This document shows positions 1-64,000 of a DNA stretch of 64,000 nucleotides, piece by piece. Source of the DNA: an uncultured Gemmatimonadaceae bacterium (GTDB lineage: Bacteria > Gemmatimonadota > Gemmatimonadetes > Gemmatimonadales > Gemmatimonadaceae); NCBI GenBank assembly GCA_963728115.1, contig CAVSJE010000004.1, forward strand, positions 30,982 through 94,981, written 5' to 3'. The notes beneath the pieces are model-generated. The model made no database searches and had not been told where the DNA came from. It worked only from the letters and a program-made list of their open reading frames with translations. The position numbers and the translations under genes are program-made. Numbering within the stretch: the first letter of the stretch is position 1; each line of letters starts with the position of its first letter.

Positions 1-260
1 CCGGGCTGCAGTTGGAGCGGCCGCAGCTTGAGCGAGGCCTTGGCGAAACCGCCCACCGTGGTGAGACGAATGCCGCCGGTGTTGGGCGACGGGAGCACGT
101 ACACGTCGATGTCCGCAAACGCGTGGTTCGTGATGTCGAGTCGTACGGGCTCGGGCTCCGGAATCGGATGCTTGGGCTTGGAGAAGCAGCCACCGGCCAC
201 GAGCGCCGTGGCCACCGCGGCCAGCATCGCGCTACGTCGTGCACTCCGTCGAGCCGGCAT
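1..260 (-). CDS. Lipoprotein of unknown function (N-terminal part only; the gene runs off the left edge)
   Basis: The minus-strand ATG at 258-260 is preceded by AGGAGGA. The translation MPARRSARRSAMLAAVATALVAGGCFSKPK has a signal peptide and a lipobox (LVAGGC). It is absent from the ORF track because no stop lies inside the window. Confidence 0.5.
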   Translation of the reverse strand, partial: MPARRSARRSAMLAAVATALVAGGCFSKPKHPIPEPEPVRLDITNHAFADIDVYVLPSPNTGGIRLTTVGGFAKASLKLRPLQLQP

Positions 261-363
261 GCGTCCTCCTGAAAGTCGTCGCGGCGCCCATCGATTCCAC
301 GTTCAAGTCTACCAGAAATCGGCGCTCGTCGCCCAGCCACCCGCCTGCCGCCCCCCGGGGGCC

Positions 364-2718
364 TCAGCTCACGGCCAGCCTGGCCGCGGCCACCACCGCC
401 TGTCCGTAGCTGACGGCACCGTCGTTCGGCGACAGCACCTTTGGCGCAAGTACTTCGAGCCCGATCGCTTGCAGGCGCCGGGCGAGCGAGGCCAACAGCC
501 GAACGTTCTGGAAAACGCCGCCACCCAGCGCCACCCGGGTGATACCCTCCCGTGCCGCCAAGGAGCCCACGAACTCGGCGGTGCCTTGGGCGATGCTCTC
601 ATGGAAGGCGGCCGCCAGCCGGCGGACGTCCTCCCCCCGCCGTGCCCGCAGCCCCAGGGCCACCAGCAGGGGCAGCGGATCGAAGCATGCCCTGCCGTCG
701 GCCGCCATGGTGATCTCGTACGGCAGGGGATCGGCGGCTCCGCGGCCCGCACAGGCCTCCAGCCGCATGGCCGCCTCGCCCTCGAAGTGCGACTCCCGGC
801 AGACGCCGAGCACCGCCGCCGCGGCATCGAACAACCGTCCCATGGACGAGGCGAGCGGCGCATTCACCCCGGCGTCGAGCTGCCCTTCCACCAGGTGGCG
901 GGTGCGCGGATCCACGTCGGCAAAGGCGAGCTCGAACGCGTCCCCGTGCTCGGGCGCCAACGACCGGTAGCCGAGAGCCACGCGCCAGGGCGACCGGGCG
1001 GCGACGTCTCCGCCGGGGAGCGGTGCGTAGCGCAACTGCGCCGCCCGGCGATAGGTCACGAGGTCCGCCACCAGAATCTCCGCGCCCCACGTGTTGCCGT
1101 CGTCGCCGTACCCCGTGCCGTCGAACGCCACGCCGATCACCGGGTCGGTGACGCCGTGCTCCGCGGCCACGGCGGCGATGTGGGCATGGTGATGCTGCAC
1201 CGGGATCACCCGCTCCAGCCCCAGGTCCTCGGCGAGGCGCGTGGACAGGTACTGCGGATGGAGGTCTCGCGCGGCGACCACCGGTTCGATTCGGAACAGC
1301 TCGCGGAACGAGGCGTACGTCCGCTCCCAGTGCTCGGCCGTGTCGAGCGTCTCCAGGTCGCCGATGTGCGGACTGACGTACGCATGGTGTCCCGTGGCCA
1401 GCACGAACGTGTTCTTCAGGTGCGGACCGACGGCCACCAGGGGAACCGGCGCCGCCACGGGCAACGACACGGGGAGGGGCGCGAACCCGCGTCCGCGGCG
1501 CATGAGCACGGCGGAGCCGAGCACCGCGCCGTCGGGGCGGAGCGCCGCGGGAACGACCCGCAGCACCGAGTCGTCGATCCGGGCGACGATTTCCCGGTCG
1601 TGCGTCAGGTAGGCGTCGGCCACGTCTCCAAGGTCGCGCACCGCCTCGGCGAGCGACGCCGCGAGCGGCTCGCCGCTGCGGTTGCCGCTGGTCATGACGA
1701 GCGGAGTCCCCGCGGCTTCGAGCAGCAGCAGGTGAACGGGCGTATAGGCGAGCATGAGCCCGATGGTGCCCAACCCGCCCGACACGGGCGGGGCAACGGG
1801 GGAGTGGTGGCTCGCCTGGAGCACGACGATCGGCCGGCTGGGGCGCTCCAGCCACGCGGCCTCCTCGCTCGAGATTTCCGCCAGGCGCCGCCCCTCCTCG
1901 ACGGACCGCACCATGACGGCGAGCGGCTTGCCGTCCCGGTGCTTGCCCCGGCGCAGCCGTTCCACGGCCTCCACCGCCGTGGCGTCGCAGGCCAGGTGGA
2001 AGCCGCCCACGCCGCGCACGGCGACGATGCCGCCGGCCCGGAGCCGGGCGCCGGCCCGCGCGATGGGATCTCCGGCACCAACCGGGTGGCCCCGGCGGTC
2101 GAGGTACGACAGTCGTGGCCCGCACAGCGGACAGCTGTTGGTCTCCGAGTGATAGCGCCGGTCGCCGATGTTGGCGTACTCGCGCGCGCAGGCGGGGCAC
2201 TGCGGGAACGCGCGCATGCTGGTGCGTTCGCGGTCATACGGCATGTGCTCGATGACGGTGTACCGCGGCCCGCAGTTGGTGCAGGTGATGAACGGATACC
2301 CGTAGCGGCGGTTGGTGGGATCGAAGAGTTCCGCCTCGCAATCGGGACAGGTGGCGACGTCGGGGGAGACCCACTGCCCCTCCTGGCCGGAGCCGTCGCT
2401 CTCGACGATGCGGAAGGCGCCGAGGATGGCGTCGCCCAGGGCCTCGCGTTCCACGCGGTCGATGCGGGCCAGCGGCGGCGCCTCGAGGCTGAGGGCCCGC
2501 ACGAAGCGATCGACGTCGCAGGCGTCGCCGGCGACGGCGATCTCGACGTCGCCAGTGGTGTTGCGGACCCACCCGCGAAGGCCGTGGCGCACGGCCAGCC
2601 GGTGCACGAACGGGCGGAACCCGACCCCCTGCACCACCCCGGTCACACGAAGGCGGAGTCCGTCCGTCAGCCGCCCGGCCCTCGACTCCGCCCCGCCCGC
2701 TTCGACCGCCCGGTGCAT
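364..2718 (-). CDS. hypF: [NiFe] hydrogenase maturation carbamoyltransferase HypF
   Basis: 784 aa. It has an acylphosphatase-like N-terminus (VTGVVQGVGFRPFV), two CxxC-x18-CxxC zinc-finger pairs (CPDCEAE...CTNCGPRY and CPACAREY...CPLCGPRL), then YrdC-like and Kae1-like regions. Confidence 0.95.
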   Translation of the reverse strand: MHRAVEAGGAESRAGRLTDGLRLRVTGVVQGVGFRPFVHRLAVRHGLRGWVRNTTGDVEIAVAGDACDVDRFVRALSLEAPPLARIDRVEREALGDAILGAFRIVESDGSGQEGQWVSPDVATCPDCEAELFDPTNRRYGYPFITCTNCGPRYTVIEHMPYDRERTSMRAFPQCPACAREYANIGDRRYHSETNSCPLCGPRLSYLDRRGHPVGAGDPIARAGARLRAGGIVAVRGVGGFHLACDATAVEAVERLRRGKHRDGKPLAVMVRSVEEGRRLAEISSEEAAWLERPSRPIVVLQASHHSPVAPPVSGGLGTIGLMLAYTPVHLLLLEAAGTPLVMTSGNRSGEPLAASLAEAVRDLGDVADAYLTHDREIVARIDDSVLRVVPAALRPDGAVLGSAVLMRRGRGFAPLPVSLPVAAPVPLVAVGPHLKNTFVLATGHHAYVSPHIGDLETLDTAEHWERTYASFRELFRIEPVVAARDLHPQYLSTRLAEDLGLERVIPVQHHHAHIAAVAAEHGVTDPVIGVAFDGTGYGDDGNTWGAEILVADLVTYRRAAQLRYAPLPGGDVAARSPWRVALGYRSLAPEHGDAFELAFADVDPRTRHLVEGQLDAGVNAPLASSMGRLFDAAAAVLGVCRESHFEGEAAMRLEACAGRGAADPLPYEITMAADGRACFDPLPLLVALGLRARRGEDVRRLAAAFHESIAQGTAEFVGSLAAREGITRVALGGGVFQNVRLLASLARRLQAIGLEVLAPKVLSPNDGAVSYGQAVVAAARLAVS

Positions 2719-2721
2719 GCG

Positions 2722-3420
2722 CTAGGCGCGCGCCGCGGCCGGCGCGCGCTCCGGTGCTCGCCGCGCGCGCGCGGTCCGGCGGATGAAGTCGTACCACGCA
2801 TCGAGGCCGGTCCCCGTGGTGGCCGACGTGAAGTAGAACTCCAGCGCCGGATTCACCTCGCGGGCGAACGCGACGGCGCGGTCGACGTCGAAGGGCACGT
2901 AGGGCAGCAGATCCATCTTGTTCAGCACCGCGTAGCGGGCCTCGCGGAACATCTTGGGATACTTGAGCGGCTTGTCCTCTCCCTCGGTCACCGAGAACAC
3001 GACGACTTTCGCATCCTCGCCCAGGTACCACGACGCGGGACAGACGAGGTTGCCGACGTTCTCGATGAACAGCAGGTCGGTGTCGTCGAGGTCCACGGCC
3101 TCGAGCCCGTTGTCGATCTGGCGGGCGTCGAGGTGGCAAGCGCCACCGGTGACCACCGCCTGCACGAGCCGGTTGGTGTGGCGGGCCAGGCGTTCGGCGT
3201 CGTTCTGCGTCTGCACGTCGCCGGTGATGACGGCCATCCGCAGCTCGTCGCCGAGCGCGTCCAGCGTCCGTTCGAGGAGCAGCGTCTTGCCGGCGCCGGG
3301 CGACGACACGAGGTTGAGCGCCGCGACGCCGCGGGCGTCGAGACGGGACCGGATGTCACGGGCAATGGCGTCGTTCTTCTCCATGACGCGTTCGCGGACG
3401 TCGATCGTTCTAATGGCCAT
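2722..3420 (-). CDS. hypB: Hydrogenase nickel-incorporation GTPase HypB
   Basis: 232 aa with P-loop SSPGAGKT, an ENVGNLVCP motif and an NKMDL motif. There is no His-rich N-terminus. Confidence 0.93.
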   Translation of the reverse strand: MAIRTIDVRERVMEKNDAIARDIRSRLDARGVAALNLVSSPGAGKTLLLERTLDALGDELRMAVITGDVQTQNDAERLARHTNRLVQAVVTGGACHLDARQIDNGLEAVDLDDTDLLFIENVGNLVCPASWYLGEDAKVVVFSVTEGEDKPLKYPKMFREARYAVLNKMDLLPYVPFDVDRAVAFAREVNPALEFYFTSATTGTGLDAWYDFIRRTARARRAPERAPAAARA

Positions 3421-3658
3421 CGTCCAACTCCAGGTAGCTGACCCGCAGCACGTCGCCGGGCTTGCGGTCGAGGAACGGTTTGGCGCCGCCGAAGTGCGGC
3501 TGCGAGAGCAGCGCCTCGAGGCAGAATTCCAGATTTTCGATTTCGAGTCCCGCGTCGTCGCCGACCTCGACTCCCACCGTCACCAGGGTGCCGGCGTCGC
3601 GGTCGTACTTCTCGTCCACGATACGGCAGATTTCCATGGCGACGCTCATCTCGTGCAT
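3410..3658 (-). CDS. hypA: Short HypA-like nickel metallochaperone lacking the zinc-binding domain
   Basis: 82 aa starting MHEMSVAMEICRIV (the HypA MHE N-terminus). It has no CxxC...CxxC motifs. Its last 11 nt overlap the hypB start, and its start overlaps the hupD end by 13 nt. Confidence 0.75.
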   Translation of the reverse strand: MHEMSVAMEICRIVDEKYDRDAGTLVTVGVEVGDDAGLEIENLEFCLEALLSQPHFGGAKPFLDRKPGDVLRVSYLELDDGH

Positions 3659-4230
3659 GATGGCGTCCCCGGCGCCGCCGGCCATCCGGTGGTCGGGAGC
3701 GCCCAATCGCCGGCCGGAACCCGACGCCCGCCCGTGCGCGGCCGGCAGACGTGGCCCCACGACCGGAGCTGATCCACCGCCAACTCCACCAGCCGGTCGA
3801 TCTTCTCGGCGACGCGGGGGGAGAGGCCGTCGCCCATCTCGAATCCCGCCGGCTGGAGGCCGATGGCGACGGTCACCGCCGGCAGGGTGCCGCGAAGCTG
3901 CGCGACGGCCAGCACGTCGCGCAGGTCGAGCTGGTGCGGGGAGAGCTTCATCGCCAACGCCCGCGGAATCTCGTCGCCCTCGAGCACCGCCTCGGTCCCC
4001 GGCGGCATGCCGGTGCGGATCGCGTCCAGAAAGAGCACGCGGTCCGCCGTCTCGATCATCGGCAGCAGCATCATCCCCCAGGTGCCGCCGTCCACCAACT
4101 CCACGCTCTCGGGCACCCGCCACCGGTCACGCAGCCGTTCCAGCGCTACGAGACCGGTGCCGTCGTCCCCGAGCAGGGGATTCCCGAGCCCGATGACCAG
4201 GTCGCCGTGGCGGGGTTCAGCCGTCGGCAT
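3646..4230 (-). CDS. hupD: Hydrogenase maturation endopeptidase (HyaD/HupD family)
   Basis: The sequence DLVIGLGNPLLGDDGTGLVA...VELVDGGTWGM...LFLDA is typical of the family. I chose the internal ATG at 4230 as the start; it overlaps the hupC end by 14 nt. Confidence 0.85.
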   Translation of the reverse strand: MPTAEPRHGDLVIGLGNPLLGDDGTGLVALERLRDRWRVPESVELVDGGTWGMMLLPMIETADRVLFLDAIRTGMPPGTEAVLEGDEIPRALAMKLSPHQLDLRDVLAVAQLRGTLPAVTVAIGLQPAGFEMGDGLSPRVAEKIDRLVELAVDQLRSWGHVCRPRTGGRRVPAGDWALPTTGWPAAPGTPSCTR

Positions 4231-4993
4231 AGTGCTCGTCGGTGGGCACGAACCGTCCCCCGCTGACGATGGACGACATCGTGCCGCTGCGTTCCAGCAG
4301 GTCGGCACGGATGGCGAGGTACACGTGCAGAATGATGAAGAACGGGAAGTACCAGGTGGCCACGTGGTGGATCACGCGCACGCCCTGGAATCCGCCCAGG
4401 TACGGCGCGAGGTGGCCCACCGTGTGCATGAACACGCCGTGCGGGTTGGCCTCACCGAACATGATGAACCCGGTGACCACCATGATGCCGGCCACCACGT
4501 AGGTGAAGGTGTAGGCCAACTGCTGCAGGGGATTGTGGCCGAGGTAGCGCGGCGAACGCTCGGGATGGATCATCAGGTAGAACTTGACCATCTTGACGAG
4601 GTTCACCCAATCCCGTTTGTGCACCGGGAACAGCGCCGGGAGCCGCTCGAAGCGATTGCCGGCGAAGAGCCAGTACACGCGGACGATCGCCGTGGCCACC
4701 AGCACGCCGGCGGCGATGAAGTGGACGAGGCGCACCCATTGCAGCCCGAAATTCGGGCTGGGTCCGACGGACAGGAAGTATGGCCGCCCGATCCAGAGCC
4801 CGGTGACGACGAGCGTGACGATGCTGATCGCCGCCGCCCAATGCATCGCGCGAATGGGCCAGTGCCACAGGTACACCCAGCGATGCTCGGGGTACCCGCC
4901 GCCGAGCGGTTGCTCATAGGTCGTCGTCAGCGCCCGCTGATCGATGGACGGCCAATGCGGTTCCCGCTGCTGCTTGGCGTCGCGGGGGTTCAT
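4217..4993 (-). CDS. hupC: Ni/Fe-hydrogenase b-type cytochrome subunit (HyaC/HupC family)
   Basis: 258 aa from the ATG at 4993, which overlaps the hupL stop as ATGA. It has four TM helices with conserved His residues (RAMHWAAA, HNPLQQ, RVIHHVATW, ILHVYLA). Confidence 0.85.
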   Translation of the reverse strand: MNPRDAKQQREPHWPSIDQRALTTTYEQPLGGGYPEHRWVYLWHWPIRAMHWAAAISIVTLVVTGLWIGRPYFLSVGPSPNFGLQWVRLVHFIAAGVLVATAIVRVYWLFAGNRFERLPALFPVHKRDWVNLVKMVKFYLMIHPERSPRYLGHNPLQQLAYTFTYVVAGIMVVTGFIMFGEANPHGVFMHTVGHLAPYLGGFQGVRVIHHVATWYFPFFIILHVYLAIRADLLERSGTMSSIVSGGRFVPTDEHYADG

Positions 4994-6705
4994 TGCACGC
5001 GCACCTCCGTCACCGTGTCCCCTTCGGCATCGAGCACGTGGACGCCGCAGGCGATACACGGATCGAACGAGTGGACCGTGCGCAGGATCTCGAGCGGCTG
5101 CTCGGGGTCCGCGAGCGGGTGGTTGTCGGTCAGCGCGGCTTCATACGGGCCGAGCTGGCCGCCGGCGTCGCGCGGCGACGCGTTCCACGTGGTGGGGACC
5201 ACGCACTGGTAGCGCGAGATCTTGCCGTCCTCGATCTCCACCCAGTGGCCGAGCGCGCCGCGCGGCGCATCGAGCACGCCGTAGCCGCGGCTGGTCTTGG
5301 GCCAGCTCGAGGGCTCCCACTTGGACTTGGCGAAGGTCGAGACGTCGCCGGCCTTGATGCGGGCCACGAGATTGTCGAACCAGACGCTCATCCGGCGGGC
5401 CAGCAGCACGGTTTCCATGCCGCGGGCGGCGGTCCGGCCGAGCGTCGAGAAGAGCGCGGCGGGCGGGGCATTCAGCGCCTTGAGTGTGTCGCCGACGATC
5501 TCCTTCACTTCCTTGTGACCGCTGGCGTAGGCCACGAGCATGCGCGCCAGCGGACCCACTTCCATGGATTTGCCGTCGTACCGTGGCGCCTTCATCCACG
5601 TGTACTTCTGCTCATCCTGGAGGTACGTCCAGGGAGCCGCCGGGCCGGTGTAGTGGGGCTTCGTCTCCCCTTCCCACGGGTGCAGCGCCGCCTCGGGCCC
5701 CTTGTCGTAGTCGTACCACGAACTGTGGATCGACTCGGTGACGCTCGTATGGTCGTACGGCAGCACCTTGCTCAGATCCTTGTTCATCACGATCCCGCGC
5801 GGCAGGTACAGCGAGTTGACGTCGCGGATGTCGGTCTCCGGGAACTCGCCCACGGAGAGGTAGTTGCCGGTGCCGCCGCCGATACCCGCCCACTCCTTGT
5901 AGTAGCCGGCGATGGCGACGAGATCGGGCCAGTACACCTGCTCGACGAACCGCTGGGCCCGGGTGATCATGTCCTTGATCTCGGTGAGCTTGGCGGCGTT
6001 GATCGTCGCCGTACCCTCGAGATTGATCGCGCTGGCCATGCCGCCCACGAGGAAGTTCGGGTGCGGGTTCTTGCCGCCGAAGATCGTGTGCAGGCGGATG
6101 ACGTCACGCTGCCAGTCGAGCGCCTCCAGATAGTGCGCCACGGCGAGGAGGTTGACCTCGGGCGGCAGCTTGTAGGCCGGGTGGCCCCAGTAGCCGTTGC
6201 TGAAGATCCCGAGCTGTCCGCTGCCCACGAACGTCTTCACGCGCTCCTGCACCTCGCGGAAGTGCGTGGGGGAGTTGTTGGGCCACGGCGAGATCGACGC
6301 CGCGATCTTCGCCGTCTGCGCTGGATCGGCCTTGAGGGCGCTCACCACGTCCACCCAGTCGAGCGCGTGCAGATGATAGAAGTGGATCACGTGATCCTGC
6401 ACGAACTGCATGCCGTGCACGAGATTCCGGATCGTATTGGCGTTCGGTGGAATGTGGATGTCGAGCGCGTCCTCCACGGCGCGGCACGACGCCACGGCGT
6501 GCACCACGGTGCAGACGCCGCAGATGCGCTGGGCGAACGCCCAAGCGTCACGCGGGTCGCGGCCCTGGAGCACGATCTCGATGCCCCGGAACTGCGTGGC
6601 CGACGCCCAGGCGTTGGCCACCTTGCCGTTCTCGGCCTGGGCCTCGATGCGCAGGTGCCCCTCGATGCGCGTGATCGGATCGATCACGACCTTAGTTTTC
6701 GCCAT
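4990..6705 (-). CDS. hupL: [NiFe] hydrogenase large subunit, group 1 (periplasmic uptake type)
   Basis: 571 aa. It carries the N-terminal RIEGHLRIE and RICGVCT motifs and the C-terminal DPCIACGVH motif, followed by a cleavable extension. It closely resembles HybC/HydB-like proteins. Confidence 0.97.
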   Translation of the reverse strand: MAKTKVVIDPITRIEGHLRIEAQAENGKVANAWASATQFRGIEIVLQGRDPRDAWAFAQRICGVCTVVHAVASCRAVEDALDIHIPPNANTIRNLVHGMQFVQDHVIHFYHLHALDWVDVVSALKADPAQTAKIAASISPWPNNSPTHFREVQERVKTFVGSGQLGIFSNGYWGHPAYKLPPEVNLLAVAHYLEALDWQRDVIRLHTIFGGKNPHPNFLVGGMASAINLEGTATINAAKLTEIKDMITRAQRFVEQVYWPDLVAIAGYYKEWAGIGGGTGNYLSVGEFPETDIRDVNSLYLPRGIVMNKDLSKVLPYDHTSVTESIHSSWYDYDKGPEAALHPWEGETKPHYTGPAAPWTYLQDEQKYTWMKAPRYDGKSMEVGPLARMLVAYASGHKEVKEIVGDTLKALNAPPAALFSTLGRTAARGMETVLLARRMSVWFDNLVARIKAGDVSTFAKSKWEPSSWPKTSRGYGVLDAPRGALGHWVEIEDGKISRYQCVVPTTWNASPRDAGGQLGPYEAALTDNHPLADPEQPLEILRTVHSFDPCIACGVHVLDAEGDTVTEVRVQ

Positions 6706-7849
6706 GGCTGTCCTCCCGGCCGGTTGCGCTCGGCGAGTGATCGGCGCGCGCTTCGGCGCGCCGCGAACGGATCTGATACAACCCCGTCGCCGCCGCGTGA
6801 GCGGCGACGCCGGCAGCGGCTCCGACGGCCAGCGCGGCCCCGAGGATGTCCGCCGTGTGCTCCACGCCCACGCCGGCCACGTTGGGCAGGCGGTTGTAGA
6901 ACGGCGTCATCGTATCCCAGAAATTGCGCTCGGTGCAGCCGATGCACGGGTGCCCGGCGCCGATCGGGAAGTCGGTGTGCGAATTCCACATGAAGATCGG
7001 ACAGGGCGAGAACGTGGCCGGCCCCTTGCAGCCCACTTCGTACAAGCACCAGCCCTCGCGGGCGCCATTGTCGTCGAAGGTGCGCACGAACTGGCCGGCG
7101 TCGTAGTGGGCCCGCCGCGGGCACTGATCGTGAATCCGGTTGCCGTAGGCGAACAGTGGCCGTCCGTCGGAATCGGTCTCGGGCAAGCGCCCGAAGGTGA
7201 GGAAGTGCACCACGGTCGCCGTGATCACGTCGGCAATCGGGGGGCAGCCGGCGATGTTGAGCACCGGCTTGTCCTTGATGATTTCCGAGACGCCCACCGC
7301 GCCGGTGGGATTCGGCTTCGCGGCCTGCACGCTGCCCCAGTGGGCACAGGCGCCCACGGCGATCACGGCCGCCGCGTCCTTGGCGGTCTCCTCGAGGAGC
7401 GTGCGCGCCGTCTTCCCGGCGATGGTGGTGTAGATCCCGTTCTCGTTGGTCGGCACCGAGCCGGTGACGATCAGCACGTACTTGCCGGCGTTCTCCTTGC
7501 GGGCATTCTCCAGCGCCTGCTCGGCGTGGTGCCCGGCCGCCGCCATGAGGGTATCCATGAAGTCGAGCGAGATCGTGTCGAGCACGAGGTCGCCGATGGT
7601 CGGATCCGCGGTGCGGATGACACTCTCCACGCACCCCGTGCATTCCTGCAATTGCAGCCAGATGACGCTGGGCCGCTTCAGGGCTTGCATGGCCTCGGCG
7701 ATTCGCGGCACCGCCAGGCTGCTGAGTCCGAGGACAGCGGCCATCTGTCCACAGAATTCGATGAAGTCGCGCCGGCTGATGCCGCGGCGGCCGAGAAATC
7801 CGCCAAGCGCCTCATCGTCTGACCACGCGTGCGTGGTTGGCGTGAGCAT
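6692..7849 (-). CDS. hupS: [NiFe] hydrogenase small subunit with Tat signal and C-terminal membrane anchor
   Basis: It has the twin-arginine motif SRRDFIEF, the proximal-cluster motif LQECTGCVES, and a C-terminal hydrophobic helix. I prefer the ATG at 7849 over the upstream GTG at 7882. Confidence 0.93.
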   Translation of the reverse strand: MLTPTTHAWSDDEALGGFLGRRGISRRDFIEFCGQMAAVLGLSSLAVPRIAEAMQALKRPSVIWLQLQECTGCVESVIRTADPTIGDLVLDTISLDFMDTLMAAAGHHAEQALENARKENAGKYVLIVTGSVPTNENGIYTTIAGKTARTLLEETAKDAAAVIAVGACAHWGSVQAAKPNPTGAVGVSEIIKDKPVLNIAGCPPIADVITATVVHFLTFGRLPETDSDGRPLFAYGNRIHDQCPRRAHYDAGQFVRTFDDNGAREGWCLYEVGCKGPATFSPCPIFMWNSHTDFPIGAGHPCIGCTERNFWDTMTPFYNRLPNVAGVGVEHTADILGAALAVGAAAGVAAHAAATGLYQIRSRRAEARADHSPSATGREDSHGEN

Positions 7850-8133
7850 GACACAACCCCCTAGGATGGGTTGGCGTAGCACGGCACCGCACGGTCGGCG
7901 TTTCCGATCCCGGATGCCGTTTGAATGGACGATCGCGTGTGTACATGATCGGGGGCCCCGCGGAAGGGGTACAGAAGCGAAAGCCTGAACCGGGTGCGGG
8001 GTTGCGCCGACGGGCCTGTGGGGGAAATGCTTACTCCGGGGGCGGCAAACGTCCGGCTGCGTCGGAAGCCCCCGTTCCGCGATACTCCTGCCCAGTCAGT
8101 GCAGCTTTCGTCGCCCACGACCCGAGGTCAGTC

Positions 8134-8583
8134 ATGTTCGAGCATTCCCGCGGCGCGTCGCGCGCCATCGGTCTCCTCGCGCTGCCGGCGCTGCTCGCCG
8201 CCGGCGCGTGCAAGCAGCAGGGCCAGGATCCGGCCAAGTTGCCCCTGTCCGCAATGGCGGCGGGAAGCACCGGGACGGCCAATCCGCACACCACGATGTC
8301 GCCCGAGGCCCGGGCGGCCCTGGACAGCGGCAACGCCCAGTACCGCGCCGGCAACTACGCCGCCGCCCTCAAGAGCTACCGCCAGTCGTCGGACCTCGCG
8401 CCGCTGAACGCCGCGCCCTTCTTCGGCATCTACATGGCCGCCGACAAGCTGGGCAACAAGGCGCTGGCCGACAGCGCGAGCGCCGAGATCAAGCGGCGCG
8501 AGAGCACGAGCACCGAGATGCTCACCGACAGCGCCCTCCGGAAGATGCACGAGACAGGCGCGAAGAAGCCGTCGGCAAACTGA
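8134..8583 (+). CDS. Small lipoprotein with a TPR-like repeat
   Basis: The ATG at 8134 gives MFEHSRGASRAIGLLALPALLAAGAC (lipobox LAAGAC). GNAQYRAGNYAAALKSYRQS looks like a TPR repeat. Confidence 0.5.
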   Translation: MFEHSRGASRAIGLLALPALLAAGACKQQGQDPAKLPLSAMAAGSTGTANPHTTMSPEARAALDSGNAQYRAGNYAAALKSYRQSSDLAPLNAAPFFGIYMAADKLGNKALADSASAEIKRRESTSTEMLTDSALRKMHETGAKKPSAN

Positions 8584-8601
8584 CCGCCCCGGCGAAGCAG
8601 C

Positions 8602-8642
8602 GAGGCACGGAGTCCCGGTTCGGGCTCCGTGCCTCGTTTCGT
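8602..8642. terminator. Strong GC hairpin between convergent genes (candidate bidirectional terminator)
   Basis: GAGGCACGGAG(T)CCCG-GTT-CGGGCTCCGTGCCTC gives 15 bp of pairing with one bulge. It is followed by GTTTCGT on the plus strand. Confidence 0.5.
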
Positions 8643-8679
8643 ACCCCCACTCAATGGCCGGTCCGCGCCGGTCGGCGCC

Positions 8680-10224
8680 TCACTTCTTCAGCGGATTGGT
8701 CAGGTGGCACACGAGGCACATCTGCATGTTCCGCGACCCCATGGCCTCGGCGTTGAAGTCGGGCCCGTGCGGGTTGACGTGCAGCCCGAGGCTCGAGTGG
8801 CAGCGCAGGCAGTCTCGCTGCTGGTGGCAGGCAGTGCACGAGGCGAGCCCCTGGCGCGCGGCCTGTCCGTGCTGGAGCAGCCAGAGCGGCTGTCCGGTGT
8901 GCGCGGTGCCGCGGACTCCGCCGGTGTTGGCGATCCCGGACTTCTGGTGGCACGACCGGCAGAACGTTTCCACGCGGTGACAGGTGCTGCAGTTCTGTTC
9001 CTGCGCGTAGGCGCTCGTGGCGTGCCGCGCCATGAAGTCGGCCGGATGGTAGTTGCCGCGGGTGGAGACGCCGTCGTGACAGGCGGTGCAGTCGCGGGGC
9101 TGGTGGCAGCCCTGGCAGTTCAGCTGCCCGCTCGCCGCCACCGTCTTGTGGTTGGTGGCGAACCCGTCGGGATGGACGTGGACCACCGCTGACCGCACGG
9201 TGTCGCGGCCGCTGGCCAGCAACACCGGCCCCGCGGCCGCCGCCGGTGCCGGCGCGGACCGGGCGGCGAGCATGGCCGGGCCGGCGGCGGGCGGCGCCGC
9301 GCGCTGGCCGGCGTGGATGAGCACGACCCCAGGGGCGCGCCCGGGCTTGGGCTCGGGCAATTGGTCGATCACGTCGCGCCCCATCTGCCCGGTATGGCAG
9401 CTGGTGCAGCTGGTGCGTGTGTGACAGCTGGCGCAGGTCTGCGGCGCGGCGCGGGCGCCGGCCGCGTGCGCGTAGCTCCAGGTGTACGCCTTGTGGGACG
9501 CCGGTGTGAAGTACGCCGGCTCGACGCCGCGCTCCAACTCGGCCACCCGCGCGTCATGGTCGAGCGCCTGGATGGCGGGGAGCCGTTCCGCGTTCGCGTG
9601 ACAGCGTTCGCAACTTTCCCGGGCGTGACAGATGGCGCACTGGGCAATCTGGGCGTCGTTCTTCGGCGCGTGCGTGGCCAGCCAGGTTGGATCGCTATGC
9701 GACGCCGGCTTCGGGAACGCCGCGATGGTGGCCGCCGAAAGGTTGGCCGCCTGCACCAGCGTCTTGTGGCAGGTCTTGCAATCCGCCGAGGCCGCCAGAT
9801 GCTCCGGCGCCTGATGGCGGTGGCAGGCGATGCAGGCGCTCGGATTGGCACCGGCCACGTGCATCCACGCCGTATCGGTCCCCGCCTGCTGGCCGTGACA
9901 GTTCACGCACGTGGCGGGCGACCCGCCCTGGGCCGACATCAATTCATGGTCGGTGTGCGAGAACTTGAGATTGGTGGCGCGTTCCACGTGCCCGCTCCAC
10001 GCCACGCGGCGGACGTCGGTGCCGTTGTGGCACTGGGCGCAGGCGTCCGATGTCGGAAACATGCGGGCCGAATCGCCGTCGGTGATTCCGGCATGGCATC
10101 CGGCGCAGGTCGGGAAGAGTTTCGCGTGCCGCGCGTGCGGAAACGCTCCCCGCGGCTGTTGGGTGCCGAGGGTGGCGGTGGCCACCGCGAGCACCAGCGG
10201 GACGAGCAGGCGTCGAATCTTCAT
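8680..10224 (-). CDS. Periplasmic 16-haem c-type cytochrome
   Basis: The ATG at 10224 overlaps the stop of the upstream gene as ATGA. It has a Sec signal (MKIRRLLVPLVLAVATATLG) and 16 CxxCH motifs, many as paired CxxCH-x4/5-CxxCH units. Confidence 0.9.
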   Translation of the reverse strand: MKIRRLLVPLVLAVATATLGTQQPRGAFPHARHAKLFPTCAGCHAGITDGDSARMFPTSDACAQCHNGTDVRRVAWSGHVERATNLKFSHTDHELMSAQGGSPATCVNCHGQQAGTDTAWMHVAGANPSACIACHRHQAPEHLAASADCKTCHKTLVQAANLSAATIAAFPKPASHSDPTWLATHAPKNDAQIAQCAICHARESCERCHANAERLPAIQALDHDARVAELERGVEPAYFTPASHKAYTWSYAHAAGARAAPQTCASCHTRTSCTSCHTGQMGRDVIDQLPEPKPGRAPGVVLIHAGQRAAPPAAGPAMLAARSAPAPAAAAGPVLLASGRDTVRSAVVHVHPDGFATNHKTVAASGQLNCQGCHQPRDCTACHDGVSTRGNYHPADFMARHATSAYAQEQNCSTCHRVETFCRSCHQKSGIANTGGVRGTAHTGQPLWLLQHGQAARQGLASCTACHQQRDCLRCHSSLGLHVNPHGPDFNAEAMGSRNMQMCLVCHLTNPLKK

Positions 10225-11777
10225 GGCCGCCTCACCGGACCGACGGTCCACGAACCGGTCCCCGGTTCCCCGCCCACCCGCCACTCGAGGCGCAGGCTGG
10301 CGCGGCGCTGGTTCCAGTCCGCGAGGTCGGGTTCGTTCCGGCCCGTGTGGTGATACAGGGTGGCATCGCCGACCAGGCGCAGGTCCGGCCGAATCCGGTA
10401 GGCGCCCTCGAGGCCGGTGCCCCACACGCGCCCCTCACCCACCGAGAATTCGTAGATGTTCTGGAACGCCGTCCCGTGGACGGCCAGGGAACCGCGATCG
10501 CTGGGTTGCCAGCGGATCGAGACATCGCCGTCGGTGCTCGACGCCCCGAAATTGATGTCCATGTCGTAGCTGCCCTGCACCGACCAGGCATCGGTGGCGC
10601 GGAGGGAGCCGTTGGCCCCCACGCGCCAGCCGCTGGTGCGGAGCGGGAGCGAGGCGACGCCGGTGTACGTGTCCGCGTATGAGCGGTATCCGCCGGTGAG
10701 GCCGAACGCCATCCGGGTGCCGGGCGTGCTCCAGTTGAGATTCCCGGTCATCTCGTTGTAGCCCACCGGTGAGAACGCCCCCCAGATGGTCCACAGATCG
10801 AAGTAGGGTGAGTAGTGACGGAATTCGAGGCGGGACCCGATGCGGTGCCAGGGATTGAAGGCGACGTGCGCCGTCAGATCGTTGAAGGTCTCGGTGGCCA
10901 GATCGCGCGTCGCCGCCCCGCCGAAGCTGGCGAGCGAGGAGCGGAATTCGGCGGTCGCCGCCAGTCGCTCCGAGTACAGCGCACCCCGATCGTTCCGGAT
11001 CTCCCGCTGGTACTGCACCTGCACGGCGGTTCCCGGTCCCGGCCGGAACTGCATGGTACCGCCCACCAGGAACGACTTGTCCACGGGCGGGATGTCCTCC
11101 ACCGGGGAGAGGGCGGCGGCGCCGAGCGGGCGGTCGAGCCCCTGCACGAGCGTGCCGCCGCCGTAGGCACTGAGGCCCAGCATCGGAATCGGGCGCACGG
11201 TCACCGACGCCCCGTCGAAGTTGAAAACGCCGAGCGCGGAGGTGACCCACTGCCGTCCGAGGCGGGCCAGCACCGGCGCGCGGTCGTACTCGGCGTACGC
11301 GGCCAGGACGTCGAAGTTCTGGTTGGCCTGCGGCCAGAGATCGCGGGCGTCGCCCTGGGCGGTTCGTCCTCGCAATTGCGCATGGATGCTGAGCCCGGGC
11401 CGCAGCCCCCACGCCGTCACGTCGAGGTCCTGCATCAGCGCCGTGAGGCTGGCGCGTGGTGCCGAGCGGTAGAAATAGCAGTACGGGTCGCCCACCGTGC
11501 ACGTGGTGATCACGCCGCTCGGCGTCCGGCGGAAGAGCGTCGACACCGAGTCGGTGGAGCCGAACGGCACACTGTCCGTCACCAGGGGCCGCATATCGAG
11601 GAACTGCGCCCAACTCGAGCCCTGGATGACGTATCCCTGGGCACGTGCCGGCGCCGCCGACACCGTGGGCAGTCCGACGGCGAGCGCGGCCCAGAGCATG
11701 CGCCGCGTCCATCGAGCCAGCCCCTTCGGTCGAGATCCACGGCCACTGGCGTCGTGTGCTCGATCGCGCGCGATCAT
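10221..11777 (-). CDS. Predicted outer-membrane beta-barrel protein of unknown family
   Basis: The ATG at 11777 has GGAGG 6 nt upstream. A long signal peptide ends AAPARAQG. It has many amphipathic alternating strands (AVQVQYQREIRN, IGSRLEFRHY, MAFGLTGGYRSY, DVSIRWQP, LRLVGDATLYHH) and is rich in G, Y, W and R. Confidence 0.6.
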   Translation of the reverse strand: MIARDRAHDASGRGSRPKGLARWTRRMLWAALAVGLPTVSAAPARAQGYVIQGSSWAQFLDMRPLVTDSVPFGSTDSVSTLFRRTPSGVITTCTVGDPYCYFYRSAPRASLTALMQDLDVTAWGLRPGLSIHAQLRGRTAQGDARDLWPQANQNFDVLAAYAEYDRAPVLARLGRQWVTSALGVFNFDGASVTVRPIPMLGLSAYGGGTLVQGLDRPLGAAALSPVEDIPPVDKSFLVGGTMQFRPGPGTAVQVQYQREIRNDRGALYSERLAATAEFRSSLASFGGAATRDLATETFNDLTAHVAFNPWHRIGSRLEFRHYSPYFDLWTIWGAFSPVGYNEMTGNLNWSTPGTRMAFGLTGGYRSYADTYTGVASLPLRTSGWRVGANGSLRATDAWSVQGSYDMDINFGASSTDGDVSIRWQPSDRGSLAVHGTAFQNIYEFSVGEGRVWGTGLEGAYRIRPDLRLVGDATLYHHTGRNEPDLADWNQRRASLRLEWRVGGEPGTGSWTVGPVRRP

Positions 11778-11840
11778 CGTCGCCTCCGGTACCGCTGCAC
11801 CGGTTCGAGGTCCGGGCACCGGGCCCTGGGGCCCGGTGCT

Positions 11841-11878
11841 GGTGCGGGCCGGGAAGGTGTTCGTTCCCGGCCCGCACC
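11841..11878 (-). terminator. Perfect 15-bp GC hairpin between cytochrome A and the beta-barrel gene (attenuator or mRNA-stability element)
   Basis: GGTGCGGGCCGGGAA-ggtgttcg-TTCCCGGCCCGCACC. No U-tract follows it. Confidence 0.4.
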
Positions 11879-11914
11879 GAGTGAGTCTACTGCGTCATGC
11901 CAGCCCCGCCCCGA

Positions 11915-13360
11915 TCACTTGTGGAACATCGTGGGCAGGATGTTGTTGAGGTTCACGCCAACCTGCGGCGCGATGCCATAGTCCTTCTGCATCTGGTTGA
12001 TGCTCGCCGTCAGCAGCGCCTCGATGAGGAACGGGTTGTGAACCACCGACCCCGGCTCCTCGGCGAGTTGCAGATTGAACTGCGCGCCCTTGGCGGTGGT
12101 GAGCGTGGTGCTCACCGCCAGCTCCGCCGGATCCACCTGCGCCAGCTGGTGCGCCAGCGTCGAGTCGAGGAGCGCCAGGCGCCCCCGCGTGGCCGTCAGT
12201 GCCGACTGGGCGACGGCGTCGCTGCCGTGGCAGCCGCTCGCCGTGCAGGCGCTGAAGGAGCGTGCCGAGATATCGCACGTGTTGTCCGTGGTCGGCAGCC
12301 CGCTGGCATCGAGACACGGGATGGCGACGAACAGGTGGCCGGTCGCCTGGAAGGCGAAGTTGCCGGTGTTCGGATCGGTGACCGTGAAGCGGTTGACGTG
12401 ACAGGTCACGCAGAGGCCAGGATTACGGCTCGACCCGTGGGTAGCAACGATGGTGTCGGGCAGATTGAGCTGGGTGCCCGGGGGCCACCAACCAGCGGTT
12501 CCGATGAGGAGTGGGCCTTCCGGCGAGTGCGGCCCGTGGGTGTTGGTCGGGTCGGCCACCGCGTTCCGCTGGTGGCACTTCATGCACAGGTTCTGCGTCG
12601 GGTCCGTGCTGTTGATCGGGAACCGAAGCTGGGCCGGATTGTCGCTGCCGTGCGGATCGTGGCACACCGCGCAGACGATCGGCAGCGGGTTGGTGGCGAC
12701 CTGGTCCTTCTCGAGATAGGCCGTGTTGACGTTGAAGGCCGCCAGCGCACCTTGCGCCGTGTGGCAGGGCTGGCAACTCGCGTTCCCCATCGCGTGCGAG
12801 TTCATCTGCCCGTGCATCGACTGCTTCCACTCGTCGACGAACGGTTCGTGCGTGCCGCTGTGGCATTCGCCGCAGCCATCGCCGAACGCCGCACCGGTAT
12901 CGACGGCGATCGAGGCCAACGGACGATTGCCGAGCCCTGGCGAGGTGATGTGGGCCAGCCCCGGGCCGTGGCAGCTCTCGCACTGCACGTCTTCGTAGCG
13001 CGCGTCGTGCGTGGAGGTGTAGCCGACCTGATCCTGCGTGACCGCGTTGCCGTTCTTGCTGATCGTGTGGCAGGGTTCGCAGGAGGCGCCGGCGTGCCCG
13101 CTGGCCTGCAGGTCGGCCCATGCCGAGGCGTGCTTCGTGCCGGCCCACTGCCCCTGCTTCTCGACGTGACAGTTGCCGCAGACGGTCTGCTTGGTGACCG
13201 TGTCGGAGTACCCGACGAAGTCACCCGCCGCCGTCGGGGGCGTCGTGAAACTCGGCTCGCTCCGGTAGACGATCTTTTCGCTGGTACACGAAGAGGCGAC
13301 CACCGCTGCGATCAGCACCGCGGTAAGCCGCCCCAAAACCGGATTTCTCGAGACTCTCAT
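11915..13360 (-). CDS. Multihaem c-type cytochrome lipoprotein, paralogue A (8 CxxCH plus 1 CxxxxCH)
   Basis: The start at 13360 was chosen by homology to paralogue B (MRVSRNPVLGRL). It has the lipobox VASSC, eight CxxCH motifs (CGNCH, CEPCH, CESCH, CGECH, CQPCH, CAVCH, CMKCH, CVTCH) and one CTASGCH. Confidence 0.9.
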   Translation of the reverse strand: MRVSRNPVLGRLTAVLIAAVVASSCTSEKIVYRSEPSFTTPPTAAGDFVGYSDTVTKQTVCGNCHVEKQGQWAGTKHASAWADLQASGHAGASCEPCHTISKNGNAVTQDQVGYTSTHDARYEDVQCESCHGPGLAHITSPGLGNRPLASIAVDTGAAFGDGCGECHSGTHEPFVDEWKQSMHGQMNSHAMGNASCQPCHTAQGALAAFNVNTAYLEKDQVATNPLPIVCAVCHDPHGSDNPAQLRFPINSTDPTQNLCMKCHQRNAVADPTNTHGPHSPEGPLLIGTAGWWPPGTQLNLPDTIVATHGSSRNPGLCVTCHVNRFTVTDPNTGNFAFQATGHLFVAIPCLDASGLPTTDNTCDISARSFSACTASGCHGSDAVAQSALTATRGRLALLDSTLAHQLAQVDPAELAVSTTLTTAKGAQFNLQLAEEPGSVVHNPFLIEALLTASINQMQKDYGIAPQVGVNLNNILPTMFHK

Positions 13361-13493
13361 ATCTACTCTCCGCACACCGTTGGGGGACGTGGGATCAGAC
13401 TGCCCTGCGTTCGCTACTCCGGCTGCTCCAATTCGATTCGTTCTCGTAACGCCTTCGAGTGACGCGAAATGTGGTGTCTGCTCGAATGCCCCA

Positions 13494-13522
13494 CCGTCGG
13501 AGGATGCCGGAGTTTTGTGGGG
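13494..13522 (-). promoter_or_regulatory. Conserved 29-nt upstream box, copy 1, about 135-160 nt upstream of cytochrome A
   Basis: On the plus strand it reads CCGTCGGaggatgCCGGAGTTTTGTGGGG. It matches 25 of 29 positions of the box at 15284-15312. Confidence 0.35.
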
Positions 13523-13637
13523 GAAAGCCCTACGCGCGCGTCATCCGTTTCCCACTCCCGGCGTTACTATAGGTAGCACCGTGACGGCAGACGGCAATAC
13601 CGGTTCTCCCTCAGTCCATCCGGCTGCGGGACGACGA

Positions 13638-13673
13638 CAGGGGGTGGAGCCGGTATGCTGGCTTCACCCCCTG
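13638..13673 (-). terminator. GC hairpin 22-57 nt downstream of the cytochrome B stop
   Basis: A CAGGGGGTG/CACCCCCTG 9-bp stem is extended by an inner GAGCC/GGCTT pairing, with an 8-nt loop. Confidence 0.45.
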
Positions 13674-13694
13674 CCGCCCACCCATCCCCACTCG

Positions 13695-15143
13695 TTAGCG
13701 GTAGTTGGCCGCTCCCTGCGGCAGAATGTTGGCGAGATTCACGCTGATCGTCGGCGCGATCCCGTAGTCCGTCTGGATCTGCTGGATGCTCTTGGTGAGC
13801 AGCGTTTCCATCAGGAACGGATTGTGGACTTCACTGCCCGGCTTCTCGGCCAGTTGCAGATTGAACTTTGCCCCGATGGCCGAATTCATGGTCGTGCTCT
13901 GGAATTCGGTGGCCGGGATCTGAACGAGCTGGCTGTTCAGCGCCGAGTCGAGCAGCGCGAGCCGGCCGGTGACCGCGGTCCAGGCCGACCGAGCGGCGGC
14001 GGGGCTGCCGTGGCAACCACTGGTGGCGCAGGCCGAGAAGGAACGCTGCGAGATGTCGCACTCGCCCGTGGTCGGGACGCCGTTGGCGTCCAGGCACGGG
14101 GCGGCGGCGAACGTGTGCCCCTGGTAGCTGACCACGAACCCACCGGTCGAGTCGGTGATCGTCTGCGTACCCATGTGGCAGGTCACGCAGAGTTTCGCGT
14201 TGGCCGATGAGCCGTGCGTGCCGATGATGGTATCCGGCCCGGTGTAGTTGGCCGGGAAGTAGCCCGCGTAGCCGAGGAGGACCGGACCTTCCGGCGCCAT
14301 CGGGGCGTGGCTGCTCGCCGGGGCGACCGGCTTGCCATTCCGCTGGTGGCAGCGCATGCAGAGGTTGGCAGCGGTGTCGGGGACGTCGACCGGGTAGCGC
14401 AGCTGGGCGACGTTCGGACCGCCGTGCGGGTCGTGGCAAACCGCGCAGGTGATCCCCATCGGGTTGGTGGCTTCCTCGGTGGCTTCCTTGTAGTTGGTGT
14501 TCACGCCCCAGGCGGTCAGGGCGTCCTGGCCGACGTGGCAGTTCGTGCACGCGGCGTTGCCGAGCGCGTGCGCTTCCAGATGCGCGTGGCCGGCATCCTT
14601 GGTCTGGACCCACTCGTCGACGAAGGGATCGTGCGTGCCGGTGTGGCACTCCCCGCACCCGTCGCCGAACGCGGCGCCGGTGTCGACCGCGATCGAGGCC
14701 AACGGGCGGTTGGACAGCCCGGGCGCCGTGACGTGCGTCAGGCCGGCGCCGTGGCAGCTCTCGCACTGGACGTCCTCGTACCGAGTGTCGTTCGTGGAGA
14801 GGTAGCCGGACGCCGAATCGGGCGAGGCGTTGCCGTTGGAGTTCACGGTATGGCAGGGGGCGCACGAGGCGCCGGCGTGGCCGCTGGCCTGGAGATCCGC
14901 CCAGGCATTCGCATGCTTGGTGGTGGACCACTTGGCCTGCTGGTCCACGTGACAATTGCCGCACACGGTCTGCTTGGTGACCGTGTCCGCGTACCCGACG
15001 AAGTTCGCGGCCGCCGCTGGCGGCGTCGTGAAGCTCGGTTCGCTCCGGTAGGCGATTCGTTCGCTGGTACACGAGGAGACGACGACCGCGCCGACCAACA
15101 GCGCGATCAGCCGTCCCAGCACCGGACTCGTAGAGGATTTCAT
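13695..15143 (-). CDS. Multihaem c-type cytochrome lipoprotein, paralogue B (8 CxxCH plus 1 CxxxxCH)
   Basis: The ATG at 15143 gives MKSSTSPVLGRLIALLVGAVVVSSC (lipobox). It is colinear with paralogue A and, by eye, about two-thirds identical. Confidence 0.9.
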   Translation of the reverse strand: MKSSTSPVLGRLIALLVGAVVVSSCTSERIAYRSEPSFTTPPAAAANFVGYADTVTKQTVCGNCHVDQQAKWSTTKHANAWADLQASGHAGASCAPCHTVNSNGNASPDSASGYLSTNDTRYEDVQCESCHGAGLTHVTAPGLSNRPLASIAVDTGAAFGDGCGECHTGTHDPFVDEWVQTKDAGHAHLEAHALGNAACTNCHVGQDALTAWGVNTNYKEATEEATNPMGITCAVCHDPHGGPNVAQLRYPVDVPDTAANLCMRCHQRNGKPVAPASSHAPMAPEGPVLLGYAGYFPANYTGPDTIIGTHGSSANAKLCVTCHMGTQTITDSTGGFVVSYQGHTFAAAPCLDANGVPTTGECDISQRSFSACATSGCHGSPAAARSAWTAVTGRLALLDSALNSQLVQIPATEFQSTTMNSAIGAKFNLQLAEKPGSEVHNPFLMETLLTKSIQQIQTDYGIAPTISVNLANILPQGAANYR

Positions 15144-15283
15144 GTTTATCGTTCTCCGCACTCCGTGGGGGCGTGGGGGGACTGCTCGGTGAAACTCGAG
15201 TGATGGTTCGTACTTGTCCTGCAGCATTTCGTATCGTCACCTGTTGCTGCGGAGTTGAACCTGCCGTTCGCACTTCCGCGCGA

Positions 15284-15312
15284 CCGTCGGCAAATACCGG
15301 AGTTTTGTGGGG
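15284..15312 (-). promoter_or_regulatory. Conserved 29-nt upstream box, copy 2, about 140-170 nt upstream of cytochrome B
   Basis: On the plus strand it reads CCGTCGGcaaataCCGGAGTTTTGTGGGG. It sits at the same relative position as copy 1. Confidence 0.35.
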
Positions 15313-15483
15313 AGCGCACCGACGACCGTGTCATGCGACTTCCCCTATGGTCGTCGGATGCCGACGGCGCGTACGGCTTTCCCTGACACGAACCACCCCG
15401 CTGCCTGACTGACGGACGACGGTGCGATTCCCAGCTTGGGCCCATCGCGCGGGGTCTCGCCCCGCCCGCACCAGGGAGGAACG

Positions 15484-15792
15484 ATGTGCCTCGGGGTTCC
15501 CGGCCGCGTACTGGAAGTGGATGGACAGATCGCGCAGGTCGACTTCTTCGGCATTCGCCGCGAGACACGACTCGACATCATCGATGAGCCCGTGGCGCCC
15601 GGCGACTACATCCTGAATCACGTCGGGTTCGCCATCCGGCGGATTCCCAGCCACGAGATCGCCGAAACGCTCGCGCTGTACGAACTGCTGCTGCGCGAGG
15701 CGGAGAACGACATGATGGCGGCCGACGTGCGCGGCGAGATCGACGCCACCCGCCCATCGGCCGGCAAGCCGGCAGGAGCGAACGGTGCCTGA
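15484..15792 (+). CDS. hypC: Hydrogenase assembly chaperone HypC
   Basis: It starts MCLGVPGRVLEV (the essential N-terminal Cys2). GGGAGGA lies just upstream of the ATG at 15484. Confidence 0.9.
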   Translation: MCLGVPGRVLEVDGQIAQVDFFGIRRETRLDIIDEPVAPGDYILNHVGFAIRRIPSHEIAETLALYELLLREAENDMMAADVRGEIDATRPSAGKPAGANGA

Positions 15793-16933
15793 CGCCCCGG
15801 TGGCGGCGCCCGTGCTGCCGAAGGGCGCGGGCGAGCTGAAGTTCCGCGACCCGGCGCGGGCCCGCGACCTGGCGGGCGCCATCGGCCACATGTGCGACCA
15901 GATCGGGCGCGCGCCGGTGACGGTCATGCACGTGTGCGGCAGCCACGAGCAGGCGATCGCGAAGTTCGGGTTGCGGCAGACCTTTCCAGCCGCGCTCGAC
16001 GTGATCATGGGCCCGGGGTGTCCGGTGTGCGTCACCGACCTCCCGGAAGTGGACGAGGCGGTGGTGCTGGCCGAGGACGGCGTGCGGGTGGTGACCTACG
16101 GCGACATGCTGCGCGTGCCGGGGACGGTGCGCTCCCTGGCCGAGACGCAGTCGATGGGCGCGAACGTGGACGTCGTGTACAGCGCCGCGCAGGCGGTCGA
16201 GATCGCGCGCGACACCGACGAGCCGGTGGTGTTCTTCGCCAGCGGCTTCGAGACCACGGCCGTGGCCACGGCGGCGATTCTGGTGGCCGACCCGCCGCCG
16301 AACTTCTTCGTGCTCTCTGCGCACAAGTACATCCCGCCGGTGATGGAGATCGTAGCCGAGATGCCGGAGACGCGCATCGAAGGGTTCCTCGCCGCGGGCC
16401 ACGCGGCCACGATCACCGGTTGGGGGATCTTCGAGCGATTCGTGGAGCGCCACGGGATTCCCGTGGTCGTCGCCGGGTTCGAGCCGCTGGACATCCTGGC
16501 CGGCCTGGCGCAGCTCGTGGAGCTGATCCGCGACGGGCGCCACGAGGTGGTGAACACCTTCCCGCGCTGCGTCACCAAGGAGGGCAACCGTGTGGCGCAG
16601 GAACAGCTCTGGCGGGTGTTCCGCACCACGGGCGGCAACTGGCGCGGCATCGCGCACGTGCCGAACGGCAACCTGCGGCTGCGCGACGAGTTCGCGCGCT
16701 TCGACGCCCGGCGCCAGTTCATCATCGACCTCAAGCGGCTCTGGACGCAGGCGCCGGCGGCGCTCACGCAGCTCTGCATCTGCGGCGACATCATGGCCGG
16801 CATCTCCTCGCCCGAGAAGTGCTCGCTGTTCGGCAAGGAATGCGTGCCCGATGCGCCGGTGGGCGCCTGCATGGTGAGCAGCGAGGGCACGTGCCGCATC
16901 TGGCACCAGTACGGGGGACATCCGAAACTATGA
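15785..16933 (+). CDS. hypD: Hydrogenase maturation Fe-S protein HypD
   Basis: 382 aa with the motifs MHVCGSHE, GPGCPVCVT, FFASGFETT and the C-terminal CxxxxxxxC region. A GTG start overlaps the hypC end by 8 nt. Confidence 0.94.
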   Translation: MPDAPVAAPVLPKGAGELKFRDPARARDLAGAIGHMCDQIGRAPVTVMHVCGSHEQAIAKFGLRQTFPAALDVIMGPGCPVCVTDLPEVDEAVVLAEDGVRVVTYGDMLRVPGTVRSLAETQSMGANVDVVYSAAQAVEIARDTDEPVVFFASGFETTAVATAAILVADPPPNFFVLSAHKYIPPVMEIVAEMPETRIEGFLAAGHAATITGWGIFERFVERHGIPVVVAGFEPLDILAGLAQLVELIRDGRHEVVNTFPRCVTKEGNRVAQEQLWRVFRTTGGNWRGIAHVPNGNLRLRDEFARFDARRQFIIDLKRLWTQAPAALTQLCICGDIMAGISSPEKCSLFGKECVPDAPVGACMVSSEGTCRIWHQYGGHPKL

Positions 16934-18003
16934 CCAGCGTCGTCAACGAGGCCGCCGTCCGCGCGCATTCCGGACGCCGCGACCCCACGATCGTCATGAA
17001 GCACGGCGCCGGCGGGCGGGCCATGCGGCGCCTCATTCAGGAGACGCTGACGCGCGGCTTCGTCGACGTCGAGGTGGACGGCTTCGGCATCGCCGCCATG
17101 GACGACGGTGCGGCGCTGCGCGTGGGCGATCGCTGGCTCATCGTCACCACCGACTCCCACGTCGTGCAGCCGGTGTTCTTTCCCGGCGGTGACATCGGCC
17201 GCCTGGCCATCGCCGGCACGGTGAACGATCTGGCGATGATGGGCGCCACCGAACCGATGGGCCTCACCTGCGCGCTGATCGTCGAGGAGGGATTCACCTT
17301 CCCGAACCTGGAGCGCGTGCAGCAATCGATGTTCGAGACCTGCCGTCAGGCCGGCACCACGGTGGTCACGGGCGACACGAAGGTCATGGGGCGCGGCGAG
17401 CTGGACGGCGTGGTCATCAATACCACGGGCGTCGCGATGACCGACACCCTCGTCCGCGACTCGGGGCTTCAGGTGGGCGACCACCTCATCGTCACCGGCA
17501 CCGTCGGCGACCACGGCATGGCGCTCATGGTACACCGGCACCGGCTGCAGATCGACGCCGAGCTCAGGTCCGACGTCGCGCCGCTCAACCACATGATCCG
17601 CGACGCGCTCCGCGCGCGGCCGGGCGCCGTGGTGGCGATGAAGGATCCCACCCGCGGGGGCCTCTCCAGCGCCCTGCACGAGATGGCCGAGAAGGCGGGC
17701 GTCGGCATCCTCGTCCGCGAGGCGGACGTGCCGGTGAACCCGGTGGTGGCCGCGGCCGCCGAGATGCTGGGCCTCGATCCGCTGCACGTGGCCAACGAGG
17801 GCAAGGCGGTGATCGGCGTGCGCGGCGACGAGGCGACGGTCGAGGCCGTGCTTGCGGCGCTGCGCCGGCATCCCGAAGGCGCGAACGCCGCGGTGATCGG
17901 CACCTGCGTGCCGACGCGGCCCGGCGACGTGGTGCTCGATACGGGACTCGGCAAGCGACTGCTCTCGGAGTACGAGGGTGAACTGCTCCCCCGCATCTGC
18001 TGA
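16930..18003 (+). CDS. hypE: Hydrogenase maturation carbamoyl dehydratase HypE
   Basis: The ATG at 16930 overlaps the hypD stop as ATGA. It has an AIR-synthase-like fold and ends with the diagnostic ...ELLPRIC. Confidence 0.95.
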   Translation: MTSVVNEAAVRAHSGRRDPTIVMKHGAGGRAMRRLIQETLTRGFVDVEVDGFGIAAMDDGAALRVGDRWLIVTTDSHVVQPVFFPGGDIGRLAIAGTVNDLAMMGATEPMGLTCALIVEEGFTFPNLERVQQSMFETCRQAGTTVVTGDTKVMGRGELDGVVINTTGVAMTDTLVRDSGLQVGDHLIVTGTVGDHGMALMVHRHRLQIDAELRSDVAPLNHMIRDALRARPGAVVAMKDPTRGGLSSALHEMAEKAGVGILVREADVPVNPVVAAAAEMLGLDPLHVANEGKAVIGVRGDEATVEAVLAALRRHPEGANAAVIGTCVPTRPGDVVLDTGLGKRLLSEYEGELLPRIC

Positions 18004-18012
18004 GGACGCGCC

Positions 18013-18855
18013 ATGGCCATGGAACACATCCACATCGAACGCGACGGCCCGGTGGGCACGCTGGTGATCGACCGGCCGGCGCGGTTCAACTCCATGGACG
18101 TCGAGACGGCGCGCGACTTCCGGAAGGCCGGGCTGCAACTGGCGCGCGACCGGGACGTGCGGTGCGTGATCGTGCGCGGCACCAACGGCATCTTCTGCAG
18201 CGGCGCTGACCTCAAGTACATCCGGGCGCAGGGATCGCAGGAGGACTTCGGCTACCTGCGGCCCGAGGGCACCGCCGAGCCGCCGGGATTCGGCGAGGGG
18301 TTCAAGGAGATTCTCGAGTATCTGCACAGCACGATCTCGGAGATCAAGCGGGCCCCGAAGCCGTTCATCGCCGCCGTGGACGGGGTGGCCGCCGCCGGCG
18401 GGTTCGGCATCGCCATGGCGTGCGACCTCGTGTTCGCGTCGGACGACGCCACCTTCGAGTGGGCGTACCACAAGACCGGACTCACGGGCGCCGAGAGCTC
18501 CACGTTCTTCCTCCCCCGCCTGCTGGGGCTGCGGATGGCGATGGGCCTCGTACTGCTCAACCCCCGGCTGTCGGCGGCCGAAGCCAGGGACATGCGGCTC
18601 ATCAACGACGTCCTCCCCCGCGAGCGCTTCGCGGCCGATGTGATGGAGATCGCCCAGCGCATTGCGGCCGGCCCCACGGCGTCGTTCGCCGTCGCCAAGC
18701 AGCTCATCAACCGGGCGGCCGGCGTCGAACAGTTGGACTATCACCTCGACGAGGAATTGCAGCACCTGACCCGCTCCGCCGACGGCGCGGACTTCTCCGA
18801 GGGGCTCAACGCCTTCTTCGGCAAGCGCGCCGCCGTGTTCGAGGGCCAGGGATGA
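18013..18855 (+). CDS. Enoyl-CoA hydratase/isomerase (crotonase) superfamily protein, apparently lacking the hydratase catalytic Glu pair
   Basis: 280 aa with crotonase motifs: FCSGADLK and AAVDGVAAAGGFGIAMACDL. It starts only 9 nt after the hypE stop. Confidence 0.85.
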   Translation: MAMEHIHIERDGPVGTLVIDRPARFNSMDVETARDFRKAGLQLARDRDVRCVIVRGTNGIFCSGADLKYIRAQGSQEDFGYLRPEGTAEPPGFGEGFKEILEYLHSTISEIKRAPKPFIAAVDGVAAAGGFGIAMACDLVFASDDATFEWAYHKTGLTGAESSTFFLPRLLGLRMAMGLVLLNPRLSAAEARDMRLINDVLPRERFAADVMEIAQRIAAGPTASFAVAKQLINRAAGVEQLDYHLDEELQHLTRSADGADFSEGLNAFFGKRAAVFEGQG

Positions 18856-19256
18856 TGCATGACACCGTCGTAGCGCCGCGCGTGGCGGAGTCGATGACTG
18901 GAAGCTGGCCGGGGCCCGGTGCCACGGGGTTCAGCGTGCCGTTGACGTGGCCGCGCGAGGCATCGCGCGAGTGCTGCACGACCACCGGTCGCCGTCAGGC
19001 CGCCTGGATCACCTGGCGGCCCGGACCGATGGTGCCGTACACGCCCACCGGGGACGCGCCCCTGAGCACCAGCCGGGCGTCGCACTACGCCATCCTCCAC
19101 GTTGCTCCGCCCGCTCCCGTCATCCTGCCGTCGCTGCCGCTGCCGGTCCGGTCCAGCTTCGATACCCTGGCGGCCGGCCGCCTCGCAGCACTCCGGGCGG
19201 CGGTGCGACGGCTGGCCGTTCGCGCCGCGATCGTCAGGGCTTCGGGCGTCAACTAG
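18852..19256 (+). CDS. Hypothetical protein (134 aa) translationally coupled to the crotonase gene
   Basis: The ATG overlaps the crotonase stop as ATGA. This frame has about 87% GC3 by my count, and the minus frame that shares third positions contains stops. No domain is recognisable; the protein is rich in P, W, T and R. Confidence 0.3.
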   Translation: MMHDTVVAPRVAESMTGSWPGPGATGFSVPLTWPREASRECCTTTGRRQAAWITWRPGPMVPYTPTGDAPLSTSRASHYAILHVAPPAPVILPSLPLPVRSSFDTLAAGRLAALRAAVRRLAVRAAIVRASGVN

Positions 19257-19425
19257 TCCCGCGCCGGGCGCCCGCGCGGCGCCCACCAACCACCGGGCGC
19301 GGCCCGGTCGGTGAAACCCCGACGGTTTCGGGGCACAGTCCCGATGCCTCCCCCCGCCGCTGCACCGGTAACTACACAGTACGGCCGAAGGCCCGCTGGG
19401 GAGCCCGGACACAGGGGAGCGAGCG

Positions 19426-19785
19426 ATGATGAGATCGAGCAAGAGGCAGGCAATGGCCGCCGCCGATCCGTCGGCCCTGGATGCACTGCTCGACGCGGAA
19501 CGCGCGGTATCGGCCGCCCTCCAGGAGGCGGAGCGGGAAGCCGCGCGCCTCGTGCACGATGCCCGCGATGCCGCGCGAGTGGCCGACGAACGCGCCGCGC
19601 GCGAACTCGAGGAGACCCTGCGCCTGCTCGACCTGCAGGCCGCCCGGCAGCGCGACGCGGATGAGCGCGAGATTCGCGCCGACGCGGAACGGCGCCGCGA
19701 GTTGTACGCGGGCGCGGACGATGCGCGCATTGCCGAGATCGCCGCGCGACTGGCGGCGGCGGTCGCCCCCGTTGCGCCGCCATGA
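19426..19785 (+). CDS. A/V-type ATPase peripheral-stalk subunit (G/H-like coiled coil)
   Basis: 119 aa, Ala/Arg/Glu-rich and predicted helical. It is the first gene of the operon and overlaps the subunit I gene as ATGA. Confidence 0.55.
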   Translation: MMRSSKRQAMAAADPSALDALLDAERAVSAALQEAEREAARLVHDARDAARVADERAARELEETLRLLDLQAARQRDADEREIRADAERRRELYAGADDARIAEIAARLAAAVAPVAPP

Positions 19786-21686
19786 TCATCCCCATGGCAC
19801 GCGTGCGCGTACTCGGCCCCAAGGACCGGTTCGACGCCGCGCTCGGCGCCGTGCAGGACTTCGGCCAGCTCCAGCTGGCCGAGGCCCCGGCGCGCGCCGG
19901 CGTGGAGGCGGCGCGCCTGGAACCCGACATCGAGCGGCGCCGCGCTCAACTGACCCGCGTACTCGACGAGGTGGACGAGGCGCTGCGGTTGCTCGACGCC
20001 GCGGCCGCGCTGCCGAACACGCGCGGGGCAACGGTGGACGACTTCGCGCACTGGGCCCGGCTGGCCAATCGCTCGGCGCGGGACGCACGCGCCCTCCGCC
20101 AGCGAGAGAGCGCGTTGGGCGAGGAACGCGCCCTCATCACCCGCTACCGGGATTTCCTGTCCGCCATCCTGCCCGCGGTGCGAAAGGTGGCGGGTTCGCC
20201 GCGCCTCACGAGCCACGCGGTCGTGGTGCCGGCATCGGCACGCGCAACGGTAGAGGCGCTGGCGGGTGCGTTGCGCGACCAGCTCGGCGCCGCGTTCACG
20301 ATGACGACGCACGACCTGCCGGGGGGCGACCTCGCCGTGCTGCTGGTGCTGCCGCGGGAATTCAGCGACAAGCTGGACGCCCGATTGGCCGAGGCCCGGG
20401 TGCCCGAAGTGCCGCTACCCGAAGGCTACCGGAACATGCCGCTCGAGCAGGCCGTGCCCAGGATGCTCGCCCGCCTGGTAGAGATTCCGGATGAGATCGC
20501 CGCGTGCGGACGCGAGCGACGGGCGCTGGCGGCGGCGCGCGGACCGGAACTGCGCCGCGCCCGGGCCGCGATCGAGGATTGGCTGGCGGCCGTTCAGGCC
20601 CACGAGCGGGCCGCGATGACCCGGTTCGCGTTCGCCATCGAAGGGTGGCTCCCCGAGCGCAGCGTGGCCGAACTCGCACGCCGCGTGACCGGCGCCGCCG
20701 GCCCCGCGGTCGTGGTCGAGACCGTGGCCCGGGAACAATGGGGCTCCGATGACGCGCCCGTCGTGCTCTCCAACCCGCGGCTGTTTCGTCCATTCGAGAA
20801 GCTGATCGCGCTGCTGCCGCTGCCGAAGTACGGCACGATCGACCCGACGCCGTTCGTGGCCGTGTTCTTCCCGCTGATCTTCGGCATGATGCTGGGTGAT
20901 GTCGGGTACGGCGTCCTGCTCGCCGTCCTGGCGCTCGCGCTGCACGCCAGAGCGAAGCCGGGATCGCTGCTCCGGACCGCCGCCGAGATCGCCGGCCCCT
21001 GCGCGGCGTTCGCGATCATCTTCGGTGTACTGTTCGGAGAATACTTCGGCGATCTCGGGACGCGCCTGTTCGGGATTCACCCGATCATCTTCGACCGCGA
21101 GACGGCGGTCTTCGCCACGCTCGCCCTGGCCGTGGGGCTGGGCGTCGCCCACGTCGTGCTCGGGCTCGTGCTCGGGGCGATCACGGCATTCGCCCGCGAA
21201 CCCAAACAGGCCCTCGGGCGCGGGGTCTCGGCCCTCATGGTGCTCCTGGTCGTCGCCGCACTGCTCGCCGCGTTCGAGGTGCTCCCCTCGCGGCTGTTCA
21301 CCCCGGCCGTGATCGCCCTGTTCGTGGTCTTTCCCGTGCTCGTGTTCGCCGAGGGGCTGATTGCGCCGGTGGAGCTGTTGGCGACACTCGGGAACGTGCT
21401 CTCCTATGCGCGTATCATGGCCATCGGCACGGCATCGGTGATGCTCGCGATCGTCGCCAACCAGATGGTGGGAGCGGTGGGAAGCACGATCGTCGGGCTG
21501 GTATTCGCGCTGCTGTTTCACCTCGTGAATTTCGCGATCGGGCTGTTCAGCCCGGCCATTCACGCGCTCCGCCTCCACTACGTGGAGTTCTTTGGAAAAT
21601 TCTACAGCCCGGGTGGGCGCCCGTACGAGCCGTTCGGACACCGACTGGCGCCGCCCGCATCCGAATCCTCGAGGAGAGCCTCATGA
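19782..21686 (+). CDS. ntpI: A/V-type ATPase subunit I (a-subunit, proton channel)
   Basis: 634 aa. It has a soluble N-terminal half (MIIPMARVRVLGPKDRF...) and a polytopic C-terminal half containing LSYARIMAIG. Confidence 0.9.
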   Translation: MIIPMARVRVLGPKDRFDAALGAVQDFGQLQLAEAPARAGVEAARLEPDIERRRAQLTRVLDEVDEALRLLDAAAALPNTRGATVDDFAHWARLANRSARDARALRQRESALGEERALITRYRDFLSAILPAVRKVAGSPRLTSHAVVVPASARATVEALAGALRDQLGAAFTMTTHDLPGGDLAVLLVLPREFSDKLDARLAEARVPEVPLPEGYRNMPLEQAVPRMLARLVEIPDEIAACGRERRALAAARGPELRRARAAIEDWLAAVQAHERAAMTRFAFAIEGWLPERSVAELARRVTGAAGPAVVVETVAREQWGSDDAPVVLSNPRLFRPFEKLIALLPLPKYGTIDPTPFVAVFFPLIFGMMLGDVGYGVLLAVLALALHARAKPGSLLRTAAEIAGPCAAFAIIFGVLFGEYFGDLGTRLFGIHPIIFDRETAVFATLALAVGLGVAHVVLGLVLGAITAFAREPKQALGRGVSALMVLLVVAALLAAFEVLPSRLFTPAVIALFVVFPVLVFAEGLIAPVELLATLGNVLSYARIMAIGTASVMLAIVANQMVGAVGSTIVGLVFALLFHLVNFAIGLFSPAIHALRLHYVEFFGKFYSPGGRPYEPFGHRLAPPASESSRRAS

Positions 21687-21907
21687 ACATGATGTGGATC
21701 GTGATCAGCGCGGCCGCCGTGCTCAGCGTCGCGGCCCTGGCCACCGCCTGGGCCCAATCGAAGATCGGAACGGCCGGCGCGGCGGCGCTCGCCGAGAAGC
21801 CGGAGCTGGCCGGCACGATCATCGTGCTCGTTGCCATTCCGGAAACGATGGTCATCCTCGGGTTCATCGTCGCCGTTCTGATCATCCTGCGCGCCGGCGG
21901 AGCGTAG
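21683..21907 (+). CDS. ntpK: A/V-type ATPase proteolipid subunit K/L (single hairpin)
   Basis: 74 aa with two TM helices. The conserved carboxylate lies in AIPETMVILGF. Confidence 0.85.
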   Translation: MNMMWIVISAAAVLSVAALATAWAQSKIGTAGAAALAEKPELAGTIIVLVAIPETMVILGFIVAVLIILRAGGA

Positions 21908-21910
21908 GGG

Positions 21911-22510
21911 ATGCCGGCGGAAGCCGGGCCGCTGCTCGCCGAACTGCAACGAGACGCGGAGCGCATGATGGCGACGCGGGCCGCCGAGGCCCGCGCCGAG
22001 GCCGCGCGCATCCGCGACTCGGCCGCCATGCAGCGGGAGCGGCGGCGGGCGGCGAGCGTGGGGGAACGCGAGCAGATGTTGGCCCAGCGGCGTGAGGCCG
22101 CGCGCGCCGCGGTGGTTCAGAGCACGTTGCACGACGTCCTCACCGCGCGCGAAGCGTTCGTGACGCGCGCGTTCGCGGAAGCCGAGCGCCAGCTGGATGC
22201 GCTTTCCGCTTCGCCCGACCTCGCGGATCGCCTGGCTCCACTGGTGGCCCAGGCACTGGCCTTTCTGGATGCCGACGACCTTCGGGCGCGCTGCGCGGCA
22301 CCGGCGCGCGCGGCCGTGCAGGGGGCGCTCGCCTCCGCCGGGTGTGCCGGGGTGCCCATCGAGCTCGACGCGACGGTGGCCACGGGGGCCGTGCTCGAGA
22401 ACGCGGCGGGTACCGTTCGCGTGGACGCCACCCTGGCCGCGCGCCTGCGCCGCCTGAAGCCCACGCTCGCCATCGATGCCGTCCGTCAGCTCGAGGGGGC
22501 GACACCATGA
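21911..22510 (+). CDS. A/V-type ATPase subunit E
   Basis: 199 aa with a long N-terminal charged helix followed by a globular C-terminus. Its position in the operon also supports the call. Confidence 0.75.
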   Translation: MPAEAGPLLAELQRDAERMMATRAAEARAEAARIRDSAAMQRERRRAASVGEREQMLAQRREAARAAVVQSTLHDVLTAREAFVTRAFAEAERQLDALSASPDLADRLAPLVAQALAFLDADDLRARCAAPARAAVQGALASAGCAGVPIELDATVATGAVLENAAGTVRVDATLAARLRRLKPTLAIDAVRQLEGATP

Positions 22511-23520
22511 ACCGCTGGGGCCCGTTGCTCACGCGTGCCCGCGGGCTCGGCGGCCACCTGCTCACGCCGGCCACGATGCGCGTGCTGGTTGCGGCCGGCG
22601 ATCGCCGGGCATTCACCGGCACGCTCGTGGGCATCGGATACCTGGCCTTCGCGCCCAACGCGCCGCCGCCCGACGAGCGAGCGCTCGAGGGCGCCATCCG
22701 CCGCGTCGCCGCGCGCCGGTTCGCGGTGCTGGAGCGGTGGAGCCGTGAGGCCGGAGACGTACTGCGGCCGGTGATCGCCGACGAGGAGCGGCGCTCGATT
22801 CGCGCCATCGCGCGCGGAGCGATGGGCAGTGTGGCCCCGGCGCTCCGCACCGCCGGTCTCATTCCGACGACGCGACTTCCGGCGCGGGCCCTCGACGAAC
22901 TGGCGTTGCTGAACGACCTCGGCGCCATCGGCGCGGCCCTGATCACGCTCGGGCATCCGTGGGGGGCCGTAGTCGCCGATCAGGCCCGACGCGAGCGGCC
23001 GGATCCGTTCGCGCTCGATCAGGCCCTGGTTGCCGCGTGGGCGACGGGTGCCGTGCACGCGACCCGACATGGCGACCGTGCACTGCGCCGGTACGTCGAG
23101 CGCGGCGTGGACCTGGTGAACGCCACCGCCGCCCGGCTGCTTGCCGAGCAGCGTGCGGACGCCGAGCCGGAGGCGATGTTCGTCCCCGGTGGCCGCGTGG
23201 TGACGCTCGACGACCTGCGCTACGCCGCCACCACCGCGAACCTCGATGCGCTGCGCGACCGCATGCACTCCCGGGTGGGTGGCACCCCGCTGGCGCCGGC
23301 CGTCGAGCCCGGCTCGGAATCTCCGGACGATGCCGTCCAGCACGCCCTGCTCGCCGAATTTCGCGCGTTGGCGCGGCGCGAGCCGCTCGGGTTGGCGCCG
23401 GCGCTCGTGTACGTGATGCGCCTTCGCGCCGAGTTCCGGGCGCTGCAACGGATCCTCTGGCAACTGTCGCTGGGCGTCCCCGTCGCGCTTCGGAGCCGCG
23501 AATGGGAGACGGCGGCATGA
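22507..23520 (+). CDS. A/V-type ATPase subunit C (d)
   Basis: 337 aa, predicted helical. It has ATGA overlaps at both ends. The call rests on operon position. Confidence 0.78.
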   Translation: MNRWGPLLTRARGLGGHLLTPATMRVLVAAGDRRAFTGTLVGIGYLAFAPNAPPPDERALEGAIRRVAARRFAVLERWSREAGDVLRPVIADEERRSIRAIARGAMGSVAPALRTAGLIPTTRLPARALDELALLNDLGAIGAALITLGHPWGAVVADQARRERPDPFALDQALVAAWATGAVHATRHGDRALRRYVERGVDLVNATAARLLAEQRADAEPEAMFVPGGRVVTLDDLRYAATTANLDALRDRMHSRVGGTPLAPAVEPGSESPDDAVQHALLAEFRALARREPLGLAPALVYVMRLRAEFRALQRILWQLSLGVPVALRSREWETAA

Positions 23521-23846
23521 GCTATCGAGTGCGCGCCGTCGCCTCCCCCGCGCTCGCGGCGGGACTTCGCCTGGCCGGGGTGCCGGTGGACGAGGCCGAG
23601 ACCGTGCTCGCGACCGCCGACCGCATGGCCGCGCTCGCCGCGCAACCGGATGTGGGGATCGTCCTCGTCGAGCAACCGCTCTTCGACGCCCTTCCCGCGG
23701 CCGTGCGGCACGAACTCGAGAATCGCGCCCTGCCCATCGTCGTGCCCGTGCCCCACGCCACATGGGGTGCACCCGCCGACCGCGCCGAAGCCTATATCCT
23801 GGAGCTGCTGCGCCGGGCGATCGGGTATCGGGTACGGCTGCAATGA
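23517..23846 (+). CDS. A/V-type ATPase subunit F
   Basis: 109 aa with the sequence VGIVLVEQPLFDALP...LPIVVPVP, which is typical of subunit F. Confidence 0.8.
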   Translation: MSYRVRAVASPALAAGLRLAGVPVDEAETVLATADRMAALAAQPDVGIVLVEQPLFDALPAAVRHELENRALPIVVPVPHATWGAPADRAEAYILELLRRAIGYRVRLQ

Positions 23847-25609
23847 ACGCCGCCGTCACCCGTATCGCCGGTGCGCTCGTCGAGGCGCGCCCCTGCGCTC
23901 CCGCGCTCTACGAGTTGGCGTACGTGGGCGAGCATCGGCTCCTGGCCGAGGTCGTCCGCCTGCAGGGAGACCTCGCCACACTGCAGGTCTACGAGGACAC
24001 GACGGGACTCCGGCTCGGCGCCCCGGTGGAGTTCTCGGGCACCACGCTCACGGCACAGCTCGGCCCGGGGCTGCTCGGCGCGGTGCTCGACGGCGTGGGC
24101 CGGCCGCTGGCCCGGGTCGCCGAAGCGACCGGCGATTTCATCGCGCCCGGCGCCGCCGCCGACACGCTGGATCCCGGCGACCTCTGGGCGTTCACGGCAA
24201 CGGTCGACGCAGGAACCACCGTGGGTCCCGGAGACGTACTCGGCACCGTTCCCGAACGCGCCGGCTTCACGCATCGGGTGCTGGTTCCGCCCGACGTTCG
24301 GGGCCGGGTGGCGCGGCTGGTCTCCGGCTCGTACCACGTGGGTGAAGTGATCGGCGAACTCGACGACGGCACGCCGCTGCGGCTCGCCCATCGATGGCCG
24401 GTCCGGATTCCCCGCCCCGTCGCCGAGCGACTGGGGTACGAACGCCCCTTCGTTACGGGTCAGCGCGTCTTCGATCTCTTCTTTCCGGTGGCCGAAGGAG
24501 GAAACGCGGCCGTGCCGGGAGGCTTCGGCACCGGCAAGACGATCATCGAACAGTCGCTGGCCAAGCATGCCGACGCCGACATCATCGTGTACGTGGGATG
24601 CGGAGAGCGTGGCAACGAGATGACCGACGTGCTCACCGAATTCCCGGCGCTCGTCGACCCGCGCACGGGTCGTGCGCTGATGGAACGGGCCGTGCTCGTC
24701 GCCAACACCTCCAACATGCCGGTGGCGGCGCGGGAAGCGAGCATCTACGTCGGCGTCACGATCGCCGAGTACTTTCGCGACCAGGGCTGCCGGGTGGCGT
24801 TGATGATCGACAGCACGTCGCGGTGGGCCGAAGCCCTGCGCGAGATGGCCGCCCGCCTGCAGGAGATGCCGGGAGAGGAGGGGTATCCCACCTACCTGGC
24901 CAGCCGCCTGGGGCAGTTCTTCGAGCGTGCGGGCCGCGCACGGGTGAACGGCGTTCCCGAGCGCGGCGGAGCGGTCACGATCATCGGCGCGGTCTCGCCG
25001 CCGGGTGGAGACTTCTCGGAGCCGGTCACGCAGGCATCGCTGCGCGTGGCCGGCGCGATGTGGGCGCTCGACCCCGCGCTGGCGCACCAGCGCCACTTTC
25101 CCGCCGTCGACTGGGAGACGAGCTACTCGCTCTACGTGGAGCGCATCGCGCCCTGGTTCACCGACCAGACCGGCGCCGATTGGCCGGCGGTGCGCGTGGG
25201 CCTCATGGATCTCATGCAGCGCGAGCGGGAGCTGCGCGACATCGCGAGCCTCGTGGGCCCCGATGCGCTCGAAGACACCGACCGTCTCACCATGGCCTGC
25301 GCCGACCTGGTGCGCGACGTCGTCCTGCGGCAGAACGCGTTCCATGAACACGACGCACGGTCGAGCGTGCAGAAGACCCACGCCCTCGCCGGCGGGGCGT
25401 TGGAAGCGCACCGCGCCGGCGTGCGGGCGCTGGAGGCCGGCACCGCCTTCGCCGCGCTCGACCTGGCGCCGGTTCGCCGCGCCCTGAGCGCGCTTCGCGA
25501 CTGCCCGGAAGCGGAGGTCGCCGCACGCGCCGCCGAGGCCATGGCCGCCGCGCGCCGCCTCTCGCCGGCGGGCGCCGCCGCGGCGAAACCCGCGGGAGCC
25601 ACGACATGA
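23843..25609 (+). CDS. ntpA: A/V-type ATPase catalytic subunit A
   Basis: 588 aa with Walker A PGGFGTGKT and the motifs CGERGNEM and LMIDSTSRWAEALREM. Confidence 0.96.
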   Translation: MNAAVTRIAGALVEARPCAPALYELAYVGEHRLLAEVVRLQGDLATLQVYEDTTGLRLGAPVEFSGTTLTAQLGPGLLGAVLDGVGRPLARVAEATGDFIAPGAAADTLDPGDLWAFTATVDAGTTVGPGDVLGTVPERAGFTHRVLVPPDVRGRVARLVSGSYHVGEVIGELDDGTPLRLAHRWPVRIPRPVAERLGYERPFVTGQRVFDLFFPVAEGGNAAVPGGFGTGKTIIEQSLAKHADADIIVYVGCGERGNEMTDVLTEFPALVDPRTGRALMERAVLVANTSNMPVAAREASIYVGVTIAEYFRDQGCRVALMIDSTSRWAEALREMAARLQEMPGEEGYPTYLASRLGQFFERAGRARVNGVPERGGAVTIIGAVSPPGGDFSEPVTQASLRVAGAMWALDPALAHQRHFPAVDWETSYSLYVERIAPWFTDQTGADWPAVRVGLMDLMQRERELRDIASLVGPDALEDTDRLTMACADLVRDVVLRQNAFHEHDARSSVQKTHALAGGALEAHRAGVRALEAGTAFAALDLAPVRRALSALRDCPEAEVAARAAEAMAAARRLSPAGAAAAKPAGATT

Positions 25610-27036
25610 GCATCGCCCCGGAACGCCGCTACCACGGCGCCGCCGCCGCGGCGGGCCCCCTGCTCTTTCTCGAGCGCACCCGGCACGTGGCGCTCGGCGA
25701 GTGGGTGCGGGTGGAGATGCCCGGACAGCCCGACCGCCGCGGCCAGGTGATCGACGCCGGCGAGCGGATCACCACCATTCAACTGCTGGACAGCACCGTG
25801 GGCCTGGCCCCCGACCGCGCCGACGTGGTGCTCACCGGCGACGTGGCGAGCACCGTGGTCGGGCGTGAACTGCTCGGCCGCGCCTTCGACGGGCACGGCG
25901 CTCCCGTCGACGGGCTGCCGGCACCGATCGGCGACGCCGTGCGTCCCATCAACGGGGCACCGATCAACCCCATCCGCCGGGCGCGGCCGCGCGACTTCAT
26001 CGAAACCGGCATCAGCGCCATCGACGCCATGAATACGCTCGTCCGGGGGCAGAAACTCCCGGTGTTCGGCGGCCCCGGGCTTCCGGCCCTGGATCTCGCC
26101 GCCCGCATCGTGGAGTGGGCACGCGCGCCGCGCGGAGAAGCGTTCGCCGTCGTGTTCGCCGGCGTCGGCATCACGGCGCGCGAGACGCGCGAGTTTCTCG
26201 ACCGCGTGCGGGCGAGCGGGGCGATGCCGCGCACGGTGCTCTACCTCAACGAAGCCGCGCATCCGGCCGTGGAACGCCTGCTCGCGCCACGACTGGCGTT
26301 GACGGCCGCCGAATTTCTGGCGTTCGATTGCGGCATCCACGTGCTGGTGGTGATCGCGGACATGACCCACTACTGCGAGGCCCTCCGGGAAATCGCGACG
26401 GCGCGCGAGGAGATTCCAGGCCGGCGCGGGTACCCGGGCTACATGTACACCGATCTCGCCACGATCTACGAGCGGGCAGGCATCATCGCCGGCAAGGCCG
26501 GGTCGATCACGCAGATCCCGATCGTCACGATGCCCGACGACGACCTCACGCATCCGATCCCCGATCTCACCGGCTACATCACCGAAGGACAGCTCGTGCT
26601 CTCGCGCGAACTCCACCGCGCCGGCATCGTCCCACCCATCGACGTGTTGCCGTCGCTGTCGCGCCTCATGAACGCCGGCATCGGTGCCGAGCGTACGCGG
26701 CCCGAGCATCGGGAATGGAGCGATCAGCTCTACGCCACCTACGCCCGTGGCCGCGAGGCGCGCACGATGGCGGCGATCGTCGGCGAGTCGGGACTTCCCG
26801 ACGTGGACCGCCGGGCAATGCAGTTCGCCGAGCGGCTCGAACGCGAGTTCGTGGGCCAACCCGACGGGCGGCGGACCATCGCCGAGACCTTCGAGCGCGG
26901 GTGGGAGTTGCTGGACGCGCTCCCGCGTGACGATCTGGTCCGGATCGACGACTCGGTACTTGCCGCGCGCCGCGACGCGCTGGCCCGACGGGCGGCCGAA
27001 GCCGAGCCGCCGGCGGGTCCGGAGCCGGCCGCATGA
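25606..27036 (+). CDS. ntpB: A/V-type ATPase subunit B
   Basis: 476 aa with the motifs ISAIDAMNTLVRGQKLPVF, DMTHYCEALREI and RRGYPGYMYTDLA. Confidence 0.96.
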   Translation: MSIAPERRYHGAAAAAGPLLFLERTRHVALGEWVRVEMPGQPDRRGQVIDAGERITTIQLLDSTVGLAPDRADVVLTGDVASTVVGRELLGRAFDGHGAPVDGLPAPIGDAVRPINGAPINPIRRARPRDFIETGISAIDAMNTLVRGQKLPVFGGPGLPALDLAARIVEWARAPRGEAFAVVFAGVGITARETREFLDRVRASGAMPRTVLYLNEAAHPAVERLLAPRLALTAAEFLAFDCGIHVLVVIADMTHYCEALREIATAREEIPGRRGYPGYMYTDLATIYERAGIIAGKAGSITQIPIVTMPDDDLTHPIPDLTGYITEGQLVLSRELHRAGIVPPIDVLPSLSRLMNAGIGAERTRPEHREWSDQLYATYARGREARTMAAIVGESGLPDVDRRAMQFAERLEREFVGQPDGRRTIAETFERGWELLDALPRDDLVRIDDSVLAARRDALARRAAEAEPPAGPEPAA

Positions 27037-27677
27037 GCGCCGGCAACCGCCTGCCCCCCACGCGCGCCGGATTGCTCGGGGCGCGCCGCCGCCTGGCGCG
27101 CGTGGTCAAGGGCGCCGCGCTCACCCGCCGCAAACGAGAGGCGCTGGTGGCGGAGCTGTTCAAGCTGGCGCGGCCGGCCGTGGACGTGCGGCAGCGGCTG
27201 GCCGAGCACGCCAACGACGCCGCCGCGGCGCTGGCCGACGCGCTCGGCATTCACGGTATCTCCGGGCTGTCGGCCATGGCGTGGCCGGTGGGCGAACCAC
27301 GCGTCGAGATCCGGCCGGCCCAGGTGTGGGGCCTGGCCGTCAGCGACGTCACCGAACGGCCGGCCCTGCAGCGGACCCTCGACGCGCGCGGGCTGGCACC
27401 GGGTGACGCCGGGGTTGCCATGGAGGACGCGGCGCGCCGATACGAGATGTTGGCAGAGTTGCTCATCGAAGCGGCGCCGCGCGAGCAGCGGGTTCGCCGA
27501 CTGAGCGACGCCGTGGCCACCACGTCCCGCCGGTTGCGCACCCTGGAGCAGCGCGTCGCGCCGGCGCTCGAGTCCCAGATCCTGCGGGTGCGGCGGGATC
27601 TCGACGAACGGGCGCGGGAAGAACGACTGCGGCTGCAGCGGCTGATGGCGAAGCGACGGAGCCCGACGGAGAACTAG
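27033..27677 (+). CDS. ntpD: A/V-type ATPase central-stalk subunit D
   Basis: 214 aa with PTRAGLLGARRRLARVVKGAALTRRKREAL, which is typical of subunit D. Confidence 0.9.
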   Translation: MSAGNRLPPTRAGLLGARRRLARVVKGAALTRRKREALVAELFKLARPAVDVRQRLAEHANDAAAALADALGIHGISGLSAMAWPVGEPRVEIRPAQVWGLAVSDVTERPALQRTLDARGLAPGDAGVAMEDAARRYEMLAELLIEAAPREQRVRRLSDAVATTSRRLRTLEQRVAPALESQILRVRRDLDERAREERLRLQRLMAKRRSPTEN

Positions 27678-29119
27678 GCGTCCGCCGTCAGCAGGTAGTC
27701 CAGCACCTCGCCGGCCGCGTAGTGCGTCCGCCCGTGCAGGAACGGCGCCATGGCCATGAGATCGTCGCCGCTCGTGAGCAGCGGGAGTTCGTCGTCGGAT
27801 TGCCGTCGCACCTGCGCCTGGCCGATGTTCGCGAGCAGGGCGTTGCACAGGCACCGGCGCCCCTCGGTCGCCTCGGGCGCGCCCCCCTTGGCCACGAACG
27901 CGTCCACCGGCTCCGCCGGGCACCGGTATCCGATTCCGCCGTCGGCCTTCCGGTACGCCGTCCGCAGGTATCCCAGATCGCAGACCCGCGCGCGGCCGGC
28001 ATCCTGAAAGCTCGCTTCCTCACCCGCGACCTCGACGAGCTTGAACGGATATCCGGTGGGCGAGGCCCGGGGGTCGGTGCGCACACGCACGGCACCGTGG
28101 TTCACGCCCGCCAGCACCCGCGACTTGAGGTCCGGCGTCACCCCCGATTCGTCCGCGAACGCGAACAGGGTGCCCACCTGGATGCCGGCCGCGCCGGCGT
28201 CGACGGCGGCGCGGAGGGCCGCCGGCGAGCCAGTGCCGCCGGCCAGCCAGAACGGGAGGCCGAGGTCGCGGACCTTTGCCAGATCCACGGCATCGCGATC
28301 GCCGTATACCGGCTCACCCGTTTCCGACAGTTGCATCGTGCCGCGCGGCGGGGCGTTGTGACCGCCCGCCGTCGGGCCCTCGATCACGAAGCCATCCACG
28401 CGGCCGTTCGCCTTGCGGGCGAGCGTGGTGGCGAGCGAATTGGCCGAGACGATGGGGTAGAACTTCGGGCGAGTGAGGGGCGCCGTGTCCGTCGGAACCC
28501 CATGCGCGCCCGGCTCGAAGGTCAGGACGTCGGTGTCGCCGCCCGGGCCCTCGACGTCGAATCGAATCTCGGCCGGCCGGTGGTTGGCGAGGGCGTCGAG
28601 CGCACCGGGGATCTCGCGGGGGATGCCGGCCCCCATCAGCACCACGTCCACGCCGGCCAGCATGGCGCCGTAGAGCGTGGCGAGGTTGGGCATCTGGACC
28701 TTGGTGAGCAGGTTGATGCCCACGGGATTGCCATGCCCCTCGCGCGCCAGCCAGACCTCGACGAAGCTGGCGAGCATCGTGAGCTGTTGGCGGGCCACGC
28801 TCACGACCTGCTTGTACGTGGGGAGCGCCCTGTACGGGGTCCCCGGCGCGCGCCCCTCGGGGTGGAAGTAGCGTTTGAGCGCCGCTTCGGCCACCGGCGG
28901 ACAGGGAAAGTGCGCCATCGCGCGCCGCAGGTGTCCGCCCGGGTCTCCGTCCTGCAGCCGCCGGGCGAAGATCGTGTCGATGACGGTGCCCGACACGACC
29001 CCCAGCTGTCCCCGCAGGGACACGGCCCGAGCGAGCATCCAGTTGGAGACGCCGGCGCCCATGCCCCCCTGAATTACCCGGGGGAGCTCAAATCCCGTGG
29101 CGGCCATGCCGTTGGTCAT
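27674..29119 (-). CDS. Nitronate monooxygenase / 2-nitropropane dioxygenase-like FMN enzyme
   Basis: It has VIQGGMGAGVSNWMLARAVS and a TIM-barrel NMO-like sequence. I chose the ATG at 29119. Its stop overlaps the ntpD stop within CTAG. Confidence 0.78.
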   Translation of the reverse strand: MTNGMAATGFELPRVIQGGMGAGVSNWMLARAVSLRGQLGVVSGTVIDTIFARRLQDGDPGGHLRRAMAHFPCPPVAEAALKRYFHPEGRAPGTPYRALPTYKQVVSVARQQLTMLASFVEVWLAREGHGNPVGINLLTKVQMPNLATLYGAMLAGVDVVLMGAGIPREIPGALDALANHRPAEIRFDVEGPGGDTDVLTFEPGAHGVPTDTAPLTRPKFYPIVSANSLATTLARKANGRVDGFVIEGPTAGGHNAPPRGTMQLSETGEPVYGDRDAVDLAKVRDLGLPFWLAGGTGSPAALRAAVDAGAAGIQVGTLFAFADESGVTPDLKSRVLAGVNHGAVRVRTDPRASPTGYPFKLVEVAGEEASFQDAGRARVCDLGYLRTAYRKADGGIGYRCPAEPVDAFVAKGGAPEATEGRRCLCNALLANIGQAQVRRQSDDELPLLTSGDDLMAMAPFLHGRTHYAAGEVLDYLLTADA

Positions 29120-29376
29120 CGGTAGTTGGTCATCGAGTATCAGGGGATCGTGTGTTCGCGCACCCCAGGCTAGCGAAAGTCCCGGCCGCTCGATGTCAGG
29201 GAATCCCTCGCATTGGTTGGGGAAAAACGCTGAATGCGCCCCGGGACATTCCTGATCAGGTTGGTCGCAACCCAAGCACGACTCCAGCAGCGACCGCACG
29301 CGACCGATGGGCGCGCAGCCGCCGGCGGGAGCCCCGTGGTGCCACTCATCATCAGCCTCTCACCGGACACTCCTCG

Positions 29377-31677
29377 ATGACGCTCTCTGAAGGCGCGGCG
29401 GACGCCCCCGGCGCCAGCGCGACGCGCCCGCCGAACGTCCCACACGTCACGTCCGTGGGCCTGGACTCGTTCTCGTACGACGACGACATCGTCCGCAAGT
29501 TCATGGTCGCCACCTTCGTGTGGGGCCTCGTCGGGATGCTCGTGGGTCTGGTGATCGCGCTCCAGCTCGTGCTCCCGTCGCTGGACTTCGCGCCCTGGTT
29601 CTCGTTCGGCCGCCTGCGGCCGCTGCATACGAACGCCGTGATCTTCGCGTTCGCCGGCAACGCATTCTTCACCGGCGCCTACTACTCGACGCAGCGGCTG
29701 TGCAAGACGCGGATGTTCTCCGACTTCATGGGGCGATTCCACTTCTGGGGATGGCAGTCGATCATCGTCGCCGCGGCGATCACGCTCCCCATGGGCTTCA
29801 CCCAGGCCAAGGAGTACGCGGAGCTCGAGTGGCCCATCGACATCGCGATCGCGATCGTGTGGGTCGTGTTCGCCGTGAACTTCTTCGGCACGCTCAAGAA
29901 GCGGCGCGAGCGGCATCTCTACGTCGCCATCTGGTTCTACATCGCCAGCATCATCACCGTCGCCATCCTGCACATCTTCAACAACCTCGTCATTCCCGCC
30001 GGCTGGCTGAAGAGCTACTCGCTGTACGCCGGCGTGCAGGACGCGTTCATGCAGTGGTGGTACGGGCACAATGCCGTCGCGTTCTTCCTCACGACGCCGT
30101 TCCTCGGGCTCATGTACTACTTCATGCCCAAGGCCGCCGAACGCCCGGTCTATTCGTACAAGCTGTCCATCCTGCACTTCTGGTCGCTGGTGTTCATCTA
30201 CATCTGGGCCGGCCCACACCACCTGCACTACACGGCGCTGCCCGAGTGGGCCTCGACGTTGGGCATGGTATTCTCGGTGATGCTGTGGATGCCGAGTTGG
30301 GGCGGCATGATCAACGGCCTGCTGACCCTGCGCGGCGCCTGGAACAAGGTGGTCGAGGATCCCGTTCTCAAGTTCTTCGTCGTCGCCGTCACGGCGTACG
30401 GTATGTCGACGTTCGAAGGCCCGATGCTCTCGGTGAAGAGCGTCAACGCCCTGGCGCACTACAGCGACTGGATCATTGCCCACGTCCACACCGGCACCCT
30501 GGGGTGGAACGGGTTCATGACCTTCGGCATGATCTACTGGCTGCTCCCGCGGCTGTTCCAGACCAAGCTCTACAGCAAGAAGCTCGCGGAGTGGCACTTC
30601 TGGATCGGCAGCTTCGGCATTCTGCTCTACGTCGTGGCCATCTACAGCGCCGGCGTCACCGAAGGGCTGATGTGGCGCGCCTTCGACCAGACGGGCCGGT
30701 TGGCCTATCCCGACTGGATCGAGACGGTGGTCAAGGTCATTCCGATGTGGTGGATGCGTGCCGTGGGCGGCGCCCTCTACATCGTCGGCATGTTCATGTT
30801 CGGCTGGAACATCCTCATGACGTGGCGCAACCGGCCGGCCGTGTACGACGTGCCGGTCATCCAGGCGCCGCCGCTGACCGCGCAGTACGTGGAACAGCCG
30901 CATCGCGAGCGCCCGGCCAGTGCCTTCGGGCGGTTCGTGGACCTCGGCTGGCACCGGATGTGGGAGGGGCGGTGGCTGCTGTTCACGGTGATGGTGATCG
31001 TGGCCGTGGCCGTGGCATCGCTGTTCGAGATCATTCCCACCTTTCTCATCCGCGAGAACGTCCCCACCATCTCCTCGGTCAAGCCGTACACGCCGCTGGA
31101 GCTGGCGGGGCGTGACATCTACGTTCGCGAGGGCTGCTTCAACTGCCACTCGCAGATGATCCGGCCCTTCCGGTGGGAAACCGAGCGGTTCGGCGAATAC
31201 TCGAAGCCGGGTGAATTCGTCTACGACCACCCCTTCCTCTGGGGCTCGCGGCGCATCGGCCCCGATCTGGCGCGGGAGGGGGGCAAGTATCCGGACCTCT
31301 GGCACGTGCGGCACATGCAGGATCCGCGCTCGATCACACCCAAATCGATCATGCCGACCTACGCGTTCCTCCTGACGCAGGATCTCGACTTCGCGTCGAT
31401 CCAGTCCAAGGTGGACGCGATGGCCATGCTCGGGGTGCCCTACGGCCCCGCGGTGCTCCAGGGCAACGCGCCCCGGTTGGCGCGCGCCCAGGCGGCGCTG
31501 ATCGCCGACACGATCGCCCAGCAGGGCGGGCCGAAGAACCTGCAGGGCAAGGAGATCATTGCGCTCGTGGCCTATCTGCAGCGGCTCGGATGGGACGCCA
31601 CCCACGTCTCGGCGCCGGCCGCGACGACGGGATCGGCGGCGGCGGCACCGGCCGGCAACGGCGGCGGCACGCCATGA
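29377..31677 (+). CDS. ccoNO: cbb3-type cytochrome c oxidase, fused subunits I and II (CcoN-CcoO)
   Basis: The haem-copper oxidase core (FGRLRPLHTNAVIF, HFW, GMSTFEGP, HYSDWIIAHVH) continues in frame into the CcoO TM helix and KPYTPLELAGRDIYVREGCFNCHSQMIRP. The start at 29377 is tentative because no clear SD is present. Confidence 0.9.
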   Translation: MTLSEGAADAPGASATRPPNVPHVTSVGLDSFSYDDDIVRKFMVATFVWGLVGMLVGLVIALQLVLPSLDFAPWFSFGRLRPLHTNAVIFAFAGNAFFTGAYYSTQRLCKTRMFSDFMGRFHFWGWQSIIVAAAITLPMGFTQAKEYAELEWPIDIAIAIVWVVFAVNFFGTLKKRRERHLYVAIWFYIASIITVAILHIFNNLVIPAGWLKSYSLYAGVQDAFMQWWYGHNAVAFFLTTPFLGLMYYFMPKAAERPVYSYKLSILHFWSLVFIYIWAGPHHLHYTALPEWASTLGMVFSVMLWMPSWGGMINGLLTLRGAWNKVVEDPVLKFFVVAVTAYGMSTFEGPMLSVKSVNALAHYSDWIIAHVHTGTLGWNGFMTFGMIYWLLPRLFQTKLYSKKLAEWHFWIGSFGILLYVVAIYSAGVTEGLMWRAFDQTGRLAYPDWIETVVKVIPMWWMRAVGGALYIVGMFMFGWNILMTWRNRPAVYDVPVIQAPPLTAQYVEQPHRERPASAFGRFVDLGWHRMWEGRWLLFTVMVIVAVAVASLFEIIPTFLIRENVPTISSVKPYTPLELAGRDIYVREGCFNCHSQMIRPFRWETERFGEYSKPGEFVYDHPFLWGSRRIGPDLAREGGKYPDLWHVRHMQDPRSITPKSIMPTYAFLLTQDLDFASIQSKVDAMAMLGVPYGPAVLQGNAPRLARAQAALIADTIAQQGGPKNLQGKEIIALVAYLQRLGWDATHVSAPAATTGSAAAAPAGNGGGTP

Positions 31678-31892
31678 AGTCGCTCTCCGACGTCGTGGCG
31701 GGTGCCGGCCTGCACATCTATGCCGACATCGCCCTCATCATCTTCCTCGCGGTGTTCGTCGCCATTCTCGCCCGCGTGATGCTGGCCAAGCGCTCCACAT
31801 GGGAGCACGAGGCCAACCTCCCGCTGGAGGACGACACCGCTTTCCCCGAAACGCCATCGCACCGCGGACAGGGACATGACGACCAACCGTAA
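31674..31892 (+). CDS. Small single-TM protein in the CcoQ position
   Basis: 72 aa with the TM segment IYADIALIIFLAVFVAILARV. It overlaps the ccoNO stop as ATGA. Confidence 0.5.
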   Translation: MKSLSDVVAGAGLHIYADIALIIFLAVFVAILARVMLAKRSTWEHEANLPLEDDTAFPETPSHRGQGHDDQP

Positions 31893-32451
31893 CGATCAGG
31901 ACCGCCTGCTCGAGCACAACTACGACGGCATTCAGGAGTACGACAATCCGATGCCGCGGTGGTGGGTCTGGATCTTCTGGGCCACGATCGTGTTCGCGGT
32001 CGTGTACGGCCTCGACCCGTGGCACGTGCTGCGCGGCCCGGGACGCATCGCCGACTACAATGCGTCGGTGGCCGAAGCGGCGAAGCTCTTTCCGGCACCG
32101 GCCGCGGGCGGCGACGCCGTCGCGCTCGCCGCGCTCGGCAGGAATCCCCAGGCACTGGCCGCCGGCAAGCAGACCTTCGTCACCACCTGCGCGCCCTGCC
32201 ACCGCGCCGACGGCGGCGGCATCATCGGTCCGAACCTCACCGATGACTACTGGCTGCATGGTGGCACGCTCACCGATATCCACAAGACGATCACCGAGGG
32301 CGTGCTCGACAAGGGGATGCCCAACTGGGGCAAGTTCCTCAAACCGTCGCAGGTGGACGACGTGGCCGTCTATGTCTACTACGGATTGTACGGCACCAAT
32401 CCGCCGAATCCCAAAGCGCCCCAGGGCGTGAAGGTCGAGCGAGAGAAATGA
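31876..32451 (+). CDS. ccoP: cbb3 oxidase subunit III, short monohaem form
   Basis: It has LLEHNYDGIQEYDNPMPRWWVWIF and a single CAPCH motif. It is 191 aa. Confidence 0.85.
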   Translation: MTTNRNDQDRLLEHNYDGIQEYDNPMPRWWVWIFWATIVFAVVYGLDPWHVLRGPGRIADYNASVAEAAKLFPAPAAGGDAVALAALGRNPQALAAGKQTFVTTCAPCHRADGGGIIGPNLTDDYWLHGGTLTDIHKTITEGVLDKGMPNWGKFLKPSQVDDVAVYVYYGLYGTNPPNPKAPQGVKVEREK

Positions 32452-33893
32452 TGAGCGCCGCCCCCACGCCGGCCCCGGCCCCGACGGGCCGGGTGCTGCC
32501 GACCCTGAACGAGGACGGATCGCGCCGGTGGATCCGGCCGAAACCGTCGCCCGGCAAGTTCTGGCACCGGCGGCGCGTGGTGGCGTACGTGCTGATGTTC
32601 GTGTTCTTCATCATCCCGTACCTGCGGATGCACGGAAAGCCGCTCGTGCTGCTCGACCTCCCGCGGCGCCAGTTCACGCTGTTCGGCACCACGTTCCTGC
32701 CCACCGACACGCTGCTGTTGATGCTGCTCATGGCGAGCATCCTCATCGGCATCTTTCTCATGACGGCGCTCGCCGGCCGGGTCTGGTGCGGCTGGTCGTG
32801 TCCGCAGACGGTATATCTGGAGTTCCTCTACCGGCCCATCGAGCGGCTGTTCGAAGGCGGCCGGAGCGGCTCGATGCAACTCGACCGCGAGGGCATGCGC
32901 GGCCAGCTGCACGGGCGCCGGATCGCCAAGTACGGCGTCTACCTGCTGCTCTCGCTCTTTCTGGCGCACACCTTCCTCGCCTACTTCGTGGGCATCGATC
33001 GCCTGGTGGAGTGGGTCCAGCAGTCGCCGTTCGAGCACCCGACGTCGTTCGCCATCATGGCACTCACGACGTTCGGCATCATGGCCGACTTCACCTGGTT
33101 CCGGGAACAGACCTGTCTCGTGGCGTGTCCGTACGGCCGTTGGCAGTCCGTCCTGCTCGACCGGCAGTCGCTGATCGTCGCCTACGACCGCACGCGCGGC
33201 GAGCCGCGGGCCAAGGGCAAGGATCGCACGGACGCCGGCGACTGCATCGACTGTGGGGCCTGTGTCATCACCTGCCCCACCGGCATCGACATCCGGGACG
33301 GCCTCCAGATGGAGTGCATCCATTGCACGCAGTGCGCCGACGCGTGCGACGCGATCATGGCCCGCGTGGGCAAGCCCCCCGGCCTCATTCGCTATTCCTC
33401 GCAGGCCGCGCTCCAGGGGGAGAAGGTCCGGCGCCTCCGGCCGCGGGTGGTGCTCTATCCGGCGGCGCTCGCGCTCACCTTCGGTGGGTTCCTGTTCGCC
33501 CTCGGCACCAAGGCGCCAGCCGACGTGACCGTGCTCCGCGGACGCGGCGAGCCCTACGTGATCGAGGCCGACGGCCGGGTGGCCAACCAGCTCCGCGTGA
33601 AGATCACCAATCGCTCGTCGCACGATCAGCAGTACCGCGTCACGGTGACCGGGGCCGACGAAGCTTCAGTGATCGCGCCCCAGAACCCGCTGGCAGTGGC
33701 GGCCGGCGCCACCGAATCGATGGGGTTGTTCGTGATGCTGCCGCCGTCCGCCTTCCATGACGGGGCGCGCAACATCACCATCCGGGTCAGCGACGGCGGG
33801 AAGTTCGCCGAGGGCGTTCCCTACCGCCTCGTGGGCCCCGAACACGACGACGACGACCACGGCACCCGCCACCCGGAGGATGGAAGACGATGA
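32448..33893 (+). CDS. ccoG: Cytochrome c oxidase accessory ferredoxin CcoG/FixG
   Basis: 481 aa with the motifs WCGWSCPQT, CLVACPYGR, CIDCGACVITCPTGIDIR and CIHCTQCADAC. Confidence 0.9.
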   Translation: MMSAAPTPAPAPTGRVLPTLNEDGSRRWIRPKPSPGKFWHRRRVVAYVLMFVFFIIPYLRMHGKPLVLLDLPRRQFTLFGTTFLPTDTLLLMLLMASILIGIFLMTALAGRVWCGWSCPQTVYLEFLYRPIERLFEGGRSGSMQLDREGMRGQLHGRRIAKYGVYLLLSLFLAHTFLAYFVGIDRLVEWVQQSPFEHPTSFAIMALTTFGIMADFTWFREQTCLVACPYGRWQSVLLDRQSLIVAYDRTRGEPRAKGKDRTDAGDCIDCGACVITCPTGIDIRDGLQMECIHCTQCADACDAIMARVGKPPGLIRYSSQAALQGEKVRRLRPRVVLYPAALALTFGGFLFALGTKAPADVTVLRGRGEPYVIEADGRVANQLRVKITNRSSHDQQYRVTVTGADEASVIAPQNPLAVAAGATESMGLFVMLPPSAFHDGARNITIRVSDGGKFAEGVPYRLVGPEHDDDDHGTRHPEDGRR

Positions 33894-34378
33894 AGCGAGG
33901 ATTCGGCTGGCCCCTGGGCGTCATCGCCATTCTCACGGCGACCGTCGGGCTCAACATCTGGGTGTTTCGCGTGGCCAACGACGACCCCTCGTTCGCCATC
34001 GAGCCCGACTACTACCAGAAGGCCGTGAACTGGGACAGCACGATGGCACAGCAGCGCGAGAATCTGGCCCTCGGGTGGCACCTCGCCCCGACACTCGGCG
34101 CGTTCACGCCGCACGATGGCGCCCGGCTGCAGGTAACGCTCACCGACGCGTCGGGGGCGGCGATCGGTGACGCGACGGTGAAGGTCGCCGCGTTCTTCAA
34201 CGCGCGCGCCAACGACATCATCGACACGACGCTGCACCGGGACTCCGCCGGATACGTCGCCACGCTCCCCGTCACGCGCGGCGGGGTGTGGGAACTGCAA
34301 TTCGACGTGCGGCGCGGGACCACGCGCTTCACCGCGACGTCCCGCATCGAAGCCGTTCCGGCCGGCCCCGGCACGTGA
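33890..34378 (+). CDS. FixH/CcoH-like protein
   Basis: 162 aa with an N-terminal TM helix and the sequence PSFAIEPDYYQKAVNWD. Confidence 0.72.
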   Translation: MKRGFGWPLGVIAILTATVGLNIWVFRVANDDPSFAIEPDYYQKAVNWDSTMAQQRENLALGWHLAPTLGAFTPHDGARLQVTLTDASGAAIGDATVKVAAFFNARANDIIDTTLHRDSAGYVATLPVTRGGVWELQFDVRRGTTRFTATSRIEAVPAGPGT

Positions 34379-35097
34379 CCCTGCTGTTCGGCGTGCTCGT
34401 CGCCAGCCTGGTGGGGAGCATCCACTGCGCGGCGATGTGCGGCGGGTTCGTGTGCATCTACTCCGGAGCCTCCGCCCCGCGCGGGCTCGCCAACCTGCCC
34501 GCGCATCTGGCGTACAACGGCGGGCGGCTGTTGTCGTACGTCGCGCTCGGCGTGCTCGCCGGCGCGATCGGCGCCCGCGTTGACGACCTGGGCCGTCTCG
34601 CCGGATTCAGCCGCGGGGCCGCGGTCCTCGCCGGCGCGCTGATGGTGCTCTGGGCGCTGGGGATCATCGCCGCTTCGCTCGGCGTCCGGGTGCCCGGCAC
34701 GCTGGCGCCGGCATGGGCCAAGCGCCGCCTCGGGGGAGCGCTCGTCGCGATGCGCGACCGCCCGCCCGTGGCGCGGGCCGCCGTCACCGGCCTCCTGACC
34801 ACGCTGCTGCCCTGCGGCTGGTTGTACACCTTCGTCGTGACGGCCGGCGGCACCGGCAGCCCGCTCGCCGGCGCCGGCGTGATGGCCGCCTTCTGGCTCG
34901 GCACCGTGCCCATCCTGCTGGCGCTCGGCCTCGGCGCCCAACGGCTGCTCGGTCCGATGGCGCGGCGACTGCCGCTGGCCAGCGCCGCGCTGGTGCTGGT
35001 CCTGGGGCTGCTCTCCATCGCCGGCCGCGTGCATCCGCCGGCCATGCACATGGGCGCGCACGCCGCGCCGCCGGTCGCGGGACATGTCGCTCGCTGA
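34375..35097 (+). CDS. DsbD_2 / TauE-like integral membrane protein commonly linked to ccoI
   Basis: A GTG start overlaps the fixH stop as GTGA. It has the motif SIHCAAMCGGF and is polytopic. Confidence 0.62.
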   Translation: MTLLFGVLVASLVGSIHCAAMCGGFVCIYSGASAPRGLANLPAHLAYNGGRLLSYVALGVLAGAIGARVDDLGRLAGFSRGAAVLAGALMVLWALGIIAASLGVRVPGTLAPAWAKRRLGGALVAMRDRPPVARAAVTGLLTTLLPCGWLYTFVVTAGGTGSPLAGAGVMAAFWLGTVPILLALGLGAQRLLGPMARRLPLASAALVLVLGLLSIAGRVHPPAMHMGAHAAPPVAGHVAR

Positions 35098-37549
35098 GCC
35101 CACCGCATTCGCCGCCGGCGCGATGCCGGGAGCGCGCACGCGCGCCGGCGTCCACTGCACCCACTGCGGCCTCGTCGTCCCGAGCGGGCTCGTCGTCGAG
35201 GGCGCCGATCGGCAGTTCTGCTGCACGGGATGCCGGTGCGCCTTCGAGATTCTGCACGACCATGGCCTCGATCAGTACTACCGGCTCGGCGAGCTGCGCG
35301 AAGCCGCGGTAACCCCGACCGGGCGAACGTACGAGGAGTTCGACCACGACGCCTTCCAGGCGCTGTACGTACGCGGATTGCCGAACGGACTCGCCCAGGT
35401 GGAGCTGTATCTCGAGGGCGTGCACTGCGCATCGTGCGTGTGGTTGGTAGAGCGCGTGCCGCTGCTGCTGCCGGGCGTGGCGGCGGCGGAGTTGGAGATC
35501 CGACGGTCACTGGCCCGCGTGATCTGGGATCCCGCCGCCGTGCCCCTGTCGCAGGTTGCCCGGATGCTCGACTCGCTGGGCTATCCGCCGCACCCCTTCC
35601 GGGGCGTGCAGCGCGACGCGATCCGGCGCCGCGAGGACCGAGCCATGCTCGTGCGGATCGGCGTCGCCGGCGCCATCGCCGGCAACATCATGCTGGCCGC
35701 GTTCGCGCTGTATGCGGGATGGCTGGGCGGCATGGAACACGAGTGGCAGCAATTCTTCCGCTGGCTCAGCCTGCTGCTGGTCACGCCCGCCCTACTCTGG
35801 CCCGGCCGCGTGTTCTTCTCCGGTGCCTGGGCAGCCCTCCGGACGCGGACCCTTCATATGGATGTGCCCGTGGCTCTCGGGCTCGCCGTCGGATATCTCC
35901 AGGGCGCCGTGAACACGGTGCGCGACTCCGGCCCGATCTACTTCGACGGCCTCGCGCTGCTGATCTTTCTCCTGCTCGTGGGGCGCTACCTGCAGCAGCG
36001 CGGCCAGCGGGCGGCCGCGGACGGCGCCGAGCTGCTCTACTCGCTCACCCCGTCCACGGCGCGTGTAGCCGACGACGCCGGGCAGGTGCGCGAGATCCCC
36101 TCCGACGCCCTCCTCCCCGGCATGGTGCTCGACGTACGGCCGGGCGAGACGCTGGCCGCCGACGGCGTGGTCACGCGCGGCGAATCGCGGATCGACACCG
36201 CCCTGCTCACCGGCGAATCGCGTCCCGTCCCCGCCGCCGAAGGCAGCGCGGTGTTCGCCGGCACGGTGAACCTCTCGTCACCGCTGCGCGTGCGGGTCGA
36301 ACAGGCGGGTGAGTCGAGCCGCGTGGCCAGAATCCTCCAACAGGTCGAAGAGAGCGCACGTCGACGCGCTCCGGTGGTGGAGACGGCCAACCGGATGGCG
36401 GCCTGGTTCGTGGGTGCGGTCCTGCTCCTGGCGGGAATCACCTTTGTGATCTGGGAGATCCGCGATCCCTCCCGGGCCGTGGACAACGCCATCTCGCTGC
36501 TCATCGTCACCTGTCCCTGCGCGCTGGCGCTGTCCACCCCGCTCGCGGTCTCGATGGCCATCGGACGGGCGGCGCGCCGGGGGATCTTCATCAAGGGCGG
36601 CGACGTCGTGGAGACGCTCGCCCGCCCCGGCACGATGCTGCTCGACAAGACGGGGACGATCACGGAGGGAAGCACGGCGCTGGTCCACTGGGAGGGGCCG
36701 GATTGGGTGAGGCCTCTCGTCCTCGGTCTGGAAGCCGAGTCGACGCACCCGCTGGCGGCGGGCTTTCGCGCCGCGTGGGCCGAACTGCCGGCGCCGCCGG
36801 CGGAGCGGTCGACGCACGTCGTGGGCGGCGGCGTGGAGGGAGTCGTACGGGGCCACGCCGTCGTGATCGGCTCGCCGGCGTTCGTCCGCTCGCGCGCGAC
36901 GCGCGCCGAGCTGACCGACGCGCTGGCCGGCACGCTCGATCCCTCGCTCACGCCGGTGCTCGTGGCGGTCGATGACCGGGTGTGCGCGGCCGCCGGCTTC
37001 GGCGATCCGCTGCGCCCCGACGCCGGCGAGGCCGTGCGGGCACTTCGCGCGCGTGGCTGGGCCGTGGGCGTGCTGTCGGGTGACGCGCCGACGGTGGTCG
37101 CGCGCATCGGTCGCGAACTCGGGCTGCCCGCCGACGCCTGCGTCGGCGGCGCGTCGCCGGAGGACAAGATGCGGGCGGTGGAAGCGGCGCGGGGACCGCG
37201 TCCGGTCGTCATGGTCGGCGACGGCGTGAACGACGCGGCGGCGATCGCCGCCGCGTCGGTGGGAATCGGCGTGCACGGCGGGGCCGAAACCTGCCTCGCG
37301 ACGGCCGATGTGTATCTCACGCAGCCGGGGCTGGCCCCCCTGGTCCACCTGATCCGCGGCGCGGAGCGGACGATGCACGTAATCCGCCGCAATCTGGCCT
37401 TTTCCCTCGCCTACAACCTGGTCGGCGCCGGGCTGGCCATGGCTGGCGCTATCAATCCGCTGGTCGCAGCTTTGATGATGCCGGCGAGTTCGCTCACCGT
37501 GGTCGTCAGTTCGTGGCGGACGCGTACGTTTGACGGAGGCGGGCATTGA
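35084..37549 (+). CDS. ccoI: Copper-translocating P1B-type ATPase CcoI/FixI
   Basis: 821 aa. It has an N-terminal CTHCG...FCCTGC motif and the CPC, DKTGT and GDGVNDA motifs. Confidence 0.93.
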   Translation: MSLAEPTAFAAGAMPGARTRAGVHCTHCGLVVPSGLVVEGADRQFCCTGCRCAFEILHDHGLDQYYRLGELREAAVTPTGRTYEEFDHDAFQALYVRGLPNGLAQVELYLEGVHCASCVWLVERVPLLLPGVAAAELEIRRSLARVIWDPAAVPLSQVARMLDSLGYPPHPFRGVQRDAIRRREDRAMLVRIGVAGAIAGNIMLAAFALYAGWLGGMEHEWQQFFRWLSLLLVTPALLWPGRVFFSGAWAALRTRTLHMDVPVALGLAVGYLQGAVNTVRDSGPIYFDGLALLIFLLLVGRYLQQRGQRAAADGAELLYSLTPSTARVADDAGQVREIPSDALLPGMVLDVRPGETLAADGVVTRGESRIDTALLTGESRPVPAAEGSAVFAGTVNLSSPLRVRVEQAGESSRVARILQQVEESARRRAPVVETANRMAAWFVGAVLLLAGITFVIWEIRDPSRAVDNAISLLIVTCPCALALSTPLAVSMAIGRAARRGIFIKGGDVVETLARPGTMLLDKTGTITEGSTALVHWEGPDWVRPLVLGLEAESTHPLAAGFRAAWAELPAPPAERSTHVVGGGVEGVVRGHAVVIGSPAFVRSRATRAELTDALAGTLDPSLTPVLVAVDDRVCAAAGFGDPLRPDAGEAVRALRARGWAVGVLSGDAPTVVARIGRELGLPADACVGGASPEDKMRAVEAARGPRPVVMVGDGVNDAAAIAAASVGIGVHGGAETCLATADVYLTQPGLAPLVHLIRGAERTMHVIRRNLAFSLAYNLVGAGLAMAGAINPLVAALMMPASSLTVVVSSWRTRTFDGGGH

Positions 37550-37725
37550 GTGTCATCTACATCGTGGTGCCGCTGGCGCTGCTCGTCGTTGGTGCGGCGG
37601 TGGCGGCGTTCGTGTGGGCCGCGAACCGCGGCCAGTTCGACGATCTCGAGACGCCGGCGGTGCGAATGCTGCACGACGATGAACAACGAACGCCCCCGGC
37701 GACGAAACGTGGACCCCGGGATTGA
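37546..37725 (+). CDS. ccoS: cbb3 oxidase maturation protein CcoS/FixS (59 aa, TTG start)
   Basis: It is not in the ORF track. My own translation from the TTG at 37546 is (M)SVIYIVVPLALLVVGAAVAAFVWAANRGQFDDLETPAVRMLHDD..., which is the canonical CcoS signature. It overlaps the ccoI stop as TTGA. Confidence 0.8.
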   Translation: MSVIYIVVPLALLVVGAAVAAFVWAANRGQFDDLETPAVRMLHDDEQRTPPATKRGPRD

Positions 37726-37944
37726 CCCCGGTGGCAGTGCCGGCGGGCCCTACACAGATTCAGGTGTTTCCCGACACCTGGGTGTCGGGGGACGGATAGG
37801 TTCAGCCGCGACTACTAGGAAGCACCGCCGGACCGGGCGCCAGTCGCCGGCGCCGGCGATGCGCGAGACGCCGGAGCATTCGGCGCATGCAAACTCATTC
37901 CGGATCGGAACGATGAGATCTCGCATGGAAGGAGCGCTACGCTC

Positions 37945-38412
37945 GTGACCTCTCCGGCGGCGGACCCCGACAACGGCGGCGTGTCATGGGAGGCCGGTTT
38001 CAGCGAGCACCTGCTCGGCGGCATCATCATCCTGATGGTGGTGGCCGCGGCGCTGATCGGCTTCCTGTACCTGCTGCCCCCCGAGCGCCTCCAGCTTCCC
38101 GAACTGCAACCCGCGTTCGTCGTCGCCCCGGTCGCGCAATTCCCGGTGGGTGCGAGTCGCGTGGTGGACTGGGGGGAACAGGTCATTCTCGTCGTCCGGA
38201 CGGGCGAACAGGCGTACTCCGGCGTGCAGGGCGCTTCCCCCGCCGACGGATGCATCCTGGACTGGGATCCGACCTCGCTCCGCGTGCTCTCGCCGTGCAG
38301 CTACATCGTCTATGATCTGCAGGGCAACGTCGTCCGCGGATTGACCACGGTGCCGCTCCAGCGGTACCCGGTGTTCGTGCGCGATTCCGTCGTCTACGTG
38401 GGGAGGCCATAG
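37945..38412 (+). CDS. Rieske-fold protein with degenerate cluster-binding boxes (no Cys/His ligands)
   Basis: The GTG start is preceded by GGAAGGAG. It has one N-terminal TM helix. The C-terminal region aligns to the Rieske boxes as SPADGC-x12-SPCSYIVYDLQGNVVRG. Confidence 0.7.
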   Translation: MTSPAADPDNGGVSWEAGFSEHLLGGIIILMVVAAALIGFLYLLPPERLQLPELQPAFVVAPVAQFPVGASRVVDWGEQVILVVRTGEQAYSGVQGASPADGCILDWDPTSLRVLSPCSYIVYDLQGNVVRGLTTVPLQRYPVFVRDSVVYVGRP

Positions 38413-38413
38413 C

Positions 38414-39703
38414 ATGCTCGGTCGTGCATGGAAGGCCGTGATGGCCTGGGCCGGGCGGTTCTGGGACGATCTCAAGTCGAGCACCGACGCCAGCCTGCTC
38501 TCGTTCCTGCGATTCCTGGGGCTGCTGTACGGGCGCATCGACACCCGGCTGCCCATCGATCAGGCGTTCCGCAAGGCGCTGAACCACAGGATGTCGCGGC
38601 ACACCGGCTGGCGGCAGGCCTTCGGCGGCATCACCTATCTGCTGTTCATGGTGCTCGTCGTCACCGGTGTGTTGCTCTCGTTCTACTATCGGCCGTCGGC
38701 CGAGGAGGCGTACCAGAGCATCCAGCACGTCGTCACCGGGGTGAGCCTCGGCTGGCTCATGCGCGACATGCACGTCTGGGCGGCCAACCTCGTGGTCCTC
38801 GCGGCGCTGGTGCACATGGGGCGCGTGTTCTTCGATGCCGCCTACAAGCCGCCCCGCGAAACGAACTGGCTCATCGGACTGCTCCTGCTGTTCGTGATCT
38901 TCGCCTTCGGCGCCACGGGCTACCTCCTGCCGTGGGATCAGTGGTCCTACTGGACGGTGACGGAGGGGTTGAGCATCCTCGGCCACGTGCCGCTCGTCGG
39001 CGGTGCGCTGGTGGAGATCCTGCGCGGCGATCCCCTGGTTACCGGGGCCACGCTGAGCCGGTTCTTCGCCCTCCACGTGATCGTACTGCCGTGGCTCGCC
39101 CTGGGGTTGTTGGTGCTGCACTTCGCGCTCGTACGGAAGCACGGCATCGCCCCGCCCCGGGATCTGCCGGCCGACGAGGCCGGCGCGCCCGATGCATCGG
39201 GCGTTCCGTTCTTCCCCAACCATTTCCTCCGTTCGCTCATCGTGGGCGTGCTCGTGTTGACGGTGGTGATCACGGCCGCGGCGCTCTATCCCCGCGATCT
39301 GGCGGCGCCGGCAAGCGCCGCCCAACCGCCGGAGACGCTGCGTTCCACCTGGATCGTGGCCGACGTGTCGCGGGCTCTGTTCTACTACCTGGGGGCCTGG
39401 GGCTTCATCGGCTTCGTCGCCCTGGGAGCGGTCATGGTGCTGCTGCCGCTCTTCGATCGATCGGCGGAACGCCGGCTGCGAAAGCGTCCGTTGGTGGCCG
39501 GGCTCGGCATCGTCTTCTTCGCGGGATTCTTCGTCGCGTGGGCCGCCGGATGGCAACTCCGGTCGGTGCCGGTCGCGACCTCCGGCGAATTGGCGCCGGT
39601 CATCCAGCCCCTGTCGGCGCCGGGGCCCACGCTTCCGCGCTTCACGCCACTGGCTCCGACCGCGCAACCGGCGGGCACGACGAGCACGAGGGTTCCGAAA
39701 TGA
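38414..39703 (+). CDS. Cytochrome b, b6-type, fused with a subunit-IV-like C-terminal half
   Basis: 429 aa. It has His pairs H-x13-H (RDMHVWAANLVVLAALVHMGR) and H-x14-H (LHVIVLPWLALGLLVLHF), and the motif YLLPWDQWSYW. Confidence 0.9.
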   Translation: MLGRAWKAVMAWAGRFWDDLKSSTDASLLSFLRFLGLLYGRIDTRLPIDQAFRKALNHRMSRHTGWRQAFGGITYLLFMVLVVTGVLLSFYYRPSAEEAYQSIQHVVTGVSLGWLMRDMHVWAANLVVLAALVHMGRVFFDAAYKPPRETNWLIGLLLLFVIFAFGATGYLLPWDQWSYWTVTEGLSILGHVPLVGGALVEILRGDPLVTGATLSRFFALHVIVLPWLALGLLVLHFALVRKHGIAPPRDLPADEAGAPDASGVPFFPNHFLRSLIVGVLVLTVVITAAALYPRDLAAPASAAQPPETLRSTWIVADVSRALFYYLGAWGFIGFVALGAVMVLLPLFDRSAERRLRKRPLVAGLGIVFFAGFFVAWAAGWQLRSVPVATSGELAPVIQPLSAPGPTLPRFTPLAPTAQPAGTTSTRVPK

Positions 39704-40962
39704 GATCCGCCGCGATCAGCACCCTGTTGGCGGTCGCCGTCCTCGCCGTCCATCCCGCTCCGACGCGGGCCATGCAGGCGCCGGTGGGCCAGAGTACGAC
39801 GGGTGTCGATTCGACCAACGGCTGCCTGGCCTGCCACGCCGCCCAGCGCGAAGCGGCGACCACGGGTGTGCACTCGCAGCACGGCATCCGCTGCGTCGAC
39901 TGCCATGGCGGCGACGCGTCGGTCCGCACGCTGCCCGGCGCCCATCGCGGTGGATTCATCGGCACGCCGGACAAGCTCCAGACGGCGCAGCTCTGCGGCT
40001 CCTGCCACTCCGACCCGAACCGGATGCGCGAGTACGGCCTGCCCACCGGCCAACTCTCGCAATTCCGGACGAGCCGGCACGGCCAGCTCCTGTTCGGCCA
40101 GCACAACACCGACGCGCCGACCTGCACCGACTGCCACGGCACGCACATCATCTATCCCCCGTACGACGCCCGGAGCCGGGTGTACCCGACCAACATCCCG
40201 AGTACCTGTGCGCACTGCCATTCGGATACCAAGCTGATGGCGAAGTACCATCTGCGCACCGACCAACTGGACCAGTTCCGCAACAGTGCGCACGGGGTGG
40301 CGCTCTTCCAGAAACAGAACTTCGCGGCGCCCACGTGCATCGGCTGCCACGGCGCGCACTCCGCGCTGCCACCCAAAGCCACCGAGGTCGCCAGCGTCTG
40401 CGGCCAGTGCCATGCGCTCGTCGATCAGGCGTTCGAGGCGGGGCCGCACGGCACCGCCGCCCGATCCGGCAAGCTTCACGGCTGTCTGGGATGCCACACC
40501 AATCACAGCACCGAGCGCGTGGCCATCGACAAGATCGGGGCGACGTGCGACCAGTGCCACGCGGCGAACACCCGCCTGCATCAGATGGGCGTCGACCTGC
40601 AGCGGAGCGTCTCGCAGGCGAGCGACGACATGCAGTCGGCGCGGCGAGCGGTGGACGAGATGGCCGTAGCCGGCAAGCAGGTGGGCTACTACCGGTTCCG
40701 GTTGCAGTCCGCCCTCACGAGCTACGAACAGATCGCCCAGGCGCAGCACAGTCTCGACCTCGAGCGGGTGGATGCCCTGGCGCGCAAGGTGCGCTCCATT
40801 TCCGTGGACCTGAACGACGCCGCGAACACCACGCGCGACGACCGCTGGGAGCACAAGCTGTTGCTGGTGCCGGTGTGGTTCCTCTCGCTGTCGGCCGTGG
40901 TGCTGGCGTGGCTGGCCCTGCGGGCGCTGCGCAGAGCGGGCGACACCCGCCGGGACGGGTAG
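39700..40962 (+). CDS. 9-haem c-type cytochrome with signal peptide and C-terminal TM anchor
   Basis: The ATG overlaps the cytochrome b stop as ATGA. It has nine CxxCH motifs and a C-terminal helix LLLVPVWFLSLSAVVLAWLAL. Confidence 0.88.
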   Translation: MRSAAISTLLAVAVLAVHPAPTRAMQAPVGQSTTGVDSTNGCLACHAAQREAATTGVHSQHGIRCVDCHGGDASVRTLPGAHRGGFIGTPDKLQTAQLCGSCHSDPNRMREYGLPTGQLSQFRTSRHGQLLFGQHNTDAPTCTDCHGTHIIYPPYDARSRVYPTNIPSTCAHCHSDTKLMAKYHLRTDQLDQFRNSAHGVALFQKQNFAAPTCIGCHGAHSALPPKATEVASVCGQCHALVDQAFEAGPHGTAARSGKLHGCLGCHTNHSTERVAIDKIGATCDQCHAANTRLHQMGVDLQRSVSQASDDMQSARRAVDEMAVAGKQVGYYRFRLQSALTSYEQIAQAQHSLDLERVDALARKVRSISVDLNDAANTTRDDRWEHKLLLVPVWFLSLSAVVLAWLALRALRRAGDTRRDG

Positions 40963-40966
40963 GGTC

Positions 40967-42997
40967 ATGTCTCCCGCCGTCCGCCGGCGCCTCTCCCGGG
41001 TCGCCCGCGTCCTGATCCCGGTTGGCATCCTTTCCGTCATCCTCGTGACCGTGGGGACGGTGACGTTCGTGCAGGTGTCCAGCCAGCCCTGGTTCTGCGG
41101 CAGCTGCCACATCATGCAGCCGTACTACAAGTCGTGGAGCACGTCCACCCACCGGAACGTGGCCTGCATCAAGTGCCACATCGCCCCCGGCGTGAAGGCC
41201 GAGGCGATGAAGAAGTTCCAGGCCGCCAACATGGTAGTGAAGGACTTCACCGGGCAGACGAAGACCCGCCCCTGGGCCGAGATCGAGGACGCCTCCTGCC
41301 TCCGCTCCGGGTGCCACACCGACCGGCTGATCGAGGGCCGCGTCGACTTCAAGGGCGTGAAGTTCGACCACACCAAGCACCTGGGCGAGGTGCGCGAAGG
41401 CATGCAGCTGCACTGCACGAGCTGCCACTCGCAGATCGTGCAGGGCACGCACATCGCCGTCACCGAGGGCACCTGCTTCCTCTGCCACTTCAAGGGGCAG
41501 CCGGCGGGGCGGCCGCTCGGCGGCTGCATCGGCTGTCACCCGTCGCCGCCCACGGTCACGTCGCCGGAAGGCTACGTCATCGACCACACCCAGTACGTCA
41601 AGAACCGGATCGACTGTCTCTCCTGCCACAACCAGGTGACCCAGGGCACCGGCGCCGCGGACCAGGCCCGGTGCGTGAGCTGCCACAACGAACCGGCCCG
41701 CCTGGCGCAGTTCAACGATCCGACGATGCTCCACAAGGTGCACGTCTCCACGCACAACATCGCGTGCATCCAGTGCCATACGTCGCTCGATCACCGCATC
41801 GTGGCGCTGACGACGAACGTCGAGCTGGATTGCAAGAGCTGCCACACCGCCGTCCACAAGGACGAGCAGAAGCTCTACGCCGGCATCGGCGGGCACGGGG
41901 TGCAGCAGACGCCGAGCGCGATGTACATGGCACGGGTGGCCTGCGTGGCCTGTCACAACCAGGCGTCGAGGCTGCCGGGGCACGACACCGTGCACGTCAC
42001 CAGCGACGCGTCGTGCATGTCGTGCCACGGCATCAAGTACGCCAACGTGCTGCCGGGGTGGGAACAGCAGATGGAGCGCAAGGTGCGGTTGGTGGGACCG
42101 GTCGTGGAGGCCGCCCAGAGCGCCGCCGCCACCCTGCCCCTGCGCAGCCGCAACCGCGCCGACAGCCTGCTCGGCATGGCGCGCGAGAACGTGGAATTCG
42201 TCCGCGCCGGCAAGGGCGCGCACAACATCGTGTACGCCGACCAGCTGCTCCGCGCCTCGGTGAGCCTGGTGCGGCAGGCCGTGAAGGACGCCGGGGTGCC
42301 CTATCGCATGCCGGCCGTGGATCTCGGACCGCCGGTGAGCGAGAACCAGTGCCTCCAGTGCCACCTCGGCGTGGAGCAGCAGAAGGCCACCTTCGACGGG
42401 CGCAATTTCGACCACACCGCGCACGTCCTCCAGGGCGGACTGCAGTGCAGCACCTGCCACACGCCGTTCGCGCAGCACGGCGGGATCACCCTCACGTCCG
42501 CCGCCAGCTGCGACGGCTGCCACCACCCGACGGTGCAGCCGGTGGCCAACTGCGCGCGCTGCCACGCCGGCCCCGGCGGCGCGCCGACCGACACCTTCCA
42601 CCTCGCCAAGGGTGACTTCTCGCACGGCGCCCACGTGGCCGCCAACGTTGACTGCAAGGCGTGCCACACGGCGCCGGTGATGAGCGCGCGGACCCTCGAC
42701 TGCGACAACTGCCACGAACAACACCATCAGCCGCAGACCGCGTGTCTGAGTTGTCACCGCGGCGGCGTGCTCGCCAAGCACAAGGTCACGGATCACGTGG
42801 CGTGCAACGCCTGTCACAAAACGGTGCCCGACCTCGGCCACTGGAGCCGCCAGGTCTGCACTGCCTGTCACGCCACGCGCACCGATCACTTCCCGGGCAA
42901 GGCGTGCGAGACCTGCCACCGGGTCCCGGCCATGGGCACCGTGCGTTCCGCGAAGCCGGCTCCGGGGAAAGCGGTCCAGACGCCCCACCCCATGTGA
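40967..42997 (+). CDS. NapC/NirT-type membrane-anchored cytochrome fused to a long multihaem extension (21 CxxCH plus 1 CxxxxCH)
   Basis: The N-terminal TM helix and WFCGSCHIM...W..S.H....CIKCH match the NapC/NirT/NrfH signature. The protein is 676 aa. Confidence 0.9.
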   Translation: MSPAVRRRLSRVARVLIPVGILSVILVTVGTVTFVQVSSQPWFCGSCHIMQPYYKSWSTSTHRNVACIKCHIAPGVKAEAMKKFQAANMVVKDFTGQTKTRPWAEIEDASCLRSGCHTDRLIEGRVDFKGVKFDHTKHLGEVREGMQLHCTSCHSQIVQGTHIAVTEGTCFLCHFKGQPAGRPLGGCIGCHPSPPTVTSPEGYVIDHTQYVKNRIDCLSCHNQVTQGTGAADQARCVSCHNEPARLAQFNDPTMLHKVHVSTHNIACIQCHTSLDHRIVALTTNVELDCKSCHTAVHKDEQKLYAGIGGHGVQQTPSAMYMARVACVACHNQASRLPGHDTVHVTSDASCMSCHGIKYANVLPGWEQQMERKVRLVGPVVEAAQSAAATLPLRSRNRADSLLGMARENVEFVRAGKGAHNIVYADQLLRASVSLVRQAVKDAGVPYRMPAVDLGPPVSENQCLQCHLGVEQQKATFDGRNFDHTAHVLQGGLQCSTCHTPFAQHGGITLTSAASCDGCHHPTVQPVANCARCHAGPGGAPTDTFHLAKGDFSHGAHVAANVDCKACHTAPVMSARTLDCDNCHEQHHQPQTACLSCHRGGVLAKHKVTDHVACNACHKTVPDLGHWSRQVCTACHATRTDHFPGKACETCHRVPAMGTVRSAKPAPGKAVQTPHPM

Positions 42998-43085
42998 CGC
43001 GCCCGCGGCGGCGCACGGCCTCCCCCAGGGCGCCGCGCGCCGGCCGCGACAGCGGCCGTGAGTCGAGGGAAGGAGATTGCGCGCA

Positions 43086-44843
43086 GTGAGTCAGCCGGAC
43101 GTCGTTCTCATCCATCCGCCGAGCATCTTCGACTTTCGCGACCGCACGATCTTCTACGGCCCGATCAGCGACGTCGTGCCGTCATCGCCGATCTTCGAGA
43201 TGTACCCCATCGGGTTCGCGACCCTGGCGGCCTACCTCCGCCGCCACGGGTACCGCACGCGGATCGTGAATCTGGCGCTCCGCATGATGCGGAGCCGGCG
43301 GTTCGACGTCGAGCGGTACCTCGCGCGGTTCCACCCCACGCTGTTCGGCATCGACCTCCACTGGCTGCCGCATGCCCACGGCGGCCCCGAGATCGCCAAA
43401 CTGCTCAAGCGCCTGCACCCCGACGTTCCGATCGTCTTCGGCGGCATCTCGTCCAGCTACTTTCACGAAGAACTGATCCAGGATCCGGCCGTCGACTTCG
43501 TGCTGCGGGGCAGCGTCACCGAACCCTGCCTCGTGGCGCTGCTGCGCGAGTTGGAAGGGGAACGGCGGTTCGAGCGGGTGCCGAACCTCACGTGGAAGGA
43601 CCGCGGACAGGTGCGGGTGAATCCAGCCTCGTTCGCCCCGCCCACGCTCGACCCGTACGACCTCGACGCCGGGATGATCATCGGTTCGGTGGTGGGGCAT
43701 CTCGATTTCTGGACGAGCATTCCCTTCCACGCCTGGTGGCGGCACCCGATCACCGCAGTGCTCACCGTGCGCGGGTGCGCGCGCGGGTGCGTCACCTGTG
43801 GCGCGTCCAACGGCGCCTTCAAGCGCTTCATGCAGGCGCACCACCCGCTGCTCCGCGGGCCCGAGGCGATCGCCTCGCAGATTCGCCAGTTCGCCTCCTT
43901 CACCCGCGCGCCGGTCTTCCTGGTGGGCGACATCAACGACGGCGGACCGGCGTATGCCCACGCCGTGGTCGACGCGATCGGCCGGCAACCCGTCTCCAAT
44001 CGCATCATCTTCGAGTTCTTCGAGCCGCCGCCGGCCGATCTCCTGCAGCGCATCGACGCGTCGATTCCCCACTGGGGGGCCGAACTCTCGCCTGAGAGCC
44101 ACGACGAGGCGGTGCGGGCCCGATTGGGCAAGGCCGACTACACGAACGCCGAACTCGAGGCGGGCATCGCCCGCATGCTGGCCCTCCGCTGCGAGAACCT
44201 GGACATGTTCTTCATGATCGGGCTGCCGGGCCAGACCTACGACAACGTGATGCAGATGACCGACGCCATCGAAGGGCTCTTCGAGCGCTTCGACCGGCGC
44301 CTCTCGGCGTTCATCACGCCCATGGGACCGTTCATCGACCCCGGCAGCGAGGGCTTCGAGCACGCCGAGGCCCAGGGCTACCGGCTGCGCGCCCACACGC
44401 TGGCCGAACATCGCGCCCTGCTCGAGGACGGCCGCGACTGGGAGTCGTTCCTCAACTACTCCACCGACGCGATGTCGCGTGCCGAAATCGTGGACGCCAC
44501 CTATGACGGCGCCGAACGCTTGAACGCGCTCAAGCAGCGGTACGGACGCATCGACGCCGCGCAGGCCAACGCGGTGGCGGCCCGGATGCAGGGCGCCCGC
44601 GAGCTGCGGCGGCGGTTCGGGGAGGCCGGCGGCCGTGCGCTCGATCCCGCGCTGCACCGCGAACTGCTGGGCGACGTCCGCGCCTATTCCGAGGACACGG
44701 TGAACGCCAAGGCCGAGTTGTTTCCGCCCGGGGCGTTCATCCGCAACTTCCGGCTGGGGGGGATTCTCCGCCTGCTCGCCCGCGAGGCGTGGCTGAACGT
44801 CGGGCGCCGCCGGCGGCCGGTGCCCGCCGTCCCCGCAGACTGA
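43086..44843 (+). CDS. B12-binding-domain radical SAM protein
   Basis: The GTG at 43086 lies 10 nt after GGGAAGGAG. The N-terminus resembles a B12-binding Rossmann fold (VVLIHPPS...IVFGGISSSYF). The radical SAM motif is CARGCVTC (Cx3Cx2C). Confidence 0.85.
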   Translation: MSQPDVVLIHPPSIFDFRDRTIFYGPISDVVPSSPIFEMYPIGFATLAAYLRRHGYRTRIVNLALRMMRSRRFDVERYLARFHPTLFGIDLHWLPHAHGGPEIAKLLKRLHPDVPIVFGGISSSYFHEELIQDPAVDFVLRGSVTEPCLVALLRELEGERRFERVPNLTWKDRGQVRVNPASFAPPTLDPYDLDAGMIIGSVVGHLDFWTSIPFHAWWRHPITAVLTVRGCARGCVTCGASNGAFKRFMQAHHPLLRGPEAIASQIRQFASFTRAPVFLVGDINDGGPAYAHAVVDAIGRQPVSNRIIFEFFEPPPADLLQRIDASIPHWGAELSPESHDEAVRARLGKADYTNAELEAGIARMLALRCENLDMFFMIGLPGQTYDNVMQMTDAIEGLFERFDRRLSAFITPMGPFIDPGSEGFEHAEAQGYRLRAHTLAEHRALLEDGRDWESFLNYSTDAMSRAEIVDATYDGAERLNALKQRYGRIDAAQANAVAARMQGARELRRRFGEAGGRALDPALHRELLGDVRAYSEDTVNAKAELFPPGAFIRNFRLGGILRLLAREAWLNVGRRRRPVPAVPAD

Positions 44844-44847
44844 CCGG

Positions 44848-46248
44848 CTACGGCCGGCGCCCGAGGATCCGGGCCCGAACCTCGGCCGGCGACATCTGCA
44901 GATGACAGGGCGCGCACTCGCGGCTCGGGTGGTGGTCCCGGCGGTCGGCGTGGCAGGTCAGGCAGAACGTGCGGTCCCCGGTGAGCAGGGCGAGCGTCTC
45001 GGTGGCGTGGCACTCGGCGCAGGCGAAGTGGTCCGCGGACTTGTGGACCGCCGCGACCGTCGTCCCGTGGCACCCCGTGCAGTCGCGGGCATCGCGGTGG
45101 TGCGACGCGTGACACGTCGCGCACGCGGCCACCGTCCCGATGGCCGACGGCGTGGTGTGGCAATCCGCGCAGGCTACGGCGGCATGCGCGTCGTGCCGGA
45201 AAACGACGGCGCGGCTCGCCGGCGCGCCGGCGGCTTTCAGACGCAGTGGCAGCGTCACCGGTTCCGGACGGCCCGCCAGCACGGCCGGTGGATGGCAGGT
45301 GGCGCAGGCCAGCGTCGAGGTCACGTGGTGGCAGCTGTTGCAGGCGGCGGCAGTCACCGTGGTCTTCCCGTGGCCCAAGTCGACGTTGTGGCCGCCGGCC
45401 GCAAAGTACGTGGCCGCGGAATGGCATCCGCTGCAGGCGAGCCCGGCGTTCACCACGTGGCCGCCGTGATTGAACGGCTGGCCGAACGCGGTGTCGCGCC
45501 CCGCTTCGATGCCATAGTGACAATAGGCGCACACGTTGGACGCGGGATCGGGGCCGAGCGCCGGAACGGGCGGCGCCTGTTCCCCGGCGCTTCGGTACGC
45601 GCCGGCGGCCGAACCGAGCGCCGAGCGCAGCAACGCATCGGCCCCCGCCACGTTGTGCAGGGCCACCCCCCTGCGCACCAGCCCCAGCGCCGTCGCGGCG
45701 TCGCGCAGTTGCGCCTGCGGCTGCGAACGGCCGGCGAGCGCCGCATCGCCGTTGGCGGCGGCTACGTACGCCTCCACGGCTCGCATGCGCCAATCCAGTC
45801 CCGCCGCCCAGCGTGGCAGCATCGAGTCGAAGCGAGCGCCGTGGCACGCCGTGCAGGCACGGCCGATGGCAGCCAGCCGGGGGGCGCCCGGCCGGGCAGC
45901 GAGCGCCGAATCGGTATGGCAGCCCCGGCAATCGACGCGGGCCAGGGACATGCGGTCGGCGCGCACCGCCGGGTCGGCGCGATTCCCATCGTACAGGATC
46001 TTCACGGCGTCGTGTGCCTGCGCGTGGCAGGTGACGCAGCGGGCCGCCTTTTCCCGCGCCGTGCCGACCATCGTGGCGTGGACCGCCGGATGGCAACTCG
46101 TGCAGTCGAGACGGCCGCTATCGCTCGACGCCTGCCCCTGTTGGGCGGGCGCCGGCGGTGGTTGGCGGTTCGGCGACCAGCCGACGAGTGATCCCATGGC
46201 CACGACGGCCAGGAACCCCTCGACGAGTCGGCGCCGAACCTCAGTCAT
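44848..46248 (-). CDS. 14-haem c-type cytochrome with N-terminal signal/anchor
   Basis: 466 aa with 14 CxxCH motifs. It is colinear with the C-terminal two-thirds of the 21-haem protein. Confidence 0.88.
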   Translation of the reverse strand: MTEVRRRLVEGFLAVVAMGSLVGWSPNRQPPPAPAQQGQASSDSGRLDCTSCHPAVHATMVGTAREKAARCVTCHAQAHDAVKILYDGNRADPAVRADRMSLARVDCRGCHTDSALAARPGAPRLAAIGRACTACHGARFDSMLPRWAAGLDWRMRAVEAYVAAANGDAALAGRSQPQAQLRDAATALGLVRRGVALHNVAGADALLRSALGSAAGAYRSAGEQAPPVPALGPDPASNVCAYCHYGIEAGRDTAFGQPFNHGGHVVNAGLACSGCHSAATYFAAGGHNVDLGHGKTTVTAAACNSCHHVTSTLACATCHPPAVLAGRPEPVTLPLRLKAAGAPASRAVVFRHDAHAAVACADCHTTPSAIGTVAACATCHASHHRDARDCTGCHGTTVAAVHKSADHFACAECHATETLALLTGDRTFCLTCHADRRDHHPSRECAPCHLQMSPAEVRARILGRRP

Positions 46249-46252
46249 GGCA

Positions 46253-47101
46253 TCAGCTCAGCAGGGCGTAGATCACGAGCAGGACGAGAAACACGCCGAC
46301 CGCGAGCGAGGCAAAGCCGAGCCCCATGGACCAGAGATACGTGGCGCGTGAGGGTTCCGGCGCCTCGAGCTTGGCGAGACTGCCGTCCTGTACTTCACGC
46401 TCGTACTCCAGCGGATGCTCCTCCTCGAAGTACTCGGCGCGCGCCCGCCCCGTGAAGATCACGAGATCGATGGGGAACTTGCCGGGGCGCAGATGGACGT
46501 TGAAGAAGTGGATGGTGAAGATGAACCCGAGCGCGAGCAGCGCCTCGTCGCCGTGCACGATGGTGGCCACGTTGAACAACCAGCCGGGCAGGAAGCGCGC
46601 GAAGAAGGTCGGGAACCAGAGCAGGAGGCCGGAGCCGCCGATGATCGCCACCCCCCAGAACACCGCCCAGTAGTCGAACTTCTCCATGTAGCTGAAGCGG
46701 TCGAACTTCGGCTGCGGGCCGAGCCCCAGGAACCACTTGAACATGCCCATGACGTCGCGGATGTCCTTGGGTTGGGGCACCATGCTCCGCGGCCCCCAGA
46801 AGATCGACAGCTTGTGGTCGGTCCTGATCAGCTTGCGGACCACCGATACCAGGTGGATGAAGAAGTATCCGAAGGTGATCGCGGCGCACACGCGGTGGAT
46901 GAAGGCCGCCGACGCGGGGCCGCCGAGCACCTTCATGAGCGGCGTGGCCCACCCGGCGTACGCGAAGCGCAGCGGCACGCCGGTGATGACGAGGCCGAGG
47001 AACGAGATGATCACGAGCGCGTGGGTGGTACGCTCGATGGGACCGAAGCGGGTGATGTACGGACCCTTGCCCTGGTCCGAAACGGCCATGGGCTTTTTCA
47101 T
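46253..47101 (-). CDS. FdnI/HydC-type (PF01292-like) membrane b-type cytochrome
   Basis: 282 aa with RFGPIERTTHALVIISFLGLVITG, and conserved His residues in helices (FIHRV, IVHGDEA, FTIHFFNVH). It overlaps the upstream cytochrome stop as ATGA. Confidence 0.8.
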   Translation of the reverse strand: MKKPMAVSDQGKGPYITRFGPIERTTHALVIISFLGLVITGVPLRFAYAGWATPLMKVLGGPASAAFIHRVCAAITFGYFFIHLVSVVRKLIRTDHKLSIFWGPRSMVPQPKDIRDVMGMFKWFLGLGPQPKFDRFSYMEKFDYWAVFWGVAIIGGSGLLLWFPTFFARFLPGWLFNVATIVHGDEALLALGFIFTIHFFNVHLRPGKFPIDLVIFTGRARAEYFEEEHPLEYEREVQDGSLAKLEAPEPSRATYLWSMGLGFASLAVGVFLVLLVIYALLS

Positions 47102-48387
47102 GGGTGGTCCTCCTGCGATCCGGGTCCGGCCTGGCCCGGCGGGGGCGCGTCATGGGGGCCGCGCCCGCGCACACGGTCCAGAATCAGGCGTCCCAGCCAG
47201 AGCAGGGTGTGCGCGCCGAAGAAAACGAATACGCTCACCAGCAGCGTGGTCATGAACAGCCAGGTCCAGAACAGGAGCGGGAACCCGGTCCGGTCCTTCG
47301 GATCGCCGTGGGGCTGGTACTTCACGAAGTTCGCGTTGGCGTTCGGATGACAGGCGCCGCAGGTCGCCACCAGATTCGCCGGATTGGTGGACGACTTGGG
47401 ATCGGTCACGGGCCGCATGTCGTGCGCCGTGTGGCAGTCGCTGCACTTTGCCGTGAGTCCGAACCCGAGTTCGGTGACCTGGCCGTGATACGTCTCGAAG
47501 TACGTGCCGTATTCCTTCTCATGGCACGATCCGCACTCCTGCACCACGCCACGGAACCAGACGGGGTCCGACGCCGGCACCAGATGGTGCGCCGGATGGC
47601 AGTCCACGCACACCGGCGCGCTGTGCCCGGTGGGGGTGGTGGCGCCCGTGCGCCGCGCCTGTCCGTGCGACGACTGGTTGAAGGTCTCGAGCACGCCGGC
47701 GTGGCACTTGCCGCAGGTCTCGGCGATGTTGTCGCGGTTGATCGAGGACTGCGCGGAATCCGGCGGCAGGATGAGGTGCGCGCCGTGGCAGTCGTTGCAG
47801 GTGGCCGATACAACCAGCCCCGCCTTCGTCATCGCCATGCCGTGCACGGTCTTGTAGTACGCATTGACGGCGGTGCGCGCCGCCGTGTCCTTGGGCTGAT
47901 TGAAGTAGGTGCCGACGATCTGAGGATTGGCGTGACAGCTGCCGCACAATCCCGCCACGTTCAATGGATACGTCGGCGAACGCGGGTCGGTGGCCGCAAG
48001 CACGTGATGGGTGCCGTGGCAGGTGGCACACGTGGGCGCGTTGCCCCGTGTCACCGCGTCGAGCGCATGGATCGAGCGCGCCCAGTCGTCGCCTTCCTTC
48101 TGGTGGCAGCTCTGGCAGGGCACGGCCACCACGGTCGTCACGCGGTGCGGATACCCGTTCGCGAAATCCGGGTGACAGCTCGCGCAACTGAGCCCCGCGT
48201 GCTTCGAATCGCGGAGCACGGAGTCGGGCACGAACAGTACGGAGTCGGGCTTGACCGAACGGCCCTTGCCGATGAGGAATTCCCGGTTCGCGTGACAGTT
48301 GCGGCACGCGACCACGCCGTCCTGCCGCTGGGCCGCGGCCGGCAATGCCAGCGTGAGGCCGAGGGCGGCGGCGGCGATCGCGCGCAT
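47098..48387 (-). CDS. 11-haem c-type cytochrome with signal peptide and C-terminal TM anchor
   Basis: The ATG at 48387 gives MRAIAAAALGLTLALPAAAQ. It has 11 CxxCH motifs and a C-terminal helix LLFWTWLFMTTLLVSVFVFFGA. Confidence 0.88.
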   Translation of the reverse strand: MRAIAAAALGLTLALPAAAQRQDGVVACRNCHANREFLIGKGRSVKPDSVLFVPDSVLRDSKHAGLSCASCHPDFANGYPHRVTTVVAVPCQSCHQKEGDDWARSIHALDAVTRGNAPTCATCHGTHHVLAATDPRSPTYPLNVAGLCGSCHANPQIVGTYFNQPKDTAARTAVNAYYKTVHGMAMTKAGLVVSATCNDCHGAHLILPPDSAQSSINRDNIAETCGKCHAGVLETFNQSSHGQARRTGATTPTGHSAPVCVDCHPAHHLVPASDPVWFRGVVQECGSCHEKEYGTYFETYHGQVTELGFGLTAKCSDCHTAHDMRPVTDPKSSTNPANLVATCGACHPNANANFVKYQPHGDPKDRTGFPLLFWTWLFMTTLLVSVFVFFGAHTLLWLGRLILDRVRGRGPHDAPPPGQAGPGSQEDHP

Positions 48388-48591
48388 CGCGCCCGCTACT
48401 CTCCGCTCCGGCCAATGACGAGGGCGTGTCCTACTGCGATCGGACCCGCCCTCCGGTTGCAATCGTTTCACGGTGACCTGTCCGCTGTACGTTCGCGTTT
48501 GGCTCGCCTGGATTCTCGAAGCACCTGCTCGTTCATCAGTTTCGGCCGTCCTGCAGCCACCGATAAGGAACGGCCGCGGGTGCATTGCAAC

Positions 48592-48628
48592 TAGCGGAAT
48601 TGCCCTGAGCCCACGTAGGGGAATTGCC
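48592..48628. promoter_or_regulatory. Two direct repeats TAGSGGAATTGCC spaced 24 nt apart, in the divergent promoter region
   Basis: The copies are at 48592-48604 (TAGCGGAATTGCC) and 48616-48628 (TAGGGGAATTGCC). They lie between the cytochrome operon and the sigma factor gene. Confidence 0.3.
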
Positions 48629-48791
48629 GCGTGCGCCGAGCCCCGGCTTCGCAGGGCGCCGCGCGCGGCGCCCGCCACAGCCGATGGGCCAAGGGAAAGC
48701 CCTCACGAAGTATCAGGCTTCGGCTGATGCGGACGCCCACCCGCGAAGGGAAGATTGCGCACACCCCAAACGGACGTCGAAGGTGTGAGCC

Positions 48792-49679
48792 ATGACACGT
48801 GCCATTCGTGACCGCAGCATTGGGGTGCCGGCGTCGATGCCGGCACATCCGCGGCACCCCGACATCCTCGATCAGTATCTGTTCGAGGTCAATCGCTACC
48901 CGTTGCTCACAGCCGCCGAGGAACTCGCGCTCGCCCGCCGCATACACGCCGGCGACACCGCGGCGCTCGACGAACTGGTGCAGCGGAACCTGCGCTTCGT
49001 GATCTCCGTGGCCAAGAAGTACCGCCACCGCGGGCTGTCGCTCCTCGACCTGATCGAAGAGGGCAACATCGGCCTCATGACCGCCGCCCGGCGGTTCGAT
49101 CCCGATCGCGGGGTCAAGTTCATCTCGTACGCCGTGTGGTGGGTACGCCAGTCCATCCTCGCCGCACTCGCGCGGCAGAGCCGCACGGTGCGGTTGCCGC
49201 TCAACCGCACCGGCGACCTGTCCCGGGTGGTGAAGACGTCGGCCTCGCTGCGCCAGGAACTCGACCGCGAGCCCACGGAGGAGGAGTTGTCGCGGGTGAC
49301 CGGCCTGTCGCAGGAGGTCGTGCGATCGTTGGTCGGCGTCAACCGGAACGAACTCCGCCTCGACGCCCCGTTGAATCGCGAGGGCGACCGCGCCCTGGTG
49401 GAGCAGTTCGTCCACGCCGAAGCCCCGGATATCGAGGAGGAGGCCGCCCGCCACCTGCTGCGGGACGATCTCGAGTTCGCCATGCAGGCGCTCTCGCCGC
49501 GCCACCAGCGCGTGCTCCGGCTCTACTTCGGATTCGACGATGGCCGCGAGCGCACGCTGGAGGAAATCGGGGAACTGTTCGGGGTCACCCGCGAACGCAT
49601 CCGGCAGCTCCGCGACCGGGCCCTCAAACACCTGCACGACGGCCGGTCCGGCCGGGCTCTGGAGACGTACGTGGGATGA
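48792..49679 (+). CDS. Alternative sigma-70 family RNA polymerase sigma factor (regions 1.2 to 4, no region 1.1)
   Basis: It has the motifs NLRFVISVAKKYRHRGLSLLDLIEEGNIGLMTAARRFDPDRGVKFISYAVWWVRQSI and EEIGELFGVTRERIRQL. Confidence 0.9.
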   Translation: MTRAIRDRSIGVPASMPAHPRHPDILDQYLFEVNRYPLLTAAEELALARRIHAGDTAALDELVQRNLRFVISVAKKYRHRGLSLLDLIEEGNIGLMTAARRFDPDRGVKFISYAVWWVRQSILAALARQSRTVRLPLNRTGDLSRVVKTSASLRQELDREPTEEELSRVTGLSQEVVRSLVGVNRNELRLDAPLNREGDRALVEQFVHAEAPDIEEEAARHLLRDDLEFAMQALSPRHQRVLRLYFGFDDGRERTLEEIGELFGVTRERIRQLRDRALKHLHDGRSGRALETYVG

Positions 49680-49682
49680 TGC

Positions 49683-49706
49683 CGCGGCGGGGATGGTGCC
49701 GCCGCG
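49683..49706 (+). terminator. GC hairpin directly after the sigma factor stop
   Basis: CGCGGCGG-ggatggtg-CCGCCGCG forms an 8-bp stem. No U-tract follows it. Confidence 0.3.
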
Positions 49707-49753
49707 TCGCCCCGGCCCCGCCGGCCCACCTCCTCCGCCGCCCGGGTCGACGG

Positions 49754-49785
49754 CCGTCTGTCAGGGAATCCCCGGCAATTCCTAC
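49754..49785. promoter_or_regulatory. Cluster of GGNAATTCC-like motifs upstream of feoA
   Basis: The motifs are GGGAATCC at 49754, GGCAATTCC at 49764 (the reverse complement of GGAATTGCC) and GGGAATTCC at 49777. Confidence 0.3.
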
Positions 49786-49898
49786 CGGGAATTCCGATTG
49801 TTCTGCTTCCCTCGCCGGCTACTCTTCGCTCAGCGCTGGAGCGGGTCGCGGCCGGCGCTGAGGGTGGCTTCCGCGGCCCCAGATCGCCCGCAATCACC

Positions 49899-50192
49899 GT
49901 GCTGAAATTCTGGAGACGTCGGCCTCACATCCCGAGCCTTTCGAGCGCGCGGTTCACCTGTCCGGAGGACTGTCCGCTCGCGGCGTGTCCGATCGGCTAC
50001 TGCGCGCTCGTGGTGGGGCTGTCGTGCCCCGTGGAAGAGGCCCGCCGCCTGCGCACCCTGGGAGTGTTCGAAGGGGCGCGCGTGGGCATCGTCGATACAC
50101 GCAGCGGCATCCTGCTCGACGTGCGCGGGTCGCGGCTGGCGCTCGACGTCTCGGTGGCACGTACGATTCGCGTGCGGCCCCTGGCGGCATGA
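49899..50192 (+). CDS. feoA: FeoA-domain protein
   Basis: The C-terminal region LRTLGVFEGARVGIVDTRSGILLDVRGSRLALDVSVARTIRV is a FeoA SH3-like domain. The GTG start is uncertain. Confidence 0.7.
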   Translation: MLKFWRRRPHIPSLSSARFTCPEDCPLAACPIGYCALVVGLSCPVEEARRLRTLGVFEGARVGIVDTRSGILLDVRGSRLALDVSVARTIRVRPLAA

Positions 50193-52171
50193 GCGCGGCT
50201 GCCGGGCTGGCGCCCCTGGCCTCCCGGAACGACCCGTCGCCGCGCCCCCTCCGCATCGCGCTGGTCGGGAACCCGAATTGCGGCAAGAGCACGCTGTTCA
50301 ATGCGCTCACGGGACGCCGCCAGCGGGTGGCCAACTTCCCCGGCGTCACGGTGGAGCGCGCCGAGGGTGAGTACCGCACCGAGTCCGGGTCGGTGTCGGT
50401 CATCGATCTGCCGGGCACGTACAGCCTGTCCCCCGAATCGCCGGACGAGGCCATTGCCCTCGAGGTGCTGGAGGGCCGCGCCGCCGGCGTCCCCGCGCTC
50501 GACGTGATCGTGATCGTGGCGGACGCCGAGAACCTCGAGCGGAATCTCTTCCTGGCCACCGAGGTGCTGGAGCTGGGACGCCCCACCGTGATCGCGTTGA
50601 ACCGCGTGGACCGGTTGGAACGCGCCGGACTGCAAATCGACGTCGTGGAACTGATTCACGAGCTTGGCGTGGTGGTGGTGCCGGTGGTCGCGACGCGCGG
50701 CGAGGGGATCGACCGCCTGCGGCACGCCATCGACCGGGCAGCCGCCCTCCCCCGCACGGCGCTGCACCTCACCGGCGACGACGAGACGGGCGACGCCGAC
50801 CGCGATGCCCACCGGCGGTACCGGTGGATCTCCGAGGTCATGGATCGCACCGTGACGCGCCGTGGCCCGCGGGCGCAGTCGCTGAGCGACCGCGTGGACG
50901 CCGTCGTGCTCCACCGGGTGTGGGGACCGGTCATCTTCCTGGCGCTCATGCTGCTGGTCTTCCAGGCGATGTTCAGTTGGGCGCAGCCGCTGGCGAACGG
51001 CATCCAGGCAGCGGTGGGACTCACCGCCGGCGGGGTGCGTGCGCTCGTACCGCCGGGCCAGTTGCGGAGCCTGCTCGTGGATGGAGCGCTTGGCGGCGTC
51101 GGGAGCGTGCTCGTCTTCCTGCCGCAGATTGCCATCCTCTTCCTGTTCATCGGCCTCCTCGAGGATTCGGGATACATGGCGCGGGCGGCGTTCGTGATGG
51201 ACCGCTACATGCGGCCCCTGGGCCTGCACGGCAAGAGCTTCATCCCCCTGATCTCCGGCTACGCGTGCGCGGTGCCCGCCATCATGTCCACGCGCACCAT
51301 CCAGCATCCCAAGGAGCGGTTGGCCACCATCATGGTGGTGCCGCTCATGAGCTGCTCGGCGCGGCTGCCGGTGTACACGCTGCTCGTGGCGGCGTTCGTT
51401 CCCGCCGTCGCGGTCGGCGGGCTGTTCAGCCTGCAGGGGCTGACGATGCTCGGCATGTATCTGATGGGGACGGTCGCCGCGCTCGCGGCGGCGGCGGTAT
51501 TCCGCCGTACGCTTCTGCGCTCCGACACGCGCGCCCTGATCATCGAACTGCCGGCGTATTCCGTGCCGAGCCTGCGCGTGCTCCTCAACTCCGTGTGGCA
51601 GCGGGTGCGGCTGTTCCTGCGGCGCGCGGGCACCGTGATCTTCGCCATCTCCATTCTGCTCTGGGGGCTGGCCAGCTACCCCAAGCCGGCCGCGGCCCCC
51701 GGGCAGCGGATCACGCAGGAGCAGCAGCTCTCGCAGTCGGCCCTCGGCCGTCTGGGCCACGCCATCGAGCCGGCGGTGCGCCCCCTGGGCTACGACTGGA
51801 AGATCGGCGTCTCGATGGTGGCGTCGTTCGCCGCCCGCGAAGTGTTCGTGAGCACCATGGGGACCATCTACGGCGTGGGCCACGACGGGGACGATACGCA
51901 GGCCCTGGCCCAGCGCCTCCGCGAGGAACGCGACCCGGCCACCGGGCGGCTGGCCTACACGCCCCTCATCGCCATCGGCCTCATGGCGTTCTACGTCTTC
52001 GCCCTCATGTGCACCAGCACGATCACGATCACGCACAAGGAGACCGGCGGCGGCTGGCGGGGCGCCCGCTGGGCGGCCCTGCAGTTCACGTACATGCTGC
52101 TGCTCGCCTACGGCGTGGCGTTCCTGATCTATCACGGAGGCCTGGCGCTCGGCCTCGGAGGCGCGGCATGA
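50189..52171 (+). CDS. feoB: Ferrous iron transporter FeoB
   Basis: The ATG overlaps the feoA stop as ATGA. It has the G-domain motif ALVGNPNCGKSTLFNALTG and a polytopic C-terminal region. Confidence 0.95.
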   Translation: MSAAAGLAPLASRNDPSPRPLRIALVGNPNCGKSTLFNALTGRRQRVANFPGVTVERAEGEYRTESGSVSVIDLPGTYSLSPESPDEAIALEVLEGRAAGVPALDVIVIVADAENLERNLFLATEVLELGRPTVIALNRVDRLERAGLQIDVVELIHELGVVVVPVVATRGEGIDRLRHAIDRAAALPRTALHLTGDDETGDADRDAHRRYRWISEVMDRTVTRRGPRAQSLSDRVDAVVLHRVWGPVIFLALMLLVFQAMFSWAQPLANGIQAAVGLTAGGVRALVPPGQLRSLLVDGALGGVGSVLVFLPQIAILFLFIGLLEDSGYMARAAFVMDRYMRPLGLHGKSFIPLISGYACAVPAIMSTRTIQHPKERLATIMVVPLMSCSARLPVYTLLVAAFVPAVAVGGLFSLQGLTMLGMYLMGTVAALAAAAVFRRTLLRSDTRALIIELPAYSVPSLRVLLNSVWQRVRLFLRRAGTVIFAISILLWGLASYPKPAAAPGQRITQEQQLSQSALGRLGHAIEPAVRPLGYDWKIGVSMVASFAAREVFVSTMGTIYGVGHDGDDTQALAQRLREERDPATGRLAYTPLIAIGLMAFYVFALMCTSTITITHKETGGGWRGARWAALQFTYMLLLAYGVAFLIYHGGLALGLGGAA

Positions 52172-52317
52172 GCAACGCCGTCGTGCAGAACCTCCTCGTC
52201 GCCCTGGTCATGTGCGCGGCCGGCGGGTATCTGGCCCGCCGCGCCTGGGTACGCCTCCGGCGCGCCCGCGCGCCGCAGTCCGGTCCCTGCGGACCGAACT
52301 GCGGCTGCGACGGCTAG
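52168..52317 (+). CDS. FeoB-associated Cys-rich small membrane protein
   Basis: 49 aa: MSNAVVQNLLVALVMCAAGGYLARRAW...GPCGPNCGCDG. It overlaps the feoB stop as ATGA. Confidence 0.6.
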   Translation: MSNAVVQNLLVALVMCAAGGYLARRAWVRLRRARAPQSGPCGPNCGCDG

Positions 52318-53243
52318 GCCGGCTCGGGGCGGACGACCAGCAGCGCCCGCGGTCCACCGCGGAGCACCTTGTCGGCCACGCTCCCCATGACCAGACGCGA
52401 CATGCCGCGGCCGTGCGTGGTCATGGCGACGATGTCGGTGCCCTGGGCCGCGGCCGTTTCGAGAATCACCCGGGCGGGCGAGGCCTCGGTGCGGATTTCC
52501 GTCTGGATATCCAGCGTGGCGTGCTGGCGGCGCAGCTTGGTGGCCAGCGACGAAACGTACGACGCGGCGCGCTCCACAAGCGCCTCAGTGGCGTCCAGCG
52601 CGTACTCCTCGGGCGGTGCGTAGGTACCGGCGATCTCCAGCGCCGGCGTGAACGCGGGTGTGAACACCGGCTTCACCACCTCGAGCAACAGGACCTGGGC
52701 CTCGGTGAGTTCGGCGAGCGCCATCGCATGCGGCACGACCTGTTCCGAGTATCCCGACCCGTCCAGCGGCACCAGCATGCGATGGAAGACGCCAAGCGGT
52801 TCGAGGATCCCGTCCGGGGCTTCCTCGGGGCGCAACATCAACACCGGGCTCGACGTCTGTCGGATCACGCCGTCGGCCACGCTGCCCATCCAGGCACGGC
52901 TGAATCCCGTGCGGCCGTGCGTGGACATCACCAACAACGCGTCCTTCAGGTTGCGCACGAATTCGCAGATGGCGTGCGCCGGCGGCCCATCCACGATCTC
53001 CGTGCGCGGCGTCAGCCCGATCTCCCCGTGAATGCCTTGGGCGGTCCGGTCCAGATAATCCTCCGCCTCCTCGCGCATCGCCTGCTCCAGCACCACCTGA
53101 TCCCCCAGATCGTGGAGCATCAGTTGGTGCGCCCGCACGAGCACGACCTCCGCTCCAGCCCGCTCGGCAAGCATGGTGGCGGTGGCAATCGCGTGCTCGG
53201 CCAGTGGCGATCCATCCAGCGGCACTACAACGGTGCGAAACAT
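52314..53243 (-). CDS. Tandem universal stress protein (two UspA domains)
   Basis: 309 aa. Two repeats of the pattern ...VPLDGS..(S/A)E.....A..LA......V.LL.V... each end in G(S/M)VAD.V(I/L)R. Confidence 0.85.
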   Translation of the reverse strand: MFRTVVVPLDGSPLAEHAIATATMLAERAGAEVVLVRAHQLMLHDLGDQVVLEQAMREEAEDYLDRTAQGIHGEIGLTPRTEIVDGPPAHAICEFVRNLKDALLVMSTHGRTGFSRAWMGSVADGVIRQTSSPVLMLRPEEAPDGILEPLGVFHRMLVPLDGSGYSEQVVPHAMALAELTEAQVLLLEVVKPVFTPAFTPALEIAGTYAPPEEYALDATEALVERAASYVSSLATKLRRQHATLDIQTEIRTEASPARVILETAAAQGTDIVAMTTHGRGMSRLVMGSVADKVLRGGPRALLVVRPEPA

Positions 53244-53275
53244 GGGTCCCTCCTCCGCCCGCAGGCGGCCGTGTG

Positions 53276-53893
53276 TCAGGACCAGGGCTCGCGGAACTCC
53301 CGGTCGCGATTGAACACGTACGTCCTTCCACTCACCTTGCGCTCGGCCACGGCGCGCGCGATGTCGGACACAGTCACGATGCCGACCAGAGTCCCGTCAT
53401 CGACCACGAGCACGCGGTGAATGCCCGCGCGGTGCATCAACTCGGCCGCCTGCTCCACCGTGTCGTCCGGCCGCAGCGCCCAGAGCCGGCGGGTCATGAC
53501 CTCGCGCACCTCGTGCTCCTCGAGGGTGTTCCATTCGGGGCCATCCGCGCGCTCCATCCGCGCCGACACGTCGGCACCTGCGTCCTCCCACAGATCGGTG
53601 AAGAATTCCGCGGACGGATCGTTCTCCTCGTCGCTGCGATCGGGGAGCGGCAACTCGCTCCAGTCGCGCCACTCGGTGTCCTCGGCTTCCTCGCGTTCGC
53701 GCGGCACCCCGGGGTCGGAGGCGGCGAACCCGATCAGGTCGGCGGCCGACACCACGCCCACCACGCGGTCGCCCGCCAGCACCGGCGCGCCACTCACGTG
53801 CTGCCGCGCCAGCAACTCCATGGCGTCACGCAGCGTGGTCAGCGGCGTAACGGAGACGACGTCGGTCGTCATGATGTTGCGGAGCTTCAGCAT
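53276..53893 (-). CDS. CBS-domain pair protein
   Basis: The ATG at 53893 is preceded by GGAGGTGA. The sequences IMTTDVVSVTP...HVSGAPVL and VMTRRLWALRP...HRVLVVDDGTLVGIVT form two CBS domains. Confidence 0.85.
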   Translation of the reverse strand: MLKLRNIMTTDVVSVTPLTTLRDAMELLARQHVSGAPVLAGDRVVGVVSAADLIGFAASDPGVPREREEAEDTEWRDWSELPLPDRSDEENDPSAEFFTDLWEDAGADVSARMERADGPEWNTLEEHEVREVMTRRLWALRPDDTVEQAAELMHRAGIHRVLVVDDGTLVGIVTVSDIARAVAERKVSGRTYVFNRDREFREPWS

Positions 53894-54115
53894 GGTCACC
53901 TCCCGCCCTCTCGGGCCGAGTGCGGCGGGCCCCAACGCCCACCGGTGCGTATGGAAGATGCCCACGCCTCCGCGACGTCTCTGTCGGCAGGGACCCGCGA
54001 GTGTGTAGGGGATTGGCGGCAGGCCCGTCGCCGCCCGGCGCGCGTGAGCAACCGGCGCGCACGGCCGCAGCCGTAAACGATTGGCGGCCGGCCGGTCACC
54101 GCGTGCCGCGCGCCG

Positions 54116-54496
54116 TCAGTCTCCGGGCTCCGTGGGCCTGAACGAGAGGTCCCACGCCAGCCAGATGCAGCGCGTGAACGGGAAGGTGAGCACCGGCGCG
54201 AGCACGGCGAGCAGCGGACCGACCACCTCCAGCACCGTCCACGGGACGCCGGGAAACGTGACCACGATCAGGATGACCACCGTGCCCATGCTGAGCAGTT
54301 CGGCGGCGATGATGTTGAACATGAACCCGCCGTACCAGTAGTCCTCGCCCTCTCCCCGCTCCAGCGCCAGTGCGCAGGTGGGGCACGCCGGCCGCATGTG
54401 GAACCACGACCGGAACACGCCCCGGCCACCGCACCGCGGGCAGCGGAGCAAGAGGGCGCGGAGAAACGAGACGAAGACGCGGTTGCGCAGAGCCAT
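54116..54496 (-). CDS. DUF983-like small membrane protein with a CxxC...CxxC zinc ribbon
   Basis: MALRNRVFVSFLRALLLRCPRCGGRGVF...CPTCAL is followed by two TM helices. Confidence 0.6.
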   Translation of the reverse strand: MALRNRVFVSFLRALLLRCPRCGGRGVFRSWFHMRPACPTCALALERGEGEDYWYGGFMFNIIAAELLSMGTVVILIVVTFPGVPWTVLEVVGPLLAVLAPVLTFPFTRCIWLAWDLSFRPTEPGD

Positions 54497-54638
54497 GGGA
54501 AGCGGTTGAGGATGATTCGGTCTCGGTCGAACGCGGATCGGCGGAATCCGTTGCCGGCGGGCCCTCGACGGTGGCCCACCAACGGACGCCGGTGCGCGCT
54601 CAGTATCCGTTCCACACAATTTACGGTAAGATGAAGCG

Positions 54639-56081
54639 ATGATGTCCTCCGGCTCGCTTCAGCTCCTGATCGGCACCGTCCATCTCGTGCTGGCGATCGG
54701 CGTGACGGCCCACATCGTGCTCACCAAGCACGACCCGCGGGCCGCCATCGGCTGGATCGGCCTGGTGTGGCTCACGCCGGTGATCGGATCGGTCATGTAC
54801 GTCTTTCTGGGCGTGAACCGCATCCGGCGGCGGGCCGGCGAACTGCGCCGCGACCGCGTGGGCGCCGGCGCCAGCCCCACGGGATCGCACGCTCTCCCAC
54901 ATGTGGGCGCGCCCGCGGAGACGATTCCGGCGTCCTTTCGCCCGATGGCGGCATTGACGGGCCGCATCACCGGCGCCCCCCTGACGCACGGGAACACGGT
55001 GGATCCCCTGGTTGGGGGCGACGAGGGCTACCCGGCGATGCTCGAGGCGATCGACGGCGCGCAGCGCACCGTGGCGTTCGCCACCTACATCTTCGACCGC
55101 GGCGTGGTGGCGGACCGCTTCGTGGACTCCCTGGCCCGGGCCGTGCAGCGCGGCGTCGAGGTGCGCGTGCTCATCGACGGCGTGGGCGCGCGCTACAGCC
55201 GCCCGTCGATCGTCGGCTCCCTCCGCGGGCGAGGCATCCGGGTGGCGGAATTCCTCCCCTCCGCATTCCCCTTCTCGCACCCGTACTTCAACCTGCGGAA
55301 TCACCGCAAGTTGATGATCGTCGACGGGACGATTGGATTCTGTGGCGGGCTGAACATCCGCGACGCCTGCATGCTGTCGCTCCATCCCCCCAACGCCACG
55401 CAGGACGTGCACTTCAGATTCCGGGGCCCGGTGGTGCGCCAGTTGGCCGCCGCCTTCGCGTTCGACTGGCAGTATGCGGCCCGAGAATCCCTCGATCACG
55501 AGGTCTGGATTCCGCCCATCGAACCCGACGGTCCGGTGCTCGCCCGGGGCATCCCCGACGGGCCGGACGAGGACTTCGAGGCTCTCCTGTTCACCTTCCT
55601 GGGCGCGATCGCACAGGCCAAGGAGCGGATTCGCATCGTCACCCCGTATTTTCTCCCCGATCCGCCGATCATCGACGCGCTCAAGGTGGCGGCGCTGCGC
55701 GGCGTGTCGGTGGAGATCATCCTCCCCGAGCGCAGCAATCTGCGCACCGTGCAGTGGGCGCAGACGGCGCAGTTGGGCCGGGTGCTCCGCGGCGGGTGCG
55801 ACGTGTTCCTCACCCCACCACCCTTCGACCACTCCAAGCTGTTCACCGTAGACGGCACCTGGTCGCTCGTCGGGTCCACCAACTGGGACCCCCGCAGTCT
55901 GCGTCTCAACTTCGAATACGCCGTCGAATGCTACTGCGGGCAGTTCGCGTCGCGAATCGACGCGATGATCGACGCCAAACGGGCCGCCGCCCGCCCGTGC
56001 ACGATGGCCGACTGGCAGCGGCGCCGGCTCCCCGCCCGGCTGCGCGACGGACTGGTCTGGCTGGCGCAGCCGTACCTATGA
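54639..56081 (+). CDS. cls: Cardiolipin synthase (PLD superfamily)
   Basis: It has two N-terminal TM helices and two HKD motifs (NHRKLMIVDG and DHSKLFTVDG). Confidence 0.9.
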   Translation: MMSSGSLQLLIGTVHLVLAIGVTAHIVLTKHDPRAAIGWIGLVWLTPVIGSVMYVFLGVNRIRRRAGELRRDRVGAGASPTGSHALPHVGAPAETIPASFRPMAALTGRITGAPLTHGNTVDPLVGGDEGYPAMLEAIDGAQRTVAFATYIFDRGVVADRFVDSLARAVQRGVEVRVLIDGVGARYSRPSIVGSLRGRGIRVAEFLPSAFPFSHPYFNLRNHRKLMIVDGTIGFCGGLNIRDACMLSLHPPNATQDVHFRFRGPVVRQLAAAFAFDWQYAARESLDHEVWIPPIEPDGPVLARGIPDGPDEDFEALLFTFLGAIAQAKERIRIVTPYFLPDPPIIDALKVAALRGVSVEIILPERSNLRTVQWAQTAQLGRVLRGGCDVFLTPPPFDHSKLFTVDGTWSLVGSTNWDPRSLRLNFEYAVECYCGQFASRIDAMIDAKRAAARPCTMADWQRRRLPARLRDGLVWLAQPYL

Positions 56082-57616
56082 GCCATTCCGAGCGGACGGA
56101 TCGAACACCCGCCCCGGCCGCGGCGACGCCGCACGTGCTGGGACTGGACGTCGGCACGAGCGGCGTGAAGGCCCTGCTCGTGCGGCCGTCGGGCGAGGTG
56201 ACCGCCGCCGCCACGATGCCGCTCACCATCCAGACGCCGCATCCCGGATGGGCCGAGCAGGACCCGGTGGCCTGGTGGGAGGCCGTCGGCGGCGCGGTAC
56301 GCGCCGTGCTGGCCAGGGTGCCGGGCGCGTCCGTCGACGCGATCGGAATTTCCGGGCAGATGCATTCCTCGGTGTTCCTCGATGCGCGCGGCGAGGTGAT
56401 CCGCCCCGCCCTGCTCTGGTGCGACGGACGCACCACGGTCGAGTGCCGGGAGATTTCGGACCGCGTGGGCGGCGAGGACCGGCTCCGCGACCTGGTCTCC
56501 AATCCGGCCCTCGAAGGGTTCACGCTGCCCAAGGTGCTCTGGCTCCGCCGCCGCGAGCCATCGGCGTTCGCACGGCTGGCCAAGGTGCTGCTGCCCAAGG
56601 ACTACATCCGCTACCGCCTCACCGGCACGCTCGCCACGGAGCCGTCGGACGCGTCCGGCACCCTGATGTTCGACACGGCGCGGCGGCGGTGGAGCCCCGC
56701 CGTGCTCGACGCGCTCGAGCTGCCGCACTCGCTGCTGCCGGATGTCGGCGGTTCGGCGGAGATCCTCGGCCGGGTGACCGCGGAGGCCGCCGGATTCACG
56801 GGGCTCGCACCGGGCACCCCGGTCGTGGGCGGTGGCAGCGACAACGCGTGCGGGGCGGCCGGGGTCGGCGCCGTGGCCCCGGGCAATACCGTCGCGAGTT
56901 GGGGCACGTCGGGCACGGTGCTCGCCCCGATGAACGAGCCGCGCGTCGACCCGCGCCTGCGGGCCCACACCTTCTGCCACGTGGCCGACGACCGCTGGTA
57001 CCTGATCGGGGTCGTCCTCTCGGCGGGCAGTGCCTTTGCCTGGTACCGGGACCAGTTCGCGCGCGAATACGGGGATGCGACGGCGGCCAGTGAGGCGTTG
57101 CGGGATGAGGCGGCCGCGATCCCACCCGGCGCCGGCGGCGTGACCTTTCTGCCGTACCTGCAGGGCGAGCGCACGCCGCACCGGGACGCCGCGCTGCGCG
57201 GCGCGCTCCTGGGACTCAGTCTCGCCCATACACGGGCCCACGTTACGCGCGCCGTGCTGGAGGGCGTCGCGTTCGCGCTGCGCGACTCGGTGGAGATCCT
57301 CCGGGAACTCGGTCTGCCCCTGGGCGAGATGTTGCTCACCGGAGGGGGTGCCCGCCACGCCCTGCTGCGGCAGTTGCAGGCCGACGTATTCGGCCTGCCC
57401 GTGGTCACCGTGAATCGCGAGGAGGGATCGGCCTACGGCGCGGCCCTGCTCGCCATGGTCGGCGCCGGTGCCTACCCCGACCTCGACGCCGCGGCGCATG
57501 CCACGATCACGCGACAGGCACCCGAACTGCCGCAACCGGAGGCCCGGGACCGCTACGAAGAGCTCTTCGCCCGATTCCGGAGCGCCTACCTGCCGGGTGG
57601 CGTCCGTATTGCCTAG
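56078..57616 (+). CDS. xylB: Xylulokinase (FGGY carbohydrate kinase)
   Basis: The ATG overlaps the cls stop as ATGA. It has the motifs LGLDVGTSGVKALLV and GGGSDNACGAAGVG. Confidence 0.87.
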   Translation: MSHSERTDRTPAPAAATPHVLGLDVGTSGVKALLVRPSGEVTAAATMPLTIQTPHPGWAEQDPVAWWEAVGGAVRAVLARVPGASVDAIGISGQMHSSVFLDARGEVIRPALLWCDGRTTVECREISDRVGGEDRLRDLVSNPALEGFTLPKVLWLRRREPSAFARLAKVLLPKDYIRYRLTGTLATEPSDASGTLMFDTARRRWSPAVLDALELPHSLLPDVGGSAEILGRVTAEAAGFTGLAPGTPVVGGGSDNACGAAGVGAVAPGNTVASWGTSGTVLAPMNEPRVDPRLRAHTFCHVADDRWYLIGVVLSAGSAFAWYRDQFAREYGDATAASEALRDEAAAIPPGAGGVTFLPYLQGERTPHRDAALRGALLGLSLAHTRAHVTRAVLEGVAFALRDSVEILRELGLPLGEMLLTGGGARHALLRQLQADVFGLPVVTVNREEGSAYGAALLAMVGAGAYPDLDAAAHATITRQAPELPQPEARDRYEELFARFRSAYLPGGVRIA

Positions 57617-57652
57617 AATTGGGCGGGACCAGAAGCCGGAGAGCCGGAAGCT

Positions 57653-58390
57653 ATGACCGACGTATTCGAACCGGTGGCGAAGCGGGGCCTTGCCGATCGC
57701 CTGGCGTTCCGCATCCGGGAGCTGATCCGGGACCGGCCCTACGCGCAGGGCGACCGGCTCCCGGCGATCATGGAAATGGCCCGTCAATTCGGGGTCGGCC
57801 ATCCCACCATCCGCGAGGCGCTCAAGAAGCTCGAGACGATGGGGATCGTCGAGATCCGTCACGGCTCCGGCGTCTACGTGTCCCGTTGCGACGAAGTGCT
57901 GCTCGTGGCCGCCCCCGACTATGCCGGTGCGGTGACCAAGAAACTGCTGCTCGACCTCGTGCGCACCCGGCTGCCGCTGGAACTCGTGGCCGTGAGCGAC
58001 GCGGCGCGGAACGCCACACCGGCCCAGGTGGAGGAGATGCGTCGCATTCTCGAGGTGGTCGGGCGCGGTGGCGCCGATCCGGACGCGATGCGCATGACCA
58101 ACCTGGCTTTCCACCGCCAGATCGCGCTCGCCTCCGGCAATCGGGTGCTCGCGCAGCTGCTTGCCGTGCTCCACGACCTGTTCCCGCGCGAACAGAAGCT
58201 CGTGCTCGGCATCGGGGGATCGCGGGCCCGCGACCACGAGGAGCATCTGGCGATCCTTGCCGCCGTGGAACAGCGCGACGAGCCGCTCGCCGTGGACCGC
58301 ATGCGGAAGCACATGCGCGGCGTGGAACAGGCCGTCGAGCAGTGGGACCCGGAGCAATTTCCCGTCGCGGAACTGCGGGACGCCGGGTGA
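57653..58390 (+). CDS. GntR-family transcriptional regulator with FCD (FadR C-terminal) domain
   Basis: It has a winged HTH (LPAIMEMARQFGVGHPTIREALKKLETMGIVEIRHGSGVYV) and a helical C-terminal domain. Confidence 0.88.
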   Translation: MTDVFEPVAKRGLADRLAFRIRELIRDRPYAQGDRLPAIMEMARQFGVGHPTIREALKKLETMGIVEIRHGSGVYVSRCDEVLLVAAPDYAGAVTKKLLLDLVRTRLPLELVAVSDAARNATPAQVEEMRRILEVVGRGGADPDAMRMTNLAFHRQIALASGNRVLAQLLAVLHDLFPREQKLVLGIGGSRARDHEEHLAILAAVEQRDEPLAVDRMRKHMRGVEQAVEQWDPEQFPVAELRDAG

Positions 58391-60639
58391 ACCGGCGCGG
58401 CGGCACTCCGGGCCGCGCACCGGCGCGCGCGGTGACGATCGCCGGCACCTGTTGCGCCCTCGCCGTCGTCTTCGCCCCGCCGCTCCACGGTCAAACGCCC
58501 ACCCGCCAGCCCCAATACCTCGACGTGCGGCTGCCGTTCGCGACGCGCGCCGACGACCTCGTGGCGCAGATGACGCTGCCCGAGAAGATCTCACAGATGA
58601 TGAACGACGCGGCGGCGATTCCGCGGCTCGGCGTTCCCGCGTACGGGTGGTGGAACGAGGCCCTGCACGGCGTGGCGCGCGCCGGCCTCGCGACATCGTT
58701 CCCCCAGGCCATCGGCATGGCGGCCACCTGGGACACGGCCCTGGTCCACGACGAGGGGCGCGTGATTTCCAATGAGGCCCGCGGCAAGTACAACGATGCC
58801 GTCGCCCACGGGCGTCGCGCGAGCTACGAGGGCCTCACGTTCTGGTCGCCCAACATCAACATCTTCCGCGACCCCCGCTGGGGACGCGGCCAGGAAACCT
58901 ACGGCGAGGACCCGTTCCTCACCGCGCGCATCGCCGTCCAGTTCATCCGCGGCGTGCAGGGCGACGACCCGAAATATCTGCAGGCCGTCGCGACGGTGAA
59001 GCACTACGCGGTGCACAGCGGGCCCGAGCCGGGCCGCCACGTCTACAATGCCGTGGTCAGCGCCCGCGACCTGTACGAGACCTACCTGCCGCAGTTCCGC
59101 GCGGCGATCGAGGAGGGCGGCGCGTACTCGCTGATGTGCGCCTACAACGCGCTGTACGGGCACGCCGCCTGCGGCAGTTCCCTGCTCCTCGACAGCATCC
59201 TCCGGCGGCAGTGGCGATTCCCGGGCTACACGGTGTCCGACTGCGACGCCGTGAGCGACATCTACCGCACCCATCGGTTCGCGGCCAGCGCCGCGGCGGC
59301 GAGCGCGCGGGCGGTGGCGGCCGGCACCGATCTCGACTGCGGGCGTACGTACCGGGCGCTAGGCGCCGCCGTGGACTCGGGCTTCGTCTCCGAAGCCCGG
59401 ATCGATACGGCCGTCGACCGGCTGTTCCTCGCCCGCATGAAACTCGGCATGTTCGATCCGCCGGATTCGGTGCCCTGGTCGACGATGGGAATGGACGACG
59501 TCGACACGCCGGCCAACCGCGCCCTCGCCCTGCGCGCCGCGCGTGAGTCGATGGTGCTGCTCCGAAATCGCGATCACGCGCTGCCGCTCGAGAAGTCGCT
59601 GGGCACGATTGCCGTCATCGGCCCCAACGCCGACCGGGCCGAGGTGCTGCTGGGCAACTACAACGGCACGCCGGCCGACCCCGTGACGCCGCTGCGCGGC
59701 ATCCGCGACGCGGTCTCCCCGCAAACGCGCGTACTGTACGCGCCCGGGTCGGCGCTGGCTCCGGGACTGCCGGGAACCGCGGATACCCTCGCCGACTCGG
59801 TGCTGCTGGCGAACGCCGTGGACCTCGCGCGGCAGGCCGATGCCGTCGTGCTCGTCCTCGGGCTCACGGCGCGCATGGAAGGCGAGGAGATGCGGCTGCA
59901 CATCGACGGATTCGACGGCGGCGACCGGACCAAGCTCACGCTGCCCGATCCGCAGGAGGCCCTGCTGCAGCACATCGTCGCCCTCGGCAAGCCCACGGTG
60001 CTGGTGCTGCTCAACGGAAGCGCGCTCGCCATTCCGTGGGCCGACGATCACGTACCGGCCATCCTCGAAGCGTGGTACCCGGGCCAGGCCGGCGGCACCG
60101 CCATCGCCGAAACGCTATTCGGCGATTACAACCCGGGTGGGCGTCTGCCGATCACGTTCTACCGCAGCGTGAACGATCTGCCGCCGTTCGACAGCTACGA
60201 CATGGCGGGGCGAACCTATCGCTACTTCGACGGCCGGCCCCTGTATCCTTTCGGCTACGGTCTGAGCTACACCACGTTCGCGTATTCGGACCTGCGCACC
60301 AGCGCCGACTCGATCGGCGCCGGCGACACCGTGACCGTGCAGGTGGACGTGCGGAACACCGGCGCGCGGGCCGGCGACGAGGTGGTCCAACTGTACGTCC
60401 GGTACCCCGAATCGGTGGTCGCCCGCCCCAACGAGGATCTGCGCGGCTTCGCCCGCGTGTCGCTCGGCCCCGGCGAGATCCGCACCGTGCGGATGCGGCT
60501 GCCGGCCGCGGCGCTCGCGTACTGGAATCCGAACGCCGGGGCGTGGCGCCTGGAGACGACGCCGGTGGAACTCGCCGTCGGCGCCTCATCGGCGGACCTC
60601 CGCCTCCGGACGACGCTCCGGGTGACCGGGGGCAGGTAG
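58387..60639 (+). CDS. Secreted glycoside hydrolase family 3 (beta-glucosidase/beta-xylosidase type)
   Basis: A GTG start overlaps the regulator stop as GTGA. It has a signal peptide and the motifs TLPEKISQMMN, GWWNEALHGVAR, KHYAVHSGPE and SDCDAV. Confidence 0.9.
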   Translation: MNRRGGTPGRAPARAVTIAGTCCALAVVFAPPLHGQTPTRQPQYLDVRLPFATRADDLVAQMTLPEKISQMMNDAAAIPRLGVPAYGWWNEALHGVARAGLATSFPQAIGMAATWDTALVHDEGRVISNEARGKYNDAVAHGRRASYEGLTFWSPNINIFRDPRWGRGQETYGEDPFLTARIAVQFIRGVQGDDPKYLQAVATVKHYAVHSGPEPGRHVYNAVVSARDLYETYLPQFRAAIEEGGAYSLMCAYNALYGHAACGSSLLLDSILRRQWRFPGYTVSDCDAVSDIYRTHRFAASAAAASARAVAAGTDLDCGRTYRALGAAVDSGFVSEARIDTAVDRLFLARMKLGMFDPPDSVPWSTMGMDDVDTPANRALALRAARESMVLLRNRDHALPLEKSLGTIAVIGPNADRAEVLLGNYNGTPADPVTPLRGIRDAVSPQTRVLYAPGSALAPGLPGTADTLADSVLLANAVDLARQADAVVLVLGLTARMEGEEMRLHIDGFDGGDRTKLTLPDPQEALLQHIVALGKPTVLVLLNGSALAIPWADDHVPAILEAWYPGQAGGTAIAETLFGDYNPGGRLPITFYRSVNDLPPFDSYDMAGRTYRYFDGRPLYPFGYGLSYTTFAYSDLRTSADSIGAGDTVTVQVDVRNTGARAGDEVVQLYVRYPESVVARPNEDLRGFARVSLGPGEIRTVRMRLPAAALAYWNPNAGAWRLETTPVELAVGASSADLRLRTTLRVTGGR

Positions 60640-60673
60640 CGCTGCGCCCCCACCCCCGGCCCCCGATTGCCCG

Positions 60674-61387
60674 TCAGCGCCTGAGCGCGAACTCGAACCG
60701 CTGCTGTACCACCTGGCGCACCCGGTGGCCACGCACCTCCGCCGGCCGATAGCGCGAGTGGCGCAGCACATCGCGCACCGCGTCGGCAAACAGCGGGTGC
60801 GTGGCCGCGATCACGTGAATCGACGCCGGTTCGGCACGGCCCGTCGTGTCGACGATGAACTGGACGTCCACGTGCCCTTCGAGATGCGCCGCGCGCATCG
60901 TCTCCGGGTACACCGGCAGCGGGTTGCCGGCGTTCGGCACCGCCGCGCGGTCCACCGTCGACACGTCCCAGGCGCCGTTCACCGGTCCCGACGAGAGACC
61001 CGACCCGGGCGTTTCGCCCCCGGCATGGGGCGGCGCCGGCTTCGTGTCGTACCAGTGCTGGTCGACCACGATCGTCGCCGGATCGATCGTCGGCAGCGTC
61101 GTCGGCACCGTGGTCGGCGCGATCATCCGATCGGGAATTCTCGGCATCGGAACCTCAGGCGGGGTCGGGAGCGACGGTGTGGGCGCCGGATCCGCCGGCG
61201 CCGGCGCCGGAGGGGTAACCACGTACACCAACGGCGTCGCCGGCACCACGGGGCGCGGCCGTGGGGTGGCGCGCGCCGTCATCACCACGGCGAGACCGAT
61301 GATCGACGTGTGCAGCGCAATGCTCACCAGCGTCCCGCCCACCCGGCGCTGCCGCGCGCCCCGCGTTTCGATGAGTGTGCCCAGCAT
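60674..61387 (-). CDS. tonB: Energy transducer TonB-family protein
   Basis: It has an N-terminal anchor, a Pro-rich linker (PAPAPADPAPTPSLPTPPEVP) and a C-terminal TonB domain (YPETMRAAHLEGHVDVQFIVDTTGR). GGGAGGA lies upstream of the ATG. Confidence 0.8.
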   Translation of the reverse strand: MLGTLIETRGARQRRVGGTLVSIALHTSIIGLAVVMTARATPRPRPVVPATPLVYVVTPPAPAPADPAPTPSLPTPPEVPMPRIPDRMIAPTTVPTTLPTIDPATIVVDQHWYDTKPAPPHAGGETPGSGLSSGPVNGAWDVSTVDRAAVPNAGNPLPVYPETMRAAHLEGHVDVQFIVDTTGRAEPASIHVIAATHPLFADAVRDVLRHSRYRPAEVRGHRVRQVVQQRFEFALRR

Positions 61388-61397
61388 GATTCCTCCC

Positions 61398-61418
61398 GTG
61401 TGAATCCCTCATTCACAC
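61398..61418. promoter_or_regulatory. Perfect 8-bp inverted repeat abutting the tonB Shine-Dalgarno sequence
   Basis: GTGTGAAT-ccctc-ATTCACAC lies 11-31 nt upstream of the tonB ATG. Confidence 0.35.
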
Positions 61419-61453
61419 GATTGCGCATCCGGCCGCGCAGTGCATGGAGAAAC

Positions 61454-61530
61454 GATGACCGGGCGATGACGTGATGCTGAACGGGCGGTGAAGTTCCGCT
61501 GAACCACGGATGACGATTCGATGACGGCCG
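61454..61530. repeat. Seven tandem 11-bp units with the conserved core G-N-T-G-A-(C/A)-(C/G)
   Basis: The units start at 61454, 61465, 61476, 61487, 61498, 61509 and 61520. They read GATGACCGGGC, GATGACGTGAT, GCTGAACGGGC, GGTGAAGTTCC, GCTGAACCACG, GATGACGATTC and GATGACGGCCG. Confidence 0.7.
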
Positions 61531-61545
61531 GGAACCCGTGCGGCG

Positions 61546-61555
61546 CCCCCCCCCC
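61546..61555. repeat. Homopolymeric C10 tract in the intergenic region
   Basis: I read cggcg-CCCCCCCCCC-ggcct directly from the sequence. Confidence 0.8.
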
Positions 61556-61690
61556 GGCCTCGTGTCGTGCCCACGCCCCGGACCGGACCGCCCGACTGGC
61601 CACGGCCGTGCCCCGGCCCCATACTCTTGGCATCGCAAACCCAGCCGCTCCGGCACGATCATCCCGCGCAACCTCACGAGGTCGGTTCCC

Positions 61691-64000
61691 GTGCGTTCTT
61701 CCCTGCTCCGTCGCTCCCTCATCCTGATGGCCCTGGCCGGCTCCGCGGCCATCGCGACCGCCCAATCGCCGGCGTTCTATTCCGACATGCACTGGCGGGA
61801 AATCGGCCCCACGCGGGCCGGCCGCGCCCGCGCGCTGGATGGCGTGCCCAGCGAACCCAACGTGTTCTACATCGGCTACGACAACGGCGGCGTCTGGCGG
61901 ACCACCGACTACGGGTCCAGCTGGCATCCGATCTTCGACCAGGAGCCCACCGGGTCGATCGGCGCCATCGGTGTGGCCGCGTCCGACCCGAACATCATCT
62001 ACGTGGGATCGGGCGCCGGCATCATCCGCCCCGATCTCTCCACGGGCGACGGGATGTACAAGTCCACCGACGGCGGCAACACCTGGACCCACCTCGGCCT
62101 GCGCAACACGCAGATGATCGCGCAGATCGCCGTCGATCCCACGAACCCGAACCGCCTCTTCGTGGCCGCCCTCGGCCATCCGTACGGGCCCAACGAGGAA
62201 CGCGGCATCTTCCGTTCCACCGACGGCGGCCGGACGTTCCAGAAGGTGCTCTACAAGGACGAGTACACGAGCGGCAACGACGTTCGCATCGATCCCAGGA
62301 ACCCGAACGTCGTCTACGCCACGCTCTGGCAGCAGCAGGAAGGCTTCTATGAGAACGGCGCGTTCGGCGGCGCCGGCAACGGCATCTTCAAGTCCACCGA
62401 CGGCGGCGACACGTGGACCCAACTCACCGAGGGGCTCCCGGCGGTGATCCAGGCCAACCTCGCCATTGCGCCCAGCAATCCCGACATCATCTACGCGATG
62501 GCCGCCGGGGCCGGCGGGCCGGGCGGCCGCGGTGGCAGCACCACCGGCACCGTCGGGTTCTACCGCTCCACCGACGCCGGCGCCCACTGGCATCTGGCCG
62601 TCGACGATCCGGCGGTCGCCGCCGGCGCGCGGCCCGACCGTCCCGATCCCCGGCCCCTCGGGCGCATCGGCGGCGGCGATCTGCCCACGATCACCGTGGA
62701 CCCGCAGAATCCGAACGTCGTCTACAGCGCCTCGACCGTCATGTGGCGCACCGAGGACGCCGGCCTCACGTGGACGGCGGTGCGCGGGGCGCCCGGCGGC
62801 GACGACTACCAGAAGGTGTGGATCAATCCCGAGCATCCAAACATCATCCTCGCCGTGGCCGACCAGGGCGCCGTGGTGTCGGCCAACCGCGGCGAGTCGT
62901 GGAGCAACTGGTACACCCAGCCCACGGCGGCGATGTACCACGTCACCACCGACAACGCCTTCCCCTACCGCGTCTGCGGCGGGCAGCAGGATTCCGGATC
63001 GGCCTGCGTGGAGAGCCGGTCGATGGATGGCGAGATCACGTTCAACAATTGGCACCCGGTGAACATCCAGGAGTACGGCATCGCGGCGCCGGATCCGCGC
63101 GATCCCGACATGGTGTACGGCGGCAGTCGCAACAACGTCTCGCTCTACAACCGGCGCACCGGGCAGACGCGGAACGTCGGCCCCGACATGGGGCCGCGCG
63201 GCGGCCCCTTCAATCGCGACGTGCGGACGATGCCGCTCATCTGGTCGCCGGTGGATTCGAGCATGCTCTTCTACGTCTCGAACGCCGTGTGGAAGACCAC
63301 CGACCACGCCCACAGCTGGACGCGCATCAGCCCCGATCTGGCGCGGCAGACGTGGCCGGTCCCGGCCAACGCCGGCAAGTACGCCAGCGAGGTGGAGGTC
63401 GCGCCGCGCGGCGTCATCACCGCGCTCTCGCCCTCGCCCCGCGACGTGAACGCCATCTGGGCCGGCACCGACGACGGCAACGTGCAGGTGACGTGGGACG
63501 GTGGAGCGCACTGGAACAACGTCACCCCGTCGGGCATCAAGCCGTGGACCCGCATCTTCAACATGGACGCCGGCCACTTCGACACGAAGACGGCGTACGT
63601 GGCCGCGAATACCATGCGGCTGGACGACATGAATCCCCACTTCTGGCGCACGCACGACGGCGGCAAGACGTGGACCGAGATCGACGACGGCATCGCGCCG
63701 GGCGCAGTCGCCAATTCGATTCGCGAGGACCCGCGGGTGAAGGGCGTGCTCTATGCCGCCACCGAGACCCAGGTGTGGGTCTCGTTCGACGACGGCGACC
63801 ACTGGCATTCCCTGCGCCTCGACATGCCCGCGGTTTCCGTTCGCGACATCACGATCAAGGACGACGCCACCTGCCAGTGCGCCGATCTCGTGGCCGGCAC
63901 GCACGGGCGCGGCTTCTGGATTCTCGATGACATCACGCCCCTGCGGCAGATGGCGGCCGCCCAGGCCGCGCGCGACGCGTACCTCTTCGAGCCGGAAACG
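61691..64000 (+). CDS. Secreted BNR/Asp-box repeat, sortilin/VPS10-like (GH74-like) protein; partial, continues past the right edge
   Basis: It is not in the ORF track. My own translation from the GTG at 61691 gives a signal peptide (VRSSLLRRSLILMALAGSAAIATAQS), then HWREIGPTRAGRA...FYIGYDNGGVWRTTDYGSSW and repeated S-x-D-x-G-x-T-W boxes (KSTDGGNTW, RSTDGGRTF, KSTDGGDTW, RTEDAGLTW, THDGGKTW). The frame stays open to position 64000. Confidence 0.85.
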   Translation, partial: MRSSLLRRSLILMALAGSAAIATAQSPAFYSDMHWREIGPTRAGRARALDGVPSEPNVFYIGYDNGGVWRTTDYGSSWHPIFDQEPTGSIGAIGVAASDPNIIYVGSGAGIIRPDLSTGDGMYKSTDGGNTWTHLGLRNTQMIAQIAVDPTNPNRLFVAALGHPYGPNEERGIFRSTDGGRTFQKVLYKDEYTSGNDVRIDPRNPNVVYATLWQQQEGFYENGAFGGAGNGIFKSTDGGDTWTQLTEGLPAVIQANLAIAPSNPDIIYAMAAGAGGPGGRGGSTTGTVGFYRSTDAGAHWHLAVDDPAVAAGARPDRPDPRPLGRIGGGDLPTITVDPQNPNVVYSASTVMWRTEDAGLTWTAVRGAPGGDDYQKVWINPEHPNIILAVADQGAVVSANRGESWSNWYTQPTAAMYHVTTDNAFPYRVCGGQQDSGSACVESRSMDGEITFNNWHPVNIQEYGIAAPDPRDPDMVYGGSRNNVSLYNRRTGQTRNVGPDMGPRGGPFNRDVRTMPLIWSPVDSSMLFYVSNAVWKTTDHAHSWTRISPDLARQTWPVPANAGKYASEVEVAPRGVITALSPSPRDVNAIWAGTDDGNVQVTWDGGAHWNNVTPSGIKPWTRIFNMDAGHFDTKTAYVAANTMRLDDMNPHFWRTHDGGKTWTEIDDGIAPGAVANSIREDPRVKGVLYAATETQVWVSFDDGDHWHSLRLDMPAVSVRDITIKDDATCQCADLVAGTHGRGFWILDDITPLRQMAAAQAARDAYLFEPET

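What the first reader, a model, noticed from the sequence alone, without database searches (positions are those of the whole stretch)
364..18003. The hydrogenase maturation locus is split by a 6.5-kb multihaem cytochrome / beta-barrel module
hypF-hypB-hypA-hupD-hupC-hupL-hupS (364-7849, minus) and hypC-hypD-hypE (15484-18003, plus) are normally contiguous. Here they bracket four minus-strand genes (8680-15143) and a small lipoprotein gene. The upstream region of cytochrome B is also the hypCDE divergent promoter region (15144-15483). That arrangement suggests co-regulation of H2 oxidation with this cytochrome module, for example H2-driven electron export to an external acceptor.
Basis: inference. 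Interest (0 to 1): 0.6.

Follow-up and report, generated by a model that had tools for sequence, protein, structure and literature searches.

The report
Hydrogenase locus wrapped around cytochrome conduit
In this uncultured soil bacterium (Gemmatimonadaceae) the genes for its only hydrogen-oxidising enzyme surround a set of haem-protein and outer-membrane-barrel genes. The two sets stay together across the phylum, which suggests that hydrogen can fuel electron export to acceptors outside the cell, although nobody has tested this.

Summary
hypF-hypB-hypA-hupD-hupC-hupL-hupS (364-7849, minus) and hypC-hypD-hypE (15484-18003, plus) bracket four minus-strand genes and a divergent TPR lipoprotein gene. 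The four genes encode a 16-haem periplasmic cytochrome, a roughly 24-strand beta-barrel of no named family, and two paralogous 9-haem lipoprotein cytochromes.

The split of the hyp genes is specific to this genus, where at least 10 species share it. The deeper pattern is phylum-wide:
- In 301 Gemmatimonadota genomes, 75 of 78 with this hydrogenase also carry the barrel, against 56 of 223 without it.
- Where both lie on one contig, 33 of 38 are within 25 kb, in at least five gene orders.
- A cbb3-oxidase control is linked far more loosely.

The surface cytochromes are homologues of OmhA and OcwA, the cell-surface Fe(III) reductases of Gram-positive iron reducers. Candidate inner-membrane quinol-oxidising cytochromes lie at 40.8-48.7 kb in this window and directly beside the conduit in relatives.

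Best reading (confidence 0.55): H2 is oxidised by HupSL, electrons pass through HupC to quinol, then through inner-membrane cytochromes, CytA and the barrel to CytB/CytC and an external acceptor. Co-regulation is untested, and I found no promoter motif shared by hupS and the cytochrome genes. I class it as a new variant of a known kind (porin-cytochrome conduit) with a hydrogenase linkage I could not find described.

The parts
364..2718 (-). hypF, carbamoyltransferase for hydrogenase maturation
   Evidence: Pfam HypF_C_2, Sua5, zf-HYPF and acylphosphatase domains
2722..3420 (-). hypB, nickel GTPase
   Evidence: Pfam cobW/HypB/UreG
3410..3658 (-). hypA, short 82-aa form without the zinc-finger half
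   Evidence: Matches positions 1-61 of 112-116 of the HypA profiles only. Same length in all loci of the genus.
3646..4200 (-). hupD, maturation endopeptidase (start codon uncertain; the ORF runs to 4308)
   Evidence: Pfam HycI, 7.8e-27
4217..5059 (-). hupC, dihaem b-type cytochrome membrane anchor and quinone reductase (start codon uncertain)
   Evidence: TIGR02125, 165 bits against a 121.5 cut-off; Pfam Ni_hydr_CYTB
4990..6705 (-). hupL, [NiFe] large subunit, group 1
   Evidence: PF00374, 785 bits. RxCGxC and DPCxxCxxH motifs plus a 15-aa C-terminal extension. Best solved relative is 3MYR_B. It is the only [NiFe] large subunit in the genome.
6692..7849 (-). hupS, small subunit with TAT signal and C-terminal membrane helix; standard 4-Cys proximal cluster
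   Evidence: TIGR00391, 452 bits, with a TAT signal. CTGC and WGS in place of the supernumerary Cys positions; 10 Cys in the mature part.
8134..8583 (+). small TPR-like lipoprotein, a conserved member of the conduit module (divergent from hupS in this genus)
   Evidence: Lipobox LLAAGAC. Weak TPR hits. Homologue next to cytA in many loci across the phylum.
8680..10224 (-). cytA, periplasmic 16-haem cytochrome c
   Evidence: 16 CXXCH and a signal peptide. Always follows the barrel gene in relatives.
10221..11777 (-). outer-membrane beta-barrel of about 24 strands, from an unnamed family; translationally coupled to cytA (ATGA overlap)
   Evidence: No Pfam or NCBIfam hit. AlphaFold2 pLDDT 77.8, pTM 0.70, all-beta. 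Best folds are the 24-strand usher pores FimD and PapC, TM 0.44-0.50. ATGA overlap shown.
11915..13360 (-). cytB, lipoprotein cytochrome with 8 CXXCH and 1 CX4CH; OmhA/OcwA-like surface reductase candidate
   Evidence: Lipobox VASSC. Profile hits 6QVM (8.3e-18) and 6I5B (7.5e-14). The only significant folds are 6I5B and 6QVM.
13494..13522 (-). conserved upstream box of cytB (AAAWCTCCGG-N7-CCGACGG)
   Evidence: Conserved in the genus alignment
13695..15143 (-). cytC, tandem paralogue of cytB (64% identity). It occupies the place where most relatives have an inner-membrane 18-20-haem cytochrome.
   Evidence: The inner-membrane cytochrome in relatives is shown.
15144..15483 (.). divergent intergenic region between cytC and hypC. 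It holds the second copy of the cytochrome upstream box (15284-15312) and hypC-side conserved elements.
15484..15792 (+). hypC
   Evidence: Pfam HupF_HypC
15785..16933 (+). hypD
   Evidence: Pfam HypD, 411 bits
16930..18003 (+). hypE
   Evidence: Pfam AIRS and AIRS_C
18013..18855 (+). crotonase-fold gene that follows hypE in every locus of the genus (role unknown)
   Evidence: Pfam ECH_1; synteny
40814..42997 (+). NapC/NirT-type membrane cytochrome with 21 CXXCH and 1 CX4CH; candidate quinol dehydrogenase of the conduit (true start is later than 40814)
   Evidence: Pfam Cytochrom_NNT. Lies between cytA and the hup operon in the congener G014, and beside the module in G049.
44848..48702 (-). 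operon of an 11-haem cytochrome, a HydC-like cytochrome b and a 14-haem cytochrome; CbcL-like candidate quinol oxidase of the conduit
   Evidence: Pfam. Homologues sit directly next to cytA or the barrel in G002, G014, G049, L078, L100, L107, L110 and L111.

Best explanation
The stretch is one arrangement of a hydrogenase-plus-conduit supercluster that is conserved in Gemmatimonadota.

Proposed electron path:
1. A TAT-exported, membrane-anchored, O2-sensitive-type group 1 [NiFe] uptake hydrogenase (HupSL) oxidises H2 on the periplasmic face. It reduces the quinone pool through its b-type cytochrome HupC.
2. Quinol is re-oxidised by inner-membrane multihaem and b-type cytochromes. In this genome these lie at 40.8-48.7 kb. 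In most relatives an 18-20-haem NapC-like protein is encoded inside the module.
3. Electrons pass to the 16-haem periplasmic CytA.
4. They cross the outer membrane through or inside the roughly 24-strand barrel.
5. They reach the two OmhA/OcwA-like lipoprotein cytochromes CytB and CytC on the cell surface, which reduce an extracellular or insoluble acceptor such as Fe(III) or Mn(IV) oxides or humic substances.

The hyp split is a genus-specific rearrangement. In it a duplicate surface cytochrome replaced the in-module inner-membrane cytochrome, and hypCDE came to lie divergently next to it.

Shown here: gene identities, protein architecture, homologies, conserved linkage and co-occurrence. Inferred: topology, the direction of electron flow, the acceptor, and the regulatory coupling.
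For: Gene identities.

Conserved order: at least 10 congeners share it. hup/hyp genes lie within 10 kb of the module in at least 20 of 77 loci, in at least 5 gene orders.

Phylum sample of 301 genomes:
- hupL in 78, barrel in 131, both in 75. Fisher p = 1e-30; approximate genus-level p = 1e-13.
- 33 of 38 same-contig pairs are within 25 kb, and 20 within 9 kb.
- Control: ccoN shows OR 5.8 against 75 for hupL, is never closer than 17 kb, and only 5 of 17 pairs are within 25 kb.
- Congener G015 lacks both gene sets.

Proteins:
- Barrel model is all-beta and of usher-pore size.
- CytB/CytC profile hits OmhA 6QVM (8.3e-18) and OcwA 6I5B (7.5e-14), and these are the only significant fold matches. 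Both are cell-surface terminal reductases of Fe(III)-reducing Gram-positives (PMC6703420, PMC7829351, PMC9250108).
- Lipoboxes on CytB/CytC, a signal peptide on CytA, and ATGA coupling of the barrel and cytA genes.

Inner-membrane partners: candidate quinol-oxidising cytochromes sit next to the conduit in G002, G014, G049 and others.

Hydrogenase type: HupS lacks the supernumerary cysteines of O2-tolerant enzymes. By established knowledge of group 1d enzymes, this fits use under anoxia.
Against: - There are no expression, biochemical or physiological data. No cultured host appears among the 77 loci.
- The conserved cytochrome upstream box is not found upstream of hupS, so a shared regulator is not evident.
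- 56 genomes have the module without the hydrogenase, so the conduit is not dedicated to H2.
- Electrons would pass through the common quinone pool, which also feeds the cbb3 oxidase encoded nearby.
- Multihaem conduits can run in either direction.
- The OmhA/OcwA/NrfA/HAO superfamily includes soluble-substrate reductases.
- Fold matches are modest (TM 0.38-0.39; model pLDDT 72).
- Genome-level co-occurrence statistics are inflated by shared ancestry.
- The in-module inner-membrane cytochrome is missing in this genus.
Confidence: 0.55

Rival explanations
1. Respiratory-island reading. The hydrogenase and the conduit are independent branches of a low-oxygen respiratory network that are inherited together. 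H2 electrons mainly go to O2 (through cbb3), N-oxides or other acceptors, and the conduit serves organic-carbon respiration. Proximity would reflect co-inheritance or co-induction by anoxia rather than a pathway.
For: Both feed or drain the quinone pool, since HupC is a quinone reductase. cbb3 oxidase, FixG and a bc-type cytochrome b lie 17-30 kb away in the same window. ccoN also co-occurs with the barrel (OR 5.8) and sits 45-75 kb away in several genera. The module occurs without the hydrogenase in 56 genomes. The promoter motifs differ.
Against: The hydrogenase linkage is much tighter and more specific than that of ccoN: 33 of 38 pairs within 25 kb against 5 of 17, and OR 75 against 5.8. 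It also survives repeated rearrangement. Almost no hydrogenase-positive genome lacks the barrel (3 of 78).
Confidence: 0.2
2. Inward conduit. The module takes electrons up from Fe(II), reduced humics, minerals or partner cells, as MtoAB and PioAB do. The locus would then be a lithotrophy island that offers two alternative electron donors, H2 and extracellular reductants.
For: Porin-cytochrome conduits are reversible in principle (established for MtrCAB against MtoAB/PioAB; cited in PMC13264449). High-affinity cbb3 oxidase and bc-type genes in the window could accept such electrons.
Against: The closest characterised homologues of the surface cytochromes are reductases of Fe(III) reducers. The near-obligate presence of the module in hydrogenase-positive genomes is not predicted by two independent donor systems. 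No carbon-fixation context was seen in the window (partial survey).
Confidence: 0.1
3. Surface or periplasmic enzyme for soluble substrates. CytB/CytC would be catalytic multihaem reductases (nitrite, hydroxylamine, sulfite or tetrathionate, peroxide), and H2 would be the donor for that reaction.
For: CytB/CytC belong to the NrfA/ONR/HAO/OTR/OcwA homologous group (one search lists HAO and octahaem nitrite reductases at 1e-5 to 5e-4; PMC9250108). OcwA itself reduces nitrite and hydroxylamine in vitro (PMC6703420, from my reading of that work; not re-checked in the text here).
Against: A soluble substrate would not need a large outer-membrane barrel, a 16-haem relay and lipoprotein anchoring. 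The best hits are the two metal-reducing surface cytochromes, not NrfA or HAO.
Confidence: 0.07
4. Direct periplasmic wiring. In this genus, which lost the in-module inner-membrane cytochrome, HupSL would hand electrons straight to the 16-haem CytA. This bypasses quinone and is analogous to the hydrogenase, cytochrome c3 and Hmc chain of Desulfovibrio.
For: The inner-membrane cytochrome is absent from the module in this genus, except in the divergent G007. CytA has a weak similarity to 16-haem HmcA (3.4e-5, far below the cut-off). The hup genes are tightly adjacent.
Against: HupC is intact and scores above the equivalog cut-off. HupS keeps its membrane-anchor helix. Alternative quinol-oxidising cytochromes exist in the window and are module-adjacent in congeners.
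Confidence: 0.05

Closest known systems
Geobacter porin-cytochrome (Pcc) complexes OmaB/OmbB/OmcB (PMC4245776)
   Same: It has the same three-part logic in one gene cluster: a periplasmic multihaem cytochrome, a porin-like outer-membrane barrel and an outer-membrane lipoprotein multihaem cytochrome. It has no homology to Mtr. The presumed role is electron transfer across the outer membrane.
   Different: There is no detectable sequence-family membership. The barrel has no Pfam or NCBIfam hit, and the GSU2203-type decahaem model scores 38.9 against a 325 cut-off. Haem counts are 16 and 9 rather than 8 and 12. The surface cytochrome is of the OmhA/OcwA type. A TPR lipoprotein is added. The cluster is physically linked to a [NiFe] hydrogenase, which I did not find reported for Pcc clusters in the papers I could search.
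Shewanella MtrCAB with CymA (structure 6R2Q)
   Same: The overall architecture matches: an inner-membrane NapC/NirT-type quinol dehydrogenase, a periplasmic or inserted multihaem cytochrome, a large barrel and a surface lipoprotein cytochrome. There is weak sequence similarity to MtrA (6R2Q_A, 4.7e-6 with the CytB profile).
   Different: The barrel does not match the MtrB/PioB family (no Pfam hit at E <= 0.01). It is about 24 strands and 490 aa, against 26 strands and about 700 aa. The DmsE/MtrA model scores 43.6 against a 192 cut-off. The surface cytochrome fold is unlike MtrC.
OcwA (Thermincola potens, 6I5B) and OmhA (Carboxydothermus ferrireducens, 6QVM)
   Same: CytB/CytC are sequence homologues (7.5e-14 and 8.3e-18), and these two are the only significant fold matches. 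All carry 9-11 haems, have a C-terminal helical domain, and are located at the cell surface (by lipobox here).
   Different: Those proteins sit on the wall or S-layer of Gram-positive bacteria without any outer-membrane barrel. Here the homologue is a lipoprotein partnered with a barrel in a diderm. Identity is about 21-22%. I did not check the conserved distal-His catalytic features.
Group 1 membrane-bound [NiFe] uptake hydrogenases with a cytochrome b anchor (E. coli Hyd-1/Hyd-2, Wolinella HydABC, Allochromatium vinosum MBH 3MYR)
   Same: It has a TAT small subunit, a large subunit with both CxxC pairs and a cleavable C-terminus, a HupC b-type cytochrome, a HupD protease and the hypABFCDE maturation set.
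   Different: The proximal cluster is the standard 4-Cys type (not O2-tolerant group 1d). HypA lacks its zinc-finger half. The locus is interleaved with an outer-membrane cytochrome module. I did not assign a subgroup (1c, 1e or 1f).

Membership tests
Group 1 membrane-bound [NiFe] uptake hydrogenase | Large subunit with N-terminal RxCGxC and C-terminal DPCxxCxxH nickel-iron ligands | tested here: met
   RICGVC at residue 62 and DPCIACGVH at residue 550; PF00374, 785 bits
Group 1 membrane-bound [NiFe] uptake hydrogenase | Small subunit exported by a TAT signal, with three Fe-S clusters | tested here: met
   SRRDFIEF, TIGR01409 and TIGR00391 at 452 bits; 10 Cys in the mature part
Group 1 membrane-bound [NiFe] uptake hydrogenase | Dihaem b-type cytochrome third subunit (quinone reductase) | tested here: met
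   TIGR02125 equivalog, 165 bits against a 121.5 cut-off
O2-tolerant group 1d hydrogenase | Two supernumerary cysteines at the proximal [4Fe-3S] cluster (CTCC and WGC) | tested here: not met
   HupS has CTGC and WGS. The criterion comes from established structures of Hyd-1 and Ralstonia MBH.
Porin-cytochrome conduit (functional class, Pcc/Mtr-like) | Adjacent genes for an outer-membrane beta-barrel, a periplasmic multihaem cytochrome and a lipoprotein multihaem cytochrome | tested here: met
   Barrel model. 16 CXXCH with a signal peptide, and 8+1 haem motifs with a lipobox. Gene order is conserved in 77 loci.
Porin-cytochrome conduit (functional class, Pcc/Mtr-like) | Demonstrated electron transfer across the outer membrane | not testable with these tools
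   Needs proteoliposome or genetic assays
Geobacter Pcc family (OmbB/OmaB/OmcB homologues) | Sequence homology of the components to OmbB, OmaB and OmcB | tested here: not met
   Barrel has no family hit. Only sub-threshold generic haem-motif hits, for example the GSU2203 family at 38.9 against 325. I made no direct alignment to OmbB.
MtrCAB / MtoAB / PioAB family | MtrB/PioB-family barrel and DmsE/MtrA-family decahaem | tested here: not met
   No Pfam hit for the barrel at E <= 0.01. TIGR03508 scores 43.6 against a 192.2 cut-off. MtrB is not among the top 50 fold hits.
OcwA/OmhA group of surface multihaem cytochromes | Sequence and fold homology to OcwA (6I5B) and OmhA (6QVM) | tested here: met
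   Profile E-values 7.5e-14 and 8.3e-18. Foldseek E-values 1.9e-5 and 2.3e-4, TM 0.38-0.39, and no other significant match.
OcwA/OmhA group of surface multihaem cytochromes | Penta-coordinated haems with conserved distal histidines (H281/H282 and H380/H381 of OcwA; PMC9250108) | not tested
   I did not map residue-level correspondence

The most novel reading that the evidence does not exclude
Gemmatimonadota may possess a dedicated, co-inherited 'H2:extracellular acceptor oxidoreductase' chain. This would make an abundant and supposedly aerobic soil phylum a hidden hydrogenotrophic reducer of metals and humic substances. In the window's genus, which lost the in-module inner-membrane cytochrome, the hydrogenase may even feed the 16-haem cytochrome directly and bypass the quinone pool.
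Probability: 0.12. Interest if true: 0.85.

Novelty: new variant of a known kind. Interest (0 to 1): 0.62.

Why it matters
Gemmatimonadota are among the most abundant soil phyla, yet they are known mainly as aerobic heterotrophs and phototrophs. A conserved physical coupling of their only respiratory hydrogenase with an outer-membrane multihaem conduit predicts a specific, testable physiology. That physiology is H2-fuelled reduction of iron or manganese oxides, humic substances or electrodes under anoxia.

If true, this would:
- add a large and overlooked guild to soil iron and hydrogen cycling;
- provide a third, independently built type of outer-membrane electron conduit, made of a new barrel family and OmhA/OcwA-type surface cytochromes normally seen in Gram-positives;
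- give a rare case in which a donor enzyme and a terminal extracellular reductase are kept together in the genome.

In the paper library I could search I found only generic mentions of multihaem proteins in Gemmatimonadota MAGs. I found no description of this linkage.

Tried and rejected
1. ORF 10435-11877 as the barrel gene. I rejected it because the translation is Arg/Gly/Pro-rich junk. The frame 10221-11819 gives the barrel.
2. A regulatory motif shared by the cytochrome and hupS promoters. The box AAAWCTCCGG-N7-CCGACGG is conserved upstream of cytB and cytC across the genus but absent upstream of hupS. Only a short TTTCCCCCACA resemblance exists in this genome.
3. The sigma-70 promoter and terminator scan was uninformative: 0 promoters, and terminators below the shuffle mean.
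5. An orthologue of the in-module inner-membrane 18-20-haem cytochrome in the window's own genome. I found only partial C-terminal matches to two other cytochromes of the window.
6. Membership of the Mtr or Geobacter Pcc families was not met.
7. A pure respiratory-island explanation, tested with ccoN as control, accounts for loose clustering only.
8. I did not assign a hydrogenase subgroup (1c, 1e or 1f) because no reference set was at hand. The closest solved structure is A. vinosum 3MYR.
9. Two calls to the genome search with the full 897-aa CcoNO failed for technical reasons. I repeated the search with the CcoN core.

Full report
OBSERVATION

The window has about 70% G+C. It is contig C4:30982-94981 of a 4.4-Mb, 99%-complete genome. 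Its closest public relatives are all uncultured Gemmatimonadaceae MAGs.

- On the minus strand: hypF (364-2718), hypB (2722-3420), a short hypA (3410-3658), hupD, hupC, hupL (4990-6705) and hupS (6692-7849).
- On the plus strand: hypC (15484-15792), hypD (15785-16933) and hypE (16930-18003), followed by a crotonase-fold gene (18013-18855).

Between these two arms lie five genes:
- A divergent TPR-like lipoprotein gene (8134-8583, plus strand).
- cytA (8680-10224, minus strand), with 16 CXXCH motifs and a signal peptide.
- A beta-barrel gene (10221-11777, minus strand).
- Two lipobox cytochromes, cytB (11915-13360) and cytC (13695-15143), each with 8 CXXCH and 1 CX4CH. They are 64% identical to each other.

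The barrel stop codon overlaps the cytA start as ATGA. The long ORF 10435-11877 is a wrong frame. The genome has a single [NiFe] large subunit, so the hyp genes on both sides serve this one enzyme.

THE HYDROGENASE

HupL carries both CxxC ligand pairs and a 15-residue C-terminal extension for the HupD protease. HupS has a TAT signal, a C-terminal membrane helix and exactly ten cysteines in its mature part. It has CTGC and WGS where O2-tolerant enzymes have extra cysteines.

HupC scores above the equivalog cut-off for the hydrogenase b-type cytochrome. The nearest solved structure is the Allochromatium vinosum membrane-bound enzyme 3MYR.

This is therefore a standard, probably O2-sensitive, quinone-reducing periplasmic uptake hydrogenase of group 1. 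I did not assign a subgroup.

THE MODULE

Barrel:
- It matches no Pfam or NCBIfam family.
- An AlphaFold2 model built on 26 homologues is all-beta, with pLDDT 77.8, pTM 0.70 and about 24 long strands.
- It resembles the 24-strand usher pores FimD and PapC best, at TM 0.44-0.50. It is a large barrel, not a small diffusion porin.

Surface cytochromes:
- A profile of 38 CytB/CytC homologues hits OmhA of Carboxydothermus ferrireducens (6QVM, 8.3e-18) and OcwA of Thermincola potens (6I5B, 7.5e-14). MtrA, HAO, octahaem nitrite reductases and cytochrome c554 follow far behind.
- The CytB model (pLDDT 72) has only three significant fold matches: the two OcwA chains and OmhA.
- The identities of these PDB entries and their role as cell-surface terminal reductases of Gram-positive Fe(III) reducers are given in PMC9250108, PMC6703420 and PMC7829351.

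The module thus has the logic of a porin-cytochrome conduit, with a periplasmic relay, a barrel and surface lipoprotein reductases. It is built from a new barrel family and OmhA/OcwA-type cytochromes. It is not a member of the Mtr or Geobacter Pcc sequence families.

IS THE ARRANGEMENT CONSERVED?

Within the genus:
- The full order hypF...hupS / lipoprotein / cytA-barrel-cytB-cytC / hypCDE-crotonase recurs in G001, G003, G004, G006, G009, G010, G011, G012 and G016. It recurs in part in G002 and G008.
- In G014 an extra 10-kb block lies between cytA and the hup operon.
- G005 has the module and the hydrogenase on different short contigs.
- G015, which is 98% complete, lacks both.

Outside the genus the two gene sets remain neighbours but in other orders:
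- L047: hypDC-hypFBA-hupDCLS, divergent from lipoprotein-barrel-cytA.
- L057, L058 and L101: hupSLCD-hypABF followed on the same strand by cytB, an inner-membrane cytochrome, barrel, cytA and lipoprotein.
- L073: a fully contiguous hupL...hypABF-hypCDE followed by the module.
- L069, L086 and L087: hupDCLS divergent from cytB, inner-membrane cytochrome, barrel and cytA.

The split of the hyp genes is therefore a genus-level rearrangement inside an older neighbourhood.

HOW STRONG IS THE LINK?

I searched an even sample of 301 Gemmatimonadota genomes:
- hupL occurs in 78 genomes and the barrel in 131.
- 75 of the 78 hupL genomes carry the barrel, against 56 of 223 without hupL. The odds ratio is 75 and Fisher p = 1e-30. 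An approximate genus-level table gives p = 1e-13.
- Of the 38 genomes with both genes on one contig, 33 have them within 25 kb and 20 within 9 kb.

As a control I ran the cbb3 oxidase core CcoN, which lies 18 kb from the barrel in this window:
- Its odds ratio with the barrel is 5.8.
- It is never closer than 17 kb.
- Only 5 of 17 same-contig pairs are within 25 kb, and four of those are from the window's own genus.

A loose respiratory neighbourhood exists, but the hydrogenase linkage is far tighter. On a barrel tree the linked state is concentrated in one clade (17 of 19 scorable rows). It also appears in three other places, which needs at least five changes of state.

The asymmetry fits a general export conduit to which the hydrogenase is an optional, dependent donor branch: the hydrogenase almost never occurs without the module, but the module often occurs without the hydrogenase.

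THE MISSING INNER-MEMBRANE STEP

In most relatives a protein with an N-terminal membrane helix, 18 CXXCH and 2 CX3-4CH motifs is encoded between cytB and the barrel (L087:8019-10100). It is present even in the most divergent congener, G007 (L046). The rest of the window's genus lacks it and carries the cytB duplicate (cytC) there instead. The genome has no full orthologue of it.

The window does encode other candidates:
- A NapC/NirT-type cytochrome with 21 CXXCH motifs, at 40814-42997.
- An operon of an 11-haem cytochrome, a HydC-like cytochrome b and a 14-haem cytochrome, at 44848-48702.

Their homologues sit directly beside the conduit in other genomes:
- In congener G014 the whole block lies between cytA and the hup operon.
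- In G002 the 11-haem and cytochrome b genes follow cytA.
- In G049, L078, L100, L107, L110 and L111 they precede cytB or the barrel.

These are therefore the likely quinol-oxidising entry points of the conduit in this genome.

REGULATION

The upstream regions of cytB and cytC share a box, AAAWCTCCGG-N7-CCGACGG, followed by CACATTC. They also share a conserved leader just before the start codon. All of these are conserved across the genus.

One copy of the box lies in the cytC-hypC divergent region (15284-15312). The hupS upstream region has its own, different conserved blocks.

MECHANISM

My proposed mechanism, at confidence 0.55, runs as follows:
1. H2 is oxidised by HupSL.
2. Electrons pass through HupC to menaquinol.
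3. Quinol is oxidised by the inner-membrane b/c cytochromes.
4. Electrons pass to CytA.
5. They cross the outer membrane at the barrel.
6. CytB/CytC reduce an external acceptor.

What is shown: the gene identities, the architecture, the homologies and the linkage. What is inferred: the topology, the direction of flow, the acceptor and the regulatory coupling.

The rivals, with their confidences:
- An independent-branches respiratory island (0.2).
- An inward, Fe(II)-oxidising conduit (0.1).
- A surface reductase for soluble N- or S-oxyanions (0.07).
- Direct HupSL-to-CytA wiring in this genus (0.05).

NOVELTY

Full-text searches returned only generic mentions of multihaem proteins in Gemmatimonadota MAGs. 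I found no report of a porin-cytochrome cluster linked to a hydrogenase. The library does not cover subscription journals.

Earlier AI notes of this scan describe the same conduit in other Gemmatimonadota genomes, two of them next to a hydrogenase. I treated these as leads and tested the linkage myself.

I class the finding as a new variant of a known kind.

Noticed in passing
window 3410-3658 (-): HypA is only 82 aa and matches only the N-terminal half of the HypA profiles, so it has no zinc-finger CxxC pairs. The hit has the same short length in all loci of the genus, which makes it a conserved form and not a local truncation.
   Followed up: partly
window 18013-18855 (+): A crotonase/enoyl-CoA-hydratase-fold gene starts 9 nt after hypE and follows hypE in every locus of the genus (85-94% identity). 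It might be a maturation accessory like the crotonase domain of HypX, but I did not test this.
   Followed up: no
window 40814-48702: A second cytochrome block lies here: a NapC/NirT-type cytochrome with 21 CXXCH motifs, a B12-binding radical SAM protein, a 14-haem cytochrome, a HydC-like cytochrome b and an 11-haem cytochrome. In congener G014 this whole block lies between cytA and the hup operon. In other genomes parts of it directly flank the barrel. It is probably the inner-membrane end of the same conduit.
   Followed up: yes
window 13361-13694 and 15144-15483: Both cytochrome paralogues are preceded by a conserved box (AAAWCTCCGG-N7-CCGACGG, then CACATTC) about 160 nt upstream. Both also have a conserved leader (CCCACG..CCCCCCACGGAGTGCGGAGA) just before the start codon. 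The long conserved 5' region hints at dedicated regulation.
   Followed up: partly
L087:8019-10100 and homologues in L046, L048, L052, L057-L059, L069, L084-L112: Most Gemmatimonadota modules encode an inner-membrane-anchored cytochrome with 18 CXXCH and 2 CX3-4CH motifs between the surface cytochrome and the barrel. The window's genus replaced it with a duplicate of the surface cytochrome.
   Followed up: yes
window 28984-39703: A fused CcoN-CcoO cbb3-type oxidase (897-aa open frame), FixG, a copper P-type ATPase and a bc-type cytochrome b lie downstream of the hyp genes. This gives the region the look of a low-oxygen respiratory neighbourhood.
   Followed up: partly
G001:C8, G003:C156, G005:C352, G002:C185 (L034, L061, L065-L067): Several congeners carry a second, distant copy of the conduit (barrel about 38% identical) with no hydrogenase genes within 10 kb. 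The window's own genome has only one barrel gene.
   Followed up: partly
L024 / L040 (G001:C4): In one congener the hupL frame is broken into two pieces, the cytC region is fragmented, and an extra cytC-like gene sits after cytA. This could be local decay or an assembly problem in that MAG.
   Followed up: no

What the first reader, a model, noticed from the sequence alone, without database searches (positions are those of the whole stretch)
8680..15143. Porin-cytochrome-like outer-membrane electron conduit candidate
In transcription order the genes are lipoprotein cytochrome B (8-9 haems), lipoprotein cytochrome A (8-9 haems), a roughly 518-aa predicted beta-barrel, and a Sec-exported 16-haem cytochrome that is translationally coupled (ATGA) to the barrel gene. 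The parts list is lipoprotein cytochrome, porin-like barrel and periplasmic multihaem cytochrome. That is the logic of Shewanella MtrCAB and Geobacter OmaB/OmbB/OmcB (Pcc) conduits, but I see no obvious sequence resemblance to either, and the haem counts differ. If real, it would be a distinct lineage of extracellular electron transfer machinery in a high-GC bacterium that also respires aerobically with cbb3.
Basis: partly seen in the sequence, partly recalled or inferred. Interest (0 to 1): 0.8.

Follow-up and report, generated by a model that had tools for sequence, protein, structure and literature searches.

The report
Gemmatimonadota porin-cytochrome electron conduit candidate
A four-gene cluster, conserved in several hundred species of the common soil phylum Gemmatimonadota, pairs a large outer-membrane barrel with a 16-haem cytochrome and lipid-anchored 9-haem cytochromes, and it most likely carries respiratory electrons across the outer membrane, although no experiment has tested this.

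Summary
On the minus strand lie two paralogous lipoprotein cytochromes (8 CXXCH plus 1 CX4CH each), a signal-peptide protein that AlphaFold models as a ~24-strand beta-barrel, and a 16-CXXCH cytochrome whose ATG overlaps the barrel stop (ATGA).

The barrel has no Pfam or NCBIfam match. Its family is small: 511 clusters among 1.84 billion representatives, and 413 species loci, of which the 80 examined are nearly all labelled Gemmatimonadota. In 70 of 70 informative loci the 16-haem gene follows the barrel directly. In 55 of 64 a lipoprotein cytochrome lies upstream.

Most relatives carry a NapC/NirT-type membrane-anchored 17-haem cytochrome between the lipoprotein and the barrel. The window's clade has a second lipoprotein copy there instead.

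The lipoprotein cytochromes are closest to OmhA and OcwA, the surface iron reductases of Gram-positive bacteria, not to MtrC. An uptake [NiFe] hydrogenase adjoins the cluster here and lies within 10 kb of the barrel in 16 of 36 loci.

The best reading is a porin-cytochrome conduit of a new lineage that is not a member of Mtr. No model was available to test Geobacter Pcc membership. Surface exposure, threading through the barrel and direction of electron flow are untested. I found no published description.

The parts
13695..15143 (-). cytB: lipoprotein nonahaem cytochrome c (8 CXXCH plus CX4CH), 482 aa, first gene of the operon
   Evidence: Motif count and lipobox VSSC|T. Pfam Cytochrome_C7, c554 and Paired_CXXCH. 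Orthologue 85-87% identical at the same position in L001, L002 and L007.
11915..13360 (-). cytA: paralogous lipoprotein nonahaem cytochrome c, 481 aa. It occupies the slot where most relatives have a NapC/NirT-type 17-haem membrane cytochrome.
   Evidence: Family profile is closest to OmhA 6qvm (8.7e-16) and OcwA 6i5b (3e-11). All 38 aligned homologues have 8 CXXCH plus 1 CX4CH; lipobox in 36 of 38 by pattern, and the other two have ASASC and LTVTC.
10221..11777 (-). Outer-membrane beta-barrel of about 24 strands. Alternative start at ATG 11699. Signal peptide ends ...SAAPARA|QG.
   Evidence: AF2 pLDDT 80.2, pTM 0.73, 24 long strands. Foldseek finds only OM barrels: FimD usher TM 0.50, MtrB TM 0.43. 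No Pfam or NCBIfam hit. 413 species loci; the 80 examined are nearly all labelled Gemmatimonadota.
8680..10224 (-). Sec-exported 16-haem cytochrome c, translationally coupled to the barrel (ATGA). It is a 9-haem module, an Ala/Pro-rich variable linker, then a 7-haem module.
   Evidence: 16 invariant non-motif His for 16 haems. About 31 aa per haem. The spacing between haems 9 and 10 varies from 53 to 123 aa while all other spacings are nearly fixed.
8601..8636 (.). Perfect 12-bp GC-rich hairpin (CGAGGCACGGAG...CTCCGTGCCTCG) between the convergent ends of the 16-haem gene and the TPR gene. It is probably a bidirectional terminator that ends the operon.
   Evidence: Read directly from the sequence. 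The consensus terminator scan missed it because there is no T-run.
8131..8583 (+). Small TPR lipoprotein, convergent with the operon. It is a recurrent neighbour and its role is unknown.
   Evidence: Weak TPR hits. Homologues about 2.6 kb downstream of the barrel in 23 loci.
4217..7882 (-). Uptake [NiFe] hydrogenase: Tat-exported small subunit (6692-7882), large subunit (4990-6705), cytochrome b subunit (4217-5059). A linked module, not part of the conduit itself.
   Evidence: Pfam and NCBIfam. Large subunit closest to A. vinosum MBH 3myr (1.8e-232). The large subunit lies within 10 kb of the barrel in 16 of 36 loci with long flanks.
37945..42997 (+). Candidate inner-membrane feeder 1: a weakly Rieske-like protein, cytochrome b (petB type), a roughly 9-haem cytochrome, and a 21-haem cytochrome with a NapC/NirT/NrfH N-terminus.
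   Evidence: The same genes lie directly downstream of barrel-cyt16 in L011 and L014.
44848..48678 (-). Candidate inner-membrane feeder 2: an 11-haem cytochrome, an FdnI/HydC-like dihaem cytochrome b, and a 14-haem cytochrome.
   Evidence: The same trio lies directly downstream of cyt16 in L006, and near the barrel module in L026 and L051.

Best explanation
The cluster most likely encodes a trans-outer-membrane porin-cytochrome conduit that is specific to Gemmatimonadota.

Shown:
- The barrel protein is exported and folds as an outer-membrane barrel of about 24 strands.
- Its gene is translationally coupled to an all-bis-His 16-haem cytochrome, a pure electron carrier at about 31 residues per haem.
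- One or two lipid-anchored 9-haem cytochromes of the OcwA/OmhA type are co-transcribed upstream.
- In most relatives a NapC/NirT-type membrane-anchored 17-haem cytochrome is encoded in the same operon.

Inferred mechanism:
- Electrons leave the (mena)quinol pool through an inner-membrane multihaem quinol dehydrogenase. In most relatives this is the NapC-like protein. In this genome it is probably one of the two cytochrome b plus multihaem clusters at 37.9-48.7 kb.
- The electrons pass to the 16-haem protein. One of its modules sits in the barrel lumen, as MtrA sits in MtrB, and the other reaches into the periplasm on a flexible linker.
- They then reach the lipoprotein nonahaem cytochromes on the cell surface, which reduce an external acceptor such as Fe(III) or Mn(IV) oxides, humics, or a soluble oxyanion.
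- The adjacent uptake hydrogenase suggests that H2 is a preferred electron donor.
- The same hardware could run in reverse as an Fe(II) or electron uptake route feeding the cbb3 oxidase.
For: Barrel:
- AF2 mean pLDDT 80, about 24 strands.
- Foldseek hits are exclusively OM barrels. The 24-strand FimD is best and MtrB is among them.

Coupling and conservation:
- ATGA overlap in the window. A 4-nt overlap and 16 haems recur in most of 80 species loci.
- cyt16 is directly downstream in 70 of 70 loci. A lipoprotein cytochrome is upstream in 55 of 64.
- A distant family member, P0495, keeps the order lipoCyt, NapC-like, barrel, cyt16 with 4-nt overlaps.
- The NapC/NirT domain is above the Pfam threshold in the intervening gene, which is present in about 58 loci.

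Cytochrome properties:
- 16 invariant distal His for 16 haems.
- The lipoprotein family is closest to OmhA (8.7e-16) and OcwA (3e-11), both extracellular Fe(III) reductases (PMC9250108).
- Lipobox conserved.

Neighbours:
- The cytochrome maturation ccm operon, cytochrome b and multihaem modules, and the hydrogenase recur as neighbours.

Established knowledge: MtrCAB, PioAB, Geobacter Pcc, PCC3 and PCC4 show the same gene logic (PMC5566968).
Against: - No direct evidence places the 16-haem protein in the barrel. AF2 of cyt16 was poor (pLDDT 63) and gave no fold matches, and no multimer prediction was possible.
- Surface exposure of the lipoproteins cannot be read from sequence. They could face the periplasm.
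- The variable Ala/Pro linker splits cyt16 into two modules, unlike the single rigid wire of MtrA.
- The window's clade has lost the operon-encoded NapC-like quinol dehydrogenase, so the inner-membrane entry point here is conjecture.
- The lipoprotein alignment has only 6 invariant distal His for 9 haems. Open-coordination, enzyme-like haems are therefore possible.
- No cultured organism or phenotype is linked to the cluster.
Confidence: 0.6

Rival explanations
1. This is a periplasmic respiratory reductase system, not a trans-membrane conduit. The OcwA/NrfA-superfamily nonahaem lipoproteins would be periplasm-facing enzymes, for example nitrite, hydroxylamine, sulfite or tetrathionate reductases. 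They would be fed by the NapC/NrfH-like quinol dehydrogenase through the 16-haem shuttle. The barrel would merely import the substrate or export the product.
For: - The lipoprotein family belongs to the NrfA/HAO/c554/MccA/OcwA homologous group, with weaker hits to HAO, ONR, NrfA and MccA.
- Only 6 invariant distal His for 9 haems.
- OcwA itself reduces nitrite and hydroxylamine in vitro (PMC9250108).
- NrfH-like partners are typical of periplasmic NrfA systems.
Against: - The closest solved relatives by a wide margin are the two extracellular iron reductases (E of 1e-15 and 1e-11, against 1e-3 or weaker for the enzymes).
- There is no CXXCK motif.
- A substrate porin would not need strict translational coupling to a 16-haem electron carrier in 70 of 70 loci.
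- A 24-strand barrel is much larger than the 16-18-strand substrate porins.
Confidence: 0.15
2. The hardware is a porin-cytochrome conduit, but its physiological direction is inward. It would take up electrons from Fe(II), Mn(II), minerals or cathodes, as MtoAB and PioAB do, and feed the quinone pool or bc-type complex and the cbb3 oxidase. The lipoproteins could act as periplasmic relays.
For: - A cbb3 high-affinity oxidase is in the same window.
- Cytochrome b and Rieske-like modules lie next to the barrel module in several genomes, as described for PCC4 in Fe(II) oxidisers (PMC5566968).
- The architecture does not determine direction.
Against: - The cluster is linked to an uptake hydrogenase, which is an electron source rather than a sink.
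- The OcwA/OmhA-type terminal cytochromes are known from metal reducers.
- NapC/CymA-type proteins usually oxidise quinol.
- No carbon-fixation or Fe-oxidiser marker was examined.
Confidence: 0.15
3. The 16-haem protein is an HmcA-like periplasmic electron hub for the neighbouring periplasmic hydrogenase. It would store or distribute H2-derived electrons among periplasmic partners. The barrel would be an unrelated co-transcribed outer-membrane protein.
For: - It has the same haem number as HmcA.
- The profile's best PDB hits are the Desulfovibrio 16-haem HmcA proteins, 5e-9.
- There is a weak NCBIfam HmcA hit.
- The hydrogenase is adjacent in the window and lies within 10 kb of the barrel in 16 of 36 loci.
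Against: - The similarity covers only residues 41-163, a c7/c3-type module that is also shared with ACIII ActA.
- The NCBIfam score is 22.6 bits against a cut-off of 400.
- The hydrogenase has its own cytochrome b subunit.
- More than half of the loci have no hydrogenase nearby, whereas the barrel is always adjacent.
Confidence: 0.07

Closest known systems
MtrCAB, MtoAB and PioAB (Shewanella, Sideroxydans, Rhodopseudomonas)
   Same: The parts list matches: a lipoprotein multihaem cytochrome, a large OM barrel, and a densely packed periplasmic multihaem cytochrome encoded next to the barrel. Haem density is about 31 aa per haem, like MtrA. MtrB appears among the fold matches (TM 0.43).
   Different: - The barrel has no MtrB_PioB Pfam match in any of 50 homologues.
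- About 24 strands rather than 26.
- 16 haems in two modules rather than 10.
- The gene order has the barrel before the cytochrome.
- The outer cytochrome is OcwA/OmhA-like, not MtrC/OmcA-like.
- Scores against the DmsE/MtrA model are 38-44 bits against a cut-off of 192.
Geobacter Pcc (OmbB-OmaB-OmcB) and the Ext clusters
   Same: The gene order is barrel then periplasmic cytochrome. The outer cytochrome is a lipoprotein. The system is independent of Mtr.
   Different: - Haem counts differ: 8 and 12 in Pcc, against 16 and 9 here.
- No match above threshold to the Geobacter-derived NCBIfam models (GSU2203 family 39 bits against 325; ExtKL 11 bits against 250).
- Homology of the barrel to OmbB could not be tested, because no model or sequence was available.
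OcwA (Thermincola potens) and OmhA (Carboxydothermus ferrireducens), surface multihaem iron reductases
   Same: - These are the best solved-structure relatives of the lipoprotein cytochromes.
- Nine haems, as in OcwA.
- The C-terminal helical segment VHNPF...LLTAS aligns with OcwA.
- 6 conserved distal His are compatible with OcwA's mix of bis-His and open haems. That haem coordination is from my own knowledge, not a tool result.
   Different: - The known proteins are cell-wall or S-layer proteins of monoderm Firmicutes without a porin.
- Here the homologues are lipoproteins of a diderm, encoded with an OM barrel.
- Sequence identity is low.
PCC3, PCC4 and the Verrucomicrobia PCC: putative conduits predicted from gene clusters (PMC5566968, PMC5615132)
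   Same: The inference logic is the same. Periplasmic haem counts are large (a median of 21 in PCC3). An inner-membrane redox protein is encoded alongside. Cytochrome b or bc-type genes are sometimes adjacent.
   Different: - Different phyla (Proteobacteria, Verrucomicrobia).
- Different haem numbers.
- Those clusters have a conserved 5-TM dihaem inner-membrane protein rather than a NapC-type multihaem.
- No OcwA-like component is reported for them.
- Sequence relationship to those porins was not tested.
HmcA, the 16-haem high-molecular-weight cytochrome of Desulfovibrio
   Same: 16 haems, a periplasmic location, association with hydrogen metabolism, and similarity of the N-terminal c7/c3-like module.
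   Different: - Only a partial alignment.
- 22.6 bits against a cut-off of 400 for the family model.
- HmcA docks on an inner-membrane HmcBCDEF complex, not on an OM barrel.

Membership tests
Porin-cytochrome conduit (functional class) | Outer-membrane beta-barrel of 20 or more strands | tested here: met
   AF2 pLDDT 80, about 24 strands. Foldseek top hits are all OM barrels. A signal peptide is present.
Porin-cytochrome conduit (functional class) | Barrel gene adjacent to, and co-conserved with, a periplasmic multihaem cytochrome gene | tested here: met
   ATGA overlap. 70 of 70 loci. 16 haems conserved.
Porin-cytochrome conduit (functional class) | Lipoprotein or extracellular multihaem cytochrome in the cluster | tested here: inconclusive
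   Lipobox and co-occurrence are met (55 of 64 loci; lipobox). Exposure on the cell surface cannot be tested with these tools.
Porin-cytochrome conduit (functional class) | Cytochrome inserted in the barrel lumen; electrons cross the outer membrane | not testable with these tools
   No multimer prediction was available. The monomer model of cyt16 was poor.
MtrCAB / PioAB / MtoAB | Barrel belongs to MtrB_PioB (PF11854) | tested here: not met
   No hit at E up to 1 for the window protein or any of 50 homologues.
MtrCAB / PioAB / MtoAB | Periplasmic decahaem of the DmsE/MtrA family (TIGR03508) | tested here: not met
   cyt16 has no TIGR03508 hit. cytA and cytB score 43.6 and 37.7 bits against a cut-off of 192.2. 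cyt16 has 16 haems, not 10.
MtrCAB / PioAB / MtoAB | Outer cytochrome of MtrC/OmcA type | tested here: inconclusive
   PF22113 scores are just above its 30-bit threshold (37.6, 34.4 and 32.5), but only as partial stretches, and they also occur in cyt16. The closest structures are OmhA and OcwA; MtrC did not appear among the hits.
Geobacter Pcc (OmaB/OmbB/OmcB) | Homology to OmbB, OmaB (8 haems) and OmcB (12 haems) | not testable with these tools
   No OmbB model or sequence was to hand. Haem counts differ. The GSU2203-family model scores 38.9 bits against 325.
OcwA/OmhA clade of the NrfA-c554 multihaem superfamily | Sequence or profile similarity to OcwA/OmhA exceeding that to other superfamily members | tested here: met
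   6qvm 8.7e-16 and 6i5b 3e-11, against HAO 1e-3, ONR 3e-3 and NrfA 0.24.
OcwA/OmhA clade of the NrfA-c554 multihaem superfamily | Nine (OcwA) or eleven (OmhA) haems, including two penta-coordinate haems | tested here: inconclusive
   Nine motifs in all 38 homologues. Six invariant non-motif His are compatible with this, but haem coordination cannot be assigned without a structure.
HmcA (NF045713) | Full-length match to the 16-haem HmcA model | tested here: not met
   22.6 bits against a cut-off of 400. The PDB profile hit covers only residues 41-163.

The most novel reading that the evidence does not exclude
Gemmatimonadota, one of the most abundant soil phyla, carry their own phylum-wide outer-membrane electron conduit. 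It is built from an unrelated 24-strand barrel, a two-module 16-haem wire, and OcwA/OmhA-type terminal reductases previously known only on Gram-positive cell walls. It is genetically wired to an uptake hydrogenase. On this reading these bacteria respire minerals or humics with H2 when oxygen runs out.
Probability: 0.25. Interest if true: 0.8.

Novelty: new variant of a known kind. Interest (0 to 1): 0.6.

Why it matters
- **Ecology.** Gemmatimonadota are abundant in soils and sediments, but their anaerobic physiology is almost unknown. Published genome surveys credit them only with sporadic, horizontally acquired MtrCAB and generic FeGenie hits (PMC8805035, PMC11316326). A vertically conserved conduit in at least 413 species would make extracellular electron transfer a core trait of the phylum. 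That would bear on soil Fe and Mn cycling and on H2 turnover.
- **Mechanism.** It would be an independent solution to moving electrons across an outer membrane. It would also be the first link between the OcwA/OmhA terminal reductases of monoderms and a diderm porin system.
- **Detection.** Current marker-gene tools would miss it, because the barrel matches no curated family.

Tried and rejected
- **AF2 on the 16-haem protein.** A 50-sequence alignment gave only pLDDT 63, with residues 304-468 below 50. Foldseek against the PDB returned nothing. No conclusion about its shape is possible.
- **Sequence searches with the barrel profile.** The PDB search gave only a chance RAD52 hit at E 0.74. Pfam scans of 50 homologues gave nothing meaningful.
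- **tblastn of the barrel against PLSDB plasmids.** No match.
- **Consensus promoter and terminator scan.** It was uninformative in this 70% GC DNA. The hairpin after the operon was found by eye.
- **Literature.** Seven full-text queries found no description of this cluster. The 2026 karst paper reports porin-cytochrome clusters in 36 metagenome-assembled genomes but does not assign any to Gemmatimonadota in the text I could read.
- **Possible Tat signal in the barrel's N-terminal extension (WTRRMLW).** I considered this and rejected it as implausible for a beta-barrel. The extension is also absent from most homologues.
- **Treating the hydrogenase as part of the same operon.** Rejected. A convergent TPR gene and a strong hairpin separate them.


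Full report
**Observation**

ORF listing and motif counting confirm four co-directional genes on the minus strand.
- cytB, 13695-15143: 8 CXXCH plus CATSGCH.
- cytA, 11915-13360: 8 CXXCH plus CTASGCH.
- A haem-free ORF, 10221-11777.
- A gene with 16 CXXCH motifs, 8680-10224.

cytA and cytB begin with a basic n-region, a hydrophobic core and a lipobox (VVASSC and VVVSSC). The 16-haem protein begins MKIRRLLVPLVLAVATATLG and has no lipobox cysteine. Its ATG overlaps the TGA of the preceding gene, giving ATGA.

The only correction concerns the barrel start. An identical database protein is called from ATG 11699 (492 aa), while two close homologues are called at 518 aa. Either way the cleavage site is ...SAAPARA|QG.

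A perfect 12-bp GC hairpin at 8601-8636 separates the operon's end from a convergent small TPR lipoprotein gene. The cytochrome-barrel genes therefore form their own transcription unit, distinct from the hydrogenase genes beyond it.

**The barrel**

- It matches no Pfam or NCBIfam family, and neither do 50 of its homologues. MtrB_PioB is among the families it fails to match.
- With a 50-sequence alignment, AlphaFold2 gives mean pLDDT 80.2 and pTM 0.73. The model is all-beta with 24 long strands.
- Foldseek against the PDB returns only outer-membrane barrels. The 24-strand FimD usher is best (TM 0.50). AlgE, MOMP, the Occ porins, FepA and MtrB (rank 31, TM 0.43) follow.
- From standard barrel geometry, which is inference rather than measurement, 24 strands give a backbone diameter of about 4 nm. 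That is comparable with MtrB and wide enough for a haem wire.
- Two cysteines (C67 and C74 of the mature-numbered alignment) are invariant.

**Distribution and synteny**

- The barrel family is small and taxonomically narrow. It has 459 hits in 5.8 billion proteins and 511 clusters among 1.84 billion representatives by exhaustive HMM search.
- It has 413 loci among GTDB species genomes. I examined the best 80, and nearly all are labelled Gemmatimonadota.
- The 16-haem gene starts within -60 to +400 nt of the barrel's end in 70 of 70 loci with enough downstream sequence. It usually shows the same 4-nt overlap and almost always has 16 haems.
- A lipoprotein cytochrome of the cytA/cytB family lies upstream on the same strand in 55 of 64 loci. 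Twelve loci have two copies.
- A distant family member from a metagenome keeps the same four-gene order with overlapping stops and starts.

**What the window's clade has lost**

In about 58 loci, a gene of 600-700 aa sits between the lipoprotein cytochrome and the barrel. It encodes an N-terminal membrane anchor, a NapC/NirT domain above the Pfam threshold, and 17-19 haems.

The canonical operon therefore encodes a putative quinol dehydrogenase, a periplasmic wire, a barrel and a lipoprotein cytochrome. That is a complete route from the quinol pool to the outer membrane. In the window and its nearest relatives (L001-L009, L024, L039), that slot holds a second lipoprotein cytochrome instead.

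Likely substitutes exist elsewhere in the window.
- A cluster at 37.9-43.0 kb encodes cytochrome b, a roughly 9-haem cytochrome and a 21-haem NapC/NrfH-like cytochrome.
- A cluster at 44.8-48.7 kb encodes an 11-haem cytochrome, an FdnI-like cytochrome b and a 14-haem cytochrome.

In other genomes these modules neighbour the barrel module. The first lies immediately downstream of barrel-cyt16 in L011 and L014. The second follows cyt16 directly in L006 and lies close to the barrel module in L026 and L051. This argues for a functional connection.

**The cytochromes**

The 16-haem family:
- It has 16 invariant histidines outside the motifs, enough for bis-His ligation of every haem. It is an electron carrier, not an enzyme.
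- Motif spacing is nearly invariant except between haems 9 and 10. There an Ala/Pro-rich segment varies from 53 to 123 residues. The protein is therefore two rigid modules (9 plus 7 haems) on a tether.
- Its density of about 31 residues per haem equals that of MtrA-type wires (PMC5566968).
- Its profile hits the Desulfovibrio 16-haem HmcA and ACIII ActA, but only over an N-terminal c7-like module. It fails the HmcA family cut-off by a wide margin.

The lipoprotein family:
- It always has 8 CXXCH plus 1 CX4CH.
- Its closest solved relatives are OmhA (8.7e-16) and OcwA (3e-11). HAO, MtrA and ONR come in near 1e-3.
- OcwA and OmhA are the cell-surface iron-oxide reductases of Gram-positive thermophiles. 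They belong to the NrfA/c554 homologous group (PMC9250108).
- Only six non-motif histidines are invariant. This is compatible with OcwA-like open haems. It also keeps an enzymatic role possible.

**Context**

- The operon is embedded in a hydrogenase locus. hypF, hypB, a HycI-type protease, and the cytochrome b, large and Tat-signal small subunits of an uptake [NiFe] hydrogenase lie on one side. hypCDE lie on the other.
- The hydrogenase large subunit lies within 10 kb of the barrel in 16 of 36 loci with long flanks, in more than one arrangement.
- The ccm cytochrome maturation operon lies upstream in about 20 loci.
- The window also encodes a cbb3 oxidase with fused CcoN-CcoO, and a V/A-type ATPase.

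**Interpretation**

The evidence fits a porin-cytochrome conduit. The barrel is in the right compartment and of the right size. Its gene is welded to that of a dedicated electron wire. Lipid-anchored cytochromes related to known extracellular reductases accompany it. Ancestrally, a quinol dehydrogenase is encoded in the same operon.

The system is not a member of the Mtr/Pio/Mto family, because the defining models were tested and not met. Membership of Geobacter Pcc could not be tested for the barrel, and the haem counts differ.

Three things are not shown: threading of the cytochrome through the barrel, outward orientation of the lipoproteins, and the direction and substrate of electron flow. 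The rivals, with my estimates, are:
- a periplasmic OcwA/NrfA-like reductase system (0.15);
- an inward, Fe(II)-oxidising conduit (0.15);
- an HmcA-like hydrogenase partner with an unrelated barrel (0.07).

**Novelty**

Predicting new porin-cytochrome types from gene clusters is an established genre: PCC3 and PCC4 (PMC5566968) and the Verrucomicrobia cluster (PMC5615132). The kind is therefore known. This lineage appears undescribed, within the limits of the searchable literature. Its features are a family-less 24-strand barrel, a tethered 9+7-haem wire, OcwA/OmhA-type lipoproteins, a NapC-multihaem fusion, linkage to a hydrogenase, and restriction to Gemmatimonadota among the loci examined. 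I rate it a new variant of a known kind, of moderate to high interest because of the abundance of the phylum in soils.

Noticed in passing
window 37945-42997 (+): A second respiratory cluster: a 155-aa weakly Rieske-like protein, a petB-type cytochrome b, a roughly 9-haem cytochrome with a C-terminal anchor (about 39703-40962), and a 676-aa 21-haem cytochrome with a NapC/NrfH/TorC-like N-terminus. The same genes lie directly after barrel-cyt16 in L011 and L014.
   Followed up: partly
window 44848-48678 (-): An 11-haem cytochrome, an FdnI/HydC-like dihaem cytochrome b, and a 14-haem cytochrome. The arrangement resembles a split CbcL. It lies directly downstream of cyt16 in L006, and near the barrel module in L026 and L051.
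   Followed up: partly
L012 8178-9989; similar genes in about 58 loci: The canonical operon has a NapC/NirT-anchored 17-19-haem cytochrome between the lipoprotein cytochrome and the barrel. The window's clade replaced it with a duplicate lipoprotein cytochrome.
   Followed up: yes
window 8680-10224, protein residues about 285-350: An Ala/Pro-rich linker of variable length (the haem 9 to haem 10 spacing is 53-123 aa across homologues) splits the 16-haem protein into 9-haem and 7-haem modules. 18-haem variants insert an extra CXXCH pair here.
   Followed up: partly
window 11915-13360 and 13695-15143, residues just after the lipid-modified Cys: A conserved segment follows the lipobox cysteine: C-[TV]-x-E-K-I-V-Y-R...PP.AAA.FVGY, present across the family. 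It could be a docking strand or a sorting signal.
   Followed up: no
window 10221-11699, barrel residues 67 and 74: An invariant cysteine pair (C...YC) lies in an excursion between the first strands of the barrel, suggesting a conserved disulfide-stapled loop.
   Followed up: no
window 11699-11777: The barrel start is ambiguous. The longer form adds an N-terminal extension containing WTRRMLW, which superficially resembles a twin-arginine motif. Most homologues lack the extension.
   Followed up: partly
window 8131-8583 (+): A small TPR lipoprotein is convergent with the operon. Homologues recur about 2.6 kb downstream of the barrel in 23 loci, in either orientation. It might be an assembly factor.
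   Followed up: partly
L014 2340-7147 and about 20 other loci: A System I cytochrome c maturation operon (ccmA, B, C, E, F-like ORFs) lies directly upstream of the cluster in many relatives. It is not near the cluster in this window. The assignment is from the N-terminal sequences and ORF sizes only, not from a family scan.
   Followed up: no
window 29152-31677 (+): The CcoN and CcoO subunits of the cbb3 oxidase are fused in one 841-aa ORF (COX1 plus FixO domains), followed by FixP and FixG.
   Followed up: partly
window 43077-44843 (+): A B12-binding radical SAM protein is wedged between the two multihaem clusters. It keeps this position, in the opposite orientation, in L011 and L014.
   Followed up: no
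window 19426-27677 (+): A V/A-type ATPase operon lies between the hydrogenase-cytochrome locus and the cbb3 oxidase.
   Followed up: no

What the first reader, a model, noticed from the sequence alone, without database searches (positions are those of the whole stretch)
40967..42997. NapC/NirT-type quinol dehydrogenase head fused to a haem wire of about 17 additional haems
The first 180 or so residues have the NapC/NirT/NrfH/CymA architecture: one TM helix, WFCGSCH, W..S.H and four CxxCH motifs. The protein then continues for about 500 residues with 17 more CxxCH motifs and a helical insert of about 70 residues (aa 355-430). Described NapC-family proteins carry 4-5 haems, and Geobacter ImcH carries about 7. 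A 21-haem member would be exceptional.
Basis: partly seen in the sequence, partly recalled or inferred. Interest (0 to 1): 0.6.

Follow-up and report, generated by a model that had tools for sequence, protein, structure and literature searches.

The report
22-haem NrfH-headed membrane cytochrome
This is a real, intact gene for a membrane-anchored protein with 22 haem sites behind an NrfH-type quinol-site head; it belongs to a large, multi-phylum, unstudied family almost always encoded beside a cytochrome b complex, so it probably carries respiratory electrons away from the membrane.

Summary
ORF 40967-42997 (+), 676 aa, has 21 CxxCH motifs plus an overlooked, invariant CX4CH, so 22 haem sites. 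An assembly artefact is excluded. 116 of the 120 closest homologues (53-92% identity) have exactly 21 CxxCH, and all 44 cysteines are invariant.

The protein has three parts:
- An NrfH-like head: one TM helix, CxxCHxM, and a Lys equivalent to NrfH K82. NrfH is the only significant PDB fold match.
- An OcwA/NrfA-type five-haem block with a three-helix bundle.
- A c7-type haem polymer tail like Geobacter GSU1996.

"Exceptional" is true only against characterised NapC/NirT proteins. The family has 391 clusters at 50% identity (E<=1e-30), at least 594 species genomes and several phyla. Haem-site counts fall in classes of 12, 14, 17-18, 22 and 27-31.

The protein is not a stand-alone quinol dehydrogenase. 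In 72-80 of 86 loci it is the last gene of a Rieske(-like)/cytochrome b/9-haem/22-haem unit. Here the Rieske-like protein matches no Rieske model, and a canonical Rieske/cyt b pair lies elsewhere in the genome.

Best reading: it is the electron-output, or electron-input, wire of an accessory bc-like menaquinol complex. Its function has not been tested.

The parts
40967..42997 (+). Gene for the 676-aa, 22-haem-site membrane cytochrome
   Evidence: ORF and GC3 0.94. Motif count. Full-length homologues at 53-92% identity.
41003..41080 (+). Single N-terminal transmembrane helix (residues ~13-38), preceded by the basic stretch RRRLSR
   Evidence: Read directly from the sequence. AlphaFold models show helix 3-38 at pLDDT >90. 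It aligns to the NrfH TM helix.
40967..41560 (+). NrfH-like head (residues 1-198). Includes haem 1 (C44GSCHIM50), haem 2 (C67), K83, the CX4CH site (111-117), C150, C170 and C187
   Evidence: PF03264 above its cut-off. NrfH 2j7a_C E 1e-6 to 1e-13. Foldseek matches NrfH only: E 9.6e-4, probability 1.00, TM 0.61 over the whole chain.
41096..41116 (+). CxxCHxM motif (C44-G-S-C-H-I-M50), the NrfH-type haem 1 site
   Evidence: Aligns residue for residue with NrfH C43..H47..M49. M50 is invariant in the close family and >=90% conserved in the wide family.
41213..41215 (+). Lys83, equivalent to NrfH Lys82 at the menaquinol site
   Evidence: Profile alignment to 2j7a_C. Invariant in 120 homologues. The role of K82 is taken from PMC4683180 and Rodrigues et al. 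2008.
41297..41317 (+).
   Evidence: Invariant. 22 of 357 relatives have CxxCH at this position, and it pairs with C462xxCH in the internal repeat.
41618..42292 (+). OcwA/NrfA-type module (residues 218-442): haems at C236, C267, C289, C326 and C350, plus a three-helix bundle
   Evidence: Family profile against OcwA 6i5b_A: E 1.4e-27, with residues 218-442 aligned to 261-500. Foldseek gives secondary matches to NrfA, ONR and MccA.
42047..42289 (+). Three-helix bundle (residues 361-441) carrying the invariant G-A-H419-N420 motif
   Evidence: AlphaFold helices at pLDDT 95-98. H419 and N420 are invariant in 135 diverse sequences. They align to GVHN in the OcwA helices.
42332..42931 (+). c7-type haem polymer tail (residues 456-655) with ten CxxCH motifs
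   Evidence: Profile against GSU1996 3ov0_A: E 8e-28. HmcA, OmhA and MtrF-type hits follow. Pfam Cytochrome_C7 and c3 repeats. Residues 456-543 duplicate residues 105-198.
39700..40962 (+). Constant partner: a 9-haem cytochrome with a signal peptide and a C-terminal TM anchor. Its stop codon lies 4 nt before the target ATG
   Evidence: 9 CxxCH motifs. Lies immediately upstream of the target homologue in 86 of 86 loci.
38414..39703 (+). Cytochrome b (fused b6 and subunit IV type, 429 aa) of the same operon
   Evidence: PF00033 E 5e-48. Upstream in 80 of 86 loci.
37945..38412 (+). Rieske-like first gene of the operon, without a recognisable [2Fe-2S] site
   Evidence: No Pfam hit. Not found by PF00355 in the genome search. 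Read directly, the sequence has GCILDW and SPCSY where the CxH and CxxH boxes should be. Distant relatives have a true PF00355 Rieske at this position.
44848..46248 (-). 14-haem paralogue that matches residues 264-661 of the target and lacks the NrfH head
   Evidence: BLASTP: 33% identity, E 4e-50. It is the only paralogue in the genome.
46253..48678 (-). Associated module: an FdnI/HydC-type cytochrome b (46253-47101) and an 11-haem cytochrome (47098-48678)
   Evidence: Pfam. In most of the more distant Gemmatimonadota loci this pair lies directly downstream of the target on the same strand.

Best explanation
The gene encodes a periplasm-facing, 22-haem c-type cytochrome held in the inner membrane by one N-terminal helix.

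It has three modules:
1. An NrfH-type head, whose haem 1 (CxxCHxM, Lys83) sits at the membrane surface where NrfH binds menaquinol.
2. An OcwA/NrfA-type five-haem block, stiffened by a three-helix bundle that may mediate dimerisation.
3. A tail of c7-type domains like the GSU1996 "nanowire" cytochrome.

It works as a subunit of an accessory bc-like complex made of a Rieske-like protein, cytochrome b, a C-terminally anchored 9-haem cytochrome and this protein. Electrons taken from menaquinol at the membrane run along the roughly 31 c-haems of the two cytochromes. They pass into the periplasm to soluble or outer-membrane multihaem cytochromes. The flow could also run the other way.

Shown: the haem-site count, the domain homologies, the conservation and the operon partnership.
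Inferred: that the head itself oxidises menaquinol, the direction of electron flow, the physical complex, and the final acceptor.
For: - Motifs and conservation: 21 CxxCH plus CX4CH. All 44 Cys and 45 His are invariant in 120 homologues, which gives enough ligands for 22 haems: 22 motif His, 23 other His, and M50, M319 and M572.
- Head: PF03264. NrfH matches by sequence, including CxxCHxM and K82, and by fold.
- Middle block: OcwA E 1.4e-27, including the GVHN helix motif. Tail: GSU1996 E 8e-28.
- Model: pLDDT 84.7, pTM 0.68.
- Operon: 4-nt and overlapping gene junctions. The 9-haem gene lies upstream in 86 of 86 loci, cytochrome b in 80 and the Rieske-like gene in 72. The same order, with a true Rieske and a split b6/subunit IV, is seen in marine and Armatimonadota relatives at 35-40% identity.
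- Accessory status: a canonical Rieske/cyt b pair lies elsewhere in the genome. Only 39 of 301 Gemmatimonadota species have the gene.
- Possible sinks in the same window: a 16-haem cytochrome, a 532-aa protein with no Pfam match, two 8-haem OcwA-like cytochromes, a [NiFe] hydrogenase and a cbb3 oxidase.
Against: - No experiment or expression data exists for any family member that I could find.
- Sequence similarity to NrfH is significant only for residues ~12-87. The Pfam match covers half the model.
- NrfH Asp89 has no clear equivalent. The nearby invariant polar residue is N88, and the wider family has Q there.
- A complex that already has cytochrome b would not obviously need a second quinol site.
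- The outer-membrane partner is not adjacent and is not conserved with the gene.
Confidence: 0.7

Rival explanations
1. The protein is a pure electron acceptor, the cytochrome c1/f substitute of the bc-like complex. The NrfH-like head then serves only as a membrane anchor and docking piece. Quinol is oxidised solely at cytochrome b.
For: Distant relatives keep a true Rieske protein and b6/subunit IV in the same operon. That arrangement fits the idea that multihaem cytochromes replace c1 in anaerobic bc complexes (Dibrova et al. 2013, as cited in PMC5317091). No clear equivalent of NrfH Asp89 was found.
Against: CxxCHxM and the K82-equivalent Lys are conserved across the family at 27-90% identity. 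That is hard to explain for a mere anchor. In this lineage the Rieske-like protein matches no Rieske model, so the usual exit route from the Qo site is missing. The 9-haem partner, with its C-terminal TM helix, looks more like c1 or f in topology.
Confidence: 0.3
2. The chain runs inwards. It collects electrons from extracellular Fe(II), from periplasmic hydrogenase or from other donors. It then delivers them to the quinone pool or to the neighbouring cbb3 oxidase. NapC/NirT proteins such as ImoA are proposed to do this in iron oxidisers.
For: In this genus the operon lies directly after the cbb3 oxidase and FixGHIS genes, and near FeoAB and a [NiFe] hydrogenase. [quoted passage not shown]
Against: The cbb3/FixG neighbourhood is seen in only 8-9 of 86 loci, so it is not a conserved link. 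Nothing in the sequence sets the direction of flow.
Confidence: 0.25
3. The protein is an enzyme. Its OcwA/NrfA-type block keeps an open-coordination haem at C236, the equivalent of OcwA haem 5 and NrfA haem 1. That haem would reduce a small substrate such as nitrite or hydroxylamine, or a bound metal.
For: C236 aligns with OcwA haem 5, and H297 aligns with the first His of the OcwA HH380/381 distal motif (PMC6703420). OcwA has weak nitrite and hydroxylamine activity.
Against: There is no CxxCK motif. The HH motif reads HK here. The family adds the invariant H256 and H259, which OcwA lacks. With these, the invariant ligands suffice to make all six haems of this block six-coordinate. The block also sits in the middle of a longer chain.
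Confidence: 0.1
4. The ORF is an assembly or annotation artefact that joins two genes.
For: None was found.
Against: The reading frame is collinear and of the same length in 86 loci from independent assemblies, some on contigs of 0.4-1.9 Mb. 116 of 120 homologues have exactly 21 CxxCH. GC3 is uniform at 0.94.
Confidence: 0.01

Closest known systems
NrfH of Desulfovibrio vulgaris (PDB 2J7A/2VR0) and the wider NapC/NirT/CymA family (PF03264)
   Same: Single N-terminal TM helix. The first haem motif is CxxCHxM directly after the helix. The second haem lies 23 residues later. There is a Lys equivalent to K82 on the following amphipathic helix. The whole NrfH fold superposes on residues ~1-160 (TM 0.61).
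   Different: NrfH has 4 haems in ~150 aa and docks to NrfA. This protein continues for ~500 residues and 18 more haem sites. Its third site is CX4CH. It falls far below the NrfH equivalog cut-off. No Asp89 equivalent was identified. It is encoded with cytochrome b, not with a periplasmic reductase.
OcwA of Thermincola potens (PDB 6I5B) and the NrfA/ONR/MccA C-terminal module
   Same: Residues 218-442 align with OcwA 261-500. That covers five haem motifs, the PSxM(Y/F) Met and the three-helix bundle with the GxHN motif.
   Different: OcwA is a 9-haem cell-surface terminal reductase of a Gram-positive bacterium and has two open-coordination haems. Here the block is internal to a 22-haem chain. 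The c554-like N-terminal half is absent, and the HH distal motif reads HK.
GSU1996 dodecahaem cytochrome of Geobacter sulfurreducens (PDB 3OV0) and HmcA-type c3/c7 polymers
   Same: The tail is built from repeated c7-type units (F-x-H-x-x-H ... CxxCH). Profile E-value 8e-28.
   Different: GSU1996 is a soluble periplasmic protein made only of c7 domains. Here the polymer is the C-terminal third of a membrane-anchored composite.
Geobacter inner-membrane quinol:cytochrome c modules (ImcH, CbcL, Cbc3/CbcVWX)
   Same: They work alike: a quinone-linked membrane module that feeds multihaem cytochromes for extracellular or periplasmic electron transfer. ImcH also has a NapC/NirT-like part. Cbc3 pairs a b-type cytochrome with a multihaem c.
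   Different: ImcH has three TM helices and 6-10 haems (PMC6295460). CbcL fuses a HydC/FdnI-type b domain to 9 haems. No sequence-level membership in any of these was detected. The role of Cbc3 is itself unknown (PMC13591261).
Non-canonical Rieske/cytochrome b complexes with multihaem c subunits (anammox R/b complexes, Methanoperedens, as reviewed by ten Brink et al. 2013 and Dibrova et al. 2013)
   Same: The operon logic is the same: Rieske, cytochrome b(6), then multihaem cytochromes in place of c1 or f.
   Different: Those described carry 5-8-haem subunits and a functional Rieske protein. Here the c subunits carry 9 and 22 haems, one of them has an NrfH head, and in Gemmatimonadota the Rieske-like protein has no recognisable cluster site.

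Membership tests
NapC/NirT cytochrome c family (PF03264) | Match to the family model above the curated cut-off | tested here: met
   38.8 bits against a cut-off of 24.1, E 1e-9. Only model positions 8-106 of 174 are covered.
NapC/NirT cytochrome c family (PF03264) | One N-terminal TM helix followed at once by the first haem motif | tested here: met
   Hydrophobic residues 13-38, then C44xxCH. AlphaFold helix 3-38. Aligns to the NrfH helix.
NapC/NirT cytochrome c family (PF03264) | Tetrahaem core of about 150-200 residues | tested here: inconclusive
   The whole NrfH chain superposes in 146-161 alignment columns. This implies that sites 44, 67, 111 (CX4CH) and 150 form the core. A weak HMM alignment (i-E 39) instead pairs NrfH haems 3 and 4 with C170 and C187.
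NrfH subfamily (TIGR03153 equivalog) | Score above the equivalog cut-off | tested here: not met
   47.8 bits against a cut-off of 134.2. It is not an NrfH orthologue.
NrfH subfamily | CxxCHxM haem 1 motif (Met49 ligand) | tested here: met
   C44GSCHIM50 aligns to NrfH C43..M49. M50 is invariant in the close family and nearly invariant in the wide family.
NrfH subfamily | Conserved Lys82 at the menaquinol site | tested here: met
   K83 aligns to K82 and is invariant in 120 homologues.
NrfH subfamily | Asp89 distal to haem 1 | tested here: inconclusive
   No Asp is conserved at +6 to +10 from K83. N88 is invariant here and the wide family has Q. The alignment does not reach this far.
NrfH subfamily | Genetic and physical partnership with NrfA | tested here: not met
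   The neighbours are cytochrome b, a Rieske-like protein and a 9-haem cytochrome. No nrfA is in the operon.
OcwA/NrfA-type C-terminal module | Five haem motifs followed by three long helices | tested here: met
   Profile against 6i5b_A: E 1.4e-27 over residues 218-442. Helices 361-387, 392-415 and 421-441.
OcwA/NrfA-type C-terminal module | Open-coordination catalytic haem (CxxCK, or an HH distal motif) | tested here: inconclusive
   There is no CxxCK. H297-K298 aligns to OcwA HH380/381. Ligand counting suggests the haem is closed. No coordinates were available.
c7-type multidomain cytochromes (GSU1996-like) | Tandem c7 domains with FxHxxH...CxxCH units | tested here: met
   3ov0_A E 8e-28 with three matched stretches. 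PF14522 E 1e-20 with six stretches.
c-type subunit of a Rieske/cytochrome b complex | Conserved co-operonic arrangement with Rieske and cytochrome b genes | tested here: met
   Cytochrome b is upstream in 80 of 86 loci and the Rieske(-like) gene in 72 of 86. The order is the same in other phyla.
c-type subunit of a Rieske/cytochrome b complex | Physical association and electron transfer within the complex | not testable with these tools
   This needs purification or a multimer structure.
ImcH / CbcL (Geobacter) | Three TM helices with ~7 haems (ImcH), or a fused HydC/FdnI b domain (CbcL) | tested here: not met
   The protein has a single TM helix and no b-type domain. No matching NCBIfam model was found.

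The most novel reading that the evidence does not exclude
In the Gemmatimonadota version the Rieske subunit has lost its iron-sulfur cluster, and the NrfH-type head has taken over as the quinol-electron exit. That would make a hybrid bc/NrfH respiratory complex with no Fe-S centre. It would not run the textbook bifurcated Q cycle. It would inject electrons straight into a chain of about 31 haems, long enough to reach much of the way across the periplasm towards outer-membrane cytochromes.
Probability: 0.3. Interest if true: 0.8.

Novelty: new variant of a known kind. Interest (0 to 1): 0.55.

Why it matters
Characterised NapC/NirT quinol dehydrogenases stop at 4-5 haems and hand electrons to separate partners. 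This family welds the quinol-site head to a long built-in wire and ties it to a cytochrome b complex. It is common in uncultured soil, sediment and groundwater bacteria: Gemmatimonadota, Methylomirabilota, Eisenbacteria, Omnitrophota, Armatimonadota and others. Databases label it only "cytochrome c3 family" or "NapC/NirT family". If it exports or imports respiratory electrons, many MAG-based metabolic models are missing a route between the quinone pool and periplasmic or extracellular redox partners. It would also give a natural series of wires of graded length (12 to about 31 haems) for studying long-range electron transfer.

Tried and rejected
- Haem-to-haem distances: the AlphaFold coordinates are not exposed to the Python box, so no distances were computed.
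- Literature: searches for this architecture or operon found surveys of CymA, CbcL and ImcH (PMC6295460), the Desulfuromonadia cytochromes (PMC11492766) and non-canonical Rieske/cyt b complexes (PMC4683180, PMC5317091). None describes this family.
- Promoter and terminator scan of 37400-45000: nothing above chance.
- The 9-haem partner has no PDB sequence relative.
- The 11-haem cytochrome shows no significant similarity to the target.
- ImcH, CbcL or TorC membership was rejected on topology and model scores.
- An artefactual fusion was rejected on cross-assembly conservation.
- An HMM pairing of NrfH haems 3 and 4 with C170 and C187 (i-E 39) was judged too weak against the structural superposition.
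Full report
**1. Is it there?**

The window has an open frame at 40967-42997 (+) of 676 codons. Its third-position GC is 0.94, like the other real genes of this ~70% GC window.

It holds 21 CxxCH motifs, 44 Cys and 51 His. Shuffling the residues 2000 times gave a mean of 0.2 motifs and never more than 3.

Three results show that this is a real haem site:
- C111, C116 and H117 are invariant in every alignment made.
- At this position 335 relatives have CX4CH and 22 have an ordinary CxxCH, for example EDAACLRCH in P0065.
- Residues 105-198 are an internal duplicate of residues 456-543 (score 121, against 33 +/- 7 for shuffles). The duplicate pairs C111x4CH with C462xxCH, C150 with C494, C170 with C515 and C187 with C529.

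The protein therefore has 22 haem-binding sites.

**2. Is it an artefact?**

No. The 120 best hits among 5.8 billion proteins are full-length (mostly 650-700 aa) at 53-92% identity, and 116 of them have exactly 21 CxxCH. All 44 Cys are invariant. So are 45 His: 22 in haem motifs and 23 elsewhere. M50, M319 and M572 are invariant or nearly so. That is enough axial ligands for 22 haems.

The 86 fetched loci come from many different MAG and metagenome assemblies, some on contigs of 0.4-1.9 Mb, and all show the same uninterrupted gene.

**3. Anatomy**

*Head (residues 1-~198).* It starts with a basic N-terminus, followed by a TM helix and then C44GSCHIM50.
- Pfam NapC/NirT (PF03264) scores above its cut-off but covers only the first half of the model.
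- The best PDB sequence match is the quinol dehydrogenase NrfH (2j7a_C). E is 1e-6 for the single sequence, 1e-13 for the family profile and 1e-11 for a head-only profile.
- That alignment puts C44/H48/M50 on NrfH C43/H47/M49 and K83 on NrfH K82. PMC4683180 names Lys82 and Asp89 as the conserved NrfH residues. That Met49 ligates haem 1 rests on my own knowledge of the NrfH structure papers (Rodrigues et al. 2006, 2008), which were not read here.
- No equivalent of NrfH Asp89 could be assigned. N88 is invariant in the close family and is Q in the wider family.
- The AlphaFold model of the whole protein has pLDDT 84.7 and pTM 0.68. The head-only model has pLDDT 70.8. Both give NrfH as the top Foldseek match in the PDB. 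The entire NrfH chain aligns in 146-161 columns, with TM 0.61-0.62 and probability 1.00. For the head it is the only match with E <= 0.001.
- Because the alignment has no room for a long insertion, the four NrfH haems most likely correspond to sites 44, 67, 111 (CX4CH) and 150. A weak HMM alignment that pairs NrfH haems 3 and 4 with C170 and C187 is not significant.
- The protein is far below the NrfH and TorC equivalog cut-offs. It belongs to the superfamily but is not an orthologue of any named member.

*Middle block (residues 218-442).* The family profile matches OcwA (6i5b_A), the nonahaem surface reductase of Thermincola potens, with E 1.4e-27.
- Sites C236, C267, C289, C326 and C350 align with OcwA haems 5-9.
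- The PSxM(Y/F) methionine (M319) is shared.
- The three helices (361-387, 392-415 and 421-441, pLDDT 95-98) carry the invariant G-x-H419-N420, which aligns with GVHN in OcwA.
- OcwA haems 5-9 and its three-helix bundle are the NrfA-type module (PMC6703420; PMC9250108).

Foldseek's secondary hits to NrfA, octahaem nitrite reductases and MccA agree.

C236 corresponds to the open-coordination haem 5 of OcwA. The OcwA HH380/381 distal motif reads H297-K298 here. The family adds the invariant H256 and H259, which OcwA lacks. Counting invariant ligands in this block (H256, H259, H276, H297, M319, H419) against its six haems (C217 to C350) suggests that all are six-coordinate. This is an inference, not a demonstration.

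*Tail (residues ~456-655).* It has ten CxxCH motifs in c7-type units. The best profile hit is the Geobacter dodecahaem GSU1996 (3ov0_A, E 8e-28), followed by OmhA, HmcA, MtrF and ActA. The last ~25 residues are unconserved and of low confidence.

**4. The family**

An exhaustive HMMER pass over 1.84 billion representatives found 2350 hits: 1022 at E <= 1e-10 and 391 at E <= 1e-30.
- Nearly all full-length members keep the CxxCHxM head and the third-site motif.
- Sites 44 to 515 are invariant in a 35-sequence alignment at 27-71% identity to the target.
- Total haem-site numbers fall into classes of 12 (ending after the helices), 14, 17-18, 21-22 and 27-31. The close Gemmatimonadota homologues almost all have 22 (117 of the 120 counted). 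The 22 sites of this protein are neither unique nor the maximum. P0149, from an Armatimonadota MAG, has 30 CxxCH plus CX4CH.
- At least 594 species-representative genomes encode a relative. The 80 best are all Gemmatimonadota MAGs, none of them a named isolate.
- Within the phylum, 39 of 301 species and 27 of 126 genera have it. In the window's own family only its own genus does.
- More distant members carry names from Eisenbacteria, Methylomirabilota/NC10, Omnitrophota, Firestonebacteria, Armatimonadota and proteobacterial MAGs. They are annotated only as "cytochrome c3 family protein" or "NapC/NirT family cytochrome c".

**5. Context**

The gene is the last of a tight four-gene unit:
- a Rieske-like protein (37945-38412);
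- cytochrome b (38414-39703, PF00033);
- a 9-haem cytochrome with a signal peptide and a C-terminal TM helix (39700-40962, ATGA overlap with cytochrome b);
- the target, which starts 4 nt after the stop of the 9-haem gene.

Across the 86 loci, the 9-haem gene is immediately upstream in all 86. Cytochrome b is present in 80 and the Rieske-like gene in 72; the shortfalls are mostly at contig ends. Relatives at 35-40% identity from marine metagenomes and an Armatimonadota MAG keep the order Rieske (true PF00355), cytochrome b6, subunit IV, ~410-450-aa multihaem, NrfH-headed multihaem.

In many of the more distant Gemmatimonadota loci, an 11-haem cytochrome and an FdnI/HydC-type cytochrome b follow directly on the same strand. 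In this genus that pair lies on the opposite strand (46253-48678). It is joined there by a 14-haem paralogue of target residues 264-661 (33% identity, E 4e-50) and separated from the target by a B12-radical SAM gene.

The Rieske-like protein here gives no Pfam hit and is not found by PF00355 in the genome search. That search does find a true Rieske next to a second cytochrome b on another contig. The operon is therefore an accessory bc-like module, not the cell's only complex III.

The same window also holds the following:
- a [NiFe] hydrogenase with its maturation genes;
- a 16-haem cytochrome;
- a 532-aa protein with no Pfam match, possibly a barrel;
- two 8-haem cytochromes weakly related to OcwA;
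- a cbb3 oxidase with FixGHIS;
- FeoAB.

**6. How it most likely works**

Shown: the topology signals, 22 conserved haem sites, the three homologous modules, and the conserved partnership with cytochrome b and the 9-haem cytochrome.

Inferred:
- The protein is a subunit of that complex.
- Its haem 1 lies at the membrane surface in an NrfH-type menaquinol pocket. Gemmatimonas is reported to use menaquinone-9; that is my own knowledge and was not tested here.
- Electrons pass along the haems of this protein and of the 9-haem partner to periplasmic or outer-membrane cytochromes.
- For scale, an OcwA dimer with 18 haems spans about 180 Å (PMC6703420). A 22-haem chain could therefore reach up to roughly 150-200 Å if extended.

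The head keeps CxxCHxM and the K82-equivalent Lys across deep divergence, and the local Rieske protein has no cluster site. I therefore give about even odds that the head itself oxidises menaquinol. Otherwise it simply replaces cytochrome c1 or f as an acceptor. The direction of flow, the terminal partner and any catalytic role of the NrfA-like block remain open.

**7. Comparison and novelty**

The protein works like the inner-membrane quinol:multihaem modules of metal reducers: CymA, ImcH, CbcL and Cbc3. It also works like the non-canonical Rieske/cyt b complexes with multihaem subunits.

It meets the Pfam definition of the NapC/NirT family and has the hallmark residues of NrfH haem 1. It fails the NrfH and TorC equivalog tests and lacks their partners.

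CymA homologues have 4-5 haem motifs, ImcH 6-10 and CbcL 3-23 (PMC6295460). No paper found here describes an NrfH-headed protein with 12-31 haems encoded in a cytochrome b operon.

I rate it a new variant of a known kind. It is real, widespread, composite and unstudied.

Earlier notes from this scan on relatives in other genomes reach the same description. They are AI notes and I did not count them as evidence.

Noticed in passing
22 of 357 relatives have a canonical CxxCH at this position.
   Followed up: yes
window 44848-46248 (-): A 14-haem cytochrome that is a paralogue of target residues 264-661, covering part of the OcwA-like block, the helices and the c7 tail. It has no NrfH head. It is present in only 18 of 86 related loci.
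   Followed up: partly
window 37945-38412; own genome contig C13:129125-130021: The first gene of the operon is Rieske-like but matches no Rieske model. It has GCILDW and SPCSY where the cluster-binding boxes should be. A canonical Rieske/cytochrome b pair lies on another contig. Distant relatives of the operon keep a true Rieske protein.
   Followed up: partly
window 364-15227 (-): [NiFe] hydrogenase large and small subunits with HypF/HypB, next to a 16-haem cytochrome, a 532-aa protein with no Pfam match (possibly an outer-membrane barrel) and two 8-haem cytochromes with c554/MtrC-type hits and a weak OcwA match. This may be a hydrogen-linked porin-cytochrome cluster.
   Followed up: partly
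P0159, P0170, P0201/P0244/P0259 (relatives): Some family members carry cytoplasmic N-terminal fusions ahead of the TM helix and NrfH head. These are a response-regulator receiver domain, a cNMP-binding domain, or about 880 residues with no Pfam match. They hint at redox-sensing uses of the same periplasmic module.
   Followed up: partly
family-wide: Haem-site numbers fall into discrete classes (12, 14, 17-18, 22, 27-31). The wire seems to grow or shrink by whole c7-type units beyond a constant core of about 440-520 residues.
   Followed up: partly
window 43077-44843 (+): A B12-binding radical SAM gene lies between the two cytochrome operons. It is linked to the target in only 17 of 86 loci, mostly close relatives, so it is probably not a core partner.
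   Followed up: partly
window 29152-37549 and 49899-52171: A cbb3 oxidase (fused CcoNO, CcoP) with FixGHIS lies directly upstream, and FeoAB plus a sigma-70 factor lie downstream. The cbb3 neighbourhood is shared by only 8-9 of 86 loci.
   Followed up: partly
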